From a virus (lineage: Duplodnaviria; Caudoviricetes), in IMG/VR virus record IMGVR_UViG_3300027374_000478, positions 32,001 through 96,000 of that record: a DNA stretch of 64,000 nucleotides; one strand, given 5' to 3'. The position numbers and the translations under genes are program-made. Of the stretch, positions 1 to 64,000 are shown in pieces; the stretch's first letter is position 1, and every line of letters begins with the position of its first letter. A model generated the notes under the pieces. That model ran no database searches. It saw only the letters and a program-made list of their open reading frames with translations, and was not told the origin of the DNA.

Positions 1-442
1 GTCGATATAAATAATCTTTATTGTAAGTTCCCTCAGTATTTAGCGTTAATTTCAATGTACCAATACCACCATACTCTGTAGAACCATTAAACATTTCATC
101 AATCAACATAGAAATATAGTCACAACGATTATCTTTGGTGATTTTTCTATCCATTTTCATATGTCCATAATGGCAATAAATCCAAAACTCAAGAGAAGGG
201 TTAATAAAATACGCATTTGTGTCCCAGTTATTTTTTCTCTGAGTGTGTACCATAATTGTCATATATGTTGCTACGTTTATGACAGTATCCGGAACCTTGT
301 TAAAAGTAAAAATATGTGTATTTTCTAAATCCCCTCCATTTTCACATTCCTTTGCATCAAAAGCATAAAAAATTGTATCGTCATGTGTTATCGCATTCAT
401 GACATTTTTTTTAAACTCAGAAATACTTGTGCTGTTCGCTAT
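1..442 (-). CDS. phage virion (head-completion/tail) protein, truncated by window edge
   Basis: Open frame (M)ANSTSISEFKKNVMNAITHDD... runs off the window; SD GGAGGTGA followed by ATA at 442; position after head-completion genes. Confidence 0.7.
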   Translation of the reverse strand, partial: MANSTSISEFKKNVMNAITHDDTIFYAFDAKECENGGDLENTHIFTFNKVPDTVINVATYMTIMVHTQRKNNWDTNAYFINPSLEFWIYCHYGHMKMDRKITKDNRCDYISMLIDEMFNGSTEYGGIGTLKLTLNTEGTYNKDYLYR

Positions 443-457
443 TTTTAATCACCTCCG

Positions 458-1492
458 CTATTCGACTATATTTACTTTAATTTCTGATAGTACAGTTTCG
501 CCAGTACAGACAGATACAAAAAAAGAACCCCCAATAAGGTTCTCGTCATTAATGGAAACGGTTATTTTATTATCTGTAGCAGTCTGTTTAACATCAAAAT
601 CAGAAACTACTTTCCATTTATAATCAACATTCTGCCAGTCAACATCATTTCCATCTTCATCTGTAAAAGTAACAGTATATGTACGACTGTACCCATTCTT
701 CAAGTTGATATTTCCAGTGATCACACACCTTAAATCTGTCGTTTCATTGGGTTCTGATGGAGTTGGTGGGAGAGGAGTGTGAGAATTATTATAATTGCAA
801 ATCCATACTTCTTGTCCATTCTCCATAGTAACTTTTTTATCATCGTTTGGATTAAATGCATCAAATGACATAGTTACAATCATCGTGCCACCACGACCAA
901 AATATTGATTATCACTCAGTTTAACTTTTCTATTAGTGAGTTTATAAATATCTGGTTGTTCACTATCATCAAAGTCCATAGGGAAACGCATATCACGTTT
1001 TAGTTTTTTGGTTTCATCATCTACAGGAATAGTTAATCCATATTGGTTATCTCCAACAGTAATAGTGTTGTTTCCTGTAACGCCATTTGAATATTTTGTA
1101 AAATCTTCTGCATAAACGTAGCGTTCAATAATTTTACCATCTAAATTCTGCCATCTGAGAGGAACAGTGCAAAGATACATATAACCAGAATGATATGTTT
1201 TATCATCAGTATCAACCAAAGTAACAAGCCATATCTGATTATTCCACTCAATATAATCGCCAAGATTAAACGGCTCAGAAGGTCTTGATTTTATCTTTTT
1301 CTTAAATGTATTATTATCTGTATCTTTAATAATCAATAGTTCAAATGGTTCACCATTTCTTTTTACAACATGATAATCAATCGTATCATCAAAACACTCA
1401 TCTACATGACGGTTTAATAAATACAAATCAGTTTCTTGTCTGCTTTTTGATTTATATGTATTATTGATTTTTTGGAAGTAACTAATATCCAT
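458..1492 (-). CDS. SPbeta-like head-closure/virion structural protein
   Basis: 344 aa ORF with GGAGG SD, in the structural cluster downstream of the capsid gene. Confidence 0.6.
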   Translation of the reverse strand: MDISYFQKINNTYKSKSRQETDLYLLNRHVDECFDDTIDYHVVKRNGEPFELLIIKDTDNNTFKKKIKSRPSEPFNLGDYIEWNNQIWLVTLVDTDDKTYHSGYMYLCTVPLRWQNLDGKIIERYVYAEDFTKYSNGVTGNNTITVGDNQYGLTIPVDDETKKLKRDMRFPMDFDDSEQPDIYKLTNRKVKLSDNQYFGRGGTMIVTMSFDAFNPNDDKKVTMENGQEVWICNYNNSHTPLPPTPSEPNETTDLRCVITGNINLKNGYSRTYTVTFTDEDGNDVDWQNVDYKWKVVSDFDVKQTATDNKITVSINDENLIGGSFFVSVCTGETVLSEIKVNIVE

Positions 1493-1506
1493 ATCCAGTT
1501 ACCTCC

Positions 1507-2001
1507 TTAGTCATCGTATTGGCTGTAATTGATTGTTTTCCGCTTACCAGTTTTTCTATCTGTAGAAATATATCTTGATATATCGTTTCTGTTTTCTGCT
1601 TTAATTCTCGCCAACATATTTTCAAATGAGGCACGTTCATTAGCAGGAGAGAATTGGTTAAGATCAGATGGAGTCATACGAATTTTAAATGCTTTCAAAA
1701 GTGCTTCATCTCTTTCAAAATACACTTCATACATAAGCGAAGCCAACAATCCAATTTCCCGTTGCGTCAACTCGAAACGAAACATTTCTAACTCATCATC
1801 ATAATTATAAAAATCAACATCTGGCTCACATTTAGAAACCAATAAATCAATTGCATCATATAAATAACCTGTTGCCTGTTCCATTACAAGAGATTGTACT
1901 TCTGAAACAGACACATTATAATATGAAAAGAAATCTTTATCTTTTTCAATTTTTCTAAGTAATCTTGATATTACTTTTTCAAAAGAAGTTGTCTGTCCCA
2001 A
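1507..2001 (-). CDS. putative head-tail adaptor
   Basis: 164 aa, SD GGAGG + TTG start, synteny with SPbeta-like head module. Confidence 0.55.
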   Translation of the reverse strand: MGQTTSFEKVISRLLRKIEKDKDFFSYYNVSVSEVQSLVMEQATGYLYDAIDLLVSKCEPDVDFYNYDDELEMFRFELTQREIGLLASLMYEVYFERDEALLKAFKIRMTPSDLNQFSPANERASFENMLARIKAENRNDISRYISTDRKTGKRKTINYSQYDD

Positions 2002-2031
2002 TTACAATACCTCCTCTAAGTCGTAGACTTT

Positions 2032-2730
2032 TTAGGTCTTCCAGCTTTTTTTCTTTGGGGGTGTAGAATCGGCAACAGCGTCTTCCTTAATCGTATTTTC
2101 AGATGTGATTGAAGTAGAAGTATTCTGCATGGACATCATCTGTTCCATCATCTTTTTCATTTCATCCAACTGATTCTGCAAAGCTGCATTCTGAGCAGAC
2201 AGTTCCTTGACCTCATCAGGTGTAGCATAAGCCTTATTAGTATCTTTCTTGGTAAGAACAATAGAACTCTTACGCTGTCTATTGCGAAGCTCATCATATC
2301 TCTGTTCAACAATTCTGCTTACTTTAGTAGTAATGTCAACACCTTGTTTCATCAGTTTGAACATTATAATACGGACTCTATCAAAATAAGTCTGATTTTC
2401 AATATTTATAATTTTCTGTAATCCTTCCATAGTAGGATTTGTCAAAATATCAGCAATATCTTCATTAGAAAGAATATCCTGCCAATTTGCAATACGAAGT
2501 TCCTTAAATACTTCTTCTTTTACATCTTCATCAAAAGTTAGCCATCCAGTCACAATAATATCTGTATTACTACAAATATTCTGCAATTCGCTTAAACTAA
2601 TAGGGATCACAGATGGTGTTTTACCGTCCCTAGAAGCGTTGAATTTATAGTGTTCTTTTGAACTGTCTACAAATACTTCATTTTCGTTATAATTCAAAAC
2701 ATTGATATTCTGTGTATCAATTTTAGACAT
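2032..2730 (-). CDS. SPbeta YonA-like protein (coiled-coil C-terminus)
   Basis: AAGGAGG SD before ATG 2730; directly downstream of capsid gene. Confidence 0.55.
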   Translation of the reverse strand: MSKIDTQNINVLNYNENEVFVDSSKEHYKFNASRDGKTPSVIPISLSELQNICSNTDIIVTGWLTFDEDVKEEVFKELRIANWQDILSNEDIADILTNPTMEGLQKIINIENQTYFDRVRIIMFKLMKQGVDITTKVSRIVEQRYDELRNRQRKSSIVLTKKDTNKAYATPDEVKELSAQNAALQNQLDEMKKMMEQMMSMQNTSTSITSENTIKEDAVADSTPPKKKSWKT

Positions 2731-2908
2731 ATTTCCGATACCTCCTTTATAATTAGTGCGAGTTGGACATATGCCCAAAACCAACCCACGGTATCCCATT
2801 TATATAAAATCAGGAAGAGGGCAGTGGGTATCTGCTTTTCGTGAGCGACACTATCTTCCTGATTTTAAGCATAAAAATAGACAGTGTCTTTTCTAATATC
2901 CAAAAGGA

Positions 2909-3904
2909 TTAATTAGTAAGAACCATCTTGTTACAATTTTCGATATTGGTAATACCAACAGAATAAGTAAAGTCCTTAACTCTGATGATAACCTTCTCAT
3001 TAGAGTTGTCTAAATCTTCATATGTATGAAGTTCACCTTTCATATCCAGACCGCCAATTTTACCAGCCACACCGAAGATACGAAGGTCAGGTAACATAAG
3101 CTGACCCTTGCCAGTTTTCTTTGCACCAGAGATGGAAGCAATACGAACGCCATCAATGAAGTCTACAAGACCATAACGGTTAAATCTATCCTTCATATCA
3201 TTGCTCATATACTGCGTACGACCATCCATTCTACCAAGAGCCTGTGCATATTTGCTAAGACAAACAGCTACAGCAGCAGGATCTCTATCAAGCAAATACA
3301 AATTAAATGCATCCATGGCAGTCTGAGTAGGAACCTTACCACCGGCTGTTACTAACTGCTCACCACCTACAATTGCATTGTCAATCATAGAAAATACATC
3401 ATAGAAGAGTGCGTTCTGCAATGCTTCCTTTGCATAAGTGGTAAGAGTGGCAACAGACTTAAATCCGTTCTTTCTCAGATCCACATAGGAAAGGTCTGTT
3501 TCAATCTGACGGTTTCTCACAATAGGATTAACTGCTGTGAAGTCAATGTAACTTCTATCTACAGTACCGCCCTTTGCGGCTTCGTGCGCTTCAAGTGTAT
3601 TCTTTGGAGTCTTGGTGAATTCCTCATCATCAAACTCTCCGATAGAACCCCTGTCAAACATGGAATCAAGCAGTTCGTCAGGAGCATTGTAAATCTCCTC
3701 ATTAACTACCTTATTAACAAAGGCTGCGATTTCTTTTTTCTCATCGCAGCCCGTTTTTCCGATTTCTTTGCACCATGCATCAGAAATTTCATAAATTTCC
3801 TTTTCCTCTGTACTAAGATTTCTCTTATATTCTACTTTTTCAGCAACGTCATACATAACGCCTGGCTTTTCCATAAGTTCAGCAACTTCAATTTTTAAAG
3901 ACAT
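2909..3904 (-). CDS. major capsid protein (YonB-like)
   Basis: 331 aa, position after scaffold and decoration genes, strong SD. Confidence 0.8.
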   Translation of the reverse strand: MSLKIEVAELMEKPGVMYDVAEKVEYKRNLSTEEKEIYEISDAWCKEIGKTGCDEKKEIAAFVNKVVNEEIYNAPDELLDSMFDRGSIGEFDDEEFTKTPKNTLEAHEAAKGGTVDRSYIDFTAVNPIVRNRQIETDLSYVDLRKNGFKSVATLTTYAKEALQNALFYDVFSMIDNAIVGGEQLVTAGGKVPTQTAMDAFNLYLLDRDPAAVAVCLSKYAQALGRMDGRTQYMSNDMKDRFNRYGLVDFIDGVRIASISGAKKTGKGQLMLPDLRIFGVAGKIGGLDMKGELHTYEDLDNSNEKVIIRVKDFTYSVGITNIENCNKMVLTN

Positions 3905-3938
3905 ATATATGTTCTCCTTTCAAATCTTCTGTTTATTA

Positions 3939-4406
3939 TTAAGAATTAGCAACTGCTGTATCAGAAACCTCGATTACAGCCAGCTTGTGACCATTATCAG
4001 TCCAGAAACCCTTAAACACATATCTGGATGCCGCCGTTGCTTTAGCCAATTTACCATCGGTTCCTGCTGCAACACGAACACCTTCTGTAAGTCCAGTTTC
4101 GGTATACTGGTCAGTTGCAAATCTTTCCCCAGGATAATAAGCAATTAGCTTCCCAAATTCATTTCCCTTAAGTGTTACAAAATCCTCATCATAATCGGAC
4201 ATATCACCTCTTGCGGCATTAATACCACTAGGAACACGTTCCTTATCTACGAAAAATACATCTGTTGCAGTAGCGGCAGATGCAAACTCAAAAGTCTTGT
4301 TCGTCTCATTCTTAACAACCGCCATACCAGTTACAATTTTCTCTTCACCAGCCTTATACATAGAATTCGCTGGCTTGTCTTTAGTTACCTGTAATTCTCT
4401 AAGCAT
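3939..4406 (-). CDS. capsid decoration/cement protein (YonC-like)
   Basis: 155 aa beta-rich protein (GERFATDQY) between scaffold and capsid genes. Confidence 0.65.
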   Translation of the reverse strand: MLRELQVTKDKPANSMYKAGEEKIVTGMAVVKNETNKTFEFASAATATDVFFVDKERVPSGINAARGDMSDYDEDFVTLKGNEFGKLIAYYPGERFATDQYTETGLTEGVRVAAGTDGKLAKATAASRYVFKGFWTDNGHKLAVIEVSDTAVANS

Positions 4407-4420
4407 ATAAAATATCCTCC

Positions 4421-5977
4421 TTATTTCCTTAAAAAGTTTCTCATAATAGATGCACCGTCCACGACTTCATCTTCGGTGTTTAAATTTGAAGCTACATGAA
4501 CATCATTTTTTGTTTCAGAAGTTTCGACCTCTGTTTCATTTTTCTTATCTACGGATGCAGACAATCTCTCACCGACAATAGCCATAAGAGATTTCTTATC
4601 CAGATTTTCAACATATCCAGAAAACTCTTCTGATTTTTCAATTTCTTCTCTTGTAATCTGACCAGACTTAACAACAGAAGCAATCAAATCTTCCTTCTTC
4701 TGCGCCAATTCAGCAGCCACTTTTTCCTGTTCCATCTGTGTGAATTTTTCTTTGTACTGAGACAGTTCAGTGTTCTCAGATTTAAGAGAAGTGATTTCAG
4801 AACTTGCCTTTACAATCAGATCATCTTTTTCTGCAATCGTCTTTTCGTATTCAGAAACAGTAGTGTTAATATCCTTAACAGATACAGTCAAAGATACTTT
4901 CTCTGGCTCAGATACAGTTACCACATCATTTTCAACTGTATATGTAAATTTGAGATAATCTAATTCAGACTCACCATCGTACTCACACCATACTTCATGT
5001 TCCTCTGGGAACAAATATGCGACCCAACACCAGTCATCATATTTATCTCTACATGCTTTTGAAATTCGTACCCTTAAATCATAAGAAGTAAGCGCAGACG
5101 TTTCAGTAGATGCGCTATCATCAGTTACATCCTTTTTATCTTCTTTAACTTCTGCTTCAGCAGTATCGCTTTCAACATTAGTATCAGTTGCGGCATCAGA
5201 TACGTTTTCGGTATTTGTTGATACTTCTTCCGCACTATTGTCAGAAGATAAAACAGTATTTTTGTCTTTCTTCAAACTATTTTCCTCCTTTTCGGGTTCA
5301 TTGTTTATGTCAAAAGTTCCTGTTTGATTTTCAGATAAATCAAGACTTAGAGCTTCTGCAACCAGTAATTCATCTTCACTAAGAGAAGATAGTGATATTG
5401 CTTTTGATGTGCCATTATAAGCAGGGGTAGTGGTGCTACCCAAGAAAGTATTAGCCAAGAAAGCATAATCTTTAAGAATTTTTACACCTGTTTTATACTC
5501 ATATTCAGAAGTAGAAATCTCCCAACTTGAATTTAAGCCACCATCAGATTCATATAATCTTTTGACAGCAGCAATCATATTAGAGTTTCTTTTCCATATA
5601 CGACATTTAGCAAATAGGCATGGAAGAGTTTTAGTGTCACCAGAAACAGTGGTCACGGTATCATCTTTAATTTCAATAGAAATATGTGTGCCGATGCTCT
5701 CAGTGAGAAATTCTACTTCTCCATTTGGAAGAACGTGCATTTCGTGACTTCCAAGGTCATCCATGTTATTTATTTTTCTATACTTTGCTTGCACTGGCAT
5801 ATTAATAAGAGTCTTAGCGTTTTCTAAGGCAGACTCTTCAAAACCTTTATATGGGAGCATTACATTATTCAAGTTTTTATCATCGTAGTAGCAAAGCCTG
5901 TTAGTAATCTCCAAATATAAATCGTTCTCAGCAATATCAATGGCTTTAGATGAAAAACATATTTTTTCAAATTCCAT
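4421..5977 (-). CDS. prohead protease/scaffold (YonD-like)
   Basis: N-terminal globular domain (NLNNVMLP...SSWEI) then acidic linker and coiled coil; follows portal. Confidence 0.7.
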   Translation of the reverse strand: MEFEKICFSSKAIDIAENDLYLEITNRLCYYDDKNLNNVMLPYKGFEESALENAKTLINMPVQAKYRKINNMDDLGSHEMHVLPNGEVEFLTESIGTHISIEIKDDTVTTVSGDTKTLPCLFAKCRIWKRNSNMIAAVKRLYESDGGLNSSWEISTSEYEYKTGVKILKDYAFLANTFLGSTTTPAYNGTSKAISLSSLSEDELLVAEALSLDLSENQTGTFDINNEPEKEENSLKKDKNTVLSSDNSAEEVSTNTENVSDAATDTNVESDTAEAEVKEDKKDVTDDSASTETSALTSYDLRVRISKACRDKYDDWCWVAYLFPEEHEVWCEYDGESELDYLKFTYTVENDVVTVSEPEKVSLTVSVKDINTTVSEYEKTIAEKDDLIVKASSEITSLKSENTELSQYKEKFTQMEQEKVAAELAQKKEDLIASVVKSGQITREEIEKSEEFSGYVENLDKKSLMAIVGERLSASVDKKNETEVETSETKNDVHVASNLNTEDEVVDGASIMRNFLRK

Positions 5978-6147
5978 TAATCACATTCCTCGCTTTCAAC
6001 GATTCCTAATTCAATTCCCGTTTTCTGAAATAATTCATTTTGGGAAATCTTATTTTTATCCAATAAAAAGGCAGTAGCATTACCACTACCATCAATAGAT
6101 ATTTTTATTTGTTTGCCACAACAGGGGCAATTAACTGTATAATCCAC
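5977..6147 (-). CDS. small Cys-containing protein (56 aa, CPCCG)
   Basis: GGAGG SD + GTG; stop overlaps the next ATG (TAATG). Confidence 0.55.
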   Translation of the reverse strand: MDYTVNCPCCGKQIKISIDGSGNATAFLLDKNKISQNELFQKTGIELGIVESEECD

Positions 6148-6149
6148 TA

Positions 6150-7796
6150 TTACAATGCCTCCTGTCTGGTCTTATCATATTGTTGCTTGACTTTATTGTT
6201 AGAATCAGCAGGGCGACCACCCTTATTATCTTCTGGATTCCGTTTCTCAGAATTAGTGTACTGACTTCCATGAGGCTTAAATATTTCATCATATTTTTTC
6301 TCATTTTCCATTGTACGTTTCTGTACTTCGTCATTGATATCCAATCCAAGAATTTCAAAAGCAGTAGCATAGGAACAGTTCATTGTACTGAATAGAAGAG
6401 TAGCCAATGAATGTTTTAATTCCGCTTCTAACTGTTCTGTATCAATAACATTTACATCAGGCGTATAATCTAATGGATATCCATTATCCAAAATAATCTG
6501 ACGATACCACTTCTTCAAAATGTCTTCTAATTGTTCAGATATTGCGTTGATTGTACGCATAAGCTGTGTCACAGAAATAGAAGCAGTAGAAACAGACTGT
6601 GATCCGCTGTCCATCAAAAATTGTATTCCAAGAGTAGACAACACCTTTGAACGATAAATATTATAAGTGTCCTTAGAAGTCATCTCCACTTTTGGTTCTA
6701 CATAAGAAATCTCCTCAACGGTAGGAGGAGAAGTAACAACGACTGTATTCTGCTTAAAAGCATCCATAAAGTTAGAGTGTGCATAACTTACTTCTGGGAA
6801 GAAATCTTTATTGTAGTCCTGTCCCATAGTTTCTTTGCGCATTTTCTGATGAATAATCTTTTTGGCTTTTGCCTTACTATTTATCCTGTCTGAATCCGCA
6901 AAAGTATCAAGCATACTCAAATCTGTATATGCTCTTAAAATAGGAGAAACACCATATTTACGGTTAAGATTATTGATACGGATAATGCCGGTGTATTTAT
7001 GGTCTAAAACAGCATAGTCCTCTTTATTAATGAACGCTTCATAGACTTCTTTTGGATAACTGTTCTTTACTTCTTCTTCCATATTTTCAAACATCAAAGG
7101 CTTTTTCTTCTTGGTTTTCCGATATACCTTTTGAAGTCTTTTGCGTAATTCTTTAATATTAAACCATATTACAGGCTCTCCGTTTATCATTGTCTCTGTG
7201 ATTTCACAAACACCCAATGGGTAAATATCTACGGTATAATTATCTTTATCCTCGTGACGCAAATAAGAAATCCAGTTACCCTCAACATAAGAAGTGGTGA
7301 TTGCGTTTCTGGTCAACTGCTGTACTTTGATAGCACTATTAAAACCCTTAATAAACCGTTTACATTCATCTAACTTTTTTTTCTTATTTCTTCCTTCATC
7401 AACATTTCCGTATGTAAGTTTAATCTCTGTATTGATATTTGTATCAATTGATTCTACCGTCTTTCCAACAATATCATTTTTGTTAATGAGTTTTCTATTA
7501 TAGGCATTTATCCTTAAAACCTTATTCAAATCATTCTGTGTATTAGTGGAAAGTTCTTCGATTTCCTCAACAGATATTGATTTAGATGGTGATATACCTT
7601 CATTAAGATATACAGAATACTTTTTGTTCTCTGGGTCATACTGGCTTAATGCAAGCTGGAGTTTCTGGTCACGAATTGATAATGGGGTAGTAGCAACTAC
7701 TGTACCATCATCTGTTTTAGAAACAAAGATAACATCAAAATCTTCATTAGATTGTTCCTGAATATTATCTGTTTCAGATTTCATTTCTTCTGACAT
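6150..7796 (-). CDS. portal protein (YonE-like)
   Basis: 548 aa immediately after terminase; YGVSPI motif, C-terminal GGRP. Confidence 0.8.
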   Translation of the reverse strand: MSEEMKSETDNIQEQSNEDFDVIFVSKTDDGTVVATTPLSIRDQKLQLALSQYDPENKKYSVYLNEGISPSKSISVEEIEELSTNTQNDLNKVLRINAYNRKLINKNDIVGKTVESIDTNINTEIKLTYGNVDEGRNKKKKLDECKRFIKGFNSAIKVQQLTRNAITTSYVEGNWISYLRHEDKDNYTVDIYPLGVCEITETMINGEPVIWFNIKELRKRLQKVYRKTKKKKPLMFENMEEEVKNSYPKEVYEAFINKEDYAVLDHKYTGIIRINNLNRKYGVSPILRAYTDLSMLDTFADSDRINSKAKAKKIIHQKMRKETMGQDYNKDFFPEVSYAHSNFMDAFKQNTVVVTSPPTVEEISYVEPKVEMTSKDTYNIYRSKVLSTLGIQFLMDSGSQSVSTASISVTQLMRTINAISEQLEDILKKWYRQIILDNGYPLDYTPDVNVIDTEQLEAELKHSLATLLFSTMNCSYATAFEILGLDINDEVQKRTMENEKKYDEIFKPHGSQYTNSEKRNPEDNKGGRPADSNNKVKQQYDKTRQEAL

Positions 7797-7817
7797 TCTC
7801 GTTTATCACCATCCTTT

Positions 7818-9653
7818 CTAAAAATCTATACTTGACGCAAATGTTGGAGCAGAAGAGTAATTTACTTTTGGTTTATCTGTCGTAACAGTTTGTCCACGCC
7901 TTAAATCATACAAATAATGTGCCAACATGATGACAGTATAAAAACGGTCATCATGCATTTTTGATTCTTTGTCTTTTGCTAAAGCATAACTTTTTGAGGT
8001 TTTTTCTGCATTTTCATACTTGTATATAGAAGTAATCTCACTTTTCATCAAATCTATATTGGCTAATGTAAGAATTTCTTCATCTGACAACTGATAGTTT
8101 TCAATTGTTTCAGTATCATCATCCTCTTTTTTGGCCATAGCAATAAATTCCTGCTTAAACTCATATGGGAATTTAATTACGCCTAAATTCATTAATTCTA
8201 TGAATTCATCAACCATCTGAGTCCTATATTTTTTGGGGTTAATAAGCCTTAATTTATCTATTGCATTGGGATAAAGCTGTTCATAACCTTTGTATATTTC
8301 ATGCGATTTATCAATTAACCCACGGTGCTTTCTGCCATCACGCCCCACCCAATCATTTAATAAACCATCTGCATAAGTAGAGGTTCCGCCTCCACCTGCA
8401 CCTTGATCAATCAAAAGAATATCTATGTTCTGATAATCATTGTGCATACCATTATATATGTCAAGATAATTTCTGATTTCTTCCAACTGTCTGTTAGAAT
8501 CTAATTTATATCCTTTCTTGCTTGTTTGGTCTACAAAGTTTACACAGTTTACAATTTCGCCCATGTACCCATAATTTTTATCATTGATAATATTCATAGC
8601 ACTTAAAATAGAATTATCAAGTGTACGAGCAGGATCTAATGCTAAAGCAATTCTTGTATTTGGTTTATAACATAGCTGTGGAAGATAGAATGATTCATTC
8701 CTACGAATGGTTCCCCATTTTACAATCTGATTTACACCGCCATCACGAGTAGGCTGGTTGTAATATTCACGAAGAGCCTTTTCACGATTTGCTTTCATTG
8801 CTGCATCAACTTTATCTTGCGTAAGAAGGGCAGTATATGGCTTTCCCTCCATAAAAGTTTTTATTGCGGTATCACAAATCATATCTACCACTATGTAATC
8901 TCTATCTCCGGCAATCATCTTTTTGGTAAAGTTCTTATAATGCTGATAGAAGATTTTGCTCATATCGTCCTGTGAAGAAGCATATACAAGCTGAGTAGGA
9001 CATTTTCTTTTTAATGTCTCTGGGTTAAAATCCTTTGCAACAGAAGTTTTAAATTCTGTATTCTGGGTAGCAAATGCTTCACAGACGGCAATTAATTCAT
9101 CAGATGAGAACGCTGCCTCATCAAAGAAAACTAAAGTAGCACGTCTACTTCTGTTATTATCAGGATTTCCGTTAAGGGTAAAAATTTCACTACCATTATA
9201 AAACTCAACATGAAATCCAGATTGAGCATGACCAAAACCTGTTTTATTATTTCCAGATTTTTTTGTTTCCTTTTCAACAATATCTTTTAATGAATCAATT
9301 GAAGCTGCCGTTTTTCCAATCCGTAATACAATTTCTTCAATTTTAGAGAATGTTTCTTTTGACTGATCACCGACAGAAGATACAATATAAATGGCTTGAT
9401 TCTCATATAAGATTGCCTTCAAAATCATAAATATTGCGCCTAAGAAAGATTTGCCAAAGTTACGGCTACAACACCATAAAACGTGAGGCTTATTCCAACT
9501 GGCTTGCAATATATATTTTTGACTATCTATGAGCTTTATACCCAACAGTTCTTCACAGGCGATACATGGATTTCTGCGATAAAACGCAATGCTTTCAGAA
9601 TCTAATTCACAGATACGTTTTTTCCTTTCGGACATTAATTTATAATACGCCAT
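7818..9653 (-). CDS. terminase large subunit (YonF-like)
   Basis: Walker A SRNFGKS, Walker B VFFDEA, nuclease LALDPA...HDDRF. Confidence 0.92.
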   Translation of the reverse strand: MAYYKLMSERKKRICELDSESIAFYRRNPCIACEELLGIKLIDSQKYILQASWNKPHVLWCCSRNFGKSFLGAIFMILKAILYENQAIYIVSSVGDQSKETFSKIEEIVLRIGKTAASIDSLKDIVEKETKKSGNNKTGFGHAQSGFHVEFYNGSEIFTLNGNPDNNRSRRATLVFFDEAAFSSDELIAVCEAFATQNTEFKTSVAKDFNPETLKRKCPTQLVYASSQDDMSKIFYQHYKNFTKKMIAGDRDYIVVDMICDTAIKTFMEGKPYTALLTQDKVDAAMKANREKALREYYNQPTRDGGVNQIVKWGTIRRNESFYLPQLCYKPNTRIALALDPARTLDNSILSAMNIINDKNYGYMGEIVNCVNFVDQTSKKGYKLDSNRQLEEIRNYLDIYNGMHNDYQNIDILLIDQGAGGGGTSTYADGLLNDWVGRDGRKHRGLIDKSHEIYKGYEQLYPNAIDKLRLINPKKYRTQMVDEFIELMNLGVIKFPYEFKQEFIAMAKKEDDDTETIENYQLSDEEILTLANIDLMKSEITSIYKYENAEKTSKSYALAKDKESKMHDDRFYTVIMLAHYLYDLRRGQTVTTDKPKVNYSSAPTFASSIDF

Positions 9654-10743
9654 CTTCAGCACCGTCCTTTATCTTTAAAAGTTCCGAATTTAACGCATCA
9701 ACAGTAATTAATAACTGACGTACCTGTTCCTTTTTATCATCTAATTCTTTATATAAATCATCAATTAATTTTAGTTGATTTTCATATACTTCTTTTTTAT
9801 CATTTTCATCAAATAAACAGTGATCCAATAAAGCCTTTTGTGATACAGATATTGCCCATTGTGTTCCTTCTCCACGAAGCTGATCATAATAGTCTGCTTC
9901 TGCTTTATCAAAATTCTTTTCCCTTAAATCTCGCATAAGGTATGTAAGTGTAGATTTACCAACATCCTTATTTGAACGGTTCTTTACCGAAATCTCATTT
10001 TCCTTTGCAATTTTATCGTTACTTGCAACTAAATCCTTTTTTATTGTATTTAGTGCTTTTATATCATTTGCATCTTTAATTGGGTCAAGGTTTGCAATTC
10101 TTTTATCGCACACATGAATTTGCTTATTATTATTAACAATCTGCAAAATTTGGGACAACTTATAAGCATCTTCAGCAGAATCTTCGTCATCTAAATATGG
10201 AGTCAATTGATTGAATAAGAACTTGCGATCTTCTTCTGGATAATCTTCAAAAGGGTCATATCCAATAATTTCAATTGCATAATCTCGATTTTGAGCATCC
10301 TGTTTAGACCATTTTATTTCTTTTTCTTTCTCATAATCATTTTTTGATTTTCCAACTTCATTATTTAAAATTGATTGAGAAAAATCCTGATATTGATACT
10401 GCCTACCATTTATTTGCCTTAGATACAAGCCCATGCTAAAGTTATTATTATTTTTAATGATAGAATCATAAAGAGAGTAGTAGTATGGGATATCTAGTTT
10501 GTAACACATAAAAATACACGCTGTATTTGTACCATATTTTTTCTCATAAGAAGAAAACATATCACCTACACATTCCTTACATAAAGGAACAAATTTAGAA
10601 TTTTTCTCAAATGATTCTGACCAGGGAGATTTAAAAAAATGCCCAACTGGATTCTCCCAAACTTTTCCGCACCGAAGGCATCTATATTCGTGAGAATCGT
10701 CAAAATTATCAGATGCATCGGCAACTTTGGCTTTTCTCGCCAT
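9640..10743 (-). CDS. putative terminase small subunit (YonG-like)
   Basis: CxxC...CxxC Zn finger, overlaps the large-subunit start. Confidence 0.55.
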   Translation of the reverse strand: MARKAKVADASDNFDDSHEYRCLRCGKVWENPVGHFFKSPWSESFEKNSKFVPLCKECVGDMFSSYEKKYGTNTACIFMCYKLDIPYYYSLYDSIIKNNNNFSMGLYLRQINGRQYQYQDFSQSILNNEVGKSKNDYEKEKEIKWSKQDAQNRDYAIEIIGYDPFEDYPEEDRKFLFNQLTPYLDDEDSAEDAYKLSQILQIVNNNKQIHVCDKRIANLDPIKDANDIKALNTIKKDLVASNDKIAKENEISVKNRSNKDVGKSTLTYLMRDLREKNFDKAEADYYDQLRGEGTQWAISVSQKALLDHCLFDENDKKEVYENQLKLIDDLYKELDDKKEQVRQLLITVDALNSELLKIKDGAEDGVL

Positions 10744-10807
10744 ATAAACACCTTCTTTCAAAATTATTTGTTCAACTAAAAAAAGACAGCTGTGATGACT
10801 GTCTGAA

Positions 10808-10876
10808 AACACATAGAAAGAGTCGGACTTTCATTTTCGAGTGGAATCGAATGTCTTGCCGTTGGACGATATGTGT
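10808..10876 (-). tRNA. degenerate tRNA-Gly(TCC)-like element
   Basis: Acceptor ACACATA/TATGTGT, D arm GTC-CAACGGCAA-GAC, anticodon stem TTCGA/TCGAA with only a 6-nt loop TTCCAC, T arm GAAAG-TCCGACT-CTTTC, U discriminator. Confidence 0.55.
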
Positions 10877-11005
10877 GGGAATAATTTTATTTGTTTAAAT
10901 ATTAGTATATTTATTTATTTGGTTTGTTTGTACATTAATCTGTGCTATAATTAAACTAAAACAAGTTACCAAACGATAATTTTTACAAAGTATAAGGTAT
11001 AAATA

Positions 11006-11836
11006 ATGAGAAGAATATTATTGATATTTATTATAATTTTAACATTGTCCATATATATAAAAGTCGATGCTTCGGAAAATGAATTTGTACCAGAAGATGC
11101 ATTTGAGTTTAACAATCATTCCTATAAATTATTTGATTCTGGATGCACACAGAAACAAGCAATTGAAATATGTGAAAATTTGGGCGGGCATTTGCTTACT
11201 ATTACATCAGAAGAGGAACAGACGTTTATAAATAGTATGATAGAAGACTGCACAATGAAAAATATATGGCTTGGTGGTAGTTATGTAAATAACGAATGGT
11301 ATTGGATAACAGACGAAAAGTTTACATATGTAAATTGGAATGATGGTGAACCAAATAATGTATTCAATTCACAAAATGCGATTATGATGTATACATATCA
11401 TGGAGCAGATAATGATAATAATACTATCGAAATTGGAAAATGGAATGACGAAAATGAAAACGGCAGAAACTGGGACGGCTATACTTCTGAAGAAACTGGT
11501 TTTATATGTGAATGGGATTTTCTATCTACACATAATAGTATAAATGACCAAGAACCTCAATCAGTAAACAACGGTGAAAAACAAAAAGTAAGTAATGATA
11601 TTTCTTCTCCCATACCAAACATAGAAAGTAATCCAATAGAAGATGCCAATATTAAATCAGGTAGTCCAATAGAAAGTAAAAGTAATAACGATGGCGTCAA
11701 TATAACATTTCATATTGATAATTTAAGCATCATTGGAGGAATAAGTATATTTGGCGGAATTAGCTTTATTGGTGTAATTATAAAAAATAAGAAAAGGAAG
11801 AAAAATAGAAGGAATGATTCTACTTATACCCAATGA
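11006..11836 (+). CDS. secreted, membrane-anchored C-type lectin domain protein (moron)
   Basis: Signal peptide; CTLD motifs HSYKLF, C..LGGHL.TI.S.EE, IWLGG, W..GEPNN, WND, FICE; C-terminal TM helix plus basic tail; opposite strand to flanking genes. Confidence 0.9.
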   Translation: MRRILLIFIIILTLSIYIKVDASENEFVPEDAFEFNNHSYKLFDSGCTQKQAIEICENLGGHLLTITSEEEQTFINSMIEDCTMKNIWLGGSYVNNEWYWITDEKFTYVNWNDGEPNNVFNSQNAIMMYTYHGADNDNNTIEIGKWNDENENGRNWDGYTSEETGFICEWDFLSTHNSINDQEPQSVNNGEKQKVSNDISSPIPNIESNPIEDANIKSGSPIESKSNNDGVNITFHIDNLSIIGGISIFGGISFIGVIIKNKKRKKNRRNDSTYTQ

Positions 11837-11891
11837 AACAATTCTTCTAAGTAGTGATAGCGGAGCAGTGGTTAAACTGCTCCTTACTATT

Positions 11892-12652
11892 TTACTCAGT
11901 ACATAATTTATTCTGTTTAGATAACATCTTTCTGATATATTCCAGTCCTTTCCGTGTAGCATATGTAGCTGGTCTATAATTACCATCACGACAAGGAGTT
12001 TCTTTTACTTTGAATAACCCCTGTTCCATAAATCTCTGATATGGAATATTCACATTTCCTTTATAAAACATAACATCATTCGCCCTTAAAAAAGAATATA
12101 ATCTCTTCAATCCAATTTCAGTTCTTTAGCTACAATGTTCATAGGCAGTAACCCTTCTGTGCTAAGAATAGTATCATAAAATTCCTTTAATTCAGCATTC
12201 TCAGCTTTCAATTTTTCATTACTGCTTTTTAGATCTTTGATGACTAAAACCTTTGTTTCCTCGCTAAGTTCTGGGAGATAATTATTTACAAATTCTTCTT
12301 CCATATCTGTTTCGACATAGCCACCAGTTTTATTGATTATAGGGAGGACTTCTTCGACCACCCATTTTCTGAATGGTTTACATTTTTCAGTATGTGCTTC
12401 AAACATAAAATCATATAACTGATTTTCGTTCATAAAAAGTTGTCCATCGTGGACAACCGTTGAAATATCGGCATTTTTGACAGTTTTATCAATTCGCTCA
12501 GTACGAGGATATTGTTTTCCCTTTGCTGTCTTCACATATCCAAGTGCCATACCAATTGAGTAAAGTTCAAACATTGGAACTCCGTCAACAATCTCAATAG
12601 TTACGTCAGTTGCCTCAAATTTCTTCAAAATTCTGTTTTCTGTTTTAATCAT
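11892..12652 (-). pseudogene. BRO-N + KilAC(ANT) antirepressor split by a frameshift
   Basis: FRKWVVEEVLP.I.KTGGY (BRO-N) in 12107-12652, PYQRFMEQGLF...TRKGLEYI (ANT) in 11892-12110; one extra A at CTG AAA (A)TT GGA would fuse them. Confidence 0.75.
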
Positions 12653-12948
12653 AGTTTTTCCTTTCTTTGCATTATAGTAGCGAAACACTAAAATATTTGT
12701 TTACGTTATTTGCCGATAACGTGGATCGTTATCTGATGTGGAACAGTTGCGGCAACAACTATTCCTGAAAGAAAAAATCATATGATAAATGAAAACTTCT
12801 TTTGGGACGTAACTATCCCACATCAAACAACGATGTCTAAACATTTATTCTCTTTTTATTTCTTCAAAACAACACAAAAAGAGCCATGATATTTCACATG
12901 ACTCTTAAAAAAATCTTATTAAGTTTCCCAATGAAATGCTTATTTAAA

Positions 12949-13031
12949 CGCAAAGCAGAACAATCGAAGTCCATTCTTTTCAGAACACATCCGTTAGCAG
13001 CGGAGTCCCAAACCTTATGGGTTTACTTTGC
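12949..13031 (-). tRNA. tRNA-Ser(GCT), divergent
   Basis: Acceptor GCAAAGT/GCTTTGC + G73, anticodon arm TCCG-CTGCTAA-CGGA, long variable arm TTCT-GAAA-AGAA, T loop TTCGATT; no encoded CCA. Confidence 0.7.
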
Positions 13032-13068
13032 ATGTAGTAGGAGAGTAGTTACACTGCTCTCCACAAAC

Positions 13069-13374
13069 TTACACATTATCAGAATTCCATAATAAATCCA
13101 CATCATATTCTTCTAAAGCTACTGGAACAATTTCAGATCTATTATATGTATTCAGAAGATCAATACATTTTTCTTCAAACTTATCTTTACTGGATTCTTT
13201 ATATGAAACAGTTTGAAATTTTCCAGTACCGACTAATTCGGTTTCAGTACGTACTTCATGAGTGTCTGAATCTTCCACCTCCTTAGAAATTTCTTCCATT
13301 ATTTCTTCTTTTACTTGAAGGAATCTATATATGGATTTATCTTTTTTATCTCTAATAAGAACACTATAAGCCAT
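13069..13374 (-). CDS. hypothetical phage protein
   Basis: 101 aa ORF, GGAGG SD. Confidence 0.65.
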   Translation of the reverse strand: MAYSVLIRDKKDKSIYRFLQVKEEIMEEISKEVEDSDTHEVRTETELVGTGKFQTVSYKESSKDKFEEKCIDLLNTYNRSEIVPVALEEYDVDLLWNSDNV

Positions 13375-13388
13375 TTATATACCTCCCA

Positions 13389-13868
13389 TTACAGAACAAC
13401 TTCTGTTTCACCTTCAAATTTTGTATTGATACTTCTTAATTCAGTCAGTTTCTTACCAATTTCTTCTTTTACTTTTACAGAAAACAGTTCTGCATATGCC
13501 TTACCTAACTTTTCTACTGTGTCAAATACATTATTAAGCGCACTGGAAGGAATCTTCGTTACATCAAAAGTCATTACAATATTCATATCCTGATTGATTG
13601 CGTATTCCTTATTGATAAGATTCTCAATTTGCACTTCTTCAACGTTTGTACTATCAACTGGATCAGATGTAACAACTGGATCGCCAGTAGCATCATCAAT
13701 CTTCATATTTTCTTTAAATGTAATATCGCTAAACCTGACACTTCTAGGGAAATCTGTTAATACCTGTGCTTCCTCGATTTCTGTTGATGTCGCCGTGCCA
13801 AGTTCTGCAACGCTAATATCAACAGTAATAATATTGTTTTCAATAGTTTTATTTACTTTTAATTTCAT
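13389..13868 (-). CDS. hypothetical (possibly virion) protein
   Basis: 159 aa ORF coupled (ATGA) to upstream gene. Confidence 0.65.
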   Translation of the reverse strand: MKLKVNKTIENNIITVDISVAELGTATSTEIEEAQVLTDFPRSVRFSDITFKENMKIDDATGDPVVTSDPVDSTNVEEVQIENLINKEYAINQDMNIVMTFDVTKIPSSALNNVFDTVEKLGKAYAELFSVKVKEEIGKKLTELRSINTKFEGETEVVL

Positions 13869-14161
13869 GTTTCTTGTTCCTCTCTTTCATTTGAAACTAC
13901 TTGGTTGTACGCATTTTTTATCTGAATTGTGAGATCATATAATACATCTTCATTGATCGTACAATCTAAATTTGACATATCAATATTAGGATCTGAAATT
14001 GTAAATTCTAAGGTGCCATTATTTTTTGGTGCAAATAAAACTTCAACATTGTTACTTAATAGAAGAGTAATAGAATCAATTTTCTTTCCGTTGTTGGATT
14101 TTATAGTTCGCACTTGCCCAACTTTTAGACGTTCTTCTTCAATAGATAATCTACTTGCCAT
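13865..14161 (-). CDS. hypothetical phage protein
   Basis: 98 aa ORF, GGTGA SD. Confidence 0.6.
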   Translation of the reverse strand: MASRLSIEEERLKVGQVRTIKSNNGKKIDSITLLLSNNVEVLFAPKNNGTLEFTISDPNIDMSNLDCTINEDVLYDLTIQIKNAYNQVVSNEREEQET

Positions 14162-14202
14162 TTATTCACCAACTTTCTTTTAGTAATTTCAAATTTGTAT
14201 AA

Positions 14203-14286
14203 TGGGCAGAAGAGGACTCGAACCTCTGATGTTTCTTGTGTGCCTGATTTACAGTCAGGTGCAGTCGCCGCTATGCATATCTACCC
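14203..14286 (-). tRNA. tRNA-Tyr(GTA)
   Basis: GGGTAGA/TCTGCCC acceptor, CCTGA-CTGTAAA-TCAGG anticodon arm, long variable region, AGAGG-TTCGAGT-CCTCT. Confidence 0.85.
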
Positions 14287-14507
14287 ATGAAAATAGGAGA
14301 GTGCTGAAGACTCTCCTGAATTGTTTTGTCTTTCCAGAATGCCAGACCGTCCAGCAGTCATTCGCTAATTTATAAAAGCCACCACTATCAGAAATGGCTT
14401 TCAACCATAATCAATATGGTTATCTCCAAATAAAGGTCATCATTAACACAGATGAGTACGAACATCTTAACGATTTATTACTTTGAAATTGGAGTTCTAT
14501 TTGGCGG

Positions 14508-15539
14508 CTATACAAAAGCGTCGTCAGCATCTTCTTCATCTTCTCGTACAACATATATCTTTGTTGTCTCACTACTTTCATGACCTAATAACTTTTGAGC
14601 GGTTTCTATAGATCTGTTTTGATAGCATACAAGATTAGTTGCCCGTGAAGCTCTAAAAATATGTGGATTTATTCTACGTCCCATTATTTGAGTAAATAAC
14701 CCTTGACACCATCCATTAAATGTGTCTTCTCCTACTTGGCGAACATCACCATTTGAGTGTTTTATTACAAACATATAAGGACAATCATCATCGCCACGTA
14801 CTTCTAACCACTTGTCTAAGAATCTCTTTACATCTTCTCCGAATTGCAACTTACGAACTTTCCCTTGGCGACTACGTCCCTTACAACGAATATCATGTGT
14901 TTTATACGAAACGGATTCTACTTCGTGTTCAATTCCTTCTTCATCAGTAATTGTAATCATCTTTCTCTTTGGTTCATAATTCACAACCTCTTTAAGAAGC
15001 TGCCTGGCTTCAGCCCTACGACAGCCTGTTGAATATGTAAACTTAACATATGCCAATTTTTCCCATTCTTCACGCTTTTCTAATTCTTCACAAAGATAAT
15101 TAATTTCATCAGGAGTAAGAGGAATTTTTTCATGAACTTTTCCTGTTAATGCTATCCTTTGCTCTGTTGTCACATAATTCCGGAATAAAGGATATTCTTC
15201 CTCATAAAATGACTCTATAAATTTATTAAATGCACTAACAGACGATTTTTTAAATTTCATAGCAGAATCAGAAAGCCCACGATTATTTAACCAATTCAGA
15301 TATCTAAGAAATTCTTTTTTCTTAATTTCTGTACAATTCTTATCTCTTAGGTTCTCATGCACCCACCAAAAGTAAATTTTTAATGCGCTGGTATAACCAA
15401 TCAAACTTTTTGGAGATAAATGAGTTTGATTACTGAGGTAATCAGCGACCATATCTCTGTTAAATTTATTTACTTGCGACCACATTTCATCAGTTATTTC
15501 ATCAGATCGTTTAGCGATTTCTTCACCCAATAATCTCAC
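14508..15539 (-). CDS. tyrosine recombinase (SPbeta YomM-like position in late region)
   Basis: TGCRRAE (R), CKGR (K), HIFR (HxxR), LGH...TKIY (H, Y); catalytic set intact. Confidence 0.9.
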   Translation of the reverse strand: MRLLGEEIAKRSDEITDEMWSQVNKFNRDMVADYLSNQTHLSPKSLIGYTSALKIYFWWVHENLRDKNCTEIKKKEFLRYLNWLNNRGLSDSAMKFKKSSVSAFNKFIESFYEEEYPLFRNYVTTEQRIALTGKVHEKIPLTPDEINYLCEELEKREEWEKLAYVKFTYSTGCRRAEARQLLKEVVNYEPKRKMITITDEEGIEHEVESVSYKTHDIRCKGRSRQGKVRKLQFGEDVKRFLDKWLEVRGDDDCPYMFVIKHSNGDVRQVGEDTFNGWCQGLFTQIMGRRINPHIFRASRATNLVCYQNRSIETAQKLLGHESSETTKIYVVREDEEDADDAFV

Positions 15540-15906
15540 TTCCTTTCATTACAAAATAATAAAAAAGACTTGCTACCTAGAGATAAGGGATATCCTTGTA
15601 ATTCTCTTTACCTGTCTAACTGACAGACCATAAATTGTTTACACTATATACTTCTTCAAACAAATAAGACTCACACTCAATTTTCTAAGTGTAAGCCTTT
15701 TCATAACAATCTGATTAAATATCAAATACTTTCAATTCAGTTTCCTAACTTCCCCAACAATTCTTTAACAGTAATTTCTTCTCCGATAGAAACACACTCA
15801 TCTAAACGATAGAAGAGTAGTTCTTTGAGAATTATTAACTCATCGTCTGTGAGGTCTACGGATTTTACAATTCCATCATACAAAGTTATTTCACCACCAG
15901 TCTGAA

Positions 15907-16182
15907 TTATAGTGTCTTAACAGATTTACTAATCGTAAATTTCAATTCATCATGTGCTGGCTTTGTCCATTCCTTGCCTCCTGCAAGAGCAGCAACACCA
16001 CTTCTCTCGGCAACATGTTTTACAGAAAACGTACCAATTCCAGGAAGAGGAACCTTTTCATCACGACTCTCGTTCAATGCTCCAAGCAAAAACTTTCCAT
16101 AGGCTTTCATAACTGCCTCTGCAACCTTATTCGTAACTTCTGCCTCAGAAGCAACTGCTTTAATCATATCATTCTTTACCAT
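15907..16182 (-). CDS. HU family DNA-binding protein
   Basis: KNDMIKAVA...VPLPGIGTFSVKHVAERSG...PAHDELKF; AAGGAG SD at ATG 16182. Confidence 0.88.
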   Translation of the reverse strand: MVKNDMIKAVASEAEVTNKVAEAVMKAYGKFLLGALNESRDEKVPLPGIGTFSVKHVAERSGVAALAGGKEWTKPAHDELKFTISKSVKTL

Positions 16183-16381
16183 TATAAAAATCTCCTTTAT
16201 TTCAATATTTTTCAATAAAATAGGAGAGTAGTACATACTCTCCAACACATGTGTTTGTGACTTTGTTGACCAAATATAATAATCGCCCACTCGTGACGAT
16301 TTTGTTTGTTAAAATAATTTTCCATAACTTTCCATAACTTTCCAATCTGTAGTACAATAATATTATCACACAAGAGAGGAG

Positions 16382-16522
16382 ATGACCAATATAGCGACTA
16401 CAGGAGAAAAGCCAGGAGCAGGTACATACACCTGTGATAATTGTGGACAAGTGGTTGTGTTAGATGATAATACAGATACATTACCGCCTTGCCCTAAATG
16501 TAATGGTACAGAGTCCCATTAA
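16382..16522 (+). CDS. small zinc-ribbon protein (46 aa)
   Basis: TGEKPGAGTYTCDNCG...LPPCPKC; GAGGAG SD; opposite orientation to neighbours. Confidence 0.75.
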   Translation: MTNIATTGEKPGAGTYTCDNCGQVVVLDDNTDTLPPCPKCNGTESH

Positions 16523-16668
16523 TCTGCTAATGTAAAATGTTGGATCTCAAATGGCTTACCAAACCATTGTCTCCAGACTGTGAGTTTCTTTTCTCCATTC
16601 TGGAGACTGTATTTTGAGTGATATTTTAATGGTAATAACTGTTTTAGATAATATATAAGTTTATTCAT
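16519..16668 (-). CDS. small hypothetical protein (49 aa)
   Basis: MNKLIYYLKQLLPLKYHSKY...VWRQWFGKPF; GGAGA SD. Confidence 0.55.
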   Translation of the reverse strand: MNKLIYYLKQLLPLKYHSKYSLQNGEKKLTVWRQWFGKPFEIQHFTLAD

Positions 16669-16700
16669 TTTCGTCTCCAAATAAAATTAGTAATTCATAG

Positions 16701-17912
16701 TCAATCAAGTTCAATAGGGTAACAACACTTGATTCCCTTATCGTTTACTACCAATACTGTTTGTGACGGTTTTCCAGTAAGTCTCTTTTGTCTAGTATAT
16801 TCATCTCCACTTCCACCAAGACTTCCTGATTGTACAACTTTAATTCCAGAAACATCAGTCATTGCAGGATAATGTTTATGTCCACACACAACACAATATG
16901 GTGTCATTTTTGCCCATAATATTAACTTAGATATTGAAGTGTCACTTGTAGAATCAAAATCACCATGCACTCCAAAATATAGTTTGTCTCTTACAAAGAA
17001 TATAGATAGTGTATCATCAATATCTTCATCAATAACTGAGATGTTTTTAACATTTTTAAGCATGGACTTGATAAACCATAAAATAAGAGTATCTAACCGT
17101 TCTCCAAGTAATGCATCTTCTTTTTCCTCAAGACGACTATGATTTCCAGCAACTCCACGCAATTCAACTGTTTTGAAATATTTCCCTAGTTCATATACAA
17201 AATCAGAAATGTATTCGCAAGCAAGTTTTACTTGCTCAATAACATTTTCTTTATTTGTGACAGAAATGGTTTTATGTATAGAACCACTTATAAGATCTCC
17301 AAGAAGAAGGCAAATGCAATTCTCTGTATTATGAGTTTTCTGAATCTCTATGATTTCGGATAAATACTTCTCCAATCGTTCTTTGGCAATGAGAGAATCA
17401 TATGCACCATCAAAACCATAATATGTTGCACCTATATGAAGATCAGATAGACATACAATCATATCATTTTCGCTATTTGAAACAGCAGGAGAGTATGTTA
17501 CATATCTATCATTTGCGACATTAGATAGCATATCTTCAAATTTCTCTATTGTTGTTTCTAATCGTGATTCTTCCCTGAGTCTTCTGTTAATATCGAGTCT
17601 TTCATCATACAATTTGCGCTTTTCTTTTTGAATTTCCTGTTTTTGTAGCCGTAATTCCTTAAAATACTCATCTTCACTAAGTTTATTAAAAACACCAGCT
17701 TCCATAAACTTTTTTGCCATTTGATAAGGTTTACGCCAAGCTGCTTCGGAATAAGGTTTATCTGGATCACCAAAATACTTATTCATAAGGTCAGCTATAC
17801 CATTCCAGTCAATATCTAATAGTCCAGAATCTTTTGCCTGTCCTAATCTCCATAGATACTGAAATTCGTTTTCTGTTTCTTTTCTGGTTGTATCAAACAG
17901 AACAGTCACCAC
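16701..17912 (-). CDS. calcineurin-like metallophosphoesterase (YonJ-like)
   Basis: SDLH, GDLI, GNH, HGD, GHKH motifs. Confidence 0.88.
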   Translation of the reverse strand: MVTVLFDTTRKETENEFQYLWRLGQAKDSGLLDIDWNGIADLMNKYFGDPDKPYSEAAWRKPYQMAKKFMEAGVFNKLSEDEYFKELRLQKQEIQKEKRKLYDERLDINRRLREESRLETTIEKFEDMLSNVANDRYVTYSPAVSNSENDMIVCLSDLHIGATYYGFDGAYDSLIAKERLEKYLSEIIEIQKTHNTENCICLLLGDLISGSIHKTISVTNKENVIEQVKLACEYISDFVYELGKYFKTVELRGVAGNHSRLEEKEDALLGERLDTLILWFIKSMLKNVKNISVIDEDIDDTLSIFFVRDKLYFGVHGDFDSTSDTSISKLILWAKMTPYCVVCGHKHYPAMTDVSGIKVVQSGSLGGSGDEYTRQKRLTGKPSQTVLVVNDKGIKCCYPIELD

Positions 17913-17914
17913 CT

Positions 17915-18148
17915 TTACTTTTCAGTGTCTTCAGATGTAATCAAATCTAAATCCTCATCGGATTTTAGGCTCACACCAAATTCAATTGGCTGATTTATAA
18001 ATGCTTTGAGTAAATCAGATATTTTTACATCCTGTTCTGTATCATTTTCGTCAGTATAAGTAATAAATGTTCCATCTTCCGATAAAATTCCTTTTACAGA
18101 TAATTTATCAACAATATTTCTTTTAAAAGAGAGTTTAGATTTTGCCAT
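17915..18148 (-). CDS. YonK-like protein
   Basis: Small protein (LSVKGIL...DLLKAF) immediately upstream of the YonJ-like gene, as in SPbeta. Confidence 0.6.
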   Translation of the reverse strand: MAKSKLSFKRNIVDKLSVKGILSEDGTFITYTDENDTEQDVKISDLLKAFINQPIEFGVSLKSDEDLDLITSEDTEK

Positions 18149-18270
18149 TTGAAAATTTCCTTTCATTCATATATTTTATATTTTTTCTAATACGTATTTT
18201 TACATATGGTGGGCTATTGACGATGAGCCTAGCAACGGAGGTTTATTTTATCAAAAATAAACAAAAGAAT

Positions 18271-18350
18271 TGCTGAAGCACAGGAGTCGAACCTGTTATC
18301 ACACAGGTTATGAGCTTGGTATGGTTTATGTATCCGTTCCACTCGCCAGC
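18271..18350 (-). tRNA. degenerate tRNA(CAT)-like element
   Basis: CTCATAA loop and ACAGG-TTCGACT-CCTGT T arm are good; acceptor, D and anticodon stems imperfect. Confidence 0.5.
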
Positions 18351-18352
18351 AG

Positions 18353-18425
18353 TGTGCCTATTGGGATTTGAACCCAAAACCTATCGGTTAAAAGCCGATT
18401 ACTCTACCAATTGAGTTATAGACAC
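18353..18425 (-). tRNA. tRNA-Lys(TTT)
   Basis: GTGTCTA/TAGGCAC, ACTC-AATTGGTA-GAGT, ATCGG-CTTTTAA-CCGAT, TTGGG-TTCAAAT-CCCAA. Confidence 0.92.
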
Positions 18426-18431
18426 AGAAAG

Positions 18432-18940
18432 AACAGATGACGATACTGCTAGAATAGCAGCACCGCCACCTGTATAAGAAAAAATAGATTACTCCTTATA
18501 AACGCCTTCGGTTCAGGACGACTCTCGTAAATATTATCGGGAGTTAGAACCATGTATATCTTCTGGAGTAAGTGGAGTCGTACCGTCTCGCTTGGCGAAC
18601 TTAACGGGTCTATATCACGTTCCACAAGTTTTTTCATATAACATCATGCCAACTAATTTATAGTTATATGTCAGACGAAAAATTTTGATTGCCCACTTAA
18701 GGGTTCTTTATAGTTTTCAGAACCGGCAATGAATTAGTACCGATGGAATCTTACGGGCATGTCAAGCTACTTTTGGAAGTATAGACATTTACATATATTT
18801 ACCAACATAAATTAAAAATTCGCATTTATGGCTGCGTGCACCACATACAATTTTATTCTCGCTAAGTATGATAGAAACGATAAATCACTGTTCTGAATTT
18901 GTTTATTTAAGACTACAAGCCCAAAGGTCATTGTAGTACA
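18432..18940 (-). ncRNA. candidate ~500-nt structured ncRNA upstream of the tRNA pair
   Basis: No credible ORF; chain of stems with G-U pairs favouring the minus strand, e.g. CAGGTGGCGGTGCTGCTA/TAGCAGTATCGTCATCTG. Confidence 0.5.
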
Positions 18941-18948
18941 ATCCAATT

Positions 18949-19224
18949 TTATGTCTTTAACTTAGAACTGGGGACAAAACGTATATGTTTTTCGTTTTCA
19001 AATCTTCTTTCCTTGCCAGTAGAAATATCCTTTCCGACATATGTTTTATAGTATGGACAGAATCTTCCAAGCCCTTCTATCTTTACAATATGACCCTCTT
19101 TAATTTCTTTACCAACAATATTTATAAAAGTTTTAATTATAGAATCAACATTATTCTTCTCAACTTTTCCATTAAGATTCTTCCATGTTTCATCAATTAA
19201 CTCTGATTTTACTATCGTTTTCAC
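18949..19224 (-). CDS. HU/IHF-like DNA-binding protein (YonN-like position)
   Basis: KSELI...VKIEGLGRF...IRFVPS; directly downstream of the YonO-like gene. Confidence 0.8.
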   Translation of the reverse strand: MKTIVKSELIDETWKNLNGKVEKNNVDSIIKTFINIVGKEIKEGHIVKIEGLGRFCPYYKTYVGKDISTGKERRFENEKHIRFVPSSKLKT

Positions 19225-19299
19225 CTCTTTTTCTTTCTTCCTTAAGGGAACCTTATCCTGACCTTTAAATTTTTTCGCTAGTAGCGTAAAAATTTAAAC

Positions 19300-20307
19300 T
19301 TACAAAATCGCTTTGGGGGAACTTTTTTTAGAAAAATTGATACTATACACGCAAATTTCTCCTTTTTTATCCTCGTATAAAAAAGTATTAATTTTATCAT
19401 ATTGATTCAATATGTTGGTTAATATTTCATTCTTGTAATTAAATAAAATATAAAATAATAAATTTTTAATTGATGAATTCTCCACATTATCTAAACGTTG
19501 TAGTAAACGATACATTGTATGGGAATTAATTTTCATTCGATCAATCTCATATAATAATTCCATTTTTGCACGATTTCTGTAATAATATTGATATTCATAA
19601 AAAGATGGATTATATGATATCATTTTTATATAATCAGATGTTTCATTTGCCAGACGAATTATTTTAACAACTTGTTTTTTGTTAACTAAATTTTTATCGA
19701 ATTCTTTTGGTTTAAAGATATCTGCTAATGGGATGAAATTACTTCCCATAGATTTTTTTGATCGTTTTTTGGCAATACAATTATGAAGATAGTCCATGCT
19801 GGTATTATATTTTTGATAATCTTTTCGATTAACATTTTTATAATTCTTAGTATCTGCAATAAACCCCAAGAAATATGGAGTCCGCTTTCTCCCATCAGGT
19901 GTAGTCAATAAGTTCTCATATTTCTTTCTCATCCGTTTCAGTTCTTTTGTAGTATCTACAGGATATTCCTTTTTTGCTTTATCTATTTCAATATTACTCA
20001 TAACATCCAACTGACATACATCATAATATATTTCTTTGATATCATCATATTGTTCTTGTACGGATTGTCCAGATTTTGACACTATATCCCATAGCAATGA
20101 ATTAAGTTCTTGTGATAGATTTACGATTTCACCAATTTTATTATTACTTGTTTTATCATCTAAGTCAGCCAAATCAGTAGGAGTATAATGCCTTTTTGAT
20201 TTTGGAGGATTTATATTGCGTGTTGGAACCTTGAATATATGGTAATTCTTTTTCGCTGAATCAATCAATATCTTATTATCTGTAATAAGCAAAGTATCGC
20301 TGTCAAA
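19300..20307 (-). CDS. yonO: YonO-type single-subunit RNA polymerase, exon 2
   Basis: Begins TTT GAC AGC GAT (FDSD) right after intron terminal G at 20308; continues IGEIVNLSQELNS...IEIDKAKK. Confidence 0.88.
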   Translation of the reverse strand, partial: FDSDTLLITDNKILIDSAKKNYHIFKVPTRNINPPKSKRHYTPTDLADLDDKTSNNKIGEIVNLSQELNSLLWDIVSKSGQSVQEQYDDIKEIYYDVCQLDVMSNIEIDKAKKEYPVDTTKELKRMRKKYENLLTTPDGRKRTPYFLGFIADTKNYKNVNRKDYQKYNTSMDYLHNCIAKKRSKKSMGSNFIPLADIFKPKEFDKNLVNKKQVVKIIRLANETSDYIKMISYNPSFYEYQYYYRNRAKMELLYEIDRMKINSHTMYRLLQRLDNVENSSIKNLLFYILFNYKNEILTNILNQYDKINTFLYEDKKGEICVYSINFSKKSSPKAIL

Positions 20308-21336
20308 CCTTTGTACCCTCGGTTTCCCGATATTTATTAGGGGAGTAGACTATCTCTTCATCCTCTAAAAGAGGAGGTTGGCACTTCCCAATAAGCATTT
20401 CATCTTATCAGTAAAGATTTCATAGACTGTTCTAGTCAGTATATCCTAGTCGTTACACCTTCAAACACATCCCTGTGTAAGCTTGGCACGGTATCTTCAT
20501 ATGGTTTATTGAAATTTAGGCTATTTTCTTATAAAAATGTTTTAAGTATTTCTTATTTTTATTAGATGCAATAATAATATTGCTCCTAATTGAATCTATA
20601 TTAGCTTTTGTAAAATTATTATCTATTAAATATTCTGCACAAGCACCAATCCATCCAAATGTATCAATGTAATTCATTTCTTCATCGTATAATTCTATTT
20701 TTACAGCACGACCATTTTGTTGTGCAGGTCTACTTAATTTTTCTTTTGCTATATTTGGATTATTTTTGTAAAATTCAGATAATGAATGGTTTCCATAATT
20801 AGGATTATTCCTACCATTAAAATCACGTTGTTTATATCTTCCGTTATTTGAACTGTGTTGGATATTTTCCTGATGTGTGCACCATTCTAAATTATCAACT
20901 CGATTATTTTTTCTATTAAAATCAATATGATTGACCTCTGATTTATTTTCTGGATTTGGTATATAATGTCTTGCTACGAGAATATGTATACCTAAAGTTT
21001 TATTATTACCATTTTTACTTAACGTTACAGTATGATATCCATCAGAATTTATTTTAGGGGTTTTAATTATGCCTTTTCTAAACTGAGAAATGCCATCCTT
21101 CCTAGTAATTATTCTGTCCATACTTTTAACTCTACCTAAATTACTTACTTGATACAAACCTTCATAATCTTTAATATTTTGCCAAATTTCTGTTACTATA
21201 ATATACTCCTCCGTATTATAAACCACTTAGATTTTTACCGTTAGCAGATAAGAGCCTACCTTATCCACACCTTATATTTATAAGTTCACCAACTTTATTT
21301 TGAGGATGTTACCATCCAAAGCAGACTATATGGTTA
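20308..21336 (-). mobile_element. group I intron (1029 nt) with homing endonuclease ORF
   Basis: P1 GCAGAU/GUCUGC with U-G at the 5' splice site; R-like GTAACGACTA and S-like AAGAGATAGTC (P7 GACTA/TAGTC); terminal G; splicing restores frame and the GADFDSD motif. Confidence 0.93.
20516..21199 (-). CDS. intron-encoded NUMOD4-HNH homing endonuclease
   Basis: EIWQNIKDYEGLYQVSNLGRVKS (NUMOD4); HILVA...VNHIDFNRKNNRVDNLEW (HNH); SD GGAGG points to an ATA start at 21199. Confidence 0.92.
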   Translation of the reverse strand: MVTEIWQNIKDYEGLYQVSNLGRVKSMDRIITRKDGISQFRKGIIKTPKINSDGYHTVTLSKNGNNKTLGIHILVARHYIPNPENKSEVNHIDFNRKNNRVDNLEWCTHQENIQHSSNNGRYKQRDFNGRNNPNYGNHSLSEFYKNNPNIAKEKLSRPAQQNGRAVKIELYDEEMNYIDTFGWIGACAEYLIDNNFTKANIDSIRSNIIIASNKNKKYLKHFYKKIA

Positions 21337-23175
21337 ATCTGCACCACTTAATCTTTCTAATATATTTTCTCCAATACTGTTAATACAAATGATATTTGTT
21401 GTAAGATTAAAATATCTATCGATAATTTCACAAGCAACATTTTTGGTTATCAGGATATTCCCAATTGTGACATGTGGACTCCTGCTTCCCAGAATTTCAT
21501 ATCCATAAGGATATCTTGTACTATGTACTGTTCCAGATATAAGAATGGATGAACCATCAAATTTTCCTATTGACTGTAATAACATTTCATATGGATTTCC
21601 AAATAAGGTTGCATAAGTTCCGTTGAGAAGAATGTGTCCTTTTCTCATATTTTTTAAATATGAACGGCATAAATCCTTTTTAAACTCATAATAAATACGT
21701 GTTTTATGAAAATCACAGTTATAATTCAGCAACTTATATACAATCTCATTTTTATTCTTCATGATATTATTATCTTCAAATTCAATCCTATCTTCTGTAT
21801 CACTGAATTTTAAATGATATCTCATCACATCCACGTCAGTATTGATTAAATTAATATATTCCAACCCATCTTTGGTTATATGCTTAATTTCATTCTGTGA
21901 TAACTGTAAAGTATTCAGAAGCTGGTAATGAGCCTGAACCATCCGCCCACCAAAATAATGTGTATCCTTGTCATGCTTCACAATACCGAAAAATGGATAG
22001 ATATTTTCCAACCATGTTTTTAGATTTCCAAATTTATAAAACTTAATACTGGATGGAGTAGTAATAAGTTTTATGTCTTTTATATCCTGTGCTATTGTTT
22101 CACCATTTAGCTGTGAAATATCAGTTATATTGTTATCTTCAAAAAACTTTTGAATATTAGTATTAAAACAACATGACTTAAAAAACTTATTTCTCAATAA
22201 CAGCATTCCTTTTGACAGATATTTTCCCATCAATGAAAAATCAATCAAAGATTGCCCGTCCCAAATGGAATTAGAAATCTCCATCTGCTTTTCTTCTGTC
22301 TTAAGCCATCCATCCCCACCTAAGTCAGTACATACAGCATTATCACAGAATGTACTTGTCCAATCATCAATAACAAGTATATTTTCTGGACGGATTTCAA
22401 GTGTATCTATAATACTGCTTGTGGGCAATGATATATATGCCTCAAATGCAGCAATATCTAATTCGTCACCTGTTTTTATATTTAATCCACATTGTTCAGA
22501 GAGATGCATATCAGAATATAGGCGTTTATCAATAAAAAGACATTTTCCAACTCTTGCTGATCCACTAGACCTTTTAAATCTGCAATAATGAATGCCATTA
22601 CATATAAATCCGTTTTCATAACACCATTCTCTCAGCCATTTTGCAGATTTCACGGTTTTTATTGTCTTTATTAACAAATAAGTATATGTCATTTTTTTCT
22701 CATCATAAGTACAGGTAAAATAAGATGGCAGAAGAGTAGTGTCTATAGAGTTATAAAAGGGTTCATCTACTTTCAGTGCTACCAAAATTTTATTACCCTC
22801 ATTATCTGTATCAATTGCATATCCGTCAATCAAATCATAGTCCCTTAAATTATAACCGTTTCTAACATAAGTATTTTTTGCAGTCTTATTAAACTCTTTG
22901 ACGGCGTATTTAAAAGTCACGTTTATAACTTTTGATGAATATTTTTTTCCTTTATGCTCAAATGACAAAGAATCTTTTTTGCCATATACTTTTCTTGCCA
23001 CATCTCGCAATTCTATTAAGTCTAAACTGTAGTCAAAGCTATTGATGTATTTTCCCAAATTATCAGTACCATCCTTACGGGTAAGTTTATACCCATAAGG
23101 AGTGCTTTTGATAAAATTATTTGATAAGTACAAATCCTTGGCATCAATTGATGGGATATATAAATTATTTCTCAT
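21337..23175 (-). CDS. yonO: YonO-type single-subunit RNA polymerase, exon 1
   Basis: RSSGSARVGKCLF, IWDGQSL, LLRNKFFKSC, RSPH motifs; ends RLSGAD at the intron boundary; spliced product 948 aa. Confidence 0.9.
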
Positions 23176-25046
23176 TACTGACGCACCTCCATTACACGAT
23201 ATCCATATTGTTCCATATTTTTCATAACCAGTTTCATTTTATTAACTAAAGCATTACGCAATCTCTTGTCAGAAGACAGATACCCTTCTGATAAATCAAT
23301 ATGTTCTTTTGTCATGTGCCACTCAGAAGGATTAATATATACTTGATCTATTTCCAGGTGTAGAACGCCAATACAATTAAAAATTAACGATGCTTTCCAA
23401 AAACCATTTTTACAATTATTTATCTGAGACACTAAATCAATGACCGTATTGAATCTTTCTATGAAGTTATCAATTTCTCGCTTCGCAGATTCTATTACAC
23501 ATAAAAACTTATCTTTTTCAAGCGTGAGTTTTTCAGTATAAATGATTCCGTTATAAATTTCCAAATCAAAATATATGCCAGATTCCTGATCCTTATTGCA
23601 TTTTTTCTTATATCCAACATGGACTTTAGCATCAACATTTTTATAATTCCGCAAATCAGAAATAAGTGCCTGTGTTTCTTTGCTCTTTATATAATTCTCT
23701 AAAAAGTCCTTCTCAGCCCTATCCTTTAATTCATGCTGGATTTCCTGAGACAATAAATCAATACTCAGTTTTTCGATATGTCGTCCTTCTAAAATTGATT
23801 CAAGCTTATTCATCTCTGTTGTCTTTAAAACAGTATAGCGATTATTATTAAATCTAACTTTATATCCATTTTTCTCAAATTTTGATAATTCTTTCTCATA
23901 ATCCGTTAGCTGTTCTTTGTATTCAACAGTCTTGTTAAATATATCTTTCAGTTCTGAAAGTTTATTTTTGGGTATTTCTATCTCTTCAACACTAAATATA
24001 TTTCTTTTGAAAATTATCTTAGGATATCCAGTAGACTTTTCAAAATCCCATCCATTATGTTTGCATCTCAAATAAAAATCATTATATATAATATGCTCTG
24101 TCTGTATATTCAGCCTGATACCAATTTCATATGTTCTTCCTTTGTAATTTCTTACATCAAAATAGACATTTTCATCAAATGGAATACCAATGGAATTCCT
24201 GATATTACCTATCACTTTTTTATTAATTGTGTCCAATACATCTTTCTTTAAATGAGACACACATTGCTTTCTTTTTATAATTTCAAAGCATGAAACCATA
24301 TCTTCATATGGCATAGTGTCAATACATTTTAAAATATCTTCTTTTGAACTATTTTCAATAATTTTTTGCCAGAACCAGTCTAATTTTTCTATCCTTGCTT
24401 TATAATCAAGAACTTTTTGTCTTGTTAGTTCATTCTTTATCTTTGCAATTGTTGTGGCATATAAGTCTCTTTTAATATATGTCTTGGAATAACAAATGCC
24501 ATCATGGTACAAGTATGTAAATTTTGGGATGATACTTATGTCAGTTTTACACATATATTCTTTAACATTGACTTCCACGACAGAATTTCCAAGAGCGTCC
24601 CACTTACAAAAATAATCATCTCCTGTTTTCCTGTTGGTGAAAAATATTTCAAAATAAATTGTTTCACCAGACGATGTATATACTGTAATATCTGGTATAT
24701 ATTTTCCAAAAGGAGTATCCCATGCTGTCTCAATATTTATAGAATCTACTTCAAATATATCATCATCTATATAAAATTTACTTCCCTTTTCAAATAACCA
24801 ATTTTTACAGAAGAAATGTAATTGACTTTCTTTTGTGCATTTTCCCGTAATATGATAATAATGCGATTGCTCCTTGGTACTATCTAGCGCCCTTGGTTTT
24901 ACAATTCCACCACAACACGGACAATAATACTCTTTGTCGTGCTTTGCTTTTTTTACATGAATAAGATTGGCAAATTCATCGTTACTATCATAAGCAACGA
25001 TCAGTTGCGGCAAATATTCAAAAATATCCATATAGTTCCTCCTCAT
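23175..25046 (-). CDS. CoiA-like Zn-finger/PD-(D/E)xK nuclease domain protein
   Basis: YYCPCCG...HYYH...CTKESQLH...IPDITV...YFEI. Confidence 0.6.
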   Translation of the reverse strand: MRRNYMDIFEYLPQLIVAYDSNDEFANLIHVKKAKHDKEYYCPCCGGIVKPRALDSTKEQSHYYHITGKCTKESQLHFFCKNWLFEKGSKFYIDDDIFEVDSINIETAWDTPFGKYIPDITVYTSSGETIYFEIFFTNRKTGDDYFCKWDALGNSVVEVNVKEYMCKTDISIIPKFTYLYHDGICYSKTYIKRDLYATTIAKIKNELTRQKVLDYKARIEKLDWFWQKIIENSSKEDILKCIDTMPYEDMVSCFEIIKRKQCVSHLKKDVLDTINKKVIGNIRNSIGIPFDENVYFDVRNYKGRTYEIGIRLNIQTEHIIYNDFYLRCKHNGWDFEKSTGYPKIIFKRNIFSVEEIEIPKNKLSELKDIFNKTVEYKEQLTDYEKELSKFEKNGYKVRFNNNRYTVLKTTEMNKLESILEGRHIEKLSIDLLSQEIQHELKDRAEKDFLENYIKSKETQALISDLRNYKNVDAKVHVGYKKKCNKDQESGIYFDLEIYNGIIYTEKLTLEKDKFLCVIESAKREIDNFIERFNTVIDLVSQINNCKNGFWKASLIFNCIGVLHLEIDQVYINPSEWHMTKEHIDLSEGYLSSDKRLRNALVNKMKLVMKNMEQYGYRVMEVRQ

Positions 25047-25101
25047 ATAATAATAAGTTTTTATAGTTATTACTTCTCTATCACGTCAATAAAATTTCTA
25101 T

Positions 25102-25383
25102 TCAATACACAAAATATACAGGAACTTTATCAATTCCTTTAATCTCTGCAATTCGTACAGAAGAATATCCATCTAATAAATTGAAATCTTTGTCCAAAAT
25201 AATTCTGGATTCAAACTCACCAGTACGGTACCAATATTGCATTTTCTTTTTAAACTTTGTTTTACCTATTCTGGTTTTTCTCCAAGCTGGATTAACTTTA
25301 ATTTCTTTTGTATAGACCCAATATTCATATCCAGTTTCATATTCGCCAAATAATTCTTTGATAAATCTAATAAAACTTTTCAT
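25102..25383 (-). CDS. small ParB-like protein
   Basis: IILDKDFNLLDGYSS...VPV motif; GGAGG SD. Confidence 0.5.
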   Translation of the reverse strand: MKSFIRFIKELFGEYETGYEYWVYTKEIKVNPAWRKTRIGKTKFKKKMQYWYRTGEFESRIILDKDFNLLDGYSSVRIAEIKGIDKVPVYFVY

Positions 25384-25606
25384 ATGTATCCTCCATAGTT
25401 TTAACTTCATATCCCAACCATTCCAACAAGTCTTTCATTCCACATAAACAATCATAATGCCGATATTCCCCATCATCATTGATTAAATATTCTTCGCCTT
25501 CTGAAATCCCTTCACCACAAACAGAGCAGTAGAATATAGATTTTTTGGGAACAAAATTAGGACAGGAAGAATGACATGTATTTTTTAAACATAAATTACA
25601 AATTAT
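25367..25606 (-). CDS. small Cys-rich Zn-binding protein
   Basis: CNLC...CHSSCPN...CSVCG...HYDC; SD AAGGAGGTG then ATA at 25606. Confidence 0.6.
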   Translation of the reverse strand: MICNLCLKNTCHSSCPNFVPKKSIFYCSVCGEGISEGEEYLINDDGEYRHYDCLCGMKDLLEWLGYEVKTMEDTYEKFY

Positions 25607-25626
25607 GCAGCACCTCCTTGGTATAA

Positions 25627-26037
25627 TCAAAAAATTTGTTCATAAACATATCCAGTATCTGATGTATAATATATTTCTTTGATTTCTAAATCTTTTATTG
25701 CCGCCATACAGGAGGGACATGGACGTGACATTCCAAATGGCTGATCTTTCCTGATTCGATATATGTATAACTTGACTTTTGAAAAGTTGACATCCAAATT
25801 CCGAATTGAATTTATACAGCTAATCTCTGCATGTAGTTTTGGCAACATAGTCTCTGACGGTTTGCGGTATTTATTATATTTCTTTTGTATTGGATGGGTT
25901 TTATTGCAATTACACCCAATGCTTATGATATTTCCTTGATACACTGCCACGCATCCGATGTGTATTTTATGAAAATCAGACATGGTGGCAGCTTGTCTTG
26001 CTTTGCAAAAATATTTGTAATCAATTTTCGTTATCAT
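25627..26037 (-). CDS. cytidine/dCMP deaminase-fold protein
   Basis: HAE and RPCPSC Zn-binding motifs. Confidence 0.85.
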   Translation of the reverse strand: MITKIDYKYFCKARQAATMSDFHKIHIGCVAVYQGNIISIGCNCNKTHPIQKKYNKYRKPSETMLPKLHAEISCINSIRNLDVNFSKVKLYIYRIRKDQPFGMSRPCPSCMAAIKDLEIKEIYYTSDTGYVYEQIF

Positions 26038-26512
26038 TTATTTTTTCCAATCTTTCACGTTCAAACAGTTCATTACCACGCTCAAAACATACCAGTTCAT
26101 ATTCGTAGCGTTTTACATAACGATCAAAATATTTTTCTCCGTTTTCATTAGCCACATTAGCAGCCTGGTAAACAATTCTACAAATGTTTTCAACAATGGT
26201 TTCCCTAGTTCCTGATATGTATTGTGTGTCAACTTTTTTAGAAGACAACATCATCCGATCCTCCAAATCGGTACGATTTAACCACATAGAAAGAGCATAT
26301 TTACTATTATGTTTGTCAAAATGATATGCACATTCTACAAAGTAGTTTTCATATCCAAAATCGGATAATTCAATTGTAAGTGTGTTGCCTTTGAATTTTG
26401 GTTGCATCAATTCTCTTAAACTTCTTTTCATTAACATTTTTAAACATCCTCCATATTCTAAATTGTATAGTTGTTTTTTTACACAAAATTTCACGGTCGA
26501 TAATTTTATCAA
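26021..26512 (-). CDS. hypothetical phage protein
   Basis: ORF; true start probably ~26437 after GGAGG. Confidence 0.6.
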   Translation of the reverse strand: MIKLSTVKFCVKKQLYNLEYGGCLKMLMKRSLRELMQPKFKGNTLTIELSDFGYENYFVECAYHFDKHNSKYALSMWLNRTDLEDRMMLSSKKVDTQYISGTRETIVENICRIVYQAANVANENGEKYFDRYVKRYEYELVCFERGNELFERERLEKINDNEN

Positions 26513-26574
26513 TAAGTGTGTTAAAATTTTCTACGCTAATGTGTATCATTTGATTTCTAGCAAATAAATGTATC

Positions 26575-26934
26575 TCAGTTGTGTTTACTTGCTTGGTATT
26601 TTCTCATGCGTTCACCGGTAGCAATTTTCTGTTCTTCAGATAATTCTCTTTTCTTTGCTCTGAAACTGATCAGAATCTTATCTTCAACACGATATGTCTT
26701 ACCTCTACCCGTATCAGCGATGAGAGAGTACATATCAGGACTTGTCTTGCACAATTTATCTAACTTGGTCATATATGTGGTGTCAGAAATATAGATAGTA
26801 GCAAAATTTTCATCTCTCATAAAATTGATACATACTTCCTGTTCTGAAACGGATACTGAATTGGATAATTTTGGTTCTTCAATAGTTGCTTCTTCTTTTT
26901 TATCAATGTCTGTGTATCCAGATTTATTTGACAT
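26575..26934 (-). CDS. hypothetical phage protein
   Basis: 119 aa ORF, GAGGTGA SD. Confidence 0.6.
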   Translation of the reverse strand: MSNKSGYTDIDKKEEATIEEPKLSNSVSVSEQEVCINFMRDENFATIYISDTTYMTKLDKLCKTSPDMYSLIADTGRGKTYRVEDKILISFRAKKRELSEEQKIATGERMRKYQASKHN

Positions 26935-26940
26935 CTATAA

Positions 26941-27501
26941 TCACCTCTCTAACCAAACTTCCCAATAACCATCACAATATTTTGTTCTTAAATCGCTAAA
27001 ATGAAATTTCAAAAGTTCCTCAATCTGATATATAAAATAGCAATAATCCCTTTGGTTACTACGAATATTCTTTAATACATCGTTGATAAATGAACAATAT
27101 TCCTGCCAATTTGTCTTTCCGTGATATATACCTTGTGTTTCTTCATTCCACATTCCTGATTCTTTTGAATATTGTCCTGTTAGTTTTGTAATATTTTTGT
27201 CATATGGCTTAATGAATGTTTTTCGTACATTAAATTCTTTTTGCCATTTTTCATCTGTAAGAGTGGAAGATGGTCTTCCATTTGTATTTGAGACAATTCG
27301 CATCTCTCTAAGTTCTTCTAAAGTCATATGTTTATATCTTTGCCGTTCCTTTCGTCGATTAGATTCTTTAACATCTTTTATCTGATTACTAATTCTATTT
27401 TTGTTTGGAAAATTAGTATTAAAGTCTTCAAGATCAACTTTTCCTCCAAATTTTGTGTGATCTACTTCATAAATTCCATATCTGTTAGTTGTCTGTGTCA
27501 T
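26941..27501 (-). CDS. hypothetical phage protein
   Basis: 186 aa ORF, AAGGAG SD. Confidence 0.6.
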   Translation of the reverse strand: MTQTTNRYGIYEVDHTKFGGKVDLEDFNTNFPNKNRISNQIKDVKESNRRKERQRYKHMTLEELREMRIVSNTNGRPSSTLTDEKWQKEFNVRKTFIKPYDKNITKLTGQYSKESGMWNEETQGIYHGKTNWQEYCSFINDVLKNIRSNQRDYCYFIYQIEELLKFHFSDLRTKYCDGYWEVWLER

Positions 27502-27660
27502 TAGTTACTGTATTTTCTCCTTTTCTGTTTGATAAAATTTTTGATGTTACATTTGTTTTAGTTGTTGTCATAGTCTTTATTTCTCCTTTTGATGATAGAG
27601 TAGTAGTGGTGATGAGGGATATTGATTCATGCTTACAATGCTTATTTCTATGTTGCAGAA

Positions 27661-28515
27661 TTAGTCTTGGTAAAATTTTTTACTTACATAATTTTGAGTT
27701 CTCAAAAATAAAATTCCATATTCCAATTCCTTCTCATAGTTATATTCTTCTTTTGTACATTGAATTATTTGATTATTTCTCCATATATACCGATAAGGAC
27801 AGATATAAATAATATCATCAGTGTGCCAATTATCATTAGAATCTTTATATCTTGGCATCCTATGGGTTTTTATTAAACCAAGTTGTTCTAATACTTCTGT
27901 CGCTTTTGCAATCATTTTTCTATCACTACCTATAAAAGCAGCTATAGACTGAAACTGTGAATAAAATATTTCTGGTTTATTCTTCTTAGATTTTTCAGAA
28001 TGTCCAGATGATTCATTCGTTCTGATCCAAGTAAATGCCTTGATATAAGCTAATAGAAGAAATAATATACTTTTGTTAAGAGGCTTATATGGTGATTGAT
28101 ACTTATTTATTGACTCTACTTCAAAATCATATAAAATACCAAAATTGTTTTTTGGATTCATTTTTTCCATATTAATCAATGATGACTGAAAGGTATTCTG
28201 TATATATTTCTCTTTATCAAAATCAATGATGTATCCATTTTTAAAGAACCAATCCATGCAATCTCTAAACTTGGTAAAAATATTTTTTTCAGTACCCCTA
28301 TGCCAGTTTGGTTTATACTTACACCACTGGATCATATAAATTGGAGAGTAGTGAACAACGTTTTCCCATGTTTGGTTATAATTTAAATAGAGCAAAGCCG
28401 ATAATCTGTGTTCTGGTAAAGTATTTGCCAAAATTACTTCTTTTGGAATCTTTACAAAACGATTTACTGTATCTGGTAATTCTAATGTAGCTGTTGGTGA
28501 TTTATTATTCTCTAT
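27661..28515 (-). CDS. winged-HTH-like protein (possible replication/transcription factor)
   Basis: Frame extends to ATA 28515 after AAAGGAGG; IAAFIGSDRKMIAKATEVLEQLGLI HTH-like segment. Confidence 0.55.
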   Translation of the reverse strand: MENNKSPTATLELPDTVNRFVKIPKEVILANTLPEHRLSALLYLNYNQTWENVVHYSPIYMIQWCKYKPNWHRGTEKNIFTKFRDCMDWFFKNGYIIDFDKEKYIQNTFQSSLINMEKMNPKNNFGILYDFEVESINKYQSPYKPLNKSILFLLLAYIKAFTWIRTNESSGHSEKSKKNKPEIFYSQFQSIAAFIGSDRKMIAKATEVLEQLGLIKTHRMPRYKDSNDNWHTDDIIYICPYRYIWRNNQIIQCTKEEYNYEKELEYGILFLRTQNYVSKKFYQD

Positions 28516-28534
28516 GTAAAAAACGCCTCCTTTC

Positions 28535-29386
28535 TTATACCCACTTAGTTTTCTGTTTTTTTACACAATCATATTCTGTTTGTAATATTTGTTTTCTCTC
28601 TTCGTATGAGTAAATTTCCTGAGAAATAATTAACTGTGTATCATATCGTTCTAATCTTTCTACATCATCTAATTGATCTTCAGAAAAATAATTTCGTATC
28701 TGTTCATTAGAAGATATATTATGTTCTTTGCGATATTGAGTAGCCGACATTCCAAGTATTACAGTATTTAGTAATGAAAACTCAATAGAGTATAAATTGC
28801 CATTAGTAATCCATTCAGGAACGCCATTAAGTAATTCTTCTCTTTTTGTAATCAATGCACCACGCAATTCTTTGCAGTTAATGAGAGTGTTCTTACGATT
28901 TTGATTCCAATTGGTACGATTTTTAAATGCTTTCTCTATAATGATGAAATATCTTCTGACCAAAGCACCAATATCTGTACGCTCTACCATGGCTAACTGT
29001 TTAGCGCAATCAAGAGTAAGATTATAGTCCAGAGTCTCTTTTGGGTGTAAACTGCTATTTTTTACGGTTTCGTACTTTCTGGAAACCGTAAAATAATCAA
29101 TCTCTTTTATCAACTGGTAAGAATTGATACGATTTTCAATCCAATCTGTAAATTTCCAACCATTATTTAATTGTTTATGTAAGTCTCTGGCATTAATCTT
29201 TGAGTCATTTCTATCAGACTGTAAAATGGGCAAATGTGCCTGATATTCAATGATTGTAGAGATTTCTTCATCTGACAATCCATATTGTTTTAATTCTTCC
29301 TTAGTAAATTTTCCATCTTTAAATGAATCACTTTCATATACTTTTTCTTTTCTTGGTTTTGTGGCATTTTTATTTGTAATTCGCAT
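28535..29386 (-). CDS. AntA/AntB family antirepressor
   Basis: INARDLH..L...KFTDWI.NRI...DY.LTLDCAKQLAMVERT..G..VRRYFI. Confidence 0.85.
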   Translation of the reverse strand: MRITNKNATKPRKEKVYESDSFKDGKFTKEELKQYGLSDEEISTIIEYQAHLPILQSDRNDSKINARDLHKQLNNGWKFTDWIENRINSYQLIKEIDYFTVSRKYETVKNSSLHPKETLDYNLTLDCAKQLAMVERTDIGALVRRYFIIIEKAFKNRTNWNQNRKNTLINCKELRGALITKREELLNGVPEWITNGNLYSIEFSLLNTVILGMSATQYRKEHNISSNEQIRNYFSEDQLDDVERLERYDTQLIISQEIYSYEERKQILQTEYDCVKKQKTKWV

Positions 29387-29420
29387 AGTTTTCTTCCTTT
29401 CATTTTCTGTAATTTCTAAG

Positions 29421-29446
29421 GTATATCACATCACAGTGTGATATAC
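29421..29446. repeat. perfect 10-6-10 inverted repeat
   Basis: GTATATCACA-TCACAG-TGTGATATAC; degenerate copy at 29466-29491; TATAAATAAAGACT direct repeats at 29504 and 29523. Confidence 0.75.
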
Positions 29447-29675
29447 TTGAAGAAAAAATGGCAAAGTATGTCACGCCACAGTGTGCAGAATCAGCCGTCT
29501 TTTTATAAATAAAGACTGATTATATAAATAAAGACTACTATCGTAATGAATGATTCATATACATTCATAATCCATTACTCTTTTAAAAACTTTTTGATTG
29601 TTGATGGTTAATGCTATAAGTGTAGAACTGATATAAAATATATTTCTCTTTCTGAAATCACTGTTTATTGGTATT

Positions 29676-30176
29676 ATGGTTGCAATTATTACTGGAATAA
29701 CTTCAATTGCTATTTCTATAATTGCTTTGCGACAAAATTCAAAAATGGTTAAAGAAAGCAATAAGGCTCAAATTGAAATATTTCCTTATAAAGTGTATGG
29801 TGATATATATCCTAAAATCCGGATTCAAAACTTTGGTTAAACAACAGGAATTATAATTAATGTAAAAACTATTCCTGAAATGCCAGTAGAACAAATGGTT
29901 ATTAATTCATTTGATTTTTATAAGGATTTATCGCTTGCTCCAAACCAATCTTTCACCACAATATTCTGTAAAAAGGATTCAAATGATCCAGATGTTCCTG
30001 TTGAAGTATTTGATGTAATACTTACATATAAAACATTAGATAATATTGTAAAATCTACATTTCATATAAATTACAATTTCTTAAATGGTTACACAGAAAC
30101 TAAATCACCATCCAAAACAACAGAAAGTGCACTTGATAAAATCAATCAAAGTATTCAAGGACTTCAGCAAAAATAG
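29676..30176 (+). pseudogene. membrane-anchored moron with premature stop
   Basis: TM N-terminus VAIITGITSIAISIIALRQNSK; in-frame TAA at 29838-29840; same frame continues into ORF 29880-30176. Confidence 0.65.
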
Positions 30177-30791
30177 TGGCTAAGTCGTTTTTAATTTCTG
30201 CTTTGTCTGCCATCTATGGTTACACTGATTCCATGAGATATTGTTTCACCTTTACCATTTTTGATGGTTGGTTTTTCAAATGAAAATTTCTGAGGTATTA
30301 TTTTTGGTTTTGTCATATTTTAGTTATCTCCTTTAGTTTTGAGTGTTATATGTGTTTGGCTATTACTTCTACATTTTGATTTTGATAATGTTATAAATTT
30401 TAAACCTCTATTTTGAGCCGGTAGGAGAGTATATATACAGTAAAATATAAAATATGTAAAATATACCCCTGGTATATATGAAATGATTTATATTTTGAAA
30501 GGTTATGCTGATAATTTATATTTCTACATATGCAAAAATTAAGTTCTGAAAAAAATTTAATTTCCAAGTATTCCGTTAGAAATAAATTTGACTATGAATT
30601 AATATTTTTTTATATTAAATTATTGGAGCAATTTTGAATTTTGATATGCTATTTTCAATTTTCAATCACTATATGATAATTTATAAGTTATGGGGAATAA
30701 ATTGAATTTTTGGATATGATTTTTAGAAATAGATATAATAAAAAAATAGGATACAAGAAATTTGCATACTAAATATAATTTATTTCATTTA

Positions 30792-31757
30792 CTATGGCTT
30801 CAGCCAGTTGCTTTCAGGCTTGGCAATTAATCTGGCATTGTTATATGCCATATCTAAAGTCAAACATGTATGCCCCTGATAATAGTTCCCTATTTTGGTA
30901 ACTGTTAATGCCAGTGAAGGAATTTCATCGTCTTCTAAACATAAAGGTAATAATAATTGTATCTTTCCTTCGTAATATTGTGGAATTGCCAATTTGTAAT
31001 TAGCCGATACTTTCTTTTTCATTGTTTCAATTGAACCATTAAGATTATTGAGAATGTTTTTGCCGTCTTTTAATTTCTCAGGTATTCTATCAAAATTATT
31101 AATATCTTTTAGAATATGTTTGTAATTTATATTTATTTCATAGTGCCAATCAAACAATAATAGTGACGGATCTTCAAAATAATTTGCTTTTGGTGGTCTT
31201 TCAGATATATTAATATTTCCCAATTCATAAGCAGTAAGAAACTGTAATCCATTTTTATCATTATACGCATATATTGGCTGGTAAAATTCAGTAAATAATC
31301 CTGTATTCAAAAGTGCATAATCCTTATTGATAATAATATTTTTTTCTGATGATAGTTTTCTATAAGTATGTGCCATATAATTTGTAAGGATTTTTTTATC
31401 AGGATATGTTACACTTGACCATTCTTCTTTAGCTGCTAATTCTGATAGCTCATTGGTATAATCATTCCAGTTTACATTAAAATATGACATATATTCAAAT
31501 CCTTTCGTGCTAAGAAATATTGAATTAAGCATATCACATTTCTCAGATTCATGAAACGGAAATGTTGGCAAATTATGTGTTTCTATATCATATGACTCAT
31601 ATTCAGGTAATTCTTGTGGGATATTTGCATCAAGTTCAGATTTTGCCTTGCTGTATGCCTCCTGATCTGAATGTGCTTTTACTAAATAAATATGATTATA
31701 TGGTTCATATTCATATAATGGTGTTGTAGGTATTAGATATAATTTTTGAACTGTCAT
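30792..31757 (-). CDS. DUF3825 domain protein
   Basis: NTGL...AIPQYYEGKIQLLLPLCL...TCLTLDMAYNNARLIAKPESNWL. Confidence 0.8.
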   Translation of the reverse strand: MTVQKLYLIPTTPLYEYEPYNHIYLVKAHSDQEAYSKAKSELDANIPQELPEYESYDIETHNLPTFPFHESEKCDMLNSIFLSTKGFEYMSYFNVNWNDYTNELSELAAKEEWSSVTYPDKKILTNYMAHTYRKLSSEKNIIINKDYALLNTGLFTEFYQPIYAYNDKNGLQFLTAYELGNINISERPPKANYFEDPSLLLFDWHYEININYKHILKDINNFDRIPEKLKDGKNILNNLNGSIETMKKKVSANYKLAIPQYYEGKIQLLLPLCLEDDEIPSLALTVTKIGNYYQGHTCLTLDMAYNNARLIAKPESNWLKP

Positions 31758-32360
31758 AATGTTGTCTCCTTTTAATTTTGTTTTGTAGTTATTTGATTAG
31801 TATTATGTTTATATATTCTCTTTTTTAAGGATGAAAACAAGAGTAATTTTATATGAGTTCGGTGAGAGGGTAGTTTTGATAGAGTTATAAAGTGTAAAAG
31901 GTATTGATTTTATTGGATATTTTAAGATTCTTAGATGATATTTTTTAAGAAAATTGAATAGTTGTTTTTCTATTTTAAATGTGATTTGGGTTTGGTTCGA
32001 GAATGTGTTGATTTTTTCAAGGAATTTTGAAGTTTTGTAAAGGTATTTAGGGATTTTAGAGAGTGATAAAATTGAGAAAAGCTAGGAAAATCAAGGGTCT
32101 ACCGAACACAGTACCGAACTGAATTTTAAGGTTGATGTGTGAGTTGAACACATATGTACAAACACACGTTCGTAATATTGATCTAAAATGTAAATGTACC
32201 CCCATATACAAACAAAAAACATATCATAATAGTATAGTATTATGGTATATTTACTGTCATTGTTATCGAATGTATGTTTTGTCTTTTGCAAAACAACTGG
32301 TATGTTTAATACGGCGAACTATACCATACCAGTTTTGTTCGGTTTGAACATTTAGTAAAT

Positions 32361-32456
32361 AATCCCCACTTTATCTAAAAAATAAATCAAAATAACGAAC
32401 ATAATCCCCACTTTTACACAAGAAAACAATTAAAAAATGGCACAATCACCCACTTT
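32361..32456 (+). repeat. three phased direct repeats AATC(A)CCCACTTT
   Basis: Copies at 32361, 32403, 32444 (41-42 bp period) in the non-coding strand-switch region. Confidence 0.65.
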
Positions 32457-32531
32457 GCCACAATACCAACGCCTTGCGTAGTTTTAATGATATTTTTAAA
32501 CTGGGAGGTTGTCCGGTTATTCAATAGGTTA

Positions 32532-32729
32532 CTAGCTCTGAATATATCCATCCCTTTCCAACTTTTCCACAATAGCGGTAGTAGTCCATTTATTCCGATT
32601 CATTCCACTATCAGCCATAGCTTTTTCCACAGCTTCATAAATTGACTTCTGATATTTTACAGTATACGCAACCATATTTTCTTTATCGTATTTATCATTA
32701 GCTTTCCTTTTTGCTTCATTGTATCCCAT
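32532..32729 (-). CDS. small ribbon-helix-helix-like DNA-binding protein
   Basis: AKRKANDKYDKENM..YTVK...AMADSGMNRNKW. Confidence 0.65.
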   Translation of the reverse strand: MGYNEAKRKANDKYDKENMVAYTVKYQKSIYEAVEKAMADSGMNRNKWTTTAIVEKLERDGYIQS

Positions 32730-32941
32730 CTATAATATACCTTCTACAAGCTCATATTTTCAATTTTAAGGCACGTTATACGTGTTTATATATAATCTAC
32801 CACATAACATTTATTCTGTCAATTTTGGGCATATTGCAACGTTATATTGCTATGATAATAATTGTACAATATACACAAAAACAAATAATTATTTTTGTAC
32901 AAAAATAAGCCTAAAATACACGTATTCCGTGCAAAAAGTTC

Positions 32942-32970
32942 TTGCATTTACCCGTATTACGTGCTATAAT
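32942..32970 (+). promoter_or_regulatory. sigma-A promoter
   Basis: TTGCAT-17-TATAAT with extended TG. Confidence 0.7.
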
Positions 32971-33062
32971 CTATATATAAGTTAAATATAAAATAAAACA
33001 TCAAAACAAAGAAGTATATAACAGCACACAAACACCACAACACAGAAAGGCAGGTACACAAT

Positions 33063-33236
33063 ATGAGCAAGCACACAATCACAATGAAAGAGATTCAGAA
33101 CATGATCAATAACGGTATTACAACATTTTCTAAAAAAGATGATAGTCCAAGAGGTTGTAAGACTGTAGCAGCAACTGAAATTCAAATAGGCGACAAAGTT
33201 GTAATTGACAACTACTTTACGCTTATTACTGAATAA
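33063..33236 (+). CDS. small hypothetical early protein (57 aa)
   Basis: MSKHTITMKEIQNM...; follows the promoter; stop abuts the hammerhead. Confidence 0.65.
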   Translation: MSKHTITMKEIQNMINNGITTFSKKDDSPRGCKTVAATEIQIGDKVVIDNYFTLITE

Positions 33237-33295
33237 ATCCCCTGATGAGCAACGGTGAGAGCCGGCGAAACTACCCAAACAAGGGTAGTCGGGAT
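33237..33295 (+). ncRNA. type I hammerhead ribozyme
   Basis: ATCCC-CTGATGA-GC..CGG/CCG..GC-GAAA-CTACCC/GGGTAG-TC-GGGAT; cleavage after C33290. Confidence 0.93.
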
Positions 33296-33425
33296 AATAA
33301 CACGATCCTACATAAGTACCAAACAGCACATTGATAATTAAATAGACTTTATACCTGAGTTGTGATATACTATATATATATTATAGCAATTAAGTACAAG
33401 TCATTGTTTGAAAGTAGGTGATCAT

Positions 33426-33566
33426 ATGGGTATGACGAATAAGCAATTCCAAGGCTTTATAAGACTTGCTTTAGAGTTACTTGAAAAAGCATTACAAAAA
33501 TCTCCAGATAATGAAGAACTAAAAAAAGTAAGAGACATTTTTCAATCAATGTTAGAAGACGATTAA
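33426..33566 (+). CDS. small hypothetical protein (46 aa)
   Basis: MGMTNKQFQGFIRLALELL...; AGGTGA SD. Confidence 0.6.
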   Translation: MGMTNKQFQGFIRLALELLEKALQKSPDNEELKKVRDIFQSMLEDD

Positions 33567-33699
33567 TTATTATCACAATTCACAATTCACGGTGTAAAGT
33601 CTATTAAATTATTAAGGCTTTACACCTTTTTAATATAGAAATAATCTGATATAATGAAATAATCAATATCAGCATATCAGGTTATAGGAAGGTGGACAC

Positions 33700-33912
33700 A
33701 TGGCAATAAGAACCAATAAAGAGTTATCACAGGCAATAGACGATTTAATTTTAAACTCTGGTATTAAAAAAACTTTTATATCTGAAAAGTTGGGTATAAG
33801 TCGGCAAGCACTAGATAACATGATGACAAAAAAGCATTTTTCTATTGATGATGCTAACAAAATCCTTAATATTATAGGATATGAAACAGAAACAAATATT
33901 AAAAAAAGTTGA
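33700..33912 (+). CDS. Cro/XRE-like HTH regulator
   Basis: IKKTFISEKLGISRQALDNM...FSIDDANKILNIIGY. Confidence 0.8.
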   Translation: MAIRTNKELSQAIDDLILNSGIKKTFISEKLGISRQALDNMMTKKHFSIDDANKILNIIGYETETNIKKS

Positions 33913-33931
33913 AAAAAATCATTAAAAACAG

Positions 33932-33960
33932 TTGACAAGTAAAGGCAAATAGTCTATAAT
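33932..33960 (+). promoter_or_regulatory. consensus sigma-A promoter
   Basis: TTGACA-17-TATAAT with A-rich UP element. Confidence 0.88.
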
Positions 33961-33965
33961 AATAC

Positions 33966-35456
33966 TTGTAAGGAACGCAAGGGAATATAAATCGGTATCA
34001 CGGCAGCATCAATAAGACCTGATACATTCTCAACATGGCAGTGTCAATAAGTCCAGGAGCGATAAAAGAAAAATCCCAGTTCCAAACGAAACTGGGAAAT
34101 TTCAAGAAAAGTGTATAAAACACTTCATCCTCAACAAATGAAGTATAACACAATTCTTGACAATCTGTCAATCGGCAGAAATTTCCCAAAACAAAGTAAC
34201 TATTAACGTCCTGTAAAGTGGAGTGCTAACAGGATCGTAACCAAGGCAAAGTAACAAGAGATTGCAAACGAGGTTAGAGAAAAGATAATTGATTCATTAA
34301 ATTTCCGCAACCTAACGGGGAAACGTGACAGATAGCAGCGTCAAAATGCTATCCGTGTTAACTGGACACGCTGACTACATCGGGGACGTGATAGTTCATA
34401 TCATATCAGACGTAGCAGGGAATACCATCCCAAACCAGAAAATCTATGAATATGTGTGAATGCGAGTAGGCAGAAACAAGAGTTTTGCGGTGACTGATTC
34501 TGAAACCGTGACCTGTGGGGTGTGGTAGCCGTAACGGGAACGAGAGACAATCTACTATAATATAGATAGCTCTTTTGATGATAATTTATCGCTGTAGAGG
34601 ATGGACAGGAAGAAAACACAAAACGATAGACTATATTATTTACAAGCGTTCACAAAAATAAATCCTTGTAAATATCATTGGTGGTTGTAAACCGTGGTTA
34701 TGGAAGGCTGAGAAATACGTCTTCCAACCGCTGACAAGCGGTATATAAATATACATAAGAAATCTTTAGAGAGTGTCAAGCAATAACGACACTCTCTTCA
34801 TTATTAAAAGCGGTCAACTGCTTTTCAAAAAGGAATGTGATGTTCAAGCGAGAAGGAAAAGAGAAATAAGTATTACATCCTGTGAGGGCTGCCCATGTGG
34901 TCATAAGTGCATATACCAGGCGCAAGGAAAAGTGATAACCCGTGACACAAGCTTTTTCATGTTTGAAAGATTGCACGTATAAAGAAGGAAGTAAAAATGT
35001 GACGCAAGATAAGGGCGTTAAACTTTCAATCGCTCAAGATCGGCAATGCGATCAATAAATTGTGCCGGCATCGGGAGCCTGTATATCTCCCGTAAAAAAC
35101 AGATTATACACGTTATGCAATGAGAACGAATCTTATAGGCTGGAATAGTCAGACGGTGCGGAAATCTAAGGAAAGTACGGTAAAAACTAACCAGGATAAA
35201 AATAAAAACCGTGTGCGTGTCCGTAAAGCGCATTTGCATAGATAAAAATATCTATAAAAGTTTGATAGCAAATAGAAACGGCGTCACAGGTTAGGGCTTA
35301 AGCTACTATGGCGGAGATAATTACACATAATTTTATTATTTACCATACCCATAAAAACAGAATCAAACATGAAGACGGCTCACAGAGTAAGAATTGATTG
35401 AGTGAACAAGTCGGGATCAATAAGTCAATCACCGCTTAAAAGGTGCTTAGTCTACA
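33966..35456 (+). ncRNA. candidate giant (~1.5 kb) structured non-coding RNA or leader
   Basis: No SD-led ORF; many hairpins plus nested long-range helices 34466-71/35450-55, 34487-99/35423-35, 34998-35005/35281-88. Confidence 0.7.
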
Positions 35457-35521
35457 TCATTGAAAAGTCTCTTTTGTGGGCATGGATAAGTAATAAAAAA
35501 AGAATATAGAATTGTGGAGGT

Positions 35522-35875
35522 ATGACAATGAAAAATTTAATTGTAAAAGGCGAATACAATCCAGAAGTAAAAACGATGTATTATTACATTGAACCTGTAA
35601 CAGTTCATAAGTTGACAGCAACAACAGAAGAAAATAACAAAGCAACCTTAAAGGATTTTTATACAGCCGTTGAATGGTTGTTAAGTCGTGGATATGATGA
35701 ATATCACGAAGAATACAGTAACACCATAAATCCAGCACAACAAAATATATTTACTGCTTTGCGGTCTTATAGAGTAATACGGAATGGACACTACAAGTCA
35801 GTAAAGATTTTTCAAAGGGCTTTTGGAGGTTGTGTTATATCTGAATGCAACTTGCAGAATGAAACAAGCATGTAA
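35522..35875 (+). CDS. hypothetical early protein
   Basis: GGAGG SD; bounded by palindromes 35461/35880. Confidence 0.7.
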   Translation: MTMKNLIVKGEYNPEVKTMYYYIEPVTVHKLTATTEENNKATLKDFYTAVEWLLSRGYDEYHEEYSNTINPAQQNIFTALRSYRVIRNGHYKSVKIFQRAFGGCVISECNLQNETSM

Positions 35876-35902
35876 TCAATAAAACAATTATTTGAAAGGA
35901 AA

Positions 35903-36145
35903 ATGGTCATGAATAAAGCTATTGAAAAAATTAATAAATTCCTCAAAGCAACAACTAAAACGTTGGAATTGCGCTTTGATGATGGAATGTTTTTGCAACT
36001 TAAGAAACATGTCAAAAATGGAAAACATTTTCTTGAAGTCCATACATCCGGATATGATGGAACGTTTGAAATCACAGAAGCATTAGAGTGGATTAATTGG
36101 ACACTGTATGATTACTCGGCTAATGGATTTTTAAGAAATTTTTAA
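35903..36145 (+). CDS. hypothetical early protein
   Basis: Bounded by palindromes 35880/36149. Confidence 0.7.
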   Translation: MVMNKAIEKINKFLKATTKTLELRFDDGMFLQLKKHVKNGKHFLEVHTSGYDGTFEITEALEWINWTLYDYSANGFLRNF

Positions 36146-36164
36146 CAATAAAAGGGATATTTAA

Positions 36165-36194
36165 AGGCAGATGGAAAATAAAACCGTCTGCCTT
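36165..36194 (+). terminator. hairpin AGGCAGATGG/CCGTCTGCCT
   Basis: Inverted repeat immediately upstream of the twister. Confidence 0.45.
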
Positions 36195-36195
36195 G

Positions 36196-36270
36196 CTTGT
36201 TATAATGCAGCCTGAAAGCCTGATCAACTTTCAGACAGTCCCAAGCCTGTAAAATGCAGAGGGTAACAAG
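36196..36270 (+). ncRNA. twister ribozyme (type P1)
   Basis: P1 CTTGTTA/TAACAAG; TAA-TGCA-GC; P3 CTGAAAG/CTTTCAG; CAG-TCCCAAGC-CTG; TGCA-GAGGG; cleavage T36203/A36204. Confidence 0.92.
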
Positions 36271-36321
36271 AAATTAACAGAGAAATAGTTATTGATACAT
36301 AGATAATCAAAGAAAGGTTAA

Positions 36322-38007
36322 ATGGTGGAAATTATGTCAAATTACTATGATTACAGAGAAGTAAAGGTTATGATCGCTCACAAACTTATGTCCATGGAAG
36401 GTTGGAAAGTGTATGGATATACACCAGATGAAAGTGACAGCATGACAGATTATTGGAGTCCGGCACATTGGGATGGAGTAGCAGAAAAGAATGGTTATAT
36501 CTTATGCGTGGATGTTTACGGCGCAGCAGAACCGCAGGAAATCAGAAAATATAATTACTCTGGTTTTACATATGATCGCAGCATAGCGGAAAAAATCAAA
36601 AAGTTGGAAGCTATGACCGTTGAACGTGGAGCATCGGAAGCAGAAGAAGCAAGCGCAAAATTATCTATTGAACGTTTGCAGAAAAAAGCAGAAGAAACAA
36701 CGGAAAACGCAAGTAAATATATTGTTGTTGGTACAGTTCCCGGACATATGGCACACCCTCCAAAAATGAATTGGCATATTGAAAAAGATGGGATCATTAT
36801 TGCAAAGGGTAACGGCATTTTGAAATTTGCCCATATCTGGAAATATTACAATTATAACCGTGATATGGAATGGTTGAACGAATATAAGAAGGACAAAAAA
36901 GCATATGCCGATAAGCACACACAAGACCTTGTAAACCGTGGATATTATGACAGTGAGGAAGACGCAAGAAAGAATACAGAAAGACATATTGAGGATTTAG
37001 AGGAAGATATCAAGCTGATAGATAAGTTTGAGACATTCATCAATAAAATTGATACTACTTGTGGCGGTTTAATTGGAGAAGGTGACGGAACTGTATATGA
37101 AAAAGTAACCGTTACAGAATACAAAAAAGAAAATAAAGTTGTAGAAGATACGACTGGAAGCATTAAAGAGGGACAGCTTTTCATTCTGAAATCTAATTTC
37201 AATTATGGATGTTATAAAGGGCTTGTATATCGTATCCATGAAACAGAGAGAAACGGACAGAAACATTTTCATGCTTATAAACTAAATGGAAAACTTACAA
37301 AGGAATGTACAGGAAACGCAAGCCGTAATAACTATTGGTTTGTTGGTAGTGGTGATTCTGAATGCCTCACAAAATGGATTGAAAAGGGTTCTATTGCATG
37401 GTGTCATATTGAAGAGGTAAAAACGCCATATGAGGTGGAAAAGGTTGTAAAAAAGACTATTAAAGCAGAAAAGAAAAATACGACATCTACCACAACGGAA
37501 ACGGCACAGACAGAGGAAACAGACGTAAACGCCTATGCATATGAAGTATCAGAAGACACGGACACACGTACAGGAGAAAAAATATATCTTGTGAAGGTTG
37601 CGGAAAAATTGAGCCGTGAAGAGTATATAACCGTAAACAAGTATATTAAATCTTTGGGCGGATATTACTCAAAATTTAAACATGCGTTTTTATTCAAGGA
37701 AAATCCATCAGAGAAGTTGAACGTAATTATAGCGGAAACAACACAGACGGCAGAACCGGCACAGGAAGCACAAAGCACAAAGGAAGAACCAGAAGCGAAA
37801 AAAACAAGTATTTCCTATACAATTACAGAGGATCAGCACACGCAAACACACGCGAAAATCTGGATTGTGAAGCCTGAAAAGGAATTAAACAAGTCAGACT
37901 TTGCGGAGGTTAAGCGGAAACTTGCAACGCTACAAGGCTATTATAGCAGTTTTAAACGTGGTTTTATTTTTAAATATGATCCAACGGAAGCATTACAAAC
38001 AGGATAA
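36322..38007 (+). CDS. multidomain early protein (DUF2786-like motif plus duplicated C-terminal domain)
   Basis: KIKKLEAM..RGASEAEEASA; two copies of Y.(V/I).ED..T.T..KI..VK....L....F/Y..V......L.GYYS.FK..F.FK..P. Confidence 0.7.
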   Translation: MVEIMSNYYDYREVKVMIAHKLMSMEGWKVYGYTPDESDSMTDYWSPAHWDGVAEKNGYILCVDVYGAAEPQEIRKYNYSGFTYDRSIAEKIKKLEAMTVERGASEAEEASAKLSIERLQKKAEETTENASKYIVVGTVPGHMAHPPKMNWHIEKDGIIIAKGNGILKFAHIWKYYNYNRDMEWLNEYKKDKKAYADKHTQDLVNRGYYDSEEDARKNTERHIEDLEEDIKLIDKFETFINKIDTTCGGLIGEGDGTVYEKVTVTEYKKENKVVEDTTGSIKEGQLFILKSNFNYGCYKGLVYRIHETERNGQKHFHAYKLNGKLTKECTGNASRNNYWFVGSGDSECLTKWIEKGSIAWCHIEEVKTPYEVEKVVKKTIKAEKKNTTSTTTETAQTEETDVNAYAYEVSEDTDTRTGEKIYLVKVAEKLSREEYITVNKYIKSLGGYYSKFKHAFLFKENPSEKLNVIIAETTQTAEPAQEAQSTKEEPEAKKTSISYTITEDQHTQTHAKIWIVKPEKELNKSDFAEVKRKLATLQGYYSSFKRGFIFKYDPTEALQTG

Positions 38008-38040
38008 TATAAAGACGGTTGAAATATACCGCCTTATAAA

Positions 38041-39690
38041 ATGGAGGAAATGATAATGTTACCAAAAGAGTTTTATCCTACACCACAAAATATTATTGAC
38101 AAGATGCTTTTTGATTTAGATTTTACAATGATAAAAAGTATTTTGGAACCATCGGCGGGTAAGGGAGATATAGTTGAGGCATTAAAGAAGAAAGAAGGAA
38201 ACCATAATAAATATTATGGCAAACAATACTATCAGTTTGATATTGATTGTATAGAAGCTGATCAGAATCTGCAGCATATTCTTAAAGGGAAAAATTTCCG
38301 TGTTGTTTATAATGATTTTCTTACATATAACACGATGAAGGAATACGATCTAATTATTATGAATCCGCCTTTTTCTAACGGTTGCAAACATCTTTTAAAG
38401 GCTTTAGAAATGCAACAAAGAAATGGCGGTGCGGTTGTGTGTCTTCTCAATGCGGAAACTTTAAAAAATCTATGTACAAATGATAGGCAGTATTTACAGC
38501 GTAAACTCACAGAATATAACGCAAAAATTGAGTTTATACAAAATGCTTTTCTGGATGCGGAACGGAAAACGGCGGTTGAAATTGCGCTTGTAAAGGTTCA
38601 GCTTCCAGAGGTGCAAAGAGAATCTTTTATATTGGAAGGATTAAGAGAAGCAAAAGATCAAAAAGAATTTCAGGCAGAGGAAAGCACAAAACTAATTGAT
38701 AGTGATTTTTTCAAGGCTATTGTAAAACAATATCAGTTAGAAGTGGAAGCAGGAATAAAATTGATTAAAGAATATTATGCAATGCAGCCGTTTATTTTGT
38801 CACAGTTTGGAAAAGACGAAAAGACAGGGGAAACGATACAAAAAGGCGGCTGTATTATCTCCATGACTTGTAGTAAAAATGGGCTTTCTGTTAATGAATA
38901 TATAAAAATGGTGCGGAGTAAATATTGGAATGCACTTTTTGAAAATAAAAGATTTATAGGGCAGCTTACAAATAATCTGCAAAGAGATTTTTATAATAAA
39001 GTGGAAGAATTAAGTAACTATGATTTTTCACTTTATAATATCTACCAGTTAAAAATTGATATACAGAAAAAAGTTGTTAAAGGAATAGAGGATACCATAA
39101 TAGATCTTTTTGATGAATTAAGTTATAAATACCATTGGCTTGATGAAACGTCAAAAAACATTCACTATTACAATGGATGGAAAACAAACAAGGGATGGAT
39201 AATCAATAAAAAAGTGATTATTCCTTTAAATGGTTTTTATGACCTTAATTATTCATGGGGAGGATTCAGACCGTCAAGGCATGATGTTGTAAGTAAATTA
39301 CAGGATATAGAAAAATGTTTTAACTATCTTGATGGAGGGCTAACAGAAGCGGTTGATCTGGAAGAATCCCTAAAGTTTGCAGAGGAATACGGAGAGACAA
39401 AGAATATACAGTTAAAGTATTTTACTGTCACATTCTACAAAAAAGGTACATGTCATATTGTATTTAACAATGACGAGTTACTGAAAAAATTTAATATATT
39501 TGGTTCTCAGCACAAAGGATGGTTGCCACCTTCCTACGGAAAGAAGGATTATAAAGATATGACAGCAGAAGAAAAAGCAGTTGTAAATGAGTTTGAAGGA
39601 GAAAAAGAGTATAGCAAAGTTATTTCTAATAAAGAGTATTACTTGTTTGATGGAAATAATCTGAATTTACTGGAAGAGAAAACGGCATAA
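38041..39690 (+). CDS. DNA adenine methyltransferase with DUF4942 domain
   Basis: EFYPTP, ILEPSAGKG, IIMNPPF; C-terminal YF.VTFYKKGTCHI.F. Confidence 0.88.
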   Translation: MEEMIMLPKEFYPTPQNIIDKMLFDLDFTMIKSILEPSAGKGDIVEALKKKEGNHNKYYGKQYYQFDIDCIEADQNLQHILKGKNFRVVYNDFLTYNTMKEYDLIIMNPPFSNGCKHLLKALEMQQRNGGAVVCLLNAETLKNLCTNDRQYLQRKLTEYNAKIEFIQNAFLDAERKTAVEIALVKVQLPEVQRESFILEGLREAKDQKEFQAEESTKLIDSDFFKAIVKQYQLEVEAGIKLIKEYYAMQPFILSQFGKDEKTGETIQKGGCIISMTCSKNGLSVNEYIKMVRSKYWNALFENKRFIGQLTNNLQRDFYNKVEELSNYDFSLYNIYQLKIDIQKKVVKGIEDTIIDLFDELSYKYHWLDETSKNIHYYNGWKTNKGWIINKKVIIPLNGFYDLNYSWGGFRPSRHDVVSKLQDIEKCFNYLDGGLTEAVDLEESLKFAEEYGETKNIQLKYFTVTFYKKGTCHIVFNNDELLKKFNIFGSQHKGWLPPSYGKKDYKDMTAEEKAVVNEFEGEKEYSKVISNKEYYLFDGNNLNLLEEKTA

Positions 39691-39914
39691 AGCCGATGAA
39701 ATTGTAATTTGAAAGGAGGACAACATGATTAATTTAAAGAAAGGTGTAAACCTTAAAAAACGTAAAAGGAATAATTGTACTTACACTTGTAAAATAAGCA
39801 CAAAAAAACTAATCAAATAATTTGTATGTAGTTAGAACGGCTATAGAGAATATAAGACTATAGCCGTTTTATAGTGCTTACAAAAAAGATAAATAAAAGG
39901 TAGGAGGTTGAAAA

Positions 39915-40091
39915 ATGCAGAATAATATAGTTGCAGAATATGATTATTATACCTTGGATCAGGCAAGAAAAATTATACTTGCAGAAGAAAGGCAAAAGAA
40001 AAATGAAATAGTAGAATGTTATCTTGCTGGTGCTGCAATGTTTCTAATGCCGATTTTAATGTTTTTGCATTGGCTGATAGTTGGATATTAA
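39915..40091 (+). CDS. small membrane protein (58 aa)
   Basis: GGAGG SD; C-terminal TM helix ending HWLIVGY. Confidence 0.6.
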   Translation: MQNNIVAEYDYYTLDQARKIILAEERQKKNEIVECYLAGAAMFLMPILMFLHWLIVGY

Positions 40092-40104
40092 GGGAGGTTA
40101 TGGT

Positions 40105-40257
40105 ATGATAACTAATATATGGTGTTCTTGGAAAGAATTTGATGAATACGAGCTAGATAAGAAATACAAACTTGTAGATTGTGGAATGAGCAAAAAACAC
40201 TTAGGCTATAAGTTGCTGCGAGATATGGAGAGAAATATCAATGTATACGTAAGATAA
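40105..40257 (+). CDS. small hypothetical protein (50 aa)
   Basis: GGAGG SD; its TAA is the first 3 nt of palindrome 40255. Confidence 0.6.
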   Translation: MITNIWCSWKEFDEYELDKKYKLVDCGMSKKHLGYKLLRDMERNINVYVR

Positions 40258-40283
40258 ATCGTGTATTTCATTGGACAAATAAA

Positions 40284-40350
40284 GCCGAAACTAGCCATTT
40301 GTGGCTAGTCTGTATAAGATAGCGGCTTATACAGTGATGATGGCAAGCTG
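40284..40350 (+). ncRNA. type II hammerhead ribozyme, C3G core variant
   Basis: GCC-GAAA-CTAGCCA/TGGCTAG-TC-TGTATAAG/CTTATACA-GTGATGA-T-GGC; loop TAGC can pair with 3' GCTG. Confidence 0.8.
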
Positions 40351-40366
40351 AAGGAGGTAAAACTTT

Positions 40367-41119
40367 ATGTTGAATATTATGGCGCAGTTAGAAAACCTTG
40401 ATAATAGAGAGTGGAACGCTCTATTTGCCAATATGGAAAGAGAAGAAAACAGAATTGTTGCAAGCCGCAAAAAGGACTTGTTATATCGTTATTTGGGAGA
40501 GATAGATTGTCCTGAAGAAATGTTTTACAAGTTTGCTACAGTTGATGATGTTAGAAAATGCGGTGGTAAAACAAATTGGTTCCTTTGCTCTGATGGCTCT
40601 TTCTTTACTTGTGGAGACTCTGCATCTGATTCACTTTTTGAAAGTGGAAAAGTTGTTAACTATAATTTTCCTTTTGAGGTGGAAAGAAACGAAAAATATA
40701 GCAGATTTTCTAAGGATGAAAGAACTGCCTTTCGTGTAGAGTTACAAGGAATCAGCGAAACAGAAGCAAAAGAAATTGTTTGTGATGAATTGGGGATTCC
40801 GGCATATAAAAATATCTATGTATTTTCAGTTACAGAAACTCTTTTAGATAGTTCTAATAATTCTGAGGAAGTAAATACATGCACATGTAACATAGAAGCC
40901 GATACAGAGGAGGAAGCAAGAGAAAAACTTATTTTAGAATGTCGTAAAGTTGGTTCTATTATAAGTAGTGGCAAAAGATTTACAAAAGAGGATAATAGAA
41001 AAATGCGTGAATCTGGGGAATTTTTTGGATATAAAGGAGGTACACCATATACAATCATTTTGAAAAGCAGAAATATTATTCTTATTGAAATAAAAGAAAA
41101 TCATGGGTATTGGGATTAA
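40367..41119 (+). CDS. hypothetical early protein
   Basis: 250 aa, AAGGAGGT SD right after the hammerhead. Confidence 0.75.
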   Translation: MLNIMAQLENLDNREWNALFANMEREENRIVASRKKDLLYRYLGEIDCPEEMFYKFATVDDVRKCGGKTNWFLCSDGSFFTCGDSASDSLFESGKVVNYNFPFEVERNEKYSRFSKDERTAFRVELQGISETEAKEIVCDELGIPAYKNIYVFSVTETLLDSSNNSEEVNTCTCNIEADTEEEAREKLILECRKVGSIISSGKRFTKEDNRKMRESGEFFGYKGGTPYTIILKSRNIILIEIKENHGYWD

Positions 41120-41147
41120 AATACCCATGAAACTACTGTTTTAAGAT

Positions 41148-41348
41148 ATGGAGGAAAGAAAAATGACAAGTTTTGAATTAATGAGAATAACTAGAAATAC
41201 ATTAAACCCTATTGGTAAATTGATTTATGATTATTTCAGAAAAACGGAAAATAGAAGAGTGTGTTTAACAAATGCGTTAGACGCACAAGATTGTTTTTTG
41301 ACTATTCAAGAAGCGAAATCGTGGATTACTAGACATAGTGCGCAATAA
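41148..41348 (+). CDS. hypothetical protein
   Basis: ORF after palindrome 41128; true start likely 41163. Confidence 0.6.
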   Translation: MEERKMTSFELMRITRNTLNPIGKLIYDYFRKTENRRVCLTNALDAQDCFLTIQEAKSWITRHSAQ

Positions 41349-41505
41349 TTTCAAATTGCGTCTTACAAGCCTATTTAATGCCTTAAATCATATATATGTA
41401 CGTTGCGTTAAGTCCTTAAATAAGGCAAATAAATAGTATAAAAATAGGAAATAATTTTGATTTATTGGATAATATGTGATATGATAAATTTAAAAAGAAA
41501 CGAAT

Positions 41506-41766
41506 ATGAAATTTATGACAAATTTAGAGATTTTAATGATGGATAAATGCACAAAAACTGAAGCGGAAAAGCATTTAAAGAATGGAACGACTGTATTTGA
41601 GGGTGAGGATTTCGAGAAGCATTTTAATGATTATATGGACGAGTGGGATATTGATGAGGAAGACAGAGCAGAATATAAGTCAATGATTGATGATAAGAAA
41701 CCTGTTACCGATTGGGGAATTGTGGAGCATGACGGCATAACATGGTATATCGCGTATGTTTTATAA
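41506..41766 (+). CDS. hypothetical acidic protein
   Basis: 86 aa ORF followed by a terminator-like hairpin. Confidence 0.65.
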   Translation: MKFMTNLEILMMDKCTKTEAEKHLKNGTTVFEGEDFEKHFNDYMDEWDIDEEDRAEYKSMIDDKKPVTDWGIVEHDGITWYIAYVL

Positions 41767-41867
41767 ATAATTAAACAGCATAGAAATAGAAGTAATAAGC
41801 AAGTGACAAGTGGGAATGTTGCTTGCTTTTATTATGGGAAAATTCAAAGAAAAATAGAAGAGGGCTT

Positions 41868-42092
41868 ATGCAACAGTTAAAAACAGAAAATTGTATTATA
41901 TGTGGTCAAAAAGCAAAATATTGAAAAGGTTATGTCAAAGGATTATATAAATATGCTCTTGGATATTCTGAAAGAAAAGTAATTGCTGGATTTTGCAAAA
42001 ATCATAAAGAACACGAGAGCAATAATAGTGGATGCTATGGAGAATATGATTCTGAAAAAATGGGAAGATGTATTCCATTATTTAATAGGTAA
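41868..42092 (+). pseudogene. Cys-rich small gene with in-frame TGA
   Basis: MQQLKTENCIICGQKAKY*KGYV...; TGA 41922-24; ends flush against palindrome 42093. Confidence 0.55.
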
Positions 42093-42122
42093 TGAAAAAT
42101 CGTTTCAAGATGGGAGGATATA

Positions 42123-42341
42123 ATGAAAAAATTTAAAATATATATACAGACATGGCTTGATGGTAAACAGGTCAGAAGCATAAAAGATGTACCACCTGAA
42201 ACAATATGGGAATGTGTTTACATTTACAATTCCATTATACAGAAAGAAAAGCCGTCATTTATCAATGGAAAAGTAAAAGAAATTTTAGATAAATGTGGAA
42301 TTAATACGGTAACAGATGGAATCGGATGGAGGATTGTATAA
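42123..42341 (+). CDS. hypothetical protein
   Basis: GGAGG SD. Confidence 0.65.
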   Translation: MKKFKIYIQTWLDGKQVRSIKDVPPETIWECVYIYNSIIQKEKPSFINGKVKEILDKCGINTVTDGIGWRIV

Positions 42342-42597
42342 TGCAAAATTTAGGATTATTTCAGCAAAAGCAGTATATCAGATGGTAGCTGGAAATGAAT
42401 ATATAGAGTATTCAGAGAGATGTTTATTAGACAATTTCATATTTTAGGATAGTCAGACACAACAATATTTCTTGTGTTTAGTCCATTCCCTTACAACATG
42501 GACGGCTTGTTATGAGGTATTTGCAGAAGGTGGAAACGGCACGGAAATATTCGATATGTGGGATAAAATGATGGAAAATAGGGTTTGTTTAGCGTGA
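42334..42597 (+). pseudogene. small gene with in-frame TAG
   Basis: Frame open either side of TAG 42445-47. Confidence 0.45.
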
Positions 42598-42702
42598 TAC
42601 GGCGATTTATAACCAATTAGAAGGCACTAACGAATATTTCCGTTAATGCCTTTTATAGTGGCTATAAAGATGGAATAAATGGAGAAGTAGAGAGTAGAAA
42701 GG

Positions 42703-43239
42703 ATGGTTGATATTATGGCAAACAAAACATTATTAAAGAGATTTACGGAGCTTGCAAACAATAGAAAAGCGGAAATTGTAGAACTACAACATATGTATTT
42801 ATTGAAACAGATTGAAAATGAAATCGTTCAGGAGAGGTTTAAGGAAGTGTATAACAAAGTTTTAGCTGAGAATCCCTTTTATTCTGACCGTGATTGTAAA
42901 CTGCTCAAGAACGGAAACAAAATTTCTAAAGGTGATAGGATTCTTTCAAGTGATGATCAATGGTGTATGAGTACAGAAGATTATGACAGATTCTTGGAAA
43001 TTTGCAGAAAGGAAAATTTTGTTGCTGGTCTTACATATGAAGATGGAAGATATACTGAGGAAACTAATACAGAAAATCAGTTAAAAGATATTAAAGAGAA
43101 GTTGATCCGTTTGTCAGTAGAAATTTTACCTGATGATTTTCCAAATAAGAAGTTGCTTGAAGAAGCTATTGAGTACAGAGGACATAATTCATATAAGACA
43201 AGAGAAACACTTTTTGAGTTGGTTATGAAGCTGAAATAG
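42703..43239 (+). CDS. hypothetical protein
   Basis: 178 aa ORF. Confidence 0.7.
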   Translation: MVDIMANKTLLKRFTELANNRKAEIVELQHMYLLKQIENEIVQERFKEVYNKVLAENPFYSDRDCKLLKNGNKISKGDRILSSDDQWCMSTEDYDRFLEICRKENFVAGLTYEDGRYTEETNTENQLKDIKEKLIRLSVEILPDDFPNKKLLEEAIEYRGHNSYKTRETLFELVMKLK

Positions 43240-43256
43240 GGAGGATAGCATTTAAT

Positions 43257-43463
43257 ATGAAGCGGAGGACATATAATAACGTTTTAAAAGCTGTGAGATT
43301 GATTCAGAAAAAGGGATATGAAAAGAAAGAATCTTTAGAAATGGCAATTAAAATATTTGATGAAATGGAATTACTTAATAATGGAATGTCTATTGAATGG
43401 AGAATTAACCAGATTGTAGATAAAGAAACATGGAAACGAGAAGCAGAACTGTATAAGTCTTGA
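43257..43463 (+). CDS. hypothetical protein
   Basis: GGAGG SD; TGA stop is part of palindrome 43461. Confidence 0.7.
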   Translation: MKRRTYNNVLKAVRLIQKKGYEKKESLEMAIKIFDEMELLNNGMSIEWRINQIVDKETWKREAELYKS

Positions 43464-43902
43464 AACAATGGTTTCAAGTACATAGAATGGAGGATTTTTG
43501 AGAGTGATCAGAAACAAGATAAAATTTGTCAGAAATAATTATTAGATATATGGAGGTATGGTTATGGTTGATAATTTAGGACGATGGACGGAAGAAAAAG
43601 ATTATAATACATATCCAAAAGAAAAATGGTGCGATATGGATTATATGGCAGCATGGATTGTCTGAATTTGATTTTGAACCATAAAAGGCAACGAAATAAG
43701 GTTAAAATGATTTTAAATTAAAAGGAGAATAAAAATGAAGATTGTTATTTGTTACGCAATACACGAAAAGAAAATTGTAAGTTATGATACATTTGCAAGT
43801 GAAAACGATGCTTTTATTTTTATAAAAAATGATGCACAAAAAGTATATAATGAAGAAATTTACAATGGAAATTATTAATATTGCATAAAGGAGATAAAAA
43901 AT

Positions 43903-44061
43903 ATGACAAAAAATGAAGAAATAATATGGGAAGATCTGAAAGAAAAAGCCAGAATGGCTGGTTATATAATTTTTAATCGTAAAAATTTAGAAACAGAAAG
44001 GGAATATGATGAAGCTGTAGAAAACCTAGTAAAATTTGAAATTGAGCATGGAATATTATAA
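43903..44061 (+). CDS. small hypothetical protein
   Basis: AAGGAG SD, 52 aa. Confidence 0.5.
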   Translation: MTKNEEIIWEDLKEKARMAGYIIFNRKNLETEREYDEAVENLVKFEIEHGIL

Positions 44062-44088
44062 TTTGCTAATAAAGGAGAGGTAAAGACA

Positions 44089-44256
44089 ATGATAGAAATT
44101 GAAAAAGAAGATAAAGTTATTTTTAGTGGTTCTAAAGATGAGTGCGTTGAATTTTTGAAAAAACTTGGAATTATTAATAAAAATGAAACTGATATACGTT
44201 TGCTTACAATGGCAGCACTGGCTACAAAATTTGGTTTATCTATGTTTAGTCGATAA
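44089..44256 (+). CDS. small hypothetical protein
   Basis: GAGG SD, 55 aa. Confidence 0.5.
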   Translation: MIEIEKEDKVIFSGSKDECVEFLKKLGIINKNETDIRLLTMAALATKFGLSMFSR

Positions 44257-44285
44257 AAATTAGGCATGTGGTAGGAGAATAAAAA

Positions 44286-44534
44286 ATGAAAAATGTTGTT
44301 AATGATGAATTAAGAAAAAAACAGTTGGAAATGGAAAAAAGGATTAAAAAGGAAATAGAAGATCCTAATTTTTTAAATATGTACACAAGAAAAACCTTAA
44401 GGGAAGTTATGCTTGCGCTGTTTCCATATGAATCCGTAACACATCCAGTAAATAGAGCATTTAATGGGATGACAAAAGCCAGGATGTATAGAAGGTTATT
44501 AGGCTATGCAATATTAAAAAGATGGGAAATTTAG
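44286..44534 (+). CDS. hypothetical protein
   Basis: AGGAG SD, 82 aa. Confidence 0.6.
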   Translation: MKNVVNDELRKKQLEMEKRIKKEIEDPNFLNMYTRKTLREVMLALFPYESVTHPVNRAFNGMTKARMYRRLLGYAILKRWEI

Positions 44535-44538
44535 GAGG

Positions 44539-45168
44539 TTGGTGATTGTTATGACTAATAGAGAAATATTCTTAGAAAAACTTAAAAGTGCAGATGCGCG
44601 TGATTTTGTAAACTTTATTATTGGATATGGGAAATGTACAAGATGCAGTAATTACTATTGGGATGGAAATCATAGAGAATGCCATGTAAACTTAAATAAT
44701 TCCTCCTGTGAGGAGGGAATTGCTCAATTCATGTTTTCAGGAGTTGAGGAGAATCTACAGATTAAATATCACAAGAAATATTCAAATTTCCATTCTTCAT
44801 TTCATGCGATGTTGGGAATGCATCTTTCATCAATTTTGTTTCATGCAAATGTTGTGAAGAAGTTAGAAAATGCTTGCAAACATTGCGAAAATGATTGTTC
44901 GAAATGTAGATTGCTTTGGAATAATGTCCTTGATATGTCCCGTAATTACGCAAGTAATCTTGTAAAATTTTATAATGATAATGATTACAGTCTTGAGGCA
45001 TGTAATGCTAGAGATTTGTGTAAAAGGTATTATGGTAATGCTTTTATATTTATTTCAGAAATTTTAATCCCACGTATACAAGAGCCTGAACTTCAGATAC
45101 AAGCCAAGTTACTTATTAAATTAATAAATGATAAAGAATTAATAAATGATAAAGAGGGAAATTCCTAA
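44539..45168 (+). CDS. Cys-rich hypothetical protein
   Basis: CTRC, CKHCENDCSKC; terminal LINDKE duplication. Confidence 0.6.
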   Translation: MVIVMTNREIFLEKLKSADARDFVNFIIGYGKCTRCSNYYWDGNHRECHVNLNNSSCEEGIAQFMFSGVEENLQIKYHKKYSNFHSSFHAMLGMHLSSILFHANVVKKLENACKHCENDCSKCRLLWNNVLDMSRNYASNLVKFYNDNDYSLEACNARDLCKRYYGNAFIFISEILIPRIQEPELQIQAKLLIKLINDKELINDKEGNS

Positions 45169-45259
45169 AAGCATGACACTAGATTTTACCACTTTGGGTT
45201 TGAGTTAGTTGATTAAAGACTGGAAATCAGGATTTTATCGAAAATGAATGGAGGACAAT

Positions 45260-45412
45260 ATGAAGAATAAGAGATTAACGGAAATTGCTAAAAAAGTTTA
45301 TTTTTCAGGATTAGGACGTATAGATTGGAATGAAGTGGAAGAAGAATATAAACTATCGAAAACGGAACTTAATTATGTGACAAGTATAATCAGAAATTGG
45401 AACAGAAAATAA
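45260..45412 (+). CDS. small hypothetical protein (50 aa)
   Basis: GGAGG SD; bounded by palindromes 45222/45416. Confidence 0.6.
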   Translation: MKNKRLTEIAKKVYFSGLGRIDWNEVEEEYKLSKTELNYVTSIIRNWNRK

Positions 45413-45446
45413 CAATGAAATCGGAATTTCATCGAAAGGAAGGTAT

Positions 45447-45767
45447 ATGTGTATGGCGTGTTATGTTGTGACTAGGAAAGGAGACAATAAAGTTTTAGAT
45501 ATTGGAAATTTAGTGTCGTATTCTATGCATGGACATACTAAAGTTGCCCATGTTTATCATCCAGTTGTTGGTAGTCAAGTGTCTGGATTTTGTTGGTGGG
45601 ATACACCTGAGTATGAAGTGTATTGCATAGAGGATTTATCCTATTGGAATGTACTGGAAAAATATAAAGTTGAGGAAGACAGAGAATCAGTTGATATTTC
45701 AAAATATTATAGCAATATAAAAAATGCCAATTTAAAATATTCTGAAGATATCGGATTATATTTATAG
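45447..45767 (+). CDS. hypothetical protein
   Basis: Bounded by palindromes 45416/45780. Confidence 0.65.
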   Translation: MCMACYVVTRKGDNKVLDIGNLVSYSMHGHTKVAHVYHPVVGSQVSGFCWWDTPEYEVYCIEDLSYWNVLEKYKVEEDRESVDISKYYSNIKNANLKYSEDIGLYL

Positions 45768-45816
45768 AAATTAGAACAATGAATCTCGTATTTCAAGACA
45801 GAATTGGAGGGAATAA

Positions 45817-46062
45817 ATGGTATTGGTAAAAGAAATAATAACAAAGTCATATCAATATGAAGAAAATGGAAGTTGTACTACTTTTGTGGAAGAAATTGAA
45901 CAGTATCATTATAGGAATGAAGAAGAAAAGAATGGACATTCACAACGTATGAAAAAAAGAGGATTTGAAGATAGTGGTCAAGTAAAAGAGAATATTGGAA
46001 CGATATTGAAACCTAACCATGTGTGGTTTGGAAGTTATTATAGATATAATAGATCTAAGTGA
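45817..46062 (+). CDS. hypothetical protein
   Basis: GGAGG SD. Confidence 0.65.
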   Translation: MVLVKEIITKSYQYEENGSCTTFVEEIEQYHYRNEEEKNGHSQRMKKRGFEDSGQVKENIGTILKPNHVWFGSYYRYNRSK

Positions 46063-46140
46063 CGGAGAAGATTACAAATATAATAAAGAATTGTTTGTGT
46101 CGGAAGTTAAATAATAGAATGAGTGATTGGAGGAAAAGAC

Positions 46141-46377
46141 ATGGAAAGATATGAGGTAGAAGACATAATTTTAACAATGGCAGATATTGTTAGAGAGAAC
46201 AGGTATTTAAGAAAAGAAAATAATAGACTTAGCAAGATTGAAAAAGAATATCAAAATTCAATTTTTGAAAGAGCAAAAGAAAGTGAACAAGCAAGTAGGA
46301 ATATGTTAAATGCTGCACTTGTTGGAATTACACAAGGAAAAGTAAATTTAGCAAGTGAATTATTAGATTATCTTTAA
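46141..46377 (+). CDS. hypothetical coiled-coil protein
   Basis: GGAGG SD; TAA is part of palindrome 46375. Confidence 0.65.
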   Translation: MERYEVEDIILTMADIVRENRYLRKENNRLSKIEKEYQNSIFERAKESEQASRNMLNAALVGITQGKVNLASELLDYL

Positions 46378-46547
46378 AATTCGCATTTTAAGACAACAAT
46401 ATGAGGAGGTGTTATAATTGTCAATACTTGGAGGAATAATCTTTTTAATTATTGCTTGGTTACTTGATTAAAACAAAGGTTAAATGCCACTGGAATTATC
46501 TGGTGGCTTTAATTATGGAAAAATGTTATAATATAGGAGTTTAGAAT

Positions 46548-46712
46548 ATGGATAAAGAAATTATATTAGATTTTATATGTTATGGAAAACATATGGTTGT
46601 AGTAAAATTAGAGCATGGAACACATGTTATGTATATAGATGAATGGAAACGTACATCTAAAAAACGACATTTAGAACATCGAGATAAAAAACGAAAATAT
46701 AAAACAGCTTAA
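46548..46712 (+). CDS. small hypothetical protein
   Basis: AGGAG SD, 54 aa. Confidence 0.5.
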   Translation: MDKEIILDFICYGKHMVVVKLEHGTHVMYIDEWKRTSKKRHLEHRDKKRKYKTA

Positions 46713-46736
46713 TTGATAATATTAGGAGGAATTAAT

Positions 46737-47786
46737 ATGAAGACTTATGAGAGAAAGTCTTTTCCTAGAATGGCAAGAGATTTAAAGGTGATGTATGATA
46801 AGGGCAATTTATCTTTTGATAACGCAGTACAGAGATCATTTGTGTGGAAAAATACTTCTAAAGACAATCGCATGAGTATATTGATAGACAGTATGATGAG
46901 AGGGTTTCCAATTCCTGCAATGTATTGTAATTGTATATTTGAAGATATCAAAAATAAAACATATGATTTCCTTGATGGAAAACAAAGAACAACGACTGTT
47001 ATAAAATTTTTGAATGATGAATTTCCGCTTGTAAATACTCCCTCCTTTGAAGATGAGGATGGAATTGAGCATGATTTTAATGGATTGACATTTTCTCAAC
47101 TTCCGGAAGATATAAGGGACACTATTAAAACATATAACCTGACTATTTATTATTATGAAAATATGGATCAGGAAGACGCCGAAGAAATGTTCCGTAGATT
47201 AAATAATGGAAAATCGCTGACGGCAATAGAATTGACAAGAGCAAATGCAATCTCTAAAATAGAAATTAGTCAACTTGCAAAACATGAAATGTTTAATGTT
47301 GCTTTATCAGAAAAGTCATTGGCTGCATATGCAAATGAAGATGTTGTAATTAAGACATGGATATTGTTATATGGCACTAAAAAATCATTTGAAACAAAAA
47401 ATATACGTCCTGTAATGCGGGAAACAGTAATTACAAAGGATCAGGTAGAAGAAATTAATAGAATATATGATGCTTTTCTAAAAGTTTATAAGATTTTGCA
47501 GAATGCCGAACAGTTTAAGGTTGTCAAAAAGATTTTAGGAAAAGTTCATTTAATTTCTTTAATGTCTATATTGAAAAAAACTATTCATGAAAATATAAAT
47601 ATTGAATTAGTCGAAAAATGGTTGATTACGTTTTTTGGAACAGGAACTAGATTTGTATCTATTAACAACAAGTATAATGAATATTCAAAAGGTCGTGTTG
47701 CAGTTACGGAAGAGGCGGTTGAACTGAGAGGGAAAATATTGTTAGAAAATTTTGAGGAGTTTTTGGAAGAAAGTAGTAGCGAATAG
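46737..47786 (+). CDS. DUF262 (GmrS/ParB-like) domain protein
   Basis: VQRSFVW, LIDSMMRGFPIP, DGKQR, FRRLNNG motifs. Confidence 0.88.
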   Translation: MKTYERKSFPRMARDLKVMYDKGNLSFDNAVQRSFVWKNTSKDNRMSILIDSMMRGFPIPAMYCNCIFEDIKNKTYDFLDGKQRTTTVIKFLNDEFPLVNTPSFEDEDGIEHDFNGLTFSQLPEDIRDTIKTYNLTIYYYENMDQEDAEEMFRRLNNGKSLTAIELTRANAISKIEISQLAKHEMFNVALSEKSLAAYANEDVVIKTWILLYGTKKSFETKNIRPVMRETVITKDQVEEINRIYDAFLKVYKILQNAEQFKVVKKILGKVHLISLMSILKKTIHENINIELVEKWLITFFGTGTRFVSINNKYNEYSKGRVAVTEEAVELRGKILLENFEEFLEESSSE

Positions 47787-47820
47787 AAGGATTATTTCAT
47801 GGAAAAATGGAGGAATTATA

Positions 47821-47985
47821 ATGAATAATATGTATGAAACGTATAATCTGAAAGAAATAAAAGAGATAATAAATCAAGCTATAGAATCAGAAATGGGTTA
47901 TAATAGATTGTTTGAGGAAAGGGAACAAGAAATTATTAATAGTTTAAAAGTTAGACTGTTAGATATGTTTGGAATTGAAGATTAA
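47821..47985 (+). CDS. small hypothetical protein
   Basis: Bounded by palindromes 47784/47987. Confidence 0.6.
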   Translation: MNNMYETYNLKEIKEIINQAIESEMGYNRLFEEREQEIINSLKVRLLDMFGIED

Positions 47986-48020
47986 ATAAAATGATTGTTT
48001 CAAGAGGGAAAGGAAAAAAT

Positions 48021-48359
48021 ATGGAGATATTTATTTACAAAAAAAAGGGAAATGAATTAGTTTTTGATAAATCAAAAGCAAAATATGGTGGAATAAACAA
48101 TGATAGTATATATTATAATCAAGATATAGGTGGATTTCATAGCAGGATTGATGCAAAAAATATTGGTAAAGTAATAAATGGTATGTGCTATCTTTTACAG
48201 AGAAATGACAATCAGGTAATTATGCTTTTTTCTGAATATGATAACCAGAAAATTGAAAAACTTCAGTTAGAAATTCAAAAAATTCAAGAGGAAAAAGTAG
48301 TAAGTAAAGTAATATGGTTTAGAAATGGAGAAGGCGTTTTAGAAGAAACCGTTTTATGA
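48021..48359 (+). CDS. hypothetical protein
   Basis: Bounded by palindromes 47987/48366. Confidence 0.65.
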   Translation: MEIFIYKKKGNELVFDKSKAKYGGINNDSIYYNQDIGGFHSRIDAKNIGKVINGMCYLLQRNDNQVIMLFSEYDNQKIEKLQLEIQKIQEEKVVSKVIWFRNGEGVLEETVL

Positions 48360-48399
48360 TATTGATGAAATTAGATATTTAAGGAAGGGATGAGGATAA

Positions 48400-48744
48400 A
48401 TGGATAAAGAACAATTTCTCAAATGGATAGAAAATGGTGGAAGAATATATAAATATACATATGAGGTCGAAGCAGGAAAAGAAGATTTAAGAAAAAGTGA
48501 ATGTGAAGTAGACGCAGTTTATGAAGACGGGTTTAAAACGTTCGGCTTTGGATATCATATCCCATTTGATTGCTTTGAAAAATGGAAAATGCAACATTGG
48601 AGTTCAAATTCATATGAATATTTTATCTTCTTGACTAATGAACAGAACATAGATGATTATTTGGGAGAAATAAAAAAATGTATTGCTGAAGGACTTCAAA
48701 AAGAAATAAGAGATTTGCAAAGATCATTGGCATTAGTGATATAG
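48400..48744 (+). CDS. hypothetical protein
   Basis: GAGG SD, 114 aa. Confidence 0.65.
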   Translation: MDKEQFLKWIENGGRIYKYTYEVEAGKEDLRKSECEVDAVYEDGFKTFGFGYHIPFDCFEKWKMQHWSSNSYEYFIFLTNEQNIDDYLGEIKKCIAEGLQKEIRDLQRSLALVI

Positions 48745-48859
48745 TAGGCACGACAATGTGATATTTAACTAAATACATTAAGGTAGTAAAGCATTTGGAA
48801 AATAAAAATCCAGATGCTTTTTATTATACAAAAAATTACATATTCAAGGAGGTTCCAGT

Positions 48860-49789
48860 ATGAGCACAGTTGTGGCAATGAATGAGGAAACAAGGAGGAT
48901 GGAGCAGTTCAATGACATAGTGGCAAATATCAAGCCACTTATGACTGTTGGAAAAGGTAAGAATCAGAGAGCAATTACAGGGAGTGCAGTTGTTCCGTTG
49001 TCTTGTTGTTTTGTGGATTCAAGGTATCAGGGCATGAGAACACATAAGCATCTGAATCGGTTAAAGAATAAATGGGATGAACGAAAGTTGACACCTATTA
49101 TCTTAGTACCACATCCAGAAGAATCCAGATTTGCGGTTGTAGATGGTCAGGGGAGGTGTCTTGTGGCTCCTGAGAAGGGTATGGATCGTCTTAATGCAAT
49201 CATTCTCATGGATGCTCCTGAAGATTTGGATGAACGTCTGAAATTTGAAGCTGAGTATTTTATCGGACAGGATTCAGAAGTGGAAAATGTGAAGCCTCTT
49301 GAAAAGCATCTTTCAAGAGTGATTATTGGTGATAATGCTGCCGTTTCTCTGGATAAACTTTTAAACAAATATGGAATTAAATTTGTAGCCACTAAAGGAA
49401 ATAGAGGAGAGTCTATACTTGGAAGTTATACAGATGCGTATTCAATTGCGAAAGTGCATGGTGAAAAGTGTCTGGACTTTATTTTTTCTATCGTTGATAA
49501 TGCTGGGTGGAATAAAGAGACAAACGGATATGCGACATTTGTAATGAGGGCATTAAGGGAGGTTTGGATTGCCCATCCGAATGATAGGAAAGAAATACAT
49601 AGGTATTTGTCAAAGGAATTAAGGCAGATTGATCCTGCGTTATTCAGTGCAGAAGCAAAATCAAAATATCCGAAGCGTGACCACAGAGTATCTTGTGTTC
49701 TTTATGTGGAAGATTTGGTATGTGATGGACTTGGAATAGAGAAGAAGATATATGTAGAGAACGGGAAGAAAGTTAAAATCTCAAAATGA
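48860..49789 (+). CDS. ParB-like (DUF6551-type) protein
   Basis: VDSRYQ...WDERKLTPI...VVDGQGR motif. Confidence 0.7.
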   Translation: MSTVVAMNEETRRMEQFNDIVANIKPLMTVGKGKNQRAITGSAVVPLSCCFVDSRYQGMRTHKHLNRLKNKWDERKLTPIILVPHPEESRFAVVDGQGRCLVAPEKGMDRLNAIILMDAPEDLDERLKFEAEYFIGQDSEVENVKPLEKHLSRVIIGDNAAVSLDKLLNKYGIKFVATKGNRGESILGSYTDAYSIAKVHGEKCLDFIFSIVDNAGWNKETNGYATFVMRALREVWIAHPNDRKEIHRYLSKELRQIDPALFSAEAKSKYPKRDHRVSCVLYVEDLVCDGLGIEKKIYVENGKKVKISK

Positions 49790-49812
49790 TTTGGTGAAAT
49801 GGAGGAAATGTC

Positions 49813-50856
49813 ATGAAGATAATTAAAGGTGCGGATCGTGGAAGAACAGAGTGGACAGCACGGAAACTTGTTGAATTAGTGGAAGATGGAACAGTGAATT
49901 TTAACATTGATATTCAAAGGGGTTATGTGTGGAAAGATAATGACAAGAAATCTGCTTTGATTCGCTCTTTGATATTGGATAGACATGTTCCTCCTCTGTA
50001 TTTCAATAAAGTGGAAGATGTTTATGAGGGCGAAGATGGGAAACAGCGGACATTAACTATCATCAAATTCTTGAATAATGAGTTTGAATTGAGCGGACTT
50101 GAAGAATTTACAGTTATAAATGATGAGAGCGAAACAGAGGAAATTGACATCAACGGGTACAAGTTTAGTGATCTTCCTGAATGTTTCCAGAACGCTATTA
50201 AGGAGTATTCATTCACAATTTGCTATACGGACAATGCGAATCAGGAAGAACAGGCGGATACATTCTATAATCTGAATAATGGTCAGGCATTAAACGCTGC
50301 TACGATGAACCGTGTAAAAGCAAAATCAAAGGAACAGATTATCAATCTTGGGAAGCATAAGTTGTTTGCTGATGCTTTAAGTCAGACAGCTTTAGATGGA
50401 CATGTGAATGAAGATATGGTGGCCAAAGCACATGCAATCTTAAATGACAGTGAAGTTTCTACAGATGCAAAATGGATTCGTCCTTACATGAGAATGGCAG
50501 ATATTACAAAGGATGATGAATTCTTACTTAGCGAAGTATTCGACCGTATTTACAATATACATGCCATGATAGAGGATAAGAAAATTGCAAAGAGGATTTA
50601 TGCCAGGACGCATATGATTAGTATTGTGCCGATTGTTGCAGAGTCGCTTAATGACGGATATTCTGACAAACAAATGATGGAATGGTTTGTAAATTTCTTT
50701 AGCGGAAAGAAATCTGCTACAACTTCTAAAGCATATAATGACGCTGCCGGAAGAGGAACTGGAAAGAATTCTGCTGTTATGAAGAGGGTGGAGGAAATCA
50801 AAAAGGATTATGATAGGTATTTTGGAAATACGAAATCTTTGGCCGAAGCAAGTTGA
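49813..50856 (+). CDS. DUF262 (GmrS/ParB-like) domain protein
   Basis: IQRGYVW, DGKQR, FYNLNNG; paralog of 46737. Confidence 0.88.
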   Translation: MKIIKGADRGRTEWTARKLVELVEDGTVNFNIDIQRGYVWKDNDKKSALIRSLILDRHVPPLYFNKVEDVYEGEDGKQRTLTIIKFLNNEFELSGLEEFTVINDESETEEIDINGYKFSDLPECFQNAIKEYSFTICYTDNANQEEQADTFYNLNNGQALNAATMNRVKAKSKEQIINLGKHKLFADALSQTALDGHVNEDMVAKAHAILNDSEVSTDAKWIRPYMRMADITKDDEFLLSEVFDRIYNIHAMIEDKKIAKRIYARTHMISIVPIVAESLNDGYSDKQMMEWFVNFFSGKKSATTSKAYNDAAGRGTGKNSAVMKRVEEIKKDYDRYFGNTKSLAEAS

Positions 50857-50972
50857 AAGTGTATATGATTTGATATAGATTGTTTCATGCTGTATATGCA
50901 TGGAATCGTGTTCTATACTTCAACACGAAAAAGAGAAGTAGTTTATATAAAACGATTTGGAGGATAAAATAT

Positions 50973-51536
50973 ATGGCATATATTTTGCAAAAAGACGCTT
51001 ATTATTGCTATCTGGATGGCAAACATACAATATGTAAAACACAAAACCTAAATTTGGCAACAAGGTTTGAAACACAAGGTAGTGCCAGAGCTATGCTAAA
51101 TAAAGCGACAAAGAAATTGAAAGACTATAAGATTGTTGATATGGAAACCATGCAACAGGTAGGAGATATTCATAAAATTAAGCGCAAACAATTTTCGTCA
51201 GAGGAAAGAATTAAAATTTATAATAAGGGTAAAGGGAGATGTGCAATATGCGGAAAATTTATTCCATATGACAGTTTTACAGTCGATCATATTGTTCCTT
51301 TAGCAAAAGGTGGAACTAATGCAATGGATAATCTTCAAGTTGCCTGTAGCGTATGTAATCTTATTAAACAGGATATTTTACCAGAAGATTTAATGAAGAA
51401 ATTAACGGAAATTATCTTATATCAAATGAAGAAATCATATGATGATGACTTATGGAAAAAATTATATTACATAAGGCGATTGAAACAGAAAAATAGATTT
51501 TTAATAGTAATGAGAAGAATTTTAAAACAGACTTGA
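50973..51536 (+). CDS. HNH endonuclease (McrA-like)
   Basis: CAICG...TVDHIVPLAKGGTN..DNLQVACSVCN. Confidence 0.9.
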   Translation: MAYILQKDAYYCYLDGKHTICKTQNLNLATRFETQGSARAMLNKATKKLKDYKIVDMETMQQVGDIHKIKRKQFSSEERIKIYNKGKGRCAICGKFIPYDSFTVDHIVPLAKGGTNAMDNLQVACSVCNLIKQDILPEDLMKKLTEIILYQMKKSYDDDLWKKLYYIRRLKQKNRFLIVMRRILKQT

Positions 51537-51571
51537 AATCATCGTTTCAACTTGTGATACATAGTTGCACA

Positions 51572-51618
51572 GAATATTGTACAAAATATTGACAATACTA
51601 AGAATATAGAATATACTA
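51572..51618 (+). promoter_or_regulatory. TA promoter with TGTACA operator
   Basis: TTGACA...TATACT; AATATTGTACAAAATATT near-palindrome typical of YefM operators. Confidence 0.6.
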
Positions 51619-51639
51619 TATTCAAAGGAGTGTGATTGT

Positions 51640-51891
51640 ATGATAGCAACAAATTTTTCAAATGTAAGGAATAACTTCAAAGAAGTTTGCGATCGGGTTG
51701 TACATGATTCTGATATCGCAATAATTACGAGAAAAAACGATGAAAATGTTGTGCTTATGTCTCAGGCACAGTATGATAATCTGATGGAAAATCTTCATAT
51801 AAGGGAAAGTAAAGCGAATTATGAGTGGTTGAAAGAGTCTATCAAGCAAGCTGAAGATGGAAAACTTGTAAGTTTTGATGTGGAGGATTAG
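51640..51891 (+). CDS. yefM: YefM/Phd antitoxin
   Basis: NFSNVRNNFKEVCDRV...IITRK..ENVVLMS. Confidence 0.9.
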   Translation: MIATNFSNVRNNFKEVCDRVVHDSDIAIITRKNDENVVLMSQAQYDNLMENLHIRESKANYEWLKESIKQAEDGKLVSFDVED

Positions 51892-51894
51892 TCT

Positions 51895-52149
51895 ATGAAT
51901 GTATCTTTCACGGAAAATGCTTGGGAGGATTATCTTTATTGGCAGAAGATGGACAAGAAAATTGTAAAAAGAATAAATGAATTGATTAAAGATATAAAGA
52001 GAAATCCATTTGAGGGACTTGGAAAGCCAGAACCGCTAAAATACGATTTAGCTGGAAAGTGGAGTAGAAGAATAACGGATGAACATAGGTTAGTGTATCA
52101 AGTGGAAGGAAATAATTTGATTGTGTATACATGTAGATATCATTATTGA
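51895..52149 (+). CDS. yoeB: YoeB/Txe toxin
   Basis: AWEDYLYWQ...GLGKPEPLKYDLAGKWSRRITDEHRLVY...CRYHY. Confidence 0.95.
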   Translation: MNVSFTENAWEDYLYWQKMDKKIVKRINELIKDIKRNPFEGLGKPEPLKYDLAGKWSRRITDEHRLVYQVEGNNLIVYTCRYHY

Positions 52150-52249
52150 TAGTTTAGAGTGTGTTGAGAAGCATTGACGGAAACGTTAGTGCTTTTCTTT
52201 TTGAATGTAGAAGTATAATGTAGAAAAACATAGAAAGGATGGATTTATT

Positions 52250-53245
52250 ATGTGTTATAAGGATGAAATTCAGAAGAAAAATGCGGAAAAATTACAAAGG
52301 AAAATGAATGAAGACAATATACCAATGTTCATACAGTTATATCTTTTAAACAGAAAAAGTAAATTAGGTGCATTAAATTATTATTCTGTTATTAAAAATT
52401 TGTTACGATGGATGATAGATAAAAGGCTGATTCAAAAGAATAGTATATCAGAAATTACACCGCCAGATATGGAATATATAGAGTCAGCTTATATAAATAT
52501 GTATTTAGAAGAAAAACAAAATGAAGGAATATCGCCGACAACATTGAACACAAGGAAAAACATTTTTAGAAGTTTTTGGAAGTCTATGGTTAATTCTCCT
52601 AGTGTACCTGTAAAATGTAACATTATTGAAGATGTAGCATATGAAGGTTTGGATTCTGGATATAATCGCTATGTTAAAATGCCATCAAAGGACGATCTGG
52701 AAGAAATGAGGAAAAATATTAATCAGAAAAAGAAGAATGACCGTTTTGTAAGGGACAGGAACCTGCTTATACTTACAATCCTGATGAATACAGGTTTGAG
52801 GGCATGTGAACTTATAGAATTAGAATTTTCTTCATTATTCTTAGATGGAAACGAAATAGAAAAAACGCCACATATCAGAGTAATGGGAAAAGGGGTATAT
52901 TATTCTGCACTAGGAAGAAATATTTTGCTTAATCTTACCGCAAAAGATGCATTTTTGAAATGGCTTGAAGTCAGAAATACAATAAATGTCATAGATGACA
53001 GAGCTATTTTCTTAAATAAGACAGGGAAAAGAATGCAAGAGTCTGACTTGAGAGCAATGTTTTTTGTATATAGTGGTAAAAAACTTACTCCACATATGAT
53101 CAGGCATTGGTATGGAACTGTAATAACAGAAAAATATGGAGTTGCATTCGCACAGCAACAGTTAGGGCATAAGAATGTGAATGTCACAGTAAATACTTAT
53201 GTAGATGGGGGATATGGTATTAGAGAAAAACTAGCACTAGAATAG
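52250..53245 (+). CDS. tyrosine recombinase inside the palindrome array
   Basis: TGLRACEL (R), MGKG (K), HMIRH (HxxR), QLGH, NTY (Y); catalytic set intact. Confidence 0.9.
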   Translation: MCYKDEIQKKNAEKLQRKMNEDNIPMFIQLYLLNRKSKLGALNYYSVIKNLLRWMIDKRLIQKNSISEITPPDMEYIESAYINMYLEEKQNEGISPTTLNTRKNIFRSFWKSMVNSPSVPVKCNIIEDVAYEGLDSGYNRYVKMPSKDDLEEMRKNINQKKKNDRFVRDRNLLILTILMNTGLRACELIELEFSSLFLDGNEIEKTPHIRVMGKGVYYSALGRNILLNLTAKDAFLKWLEVRNTINVIDDRAIFLNKTGKRMQESDLRAMFFVYSGKKLTPHMIRHWYGTVITEKYGVAFAQQQLGHKNVNVTVNTYVDGGYGIREKLALE

Positions 53246-53282
53246 AAAATGTATGGTATAATGGGAAGTGGGTGAAACATAG

Positions 53283-53513
53283 ATGAATATTGCAACATAT
53301 CAAACAACACCAGAAAAGCATGGAGATGGAACATTTTTCTTTACAGATTGTGGACACAATATGTATTCTATAAGAGATATTATGGCGTATCATGGTTGCT
53401 TGTGTCCTGGCTGTTTCTGAAAAGGGATATATACAACATTGTATATTAGAGGTTCCGAAGAAGCAAATAAGTATTGGAATGAGAAACGCAAGAAAATGGA
53501 AATGAATGATTGA
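53283..53513 (+). pseudogene. decayed small Cys-containing gene
   Basis: In-frame TGA at 53418 plus an apparent frameshift; ends inside palindrome 53503. Confidence 0.45.
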
Positions 53514-53537
53514 TTTTATTGGAACGGAGGAAATATT

Positions 53538-54233
53538 ATGAATGATTATAAAGTAGAAAATACGCAATTTGGAACAAAAACAAGTCATCCGAGTTACGGA
53601 ACGTTGGCTTTTGGTAGAAGAACTGGTGGGAGAGGTACGTCTTTATTTGGAAGTAGTATAGAACATAGAGACACAATTGCAATGACTTTGTATCATGCAG
53701 ATATTACAAGAGGATTGCATTATGATTCTATTTATGGCGATAAAAAAATTGTAGAAGTAGAAATGAGTTATTCACAATTTGCTGAAGCTATTACATCTAT
53801 GAATATGGGGAGTGGTGTTCCTGTTACTGTACGTTGGACAGAAAGAGATGGACGTATACCAGATTGTGATTTTATTAGTAAGAGAGAACAATTTGCTGAT
53901 GAGTTTAAAGAAAAAAGAAAAGAAGTGACTATGGAATCACAGCAAATTATTAAAGATGTAACAGAATTATTTAATCAAAAGAAAACACTTACTAAATCAG
54001 ATAAGCAGGAAATTCTCAGTAAATTGAATAAACTGAGTATGGAAATCGGGTGTAATATGGATTTTATTGCAGATCAATTTAATGAACAAATGGATAAGAC
54101 GGTAATGGAAGCAAAAGGTGAGATTGAATCTTTCTGCCAGAATAAAATTAATTCCATTGCAAGTGCAGCTTTAGTAGAACATAGAGATGATTTTTTAAAG
54201 TTGGAAAATCCTGTTGATATTAACATGGAATAA
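53538..54233 (+). CDS. conserved hypothetical phage protein
   Basis: 231 aa; bounded by palindromes 53503/54239. Confidence 0.75.
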   Translation: MNDYKVENTQFGTKTSHPSYGTLAFGRRTGGRGTSLFGSSIEHRDTIAMTLYHADITRGLHYDSIYGDKKIVEVEMSYSQFAEAITSMNMGSGVPVTVRWTERDGRIPDCDFISKREQFADEFKEKRKEVTMESQQIIKDVTELFNQKKTLTKSDKQEILSKLNKLSMEIGCNMDFIADQFNEQMDKTVMEAKGEIESFCQNKINSIASAALVEHRDDFLKLENPVDINME

Positions 54234-54270
54234 GCAGTTGAATACTTGATTTTATTGGAGGATTAAAACT

Positions 54271-54621
54271 ATGAGTAAATTAAGAGTGTGGTGGATTCCG
54301 CAAGTGGGAATAAAGGAGACTTTCTATATACCAGTTAATAGTGTAGAAGAAGGTAAAAAGATGATAGATGTATTGGCAGCTTATGATGCGTTTCAGTATC
54401 AAAATAGAGTTAAGCCAGATTATTGTAATGTTGGTGGTTTGCAGATGTTTGACGAATTGGAAGGCGAGTGGAATGATTGGTATTTAGAAACAGGTGATGA
54501 TTATTTTGATGACGTAGATAAGTATTGTGAATCTGATAGTTGTGCTCAGAAGGAAGAGTTAGAATTATTTAGTAATAGTGTTATGGGACAGGTTGATTGG
54601 AAAGAAGTTATGACACGATGA
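54271..54621 (+). CDS. P22 gp17-like (superinfection exclusion-related) protein
   Basis: KLRVWWIPQV...F.IPV.SVEEG....DVLAAYD.FQY.NRVKPDYCNVGGLQ. Confidence 0.75.
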   Translation: MSKLRVWWIPQVGIKETFYIPVNSVEEGKKMIDVLAAYDAFQYQNRVKPDYCNVGGLQMFDELEGEWNDWYLETGDDYFDDVDKYCESDSCAQKEELELFSNSVMGQVDWKEVMTR

Positions 54622-54655
54622 ATGTCTGATTTTATTTAGTAGTATGGAGGTATAT

Positions 54656-54874
54656 ATGGTAGACAACAATAATGTTTTTTATAGTAAAACTCATGAAGAA
54701 TTAATCTTATTATTTGAGCAGTTTTTAGAATCTGAGAAAACGGGTTCAATTCCAAATAATGAGTTAGGAAAAATGCGTGATGCGTACTTTGATAAATTGG
54801 GTGTTGGATGGCATACAGTATGTATGATTGATTTATTGAGAACAATTGCTTTTAGATGGGCAGAAAATATTTAG
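54656..54874 (+). CDS. hypothetical protein
   Basis: GGAGG SD. Confidence 0.6.
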   Translation: MVDNNNVFYSKTHEELILLFEQFLESEKTGSIPNNELGKMRDAYFDKLGVGWHTVCMIDLLRTIAFRWAENI

Positions 54875-54887
54875 GAGATTACACGAT

Positions 54888-55049
54888 ATGATCACTTGGA
54901 AATGTTTATATAAATTAGACAAAGAAGAATTGGCAGGAATAGTAAATGATATCAAGAACGGTGAAAGTTATACTGTTTCTGGATGGGAAGATACATATCC
55001 AACAGATAATGATATTTTGAAATATGCTACCGGATGTGGTGTGAGGTGA
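54888..55049 (+). CDS. small hypothetical protein
   Basis: AGGAG SD. Confidence 0.5.
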   Translation: MITWKCLYKLDKEELAGIVNDIKNGESYTVSGWEDTYPTDNDILKYATGCGVR

Positions 55050-55053
55050 TTGT

Positions 55054-55281
55054 ATGAAATGTGAATGGAGATATTTTATAGTTCTCAATAATGATAAAGA
55101 GGATATTGTAGAGGGTAGAGAAGTTCCTGGTGATGGTATTCCGGTGTGTAATGATTTTATGGTGGCAAAATATTTTCTTAGTACAGAAGAGTTAGTAGAA
55201 TGGACAAAGGAAAATACGTCATTGGTTTTGGAAGATGGAGAATATCACATAGAAGGGCATTATTTACCTTGTAATGTATAG
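55054..55281 (+). CDS. hypothetical protein
   Basis: GAGGTGA SD. Confidence 0.6.
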   Translation: MKCEWRYFIVLNNDKEDIVEGREVPGDGIPVCNDFMVAKYFLSTEELVEWTKENTSLVLEDGEYHIEGHYLPCNV

Positions 55282-55297
55282 ATTGGAGGACATAAGC

Positions 55298-55678
55298 ATG
55301 GATAAAAAATTCAAACATGGCGATAGAGTTTATCACAGAAATTTAAAACAGTATGGTACTTTTGTTGATTATGCATGGGAAACTGAAGAAGAATGTGATG
55401 TTGAATTTGAAGCCGAAGATGGATATATAGAACAGAAACATGTCAGTGTGAATTGGTTGGAACCAGCACAGAAGACATATAATAAGAAAGTTATGGAAGC
55501 CCTTAGGCAGCGTAGAGGATTAAAACCTGGCGATGCGTCACAAGATAGTGATATTATGAGTATGGCGAAACAGGATGTGTTTAATGAATATTGTGAGTGG
55601 GAAGGATTGCTTGGTGGGTACGGATACTCATTGCTAAATGTTGTGGAAAATATTTATGATATAAATTTGCAACAGTAA
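55298..55678 (+). CDS. hypothetical protein (SH3/KOW-like N-terminus)
   Basis: FKHGDRVYH...YGTFV. Confidence 0.6.
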   Translation: MDKKFKHGDRVYHRNLKQYGTFVDYAWETEEECDVEFEAEDGYIEQKHVSVNWLEPAQKTYNKKVMEALRQRRGLKPGDASQDSDIMSMAKQDVFNEYCEWEGLLGGYGYSLLNVVENIYDINLQQ

Positions 55679-55699
55679 ATTTTTAGATTGGAGGATATC

Positions 55700-56068
55700 A
55701 TGCTTGATGTTGGATTAGATAATGGTAAATATACTTCGTGTTTAAATTGTAACGAGAAGCAAGATGAATATAGAAAAATATATTCAATTACTATAGGAAA
55801 TTTGAATCCATTAAAAATAAATTTATGTACCGAATGCATGGGCGTGTTGGTTTCTAAAATGACATATGCGTTTAATATGGAATTTCCAAATAATGATAAG
55901 ACAGATTACGATACTGAATTGGAAATTGAAAGCAAATTAAGAATTTTACTTAATAAGAAAATTTCTGGAACTTGGAATGAAGATTGTCAAAAGGAATTAG
56001 ATTCTCTTAACGAAGAAAAAATGTGCAATTCTCATAGATTGCTTTATAGAGATGTTTGTAATTGGTAA
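55700..56068 (+). CDS. Zn-finger hypothetical protein
   Basis: CLNC...LCTEC. Confidence 0.6.
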   Translation: MLDVGLDNGKYTSCLNCNEKQDEYRKIYSITIGNLNPLKINLCTECMGVLVSKMTYAFNMEFPNNDKTDYDTELEIESKLRILLNKKISGTWNEDCQKELDSLNEEKMCNSHRLLYRDVCNW

Positions 56069-56118
56069 ATGATAGTCTTGAAATCCGGTTTTCATGGCAA
56101 AAAATTGGAGGTAAACAG

Positions 56119-56430
56119 ATGGAACCATACGCAATTATATATGAAACTAGAAACATAACACAATTAGAGATAGAAAGACATCTTGAAGATTATTTGATGG
56201 AATGTGAAAAGGATTGTGTGCCAGGAGATATAATTGATAATAAAATCATAATGGGATGTGGAAGGATAGAAGATGAAGGTTTTAAAAAAGGACATAAAGT
56301 TATTGCAATTCCATTGGATTTAATACAAGACATAGAAACGAGTAATCAGGATTTGGAGGAGTATGGATTTGAAGCAATTAATATTATTCCCTTTCGTGGC
56401 AAGAGATATAGAAATAGGAATCCATATTAA
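56119..56430 (+). CDS. hypothetical protein
   Basis: GGAGG SD after palindrome 56079. Confidence 0.6.
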   Translation: MEPYAIIYETRNITQLEIERHLEDYLMECEKDCVPGDIIDNKIIMGCGRIEDEGFKKGHKVIAIPLDLIQDIETSNQDLEEYGFEAINIIPFRGKRYRNRNPY

Positions 56431-56438
56431 TTAGGCAG

Positions 56439-56867
56439 GTGACGAATATGAAAATTATCCGCTATTCAGTAGTAGCATTTGAACCAAAGGAACAGACACA
56501 TCATGCAAAACATATCCAGTATCATCTATATGATTTTGATATAGAAAAATTTCCAGAATTTGCGAGGTGGCAGATTCAGTGTATCCATGAGCAAAAGGTG
56601 GTTTTCTATAAAGAACACTTGGAAGATTTTAAACGTGGTATTTGGTGTTTTGTGGATGGACATAAGAGCAATCAATCATTGAATCATCTGAAGAAGAAAG
56701 TTCCATGTTGGGAAGCTGATGTTCCTGATGACATTGAGTGTTATGATTGCAATTGGGAGAAGTTGATAACTATTTCTGACTCTACTGTATTATGGGGAGG
56801 GTGCTATATTCCTGAGAGGGAAATGTGGAAAATCAGAAATGTTAGGAGAAGAAGGAAAACTGCATAA
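56439..56867 (+). CDS. hypothetical protein
   Basis: 142 aa ORF. Confidence 0.65.
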   Translation: MTNMKIIRYSVVAFEPKEQTHHAKHIQYHLYDFDIEKFPEFARWQIQCIHEQKVVFYKEHLEDFKRGIWCFVDGHKSNQSLNHLKKKVPCWEADVPDDIECYDCNWEKLITISDSTVLWGGCYIPEREMWKIRNVRRRRKTA

Positions 56868-56890
56868 TTATAATATTGGAGGTTAATAAC

Positions 56891-57046
56891 ATGAAAACAA
56901 TTTGGTATGCTGTAGTTGATTCAATAGAAGTTCCAGATGATATGAGCGATCATGAAATCGATAATAAAATCAATAAAATAGCTGATGGTAAGGAAGTTAT
57001 GTGGTCAGAAAAAGACGATCTTATTGATATTCGTCAATGGGATTAA
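56891..57046 (+). CDS. small hypothetical protein (paralog of 57350)
   Basis: IEVPDDMSDHEI...GKEVMW. Confidence 0.6.
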   Translation: MKTIWYAVVDSIEVPDDMSDHEIDNKINKIADGKEVMWSEKDDLIDIRQWD

Positions 57047-57084
57047 AAATGCCAATAGAATGTTGCTTTCAATAGGAGGATAAA

Positions 57085-57318
57085 ATGGATATAGATAATA
57101 TTATGGACATTGAAGTTTTGCGAGAAGCTGCCAAATATGGTAGAGTAAAGATGAAAAAAGATTGTTATTCAACTGACGGGCATATATTTATATTTAAAAA
57201 AGATATGTGGTATCATGTGGATCAAGATGAATCTGGCGTTACAATCACATCAGATGATAATGAACATTACTGTGATTTATCTTATGAAAAATCTGATAGA
57301 TATTTGTATAAAGATTAA
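57085..57318 (+). CDS. hypothetical protein
   Basis: Bounded by palindromes 57056/57320. Confidence 0.65.
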   Translation: MDIDNIMDIEVLREAAKYGRVKMKKDCYSTDGHIFIFKKDMWYHVDQDESGVTITSDDNEHYCDLSYEKSDRYLYKD

Positions 57319-57349
57319 ATGAAATGCTGTTTCTAAGTGGAGGTTTTGA

Positions 57350-57517
57350 ATGTTTAATAAAAATGGGAAAAGAGTAATTCAAGTTGCGATTAAACATATT
57401 ATTGAATTGCCAGGAAATATTTCAGATGATGAAATTGAGAAGTTTTTAGAAGAAAAGTATAAGGGAAAAGAATATCAATGGTGTGACGGAGATCAAGATG
57501 TTTTTGGTGATTTTTAG
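57350..57517 (+). CDS. small hypothetical protein (paralog of 56891)
   Basis: IELPGNISDDEI...GKEYQW; bounded by 57320/57521. Confidence 0.6.
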   Translation: MFNKNGKRVIQVAIKHIIELPGNISDDEIEKFLEEKYKGKEYQWCDGDQDVFGDF

Positions 57518-57555
57518 CAATGAAAGGCTGGATTCAAGGGTATTTAGGAGGGATA

Positions 57556-57810
57556 TTGTTGAAATCTGAAGGCGTAAAAGATGTATTCAAATGGTTAGAT
57601 AAAAAATGCAAAGAACAAAAAAATGTTGTTGAAAAAGCTGAACAGAATTTTCAAGATACGAAACGAAGTTGTTATTTTGAAGATGAACAATGTTTGATAG
57701 ATTCAGCGGAAATTGAATTGGAACGAGCGAAGGAAAGACTAAATGCGTATGTAGATATAAAGATTAGTGTAGAGAAATATATGCGAAAATTAAGACATCA
57801 AGGAGAGTAG
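57556..57810 (+). CDS. coiled-coil hypothetical protein
   Basis: Bounded by 57521/57816. Confidence 0.6.
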   Translation: MLKSEGVKDVFKWLDKKCKEQKNVVEKAEQNFQDTKRSCYFEDEQCLIDSAEIELERAKERLNAYVDIKISVEKYMRKLRHQGE

Positions 57811-57853
57811 AGCATTGAAATTCTAGTTTTGTGGTATAGGTAGGGATAATATT

Positions 57854-58387
57854 ATGGAGAAGATAGCGAGGTTTAAGGATATTCCGCAGTTTACGACAAG
57901 TGGTAATTGGCAGTGCGATTTTGAACCTGTTGGTTTGATAAAATTTATAGATGAACAAGTATCCGAAGAAGGATTACAACTTAATCCTAAGTTTCAAAGA
58001 GGACACGTCTGGTCAAGTAAACAGCAAATAGCATACATTGAATATTTTTTGAAAGGTGGAAAATCTGGAACAGTAATTTATTTAAATAAACCTGATTGGA
58101 ATATTAATATGCCAGTTGGCGAATATAATGAATTTGTATGTGTTGATGGTTTGCAACGTATTACAGCATTTCGGAGATTTATAAACAATGAAATTAAAAT
58201 ATTTGATTCGTATTTTAGAGAATATACTGATAAATTGCGAATGAAATTTACAATTAAGGTTAATATAAATGATTTGAAATCAGAAAAAGAAGTGTTACAA
58301 TGGTATGTGGATATGAATGCTGGCGGAACACCACATACAAGTGGTGAGATTGAAAAAGTAAGAAAAATGATTCAAGAACTTGGATAA
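57854..58387 (+). CDS. stand-alone DUF262 domain protein
   Basis: LNPKFQRGHVW...VDGLQR...MNAGGTP. Confidence 0.85.
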   Translation: MEKIARFKDIPQFTTSGNWQCDFEPVGLIKFIDEQVSEEGLQLNPKFQRGHVWSSKQQIAYIEYFLKGGKSGTVIYLNKPDWNINMPVGEYNEFVCVDGLQRITAFRRFINNEIKIFDSYFREYTDKLRMKFTIKVNINDLKSEKEVLQWYVDMNAGGTPHTSGEIEKVRKMIQELG

Positions 58388-58412
58388 TTAATGATATATG
58401 CGAGGTGCAGAT

Positions 58413-59153
58413 ATGAATAATCTTACGAATAAAGAGTTTTTATATTTCCTTTTAGAAAGATTCAAAATAGAAAGACAAAAATTCGATAGATCTGGTGTGT
58501 ACGCATATACACAACGTTTACTTGCTTATAACTCAAATAAGATTGAGGGCAGTACACTTACTGAGGAACAAACGTCTTCGTTATTTGACAACGGCACTTT
58601 GCCAAAATCAGATGATTATTATAGGGCAAAAGATATAGAAGAAATGAATGGTCATTTTCTCATGTTCAATAAAATGTTGGATACACTGGATGAACCGTTA
58701 TCACAGGAATTGATAAAACAATTTCATTATGAATTAAAGTCAGGTGTATTTGAGGATCGTGCTAACGGATATGCAATCGGTGATTATAAGCAGCGTCCTA
58801 ATATGATTGGAATGTATCAAACTGTAAGACCAGAAGATATTGCCCAAGAAATGTATTTACTAATGGACTGGTATGATGGTCAGGCGATAAATATTTCTGT
58901 ATTAGCCGAGTTCCATGCAAGATACGAGAGCATTCATCCTTTCCAAGACGGGAACGGTAGGACAGGAAGATTGATTCTCTTTAGGGAATGCTTGAAAAAT
59001 GGTGTTGTGCCGGTTGTGATTGAAGATGCAAATAGAAATGAGTATCTGGAAGCGTTGAAAGAATATAGAGAAGAAAAAAGTCTGGATAAATTGATTACAC
59101 TTTTTGAAAAAGAACAGCAGTTTTATTTTGAGAAGTGCAAATATTTTATGTAG
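58413..59153 (+). CDS. Fic family protein
   Basis: HPFQDGNGRTGR; N-terminal SNKIEG autoinhibitory-type motif. Confidence 0.92.
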   Translation: MNNLTNKEFLYFLLERFKIERQKFDRSGVYAYTQRLLAYNSNKIEGSTLTEEQTSSLFDNGTLPKSDDYYRAKDIEEMNGHFLMFNKMLDTLDEPLSQELIKQFHYELKSGVFEDRANGYAIGDYKQRPNMIGMYQTVRPEDIAQEMYLLMDWYDGQAINISVLAEFHARYESIHPFQDGNGRTGRLILFRECLKNGVVPVVIEDANRNEYLEALKEYREEKSLDKLITLFEKEQQFYFEKCKYFM

Positions 59154-59188
59154 GATTTGGATGTTGTTCAGCTTCAATGGGAGGTAAA

Positions 59189-59452
59189 ATGATAAAGTAT
59201 TCTGTTATTTTTAAAGATTATAAGATTGATAAAATTGAACCATATGAAATTCTTTTAAAACGATATTCATCATTAAAGGAATATGTGGAACATGAAGTTG
59301 GTGAAAATAGTTGGAATTATGTTTCCAAAATATATGCTATGCATGAAAGCATAGTTGGTATTTTTAAAACATATGAAGTGATAAATTGGGAAACTTTAGA
59401 GGAAGGTAATAGCTATGTTTATACTGATATGTATGGGAATTTGATTAAATAA
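59189..59452 (+). CDS. hypothetical protein
   Basis: GGAGG SD; TAA is part of palindrome 59450. Confidence 0.6.
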   Translation: MIKYSVIFKDYKIDKIEPYEILLKRYSSLKEYVEHEVGENSWNYVSKIYAMHESIVGIFKTYEVINWETLEEGNSYVYTDMYGNLIK

Positions 59453-59483
59453 AAGTGAAATTTTAAGTGTGGAGGAATTATAT

Positions 59484-59642
59484 TTGCTTAGCGTTCAAAA
59501 TATAGAAGAGATATTAGATTATTTAAAGAAAGAACAAAAGACACATCAAAATAATTATGACTTTGTACACGAAGATGCTTTATTACAGGGATATGAAATG
59601 GCGATAGAAGATCTTGAAAAATATTATGAGAAAATAAAGTAA
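59484..59642 (+). CDS. small hypothetical protein
   Basis: GGAGG SD + TTG; followed by a terminator hairpin. Confidence 0.5.
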   Translation: MLSVQNIEEILDYLKKEQKTHQNNYDFVHEDALLQGYEMAIEDLEKYYEKIK

Positions 59643-59655
59643 CTATTTAAAGGCA

Positions 59656-59690
59656 AAAGCGATACTGAACACTGTATCGCTTTTATCTTA
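59656..59690 (+). terminator. intrinsic terminator
   Basis: AAAAGCGATAC/GTATCGCTTTT. Confidence 0.7.
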
Positions 59691-59912
59691 TTTTAGAAAC
59701 CATAATTCTATTGTATATGATAAAAATATAACATAGAAAAAGCCTTATTTCTATGCAAAAAATATGGAAGACTTGGATAAAACTGTAAATTAGCTATCAA
59801 ATCAAAAAAATAAAAAACATAGGAAAATAGGCATTTTTTTAACACATCATATACAATAGAATTATGGTTTTATTTACATAAGATTTATTGAATTGTTATT
59901 TTATAATTAGGA

Positions 59913-60140
59913 TTAACGAAGCGCTAGTAAACGTTGCATTTTTGGATCATCGGAAATTAATATGTCTATAGGAGAACACTCTAGTTCCTTGCAAATTGCT
60001 TCGAGTATTTCAAATTTTATAGATGTTGATGTTCCTTTATATATATTGTCAATAGTCGGATATGTTACACCAATACGTTTTGCCAGTTCATATCGTGTCA
60101 TTCCTTTTTCTTTTAATTTGTTTTGTATAGAAATTTTCAT
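59913..60140 (-). CDS. XRE/Cro-C1 HTH repressor
   Basis: LKEKGMTRYELAKRIGVTYPTI...LEAICKELECSPIDIL. Confidence 0.88.
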   Translation of the reverse strand: MKISIQNKLKEKGMTRYELAKRIGVTYPTIDNIYKGTSTSIKFEILEAICKELECSPIDILISDDPKMQRLLALR

Positions 60141-60216
60141 ATTAACCAACCTTTCTTTATATATAGTATCATATATATAAAGAAATTAAAATATAAAAAA
60201 TATTTGTAATAATAGT

Positions 60217-60244
60217 TGACAATATATATTGTTAAGTATATAAT
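60217..60244 (+). promoter_or_regulatory. promoter with overlapping palindromic operator
   Basis: TTGACAATATATATTGTTAA near-perfect palindrome over the -35; TATAAT downstream. Confidence 0.6.
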
Positions 60245-60294
60245 TGATAATATAAAAGTTGATTTACTACATAAAGATGAAAGGAGGATGCGAG

Positions 60295-60645
60295 ATGGAA
60301 ATAAAAAGATATGACATAGTACAAGCCGATTTGTTTGGAACAATTGGTTCTGAACAAGGTGGCATTAGACCTGTGCTTATTATTCAAAATGACATTGGCA
60401 ATTTACATAGCCAAACAACTATTGTAATGCCATTTTCAACGAAAATTTTTAAGAATCCTAATCAGCCTACGCATACTCTGATAAAGAAAAGTGCTGATAC
60501 TGGGTTGAAAATGGATTCTGTTTTACTTGGTGAACAAATGAGAGTAATAAGCAATCAGCGCATAAAAAGAAAAATTGGCGTTGTAACAGACGAGAAAGAG
60601 AGAAGAGAAATACGCAGGGTGTATGATGCCAATTTTGGAGAATAA
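60295..60645 (+). CDS. mazF: MazF/PemK family endoribonuclease
   Basis: GSEQGGIRPVLIIQNDIGN...PTH...GL..DSVLLGEQMRVIS. Confidence 0.9.
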   Translation: MEIKRYDIVQADLFGTIGSEQGGIRPVLIIQNDIGNLHSQTTIVMPFSTKIFKNPNQPTHTLIKKSADTGLKMDSVLLGEQMRVISNQRIKRKIGVVTDEKERREIRRVYDANFGE

Positions 60646-60661
60646 ATGGAGGTACGGTGTA

Positions 60662-60940
60662 ATGCGGTATGTAGAAATGACATTAGAGGAAGCTGTTAGA
60701 GAGTGCAATAAGAATACAAAGGTTTTAGTTGCGTTGCAGAACTTGGAAGAAAAAGACGACATAGATGTTATATTTGTTCCCAAAAAGAAAGAGGAATACA
60801 GAAAGATGTTTGAAGATGTTAAAACAGCAGCTTCATTATGCAATGATTTTGTAAAACAATTAAATTTATTCACTGAAGCGCAAGATATATATAATATAAA
60901 ACCACATGGATTCCAAAAAATAGTATTGTTACGAGAATAA
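60662..60940 (+). CDS. hypothetical protein
   Basis: GGAGG SD downstream of mazF. Confidence 0.6.
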   Translation: MRYVEMTLEEAVRECNKNTKVLVALQNLEEKDDIDVIFVPKKKEEYRKMFEDVKTAASLCNDFVKQLNLFTEAQDIYNIKPHGFQKIVLLRE

Positions 60941-60961
60941 TCCACAATTGGAATAAAATGC

Positions 60962-61014
60962 AAACGTACGTTCTCTGAAAACTATTGACAAGGAACGTAC
61001 GTTTGTTGTATAAT
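60962..61014 (+). promoter_or_regulatory. sigma-A promoter with two Firmicute LexA (SOS) boxes
   Basis: AAACGTACGTTC (60962) and GAACGTACGTTT (60993) flank TTGACA (60985); TATAAT at 61009. Confidence 0.75.
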
Positions 61015-61198
61015 TATCAACAGAAACACAAAGACCTATCCTCAAACGGTGTTGGCGCACCATCGGATAGGCCTATACATAATAGAGCAGAACGCTCACT
61101 TGTATTTTACATATTATAATCATTTTGGTCAAGTGGTAAATTCAGGCGGTTCTGCAAAAATTCAAGAATTTAAAAGGAGAATAATTAATAAGAGATAT

Positions 61199-61272
61199 GG
61201 ATCTGAGGCTCAGTTGGTCAGAGCAACTGTCTCATAAACGATAGGTCTTGAGTTCAAGTCTCAACAGATTCA
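61199..61272 (+). tRNA. tRNA(CAT) (Ile2 or Met)
   Basis: GGATCTG/CAGATTC, GCTC-AGTTGGTCA-GAGC, CTCATAA loop, TTGAG-TTCAAGT-CTCAA. Confidence 0.8.
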
Positions 61273-61382
61273 TTAGATCAGTGTTTAATGACACTGTATT
61301 TTTTGCACCTATTTTTAGGAAATGAAAAGAGAAAAGTGTTAATAATGTTTGATTAAATACCAAAATAAAGAGGAGGGATAGA

Positions 61383-61997
61383 ATGGATTATGTGATAGCT
61401 AATTCAAATAAAAAAGTATATATCCGCTTGGATAAGAATGGTACACCAGAAACATGCACAAAGCAAATGGCACAGAAATTTGAAAATTCTAAAGCAAGGA
61501 ATATTTTAGATAATTTACCTAAAACGATGAAAAGATTTCATTTTAAAGTAATTCCTCTTCCTGATAAAATTTCGGCTGAAGAGGATAAAGGTGAAGAAAA
61601 GGAAGAAATTATTATCAGTACGTGTTACACCGTACCAAATACAGTAACCAACTGGATTGAACGGGTAAAGAATTGTAATGACTTGGCCAAAGATGCATCT
61701 GTACGAAAAAATGAATTGTTGCAAATGCTTACTAATGCCGATAGAGATTTGTCAAATTGTTTACATAAGATTGAATTAACCAAATGGAAAAATGGATGTG
61801 ACGGATATAAAGAATACAAATTAGTGAAAAATGTACTTGAAAAAAGAAGGAAAATAAAAGATGAATTAATAGTTGTACAATCAATATTGGAATCAAACTT
61901 AGAAAGTATGGCGGCAAATAAGGTAGAGAAAGTGGTGAAAAGACTTAGTAATAGAATTTTTGAGATAAGAGAGGTGGAAGATTATGGTGATTTGTAA
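61383..61997 (+). CDS. hypothetical coiled-coil protein
   Basis: 204 aa; N-terminus resembles that of the HNH protein at 50973. Confidence 0.7.
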   Translation: MDYVIANSNKKVYIRLDKNGTPETCTKQMAQKFENSKARNILDNLPKTMKRFHFKVIPLPDKISAEEDKGEEKEEIIISTCYTVPNTVTNWIERVKNCNDLAKDASVRKNELLQMLTNADRDLSNCLHKIELTKWKNGCDGYKEYKLVKNVLEKRRKIKDELIVVQSILESNLESMAANKVEKVVKRLSNRIFEIREVEDYGDL

Positions 61998-62160
61998 GAA
62001 ATGTTTTGTCCCTATGGTGGGAGTTATGTCATTTTCTAAAGACAAACATGAGAAGTATTGTAGATGTCCTAAATGCATGAGAGAAACAAGGCATCAAACA
62101 ATGAAAGATATTGATTTGAGTTTTGGAGAAGTGTTGCGTAAAACTTATAAAATAAAATAG
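61984..62160 (+). CDS. small Zn-finger protein
   Basis: CKKC...CPKC. Confidence 0.6.
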   Translation: MVICKKCFVPMVGVMSFSKDKHEKYCRCPKCMRETRHQTMKDIDLSFGEVLRKTYKIK

Positions 62161-62179
62161 TTCAGAGAGGTGTATCAAG

Positions 62180-62758
62180 ATGGAAGAGATATTAAATGTG
62201 TACTATGCTGACAATGCAAAAAAACTTCATAAAACAGTTGATAAAATATTATTCAAATTTGGAGGACTATCAAATAAGGATGTCGATGATTTTTATTCGC
62301 TTGCTAATGAGGTGTTTGTGGATGTAATGAGAAGATATGATGCATCTCAATCATTTGATGGATTTCTTTATTCATGTTTATCGAAGAAAATAAAAACAGA
62401 AATGACAAAACGAAATAGAGAAAAACGTAAAGCAGACAGAATGGCTGTTTCAATTGATGCACCTATTGGGGAAGATGATGGTTCTACATTGAGAGATGTT
62501 ATTGCTGGTGATTTTACTATTGAAAAAGAAGTGTTTGAAAAGAAAAAGAGGGAAGAATGGAGAAAAGAAGTAGAGGAATATCTTAATAATTTATCTCCAT
62601 TGCAAAGAAAAATAGCTTTTTTGCTATCTGATAATAGTACACCTGATGAAATATGCGAAGAATTACATATAACGGTAAAGCACTTTAAAAATTCTATGAA
62701 AAGAATTTTGGCAGATGAGAGAATAAAACCACTTAGGCCGTTGGTAGAAAGGATTTGA
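62180..62758 (+). CDS. sigma-70 family (ECF-like) sigma factor
   Basis: Region 2 (DDFYSLANEVF...YD...SFDGFLY), SIDAPIGEDDG, region 4 LSPLQRKI...DEICEELHIT. Confidence 0.75.
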   Translation: MEEILNVYYADNAKKLHKTVDKILFKFGGLSNKDVDDFYSLANEVFVDVMRRYDASQSFDGFLYSCLSKKIKTEMTKRNREKRKADRMAVSIDAPIGEDDGSTLRDVIAGDFTIEKEVFEKKKREEWRKEVEEYLNNLSPLQRKIAFLLSDNSTPDEICEELHITVKHFKNSMKRILADERIKPLRPLVERI

Positions 62759-62763
62759 AGATT

Positions 62764-64000
62764 ATGAAGTTATTGAGAGATAAGATCAAAAGAGACACTT
62801 ATATGGTGTCCAAACTTTGTGGGATGATTGGCAGAGGGGATTTAAAAGATAATCATCCACAACAAAGAAAATCTGGACAATGGGATAATAGTACTCGTGA
62901 TAATTTTATTGTTACTGTTATCAAAAATGAAGATTTTGATCCAATCAAAATATGTGAACAGCTCACAGAAGATGGAGTAATTCTTTGGTTGATTGACGGT
63001 CTTCAGCGTTCTACTACCATTGCAAATTTTAAAGCTGGTAAATTTGCGTTGGGGAGAAAAATTGATCCATATGTAATTGAATTTCAAGAAGCAACAAGAG
63101 ATGAAGAAGGTAAAATAACATATAAAAATATTTCTTATGATTTAAGAGGAAAGGGTTATAAAGATTTACCAGAAAAGTTAAAAGAAGATTTTGATAATTG
63201 CCCTGTTGATATAAGGAAGCATTTGGATTGTACAGATGAGGAAGTGGGCAGACATATTGTCAGGTATAATTCTGGAAGGCCAATGGTGGTAGCTCAGAAA
63301 ATATCAGCTTATATGCATAATACAGCAAAATATGTGAAGAAGTTGTCTGGACATGCTTTCTTCAATGACTGTGCTAATTATTCTGAAACTGCTGACAAGA
63401 ATGGAACAGTTGATAAAGTGGTATCTGAGACGGTTATGGGATTGAATTTTTTTGAATCTTGGAATAAACAGGCAAAAAAAATAGGTAAGCATTTGAACGA
63501 AAATGCAACAAAAGATATGTTTGATAATTTTTCGTTGTATTTAGACAGGTTATTGGAAGTGGTTACACCACAAACTGGAGTGTTATTTTCTGCGAAAAAT
63601 GCGATTATATGGTTTATGCTTTTTGATAGGTTTGATAAAAAAGGATTCGACGATAATAAATTTCAAATGTTTTTAGAGCATTATGAAGAAATAAAAAAAA
63701 TAAAAGTAAAAGTCAATCATGAGTATGAACTTGTTAAAGGAAGTGGAGAGTATACAAGCAATATTTCGTTTGCAGAACTTGATGGTTGTAAATCTACTAA
63801 AGATAAAGGGGTAATAGAAGATAAATTACATATTTTGGAAACTTTACTTAATGATTTTTTACATATAAATAAATCTGAATCGCATTTTGATTTAGAATCT
63901 TTTATATCTGAAAATTTAAATATGGATGTAGAAGAAATAAAAGATGATATCGAATTTTATAATGAATCATTAGATGATTTGGCAAAAAAAACGATTAAAA
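62764..64000 (+). CDS. DUF262/ParB-like protein, truncated by window edge
   Basis: HPQQRKSGQW...WLIDGLQRSTT...RYNSGRPM. Confidence 0.8.
   Translation, partial: MKLLRDKIKRDTYMVSKLCGMIGRGDLKDNHPQQRKSGQWDNSTRDNFIVTVIKNEDFDPIKICEQLTEDGVILWLIDGLQRSTTIANFKAGKFALGRKIDPYVIEFQEATRDEEGKITYKNISYDLRGKGYKDLPEKLKEDFDNCPVDIRKHLDCTDEEVGRHIVRYNSGRPMVVAQKISAYMHNTAKYVKKLSGHAFFNDCANYSETADKNGTVDKVVSETVMGLNFFESWNKQAKKIGKHLNENATKDMFDNFSLYLDRLLEVVTPQTGVLFSAKNAIIWFMLFDRFDKKGFDDNKFQMFLEHYEEIKKIKVKVNHEYELVKGSGEYTSNISFAELDGCKSTKDKGVIEDKLHILETLLNDFLHINKSESHFDLESFISENLNMDVEEIKDDIEFYNESLDDLAKKTIK

Follow-up and report, generated by a model that had tools for sequence, protein, structure and literature searches.

Ordered intergenic sites with conserved 6-bp cores probably mark Xer-type cassette exchange in a mouse-gut prophage family

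Accessory modules bounded by many core-type recombination sites have been described in the pdif (dif) modules of Acinetobacter plasmids, which are substrates of XerC and XerD. Recombination between pdif sites needs identical or near-identical 6-bp spacers, and the replacement of a module retains the flanking spacers. In the XerH system, the sequence read at the site difH (...TGAAAA-N6-TTTTCA...) is limited to a 6-bp central region and the innermost 5 bp of either arm. Spacer identity is also the basis of engineered recombinase-mediated cassette exchange (RMCE) with lox or FRT sites, in which binding arms are conserved and spacers are incompatible, so that only like sites recombine and a cassette flanked by two different sites is swapped without excision. 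Short elements of another kind, the stoperators of mycobacteriophage L5, lie in short intergenic gaps at stop codons.

We analysed a 64,000-nt window (the whole stretch of DNA studied, to which all coordinates refer) of a 159-kb provirus from a family of roughly 160-kb mouse-gut Firmicutes prophages. The + strand accessory arm of this provirus carries ~45-60 copies of the motif T(G/A)AAA-N6-TTT(C/T)A, against ~2 expected. Each of the ~60 sites spans 16 bp, with two 5-bp inverted arms (TGAAA and TTTCA), both tolerating one weak variant, around a 6-bp core; this fixed 5-6-5 layout has the inverted arms and the 6-8-bp overlap region of tyrosine-recombinase core sites, and its arms behave as independent protein half-sites (pairing statistics below). 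The strict form TRAAA-N6-TTTYA matches 11 times in the window where 3.98 matches are expected, a count attained by 1 of 100 shuffles, and 9 of the 11 matches lie within 41128-59465. Using a PWM trained by EM on 30-140-nt + strand spacers, we found the motif in ~28-31 of 49 + strand spacers. At scores of 12 or more the intergenic DNA of the + strand arm yields 45 sites, where its dinucleotide-shuffled versions yield 2.3 +/- 1.6; coding DNA has only 2 and the entire - strand (structural) arm 6. Nearly all copies are placed between a stop codon and the next SD, and the spacers that hold them are essentially stop, site and SD. The sites are co-oriented and recurrent cores keep a single orientation (163 contexts forward against 4 for reverse complements, a count confounded by strand composition skew).

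These counts settle the matter of enrichment over background, which a preliminary description of this DNA had raised, and they agree with its figure of ~25 sites in 35461-59465 (Table 1). It had also seen the left arm serve as the upstream stop codon in seven cases, all of them right (ORF ends 40257, 43463, 46377, 47786, 51536, 54621 and 59452), and single SD-plus-ORF units bracketed by two sites, which are real. The copy at 35461 is weak, and that at 49300 is inside a gene. Its end of the array at 59465 has to be moved, as the sites continue past this position and past the window end, up to ~152 kb of the record.

Table 1. Sites, recombinase genes and cargo in the window
Feature	Coordinates	Strand	Evidence
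Second Xer-like tyrosine recombinase, 343 aa, alternative candidate enzyme	14508..15539	-	Xer models match below cut-offs
Weak site copy TGAAAAGTCTCTTTTG	35461..35476	+	PWM 14.0; under threshold of symmetric scan
Site, core CAATTA	35880..35895	+	Core also in G001 and G002, collinear; 400-nt flanks without homology
Site, core TTGTAA	39697..39712	+	Core also in G001, flanks unrelated
Site, core CGTGTA, left arm = stop TAA	40255..40270	+	Identical 16-mer in G001, flanks unrelated
Site, core CTACTG	41128..41143	+	Motif scans; core without counterpart in G001
Site, core CAATGG, left arm = stop TGA	43461..43476	+	Core also in G001, flanks unrelated
Site, core TCAGGA	45222..45237	+	Conserved 58-nt linker ends in right arm; joint 45218
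Site, core TCGGAA	45416..45431	+	Core also in G001 and G002, flanks unrelated
Site, core CTCGTA	45780..45795	+	Member of collinear G0-G1 chain; joint 45798->46374
Site, core TTCGCA, left arm = stop TAA	46375..46390	+	Core in G001 and L018, other genes both sides
Site, core GGATTA, left arm = stop TAG	47784..47799	+	Core in G001 and G002, flanks unrelated
Site, core TGATTG	47987..48002	+	Core in G002; one-mismatch core in G001
Site, core TTAGAT	48366..48381	+	Left edge = start of 2.6-kb block common to G001
Site, core TCATCG, left arm = stop TGA	51534..51549	+	Left edge = start of shared block
Cargo: Phd/YefM antitoxin and YoeB toxin	51590..52149	+	Pfam; between site 51534 and recombinase
Xer-like tyrosine recombinase, 331 aa, candidate enzyme	52250..53245	+	PF00589
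Site, core GATTGA	53503..53518	+	Block start; joint 53519; core in G001, G002 and L089
Site, core ACTTGA	54239..54254	+	Block ends in right arm; identical site in L092
Site, core GTCTGA, left arm = stop TGA	54619..54634	+	Core also in G002
Site, core TCCGGT	56079..56094	+	Block ends in right arm; joints 55679->56074, 56099->57054
Site, core TGTTGC	57056..57071	+	Core in G001 and L018, flanks unrelated; joint 57054
Site, core TGCTGT	57320..57335	+	Core in G001 and L089, flanks unrelated
Site, core GGCTGG	57521..57536	+	Left end of 98%-identical one-gene block 57518-57838
Site, core TTCTAG	57816..57831	+	Right end of block 57518-57838; joint 57829->58431 in RNA-library contig
Site, core GTGAAA, left arm = stop TAA	59450..59465	+	Core in G001 and G002, other genes both sides
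Site, core TTATGG	59857..59872	+	Core in G001, collinear

As the preliminary description had it, every core differs: no 6-bp core is repeated among the 60, 61 and 73 sites of three whole genomes (G000, G001 and G002). Its rendering of the cores as free sequence fails, because they are conserved among relatives. Comparisons among these three mosaic relatives gave 41, 43 and 44 shared cores, where ~2 would be shared by chance, and the order of these cores is fully collinear (chains of 41/41, 43/43 and 44/44, against ~10 for shuffled order). Relatives of one lineage have the same cores in the same order, also at places where neither neighbouring gene is related. Neither blastn nor tblastx found homology within 400 nt on either side of the shared-core site in 21/41, 21/43 and 23/44 cases, 20 of 40 inter-site segments differ in length and show zero homology, and at 23 of 31 sites the proteins encoded next to the site are unrelated. 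The cores are better conserved than the arms and than the adjacent genes; the arms differ in 98 of 128 shared-core pairs, and only 2 G000 sites have a partner core with one mismatch. One and the same 16-mer can be found in as many as 11 unrelated contexts, and 34 cores are found in at least 3 independent contexts, against 6.2 expected. Core pairs are concordant in order in 968 of 984 cases, with 1 duplicate core in 514 sites, and the phage family holds at least 256 distinct 6-bp cores. A fourth whole genome, G003, has only 1-4 cores in common with the other three.

We then located the junctions between shared and unshared DNA in 79 related loci. In 116 pairs that share the left flank only, the last shared position is 13-47, with a peak at 14-15 and never below 13, and in the 42 pairs that share the right flank only, sharing begins at -12 to +4 in 41 and at +31 in one. 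These pairs represent at least 44 + 34 (at least 78) independent exchange events, in all of which the core is kept, and among them we found no crossover in the 5-bp arms between different-core sites. Since one-flank-only junctions always keep the core, this comparative evidence places natural crossovers inside the sites, and only between sites with the same core, as expected for the identical overlaps of core-type sites. Modules are likewise bounded by sites, and their replacement keeps the flanking spacers. Joints at site edges are also present in mouse-gut metagenome contigs; at site 51534, of which an identical copy stands directly upstream of the recombinase in L004, joints 50952/50957->51531/51532 were found in X9 and X15. 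The preliminary expectation that breakpoints of gene gain, loss and replacement between relatives would coincide with the sites is thereby confirmed.

Given these results, we propose, with a probability of about 0.55, that the + strand accessory arm is an ordered scaffold of ~60 sites that serve a Xer-like tyrosine recombinase of the phage itself as core-type targets. The sites probably mark where phages of this family exchange gene cassettes, through such an enzyme. Strand exchange by a Xer-like enzyme would require identical 6-bp overlap regions; because the cores are unique in each genome, sites of the same genome would be mutually inert and self-deletion would not occur. Site i of one phage could recombine with site i of a co-resident relative, and two same-core exchanges would swap any cassette that lies between them, regardless of what it contains, in a natural heterospecific cassette exchange. 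With sites between stop codon and SD, an exchange would break no gene, and the incoming gene would join the resident operon. The earlier proposal of capture and excision within a genome is not tenable in this form, since cores that all differ block site-by-site excision by a tyrosine recombinase and the evidence is of position-specific exchange between relatives. At even odds, the system may amount to natural, genome-scale recombinase-mediated cassette exchange, in which each phage has ~60 heterospecific Xer-type 'addresses' drawn from the orthogonal cores of the family, address sets are lineage-specific, and a phage Xer-like recombinase reassorts accessory and defence/anti-defence cassettes between co-resident relatives, the core sets defining exchange-compatibility groups.

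As the enzyme acting on the sites we infer the 52250 protein as first candidate, with the 14508 protein as the alternative. The 52250 protein matches PF00589 (Phage_integrase) with 60.5 bits (cut-off 27.1), and its best solved relative is XerH (E 2.5e-8). Its R-K-HxxR-H-Y hexad, previously described as intact, is indeed complete on alignment with the active-site motifs of XerH (R184, K214, H282, R285, H307 and Y317) and invariant family-wide, in 28 distinct homologues of ~40% identity. It is Xer-like and no XerC, XerD, XerS or XerA equivalog, its NCBIfam scores being far under the cut-offs (78.9 against 335 bits for XerC, 78.4 against 267 for XerS, 68.1 against 220 for XerA). The 14508 type has a 63% identical homologue in G003 and 21-23% identical ones in G001 and G002, and G002 carries a different PF00589 gene at the position of the 52250 recombinase. 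All 5 genomes examined have 2-4 PF00589 genes, one of them in the accessory arm. Upstream of the 52250 gene the cargo consists of a sigma-A-type promoter followed by the Phd/YefM antitoxin (51640-51891) and the YoeB toxin (51895-52149), its promoter and terminator having been read from the sequence; L004 has the same site and the recombinase with no such toxin-antitoxin module between them. A recombinase that follows a toxin-antitoxin pair is a typical multimer-resolution or maintenance arrangement, and such an enzyme could act at a single site. The conserved arms are just 5 bp and the flanks are weak, a feature that speaks against reading the sites as recombinase sites.

A possible, though less probable, explanation is short-homology recombination at conserved regulatory linkers, similar to the PeSLs of T4-type phages, which shuffle ORFs via repeated regulatory cassettes. 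The arms would be bound by a regulatory protein or otherwise serve expression, and host RecA or a phage annealing protein would exchange cassettes, by homologous or copy-choice recombination, via the 16-30 bp of identity at each linker, the tyrosine recombinases doing other work such as multimer resolution or integration. The crossover interval, ~positions 4-14, fits both strand exchange in the core and recombination requiring 11-16 bp of identity. Conserved islands in some cases exceed the length of a site (58 nt at 45178-45235, and 28 nt at 43460-43487, kept between two joints in a metagenome contig), a 77-nt conserved linker (46060-46136) has no strong site, and leaders including the SD are sometimes common to different genes. 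Moreover, the recombinase genes are not orthologous among genomes with common arms and even common cores, both having been swapped. This explanation does not account for one pair of 5-bp inverted half-sites being present in every linker, always 6 bp apart, nor for the core being better conserved than the arms; identity is often confined to 16 bp, which is short for RecA-type exchange, and the lack of arm crossovers between different cores also counts against it. Other recombination routes must nevertheless act beside the sites, given these overlong or site-poor linkers and the module boundaries that have no site (54886, 55284-55289, 58428 and the left end of the HNH gene).

We regard as improbable an operator or 'stoperator' array, in which a dimeric repressor, possibly of integrase fold as MrpR on SPBRE, silences or insulates accessory operons and breakpoints are linked to sites as a by-product of short spacers. 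A repressor of integrase fold on a repeated 15-bp element does exist in MrpR, L5 stoperators are placed at stop codons, and we found no consensus promoter in the 53.5-59.6 kb stretch, nor any at the sites in 53000-59600. The arms, too, could suit a repressor, as they lie one helical turn apart and, on the statistics of their pairing, act as two independent protein half-sites and not as a stem: at no arm pair do Watson-Crick counts depart from those expected under independence (at positions 2/15, 107 observed and 110.8 expected), there are 48 G·U-type and 50 A·C-type combinations, no complementarity was found at core positions 6-11, and the sites fold with a mean MFE of -1.5 kcal/mol (shuffles, -1.0), half of them lying above -1 and being essentially unfolded. 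The operator reading, which the preliminary description had already rated lower, fits poorly because the cores are conserved better than arms and flanking genes; an operator spacer would be expected to drift, and here it is unique, collinear and kept when both neighbours are replaced. Breakpoints fall inside arms and not just close by, MrpR lacks the catalytic Arg and His residues whereas the 52250 protein keeps all six, and SPBRE occupies ~10 promoter regions against ~60 gene junctions here. Least likely are transcribed hairpins in the processing, stability or translation of polycistronic early mRNAs, for which the exclusive placement of sites after stop codons and ahead of SDs, in the arm of the transcribed strand, and the single orientation of recurrent cores would speak, but which, like a cruciform, are contradicted by the zero covariation, the parity of A·C and G·U, the unpaired core and the weak folding.

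The mosaicism of tailed phages is usually ascribed to illegitimate or homologous recombination plus selection, and here a large, abundant gut phage family has a built-in, sequence-addressed scaffold that directs exchange positions, with 6-bp cores conserved better than any gene they separate. If our enzyme assignment is true, it would extend the dif-module principle from Acinetobacter plasmids to phages, explain the circulation of accessory, toxin-antitoxin and defence-type genes in units of one gene, predict compatibility groups for gene flow, and provide, for multiplex cassette exchange, one recombinase with hundreds of natural orthogonal spacers. Should homologous recombination drive the exchange, the scaffold of conserved cores still gives phage genome architecture a new, quantifiable rule.

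A comparison with known systems sets the phage sites apart from several of them. Like the SPBRE of SPbeta, they are short repeated elements in a large temperate phage, but SPBRE and L5 stoperators are transcriptional operators of ~10-30 copies without a site-specific conserved spacer, which here is the most conserved part. PeSLs are also short repeated intergenic elements of hyperplastic regions, flanking small accessory ORFs and coinciding with breakpoints of insertion, deletion and replacement between close relatives; they combine a sigma-70 promoter with a terminator stem-loop, whereas the phage sites have neither promoter hexamers (none in 53000-59600) nor a stable stem and are thus no PeSL-type cassettes. 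PeSL copies are alike and recombine homologously, also intragenomically as mini-circles, an exchange that the unique phage cores should prevent. Integron arrays share the mostly promoterless single-gene units between recombination sites and the tyrosine recombinase in the locus. Their attC sites, however, are imperfect palindromes of 57-141 bp, recognized by structure and recombined as folded single strands, and capture takes place at one attI next to intI; the phage sites are 16 bp, under no selection for pairing and position-specific, with no single capture site evident. The 52250 protein does not match the integron-integrase model TIGR02249, and the 14508 protein gives only a partial match of 40 bits (cut-off 265). 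Lacking an integron-integrase match, selection for pairing and any attI/attC-type structure, the integron logic once suggested for this array is not upheld. The Xer-type architecture proposed alongside it is better founded, in that the 5-6-5 layout and A-tract arms agree with the reading of difH by XerH, although the register is off by one base (GAAAA|N6 in difH, TGAAA|N6 in the phage), difH has 10-11-bp arms with the outer part contacted on the backbone, and difH and the difSL site of XerS occur once per replicon, for dimer resolution. The analogy with pdif largely holds, for the 6-bp spacer and its identity requirement, the bounded accessory modules with retained spacers, and the toxin-antitoxin cargo, which is common in pdif modules. 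The phage sites are not pdif proper, which is 28 bp long with distinct 11-bp XerC and XerD arms (5 bp and alike on both sides here), alternates in orientation (C and D modules), uses host XerCD in place of phage-encoded Xer-like recombinases, and is present as a handful per plasmid, with repeating spacers and modules excised in pairs. Finally, RMCE shares the logic that we propose for the phage sites, and differs as a laboratory design with 2-3 spacer variants, against ~60 natural ones per genome.

The provirus record is 159,091 bp long and 92% complete according to IMG/VR, the window covering its bases 32001-96000. The - strand carries the genes of the first ~64 kb, an arm that appears to hold the virion genes, and the + strand carries those from ~65 kb onwards. 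The G+C content is ~31% and the SDs are strong (GGAGG). When all the + strand spacers were printed, they showed two kinds of junction, tight ones (<~30 nt) and spacers of 37-56 nt composed of a stop codon, the motif and an SD. EM on the spacers gave the consensus (A)(A/T) T (G/A) A A (A/T) N6 (T/A) T T (C/T) A (A/T)(G/T) G, whose centre is a 16-bp site with two 5-bp inverted arms around a 6-bp core (positions 1-16). The motif is real: the strict pattern matches the window 11 times against 4 expected, and with a minimum score of 12 the EM model finds 45 sites between genes of the + arm, compared with 2.3 in dinucleotide shuffles, 2 sites in coding DNA and 6 in the entire - strand arm. The preliminary description was right that the motif is enriched at gene junctions, that the stop codon forms the left arm in seven cases and that sites bracket single-gene units. 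It placed the array at 35461-59465, but the array does not end there and reaches ~152 kb of the record. Past the window end, 16 kb (94640-110966 in genome-offset coordinates) are nearly site-free; there, homology with the related provirus G001 covers 81% at ~93% identity.

The same DNA is present in mouse-gut metagenomes of several studies. A 10.5-kb megablast query matched nothing in the GenBank phage collection, which has no near relative, and tblastn of that collection with the recombinase encoded at 52250 returned distant XerC-like matches only. Using the recombinase gene as a query, we found G001, a 162.6-kb provirus whose recombinase is 86% identical and which was the sole match for the 84-aa gene of a 98% identical block. 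The 231-aa gene at 53538-54233 retrieved 80 loci on 100-210-kb viral contigs, all of which have the gene-junction motif. Two more genomes, G002 and G003, were retrieved in part. The genome holding the window (G000) has 60 sites, G001 has 61 and G002 has 73, while G003 has 57 with the same arms.

The main new result is that the cores behave as addresses. G000 and G001 share 41 cores, G000 and G002 share 43, and G001 and G002 share 44, and in each pair the longest collinear chain includes all of them (41, 43 and 44); random cores would give ~2 shared, and shuffled order a chain of ~10. No core is repeated inside any of these three genomes, and G003 has one duplicate. Since G003 belongs to another lineage and shares cores with each other genome at chance level only (1-4 shared, chains of 1-3), it has a different core set, and the family seems to be divided into groups with different core sets. 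This order is kept while the genes change. No blastn or tblastx homology was detected up to 400 nt on either side of 21/41, 21/43 and 23/44 shared-core sites, the flanking proteins are unrelated and differ in length at 23 of 31 sites, and 20 of the 40 inter-site segments of G000 lack nucleotide homology with G001. Even the arms are not constant: of the 128 pairs of shared-core sites, 98 differ in 1-4 of the 10 arm positions. For only two G000 sites did the matching interval contain a partner whose core has a single mismatch. The stretch written as N6 is the best conserved part of the locus. Across 79 loci, the order of shared cores was concordant in 968/984 cases, neither flank was alike in 837/1398 shared-core pairs, and one within-locus duplicate occurred among 514 sites. 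Among 635 site instances, identical 16-mers including the core were found in up to 11 contexts with both flanks unrelated, and 34 cores (6.2 expected from position-specific composition) occurred in at least three fully independent contexts.

G000 and G001 are highly mosaic. Breakpoints between relatives had been expected to coincide with the sites, and the edges of their shared blocks do lie at sites, with an identical core every time; the first difference falls at arm position 15 at 3' block ends and at left-arm position 2 or 5 at 5' ends. Contigs from other mouse-gut metagenomes, used for variant joints only, have joints at the same edges, at 43460, 43487, 45218, 45798/46374, 51531-51532, 53519, 56074, 56099/57054 and 57829, which serve as corroboration only, many of the sides being short (20-31 nt). 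A site is missing at some boundaries, among them the left edge of the HNH gene and positions 54886, 55284-55289 and 58428, and two conserved linkers (45178-45235, 46060-46136) exceed the length of a site. The second of these, 77 nt from stop codon to SD, is 84% conserved in G001 though both neighbour genes differ; lacking a strong site, it represents another type of conserved junction.

Coordinates of shared-block edges, recombinase genes and accessory features (window numbering)
Feature	Position	Remark
Shared-block starts, G000/G001	48365, 51533, 53500, 57518, 64720, 82741, 116074	1-4 nt 5' of site
Shared-block ends, G000/G001	45235, 54252, 56095, 57838, 83784	inside or just past right arm
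Recombinase, 343 aa	14508-15539 (-)	
549-aa protein	38041-39690	N6-adenine methyltransferase-like N-terminus and DUF4942 domain
DUF262/GmrSD_N (ParB-like) proteins, three separate	46713-47786, 49813-50856, 57854-58387	accessory arm
HNH endonuclease gene	50880-51536	G001 and contigs from two sequencing runs lack it or have a replacement
Phd/YefM antitoxin	51640-51891	within 51590-52149
YoeB toxin	51895-52149	within 51590-52149, then terminator
Xer-like recombinase, 331 aa	52250-53245 (+)	
Superinfection-exclusion protein gp17 homologue (PF17420)	54271-54621	among cassettes
Fic/Doc-family protein	58398-59153	among cassettes
Two perfect TTGACA-17/18-TATAAT promoters	60216-60244, 60985-61014	after terminator 59655-59684

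In order to map the crossovers we used site-anchored aligned pairs sharing one flank only. The 116 pairs with a common left flank represent at least 44 independent events, and their last common position was never below 13 and peaked at 14-15. The 42 pairs with a common right flank represent at least 34; here the first common position ranged from -12 to +4, with a peak at 0-1 and one exception. The crossover falls between approximately positions 4 and 14. If a site merely travelled with its upstream or downstream gene, one class of pairs would lose the core, and if different sites recombined through microhomology in their 5-bp arms, roughly every second event would move the core to the other side. 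Neither was seen, indicating that the exchange partners always have the same core. This map is equally compatible with short-homology recombination at regulatory linkers, as a need for ~11-16 bp of identity yields the same crossovers; we consider this explanation less probable than the action of a tyrosine recombinase.

That the sites are operators and nothing else is very improbable, because the conservation of the core is the opposite of what is expected for an operator spacer. Also very improbable is a role of the motif as RNA, since pairing is not selected among 223 distinct PWM-defined sites from four genomes; a looser pattern applied to the relatives had given a noisy table of pairs. Between the arms, Watson-Crick pairs are as frequent at every pair of positions as expected under independence (107 vs 110.8 at positions 2/15), combinations of the G·U type (48) do not outnumber those of the A·C type (50), and positions 6/11, 7/10 and 8/9 show no complementarity. 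Folding is weak too (mean -1.5 kcal/mol in 24-nt site windows vs -1.0 when shuffled, half lying above -1). Taken together, this rules out that selection maintains an RNA hairpin or a cruciform; the arms are a pair of half-sites whose centres lie 11 bp apart, a layout like that read by a protein dimer on duplex DNA. A count of core polarity (reverse complement, 163 vs 4) is confounded by strand composition skew. Other candidates were discarded: a sigma-54-like -24/-12 promoter (no GG/GC dinucleotides, too near the SD), cre/CcpA, Rex, CodY or parS boxes (misfit in spacing or half-site order) and a methyltransferase target, which leaves the intergenic placement unexplained.

The protein encoded at 52250 is a Xer-like tyrosine recombinase (PF00589, 60.5 bits) with XerH as its best solved relative, although it scores under the cut-off of every Xer equivalog. 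Its six catalytic residues are invariant among 28 distinct homologues at ~40% identity; SPbeta MrpR has lost catalytic Arg and His residues. Tyrosine-recombinase core sites are defined by conserved protein-binding arms and a spacer whose identity chooses the partner. On difH, whose arms are AGTTATGAAAA and, reading the top strand, TTTTCAAACT, the base contacts of XerH are confined to the inner 5 bp of either arm, and the enzyme hardly touches the 6-bp central region. Recombination of Acinetobacter dif modules requires identical or nearly identical 6-bp spacers, and the flanking spacers are unchanged after replacement of a single module; the route proposed for this is a cointegrate that is then resolved at sites with the same spacer. 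From the behaviour of the sites and the intact Xer-like enzyme we infer that a phage Xer-like recombinase may act on them, a model which, judged from sequence comparison, we hold at a probability of roughly 0.55. With unique cores, the sites within one genome would be mutually inert, while exchange of each site with its counterpart in a relative would still be possible.

Each of five genomes examined has 2-4 PF00589 genes, including one in the accessory arm; those at the record ends of G001, G002 and a further relative, G004, are larger (409-464 aa) and look like the integrases. The recombinases are themselves mosaic. G002 has 43-44 cores in common with G000 and G001, yet carries a different PF00589 gene at the 52250 position, and the 14508 type is 63% identical in G003 but only 21-23% in G001 and G002. 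Arm variants gave no signal of co-variation with recombinase clades, because the arms are identical across clades, and no longer 'master' site was found beside recombinase genes. In many relatives (L025, L040, L042, L057 and others) an XRE-type HTH gene, whose protein begins MVEYIGKKIRTEK, starts within the recombinase gene; others have a terminator and a convergent gene 3' of the recombinase homologue. In such relatives the recombinase may be part of a regulatory module.

The sites concentrate in variable accessory parts. Preceding the 52250 gene, the Phd/YoeB pair has its own terminator and, in front, a perfect TTGACA-17-TATACT promoter. In the related locus L004, site 51534 lies directly upstream of the recombinase without this module, which therefore looks like an inserted cassette; the order Phd/YoeB-then-recombinase also fits a maintenance or resolution module. 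The HNH gene has joints in contigs at 50952/50957 to 51531/51532, and its left boundary lies at the SD rather than at a site, which is what one would expect of a homing endonuclease that is free-standing. The third DUF262/GmrSD_N gene is an indel with respect to G001 and to an RNA-library contig, such libraries covering parts of the region as assembled contigs. A 561-aa ORF preceding the gene for the 549-aa protein has weak PHROG matches only, one to a DNA methyltransferase and one to a family of unknown function. After the promoter-poor cassette run at 53.5-59.6 kb, the two perfect promoters mark the start of a new transcription unit.

Full-text literature searches turned up no account of an array like this one in phages. 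The integron label proposed in the preliminary description fails on the defining features, as there is no attC structure and no IntI/attI. The logic of pdif fits but its anatomy does not, since arm length and copy number differ and pdif modules alternate in orientation and rely on host enzymes. PeSLs play a similar evolutionary role, yet are composed differently and work by another mechanism. We class the array as a system of the Xer-site or dif-module type in a phage, with a genome-wide, ordered set of heterospecific cores.
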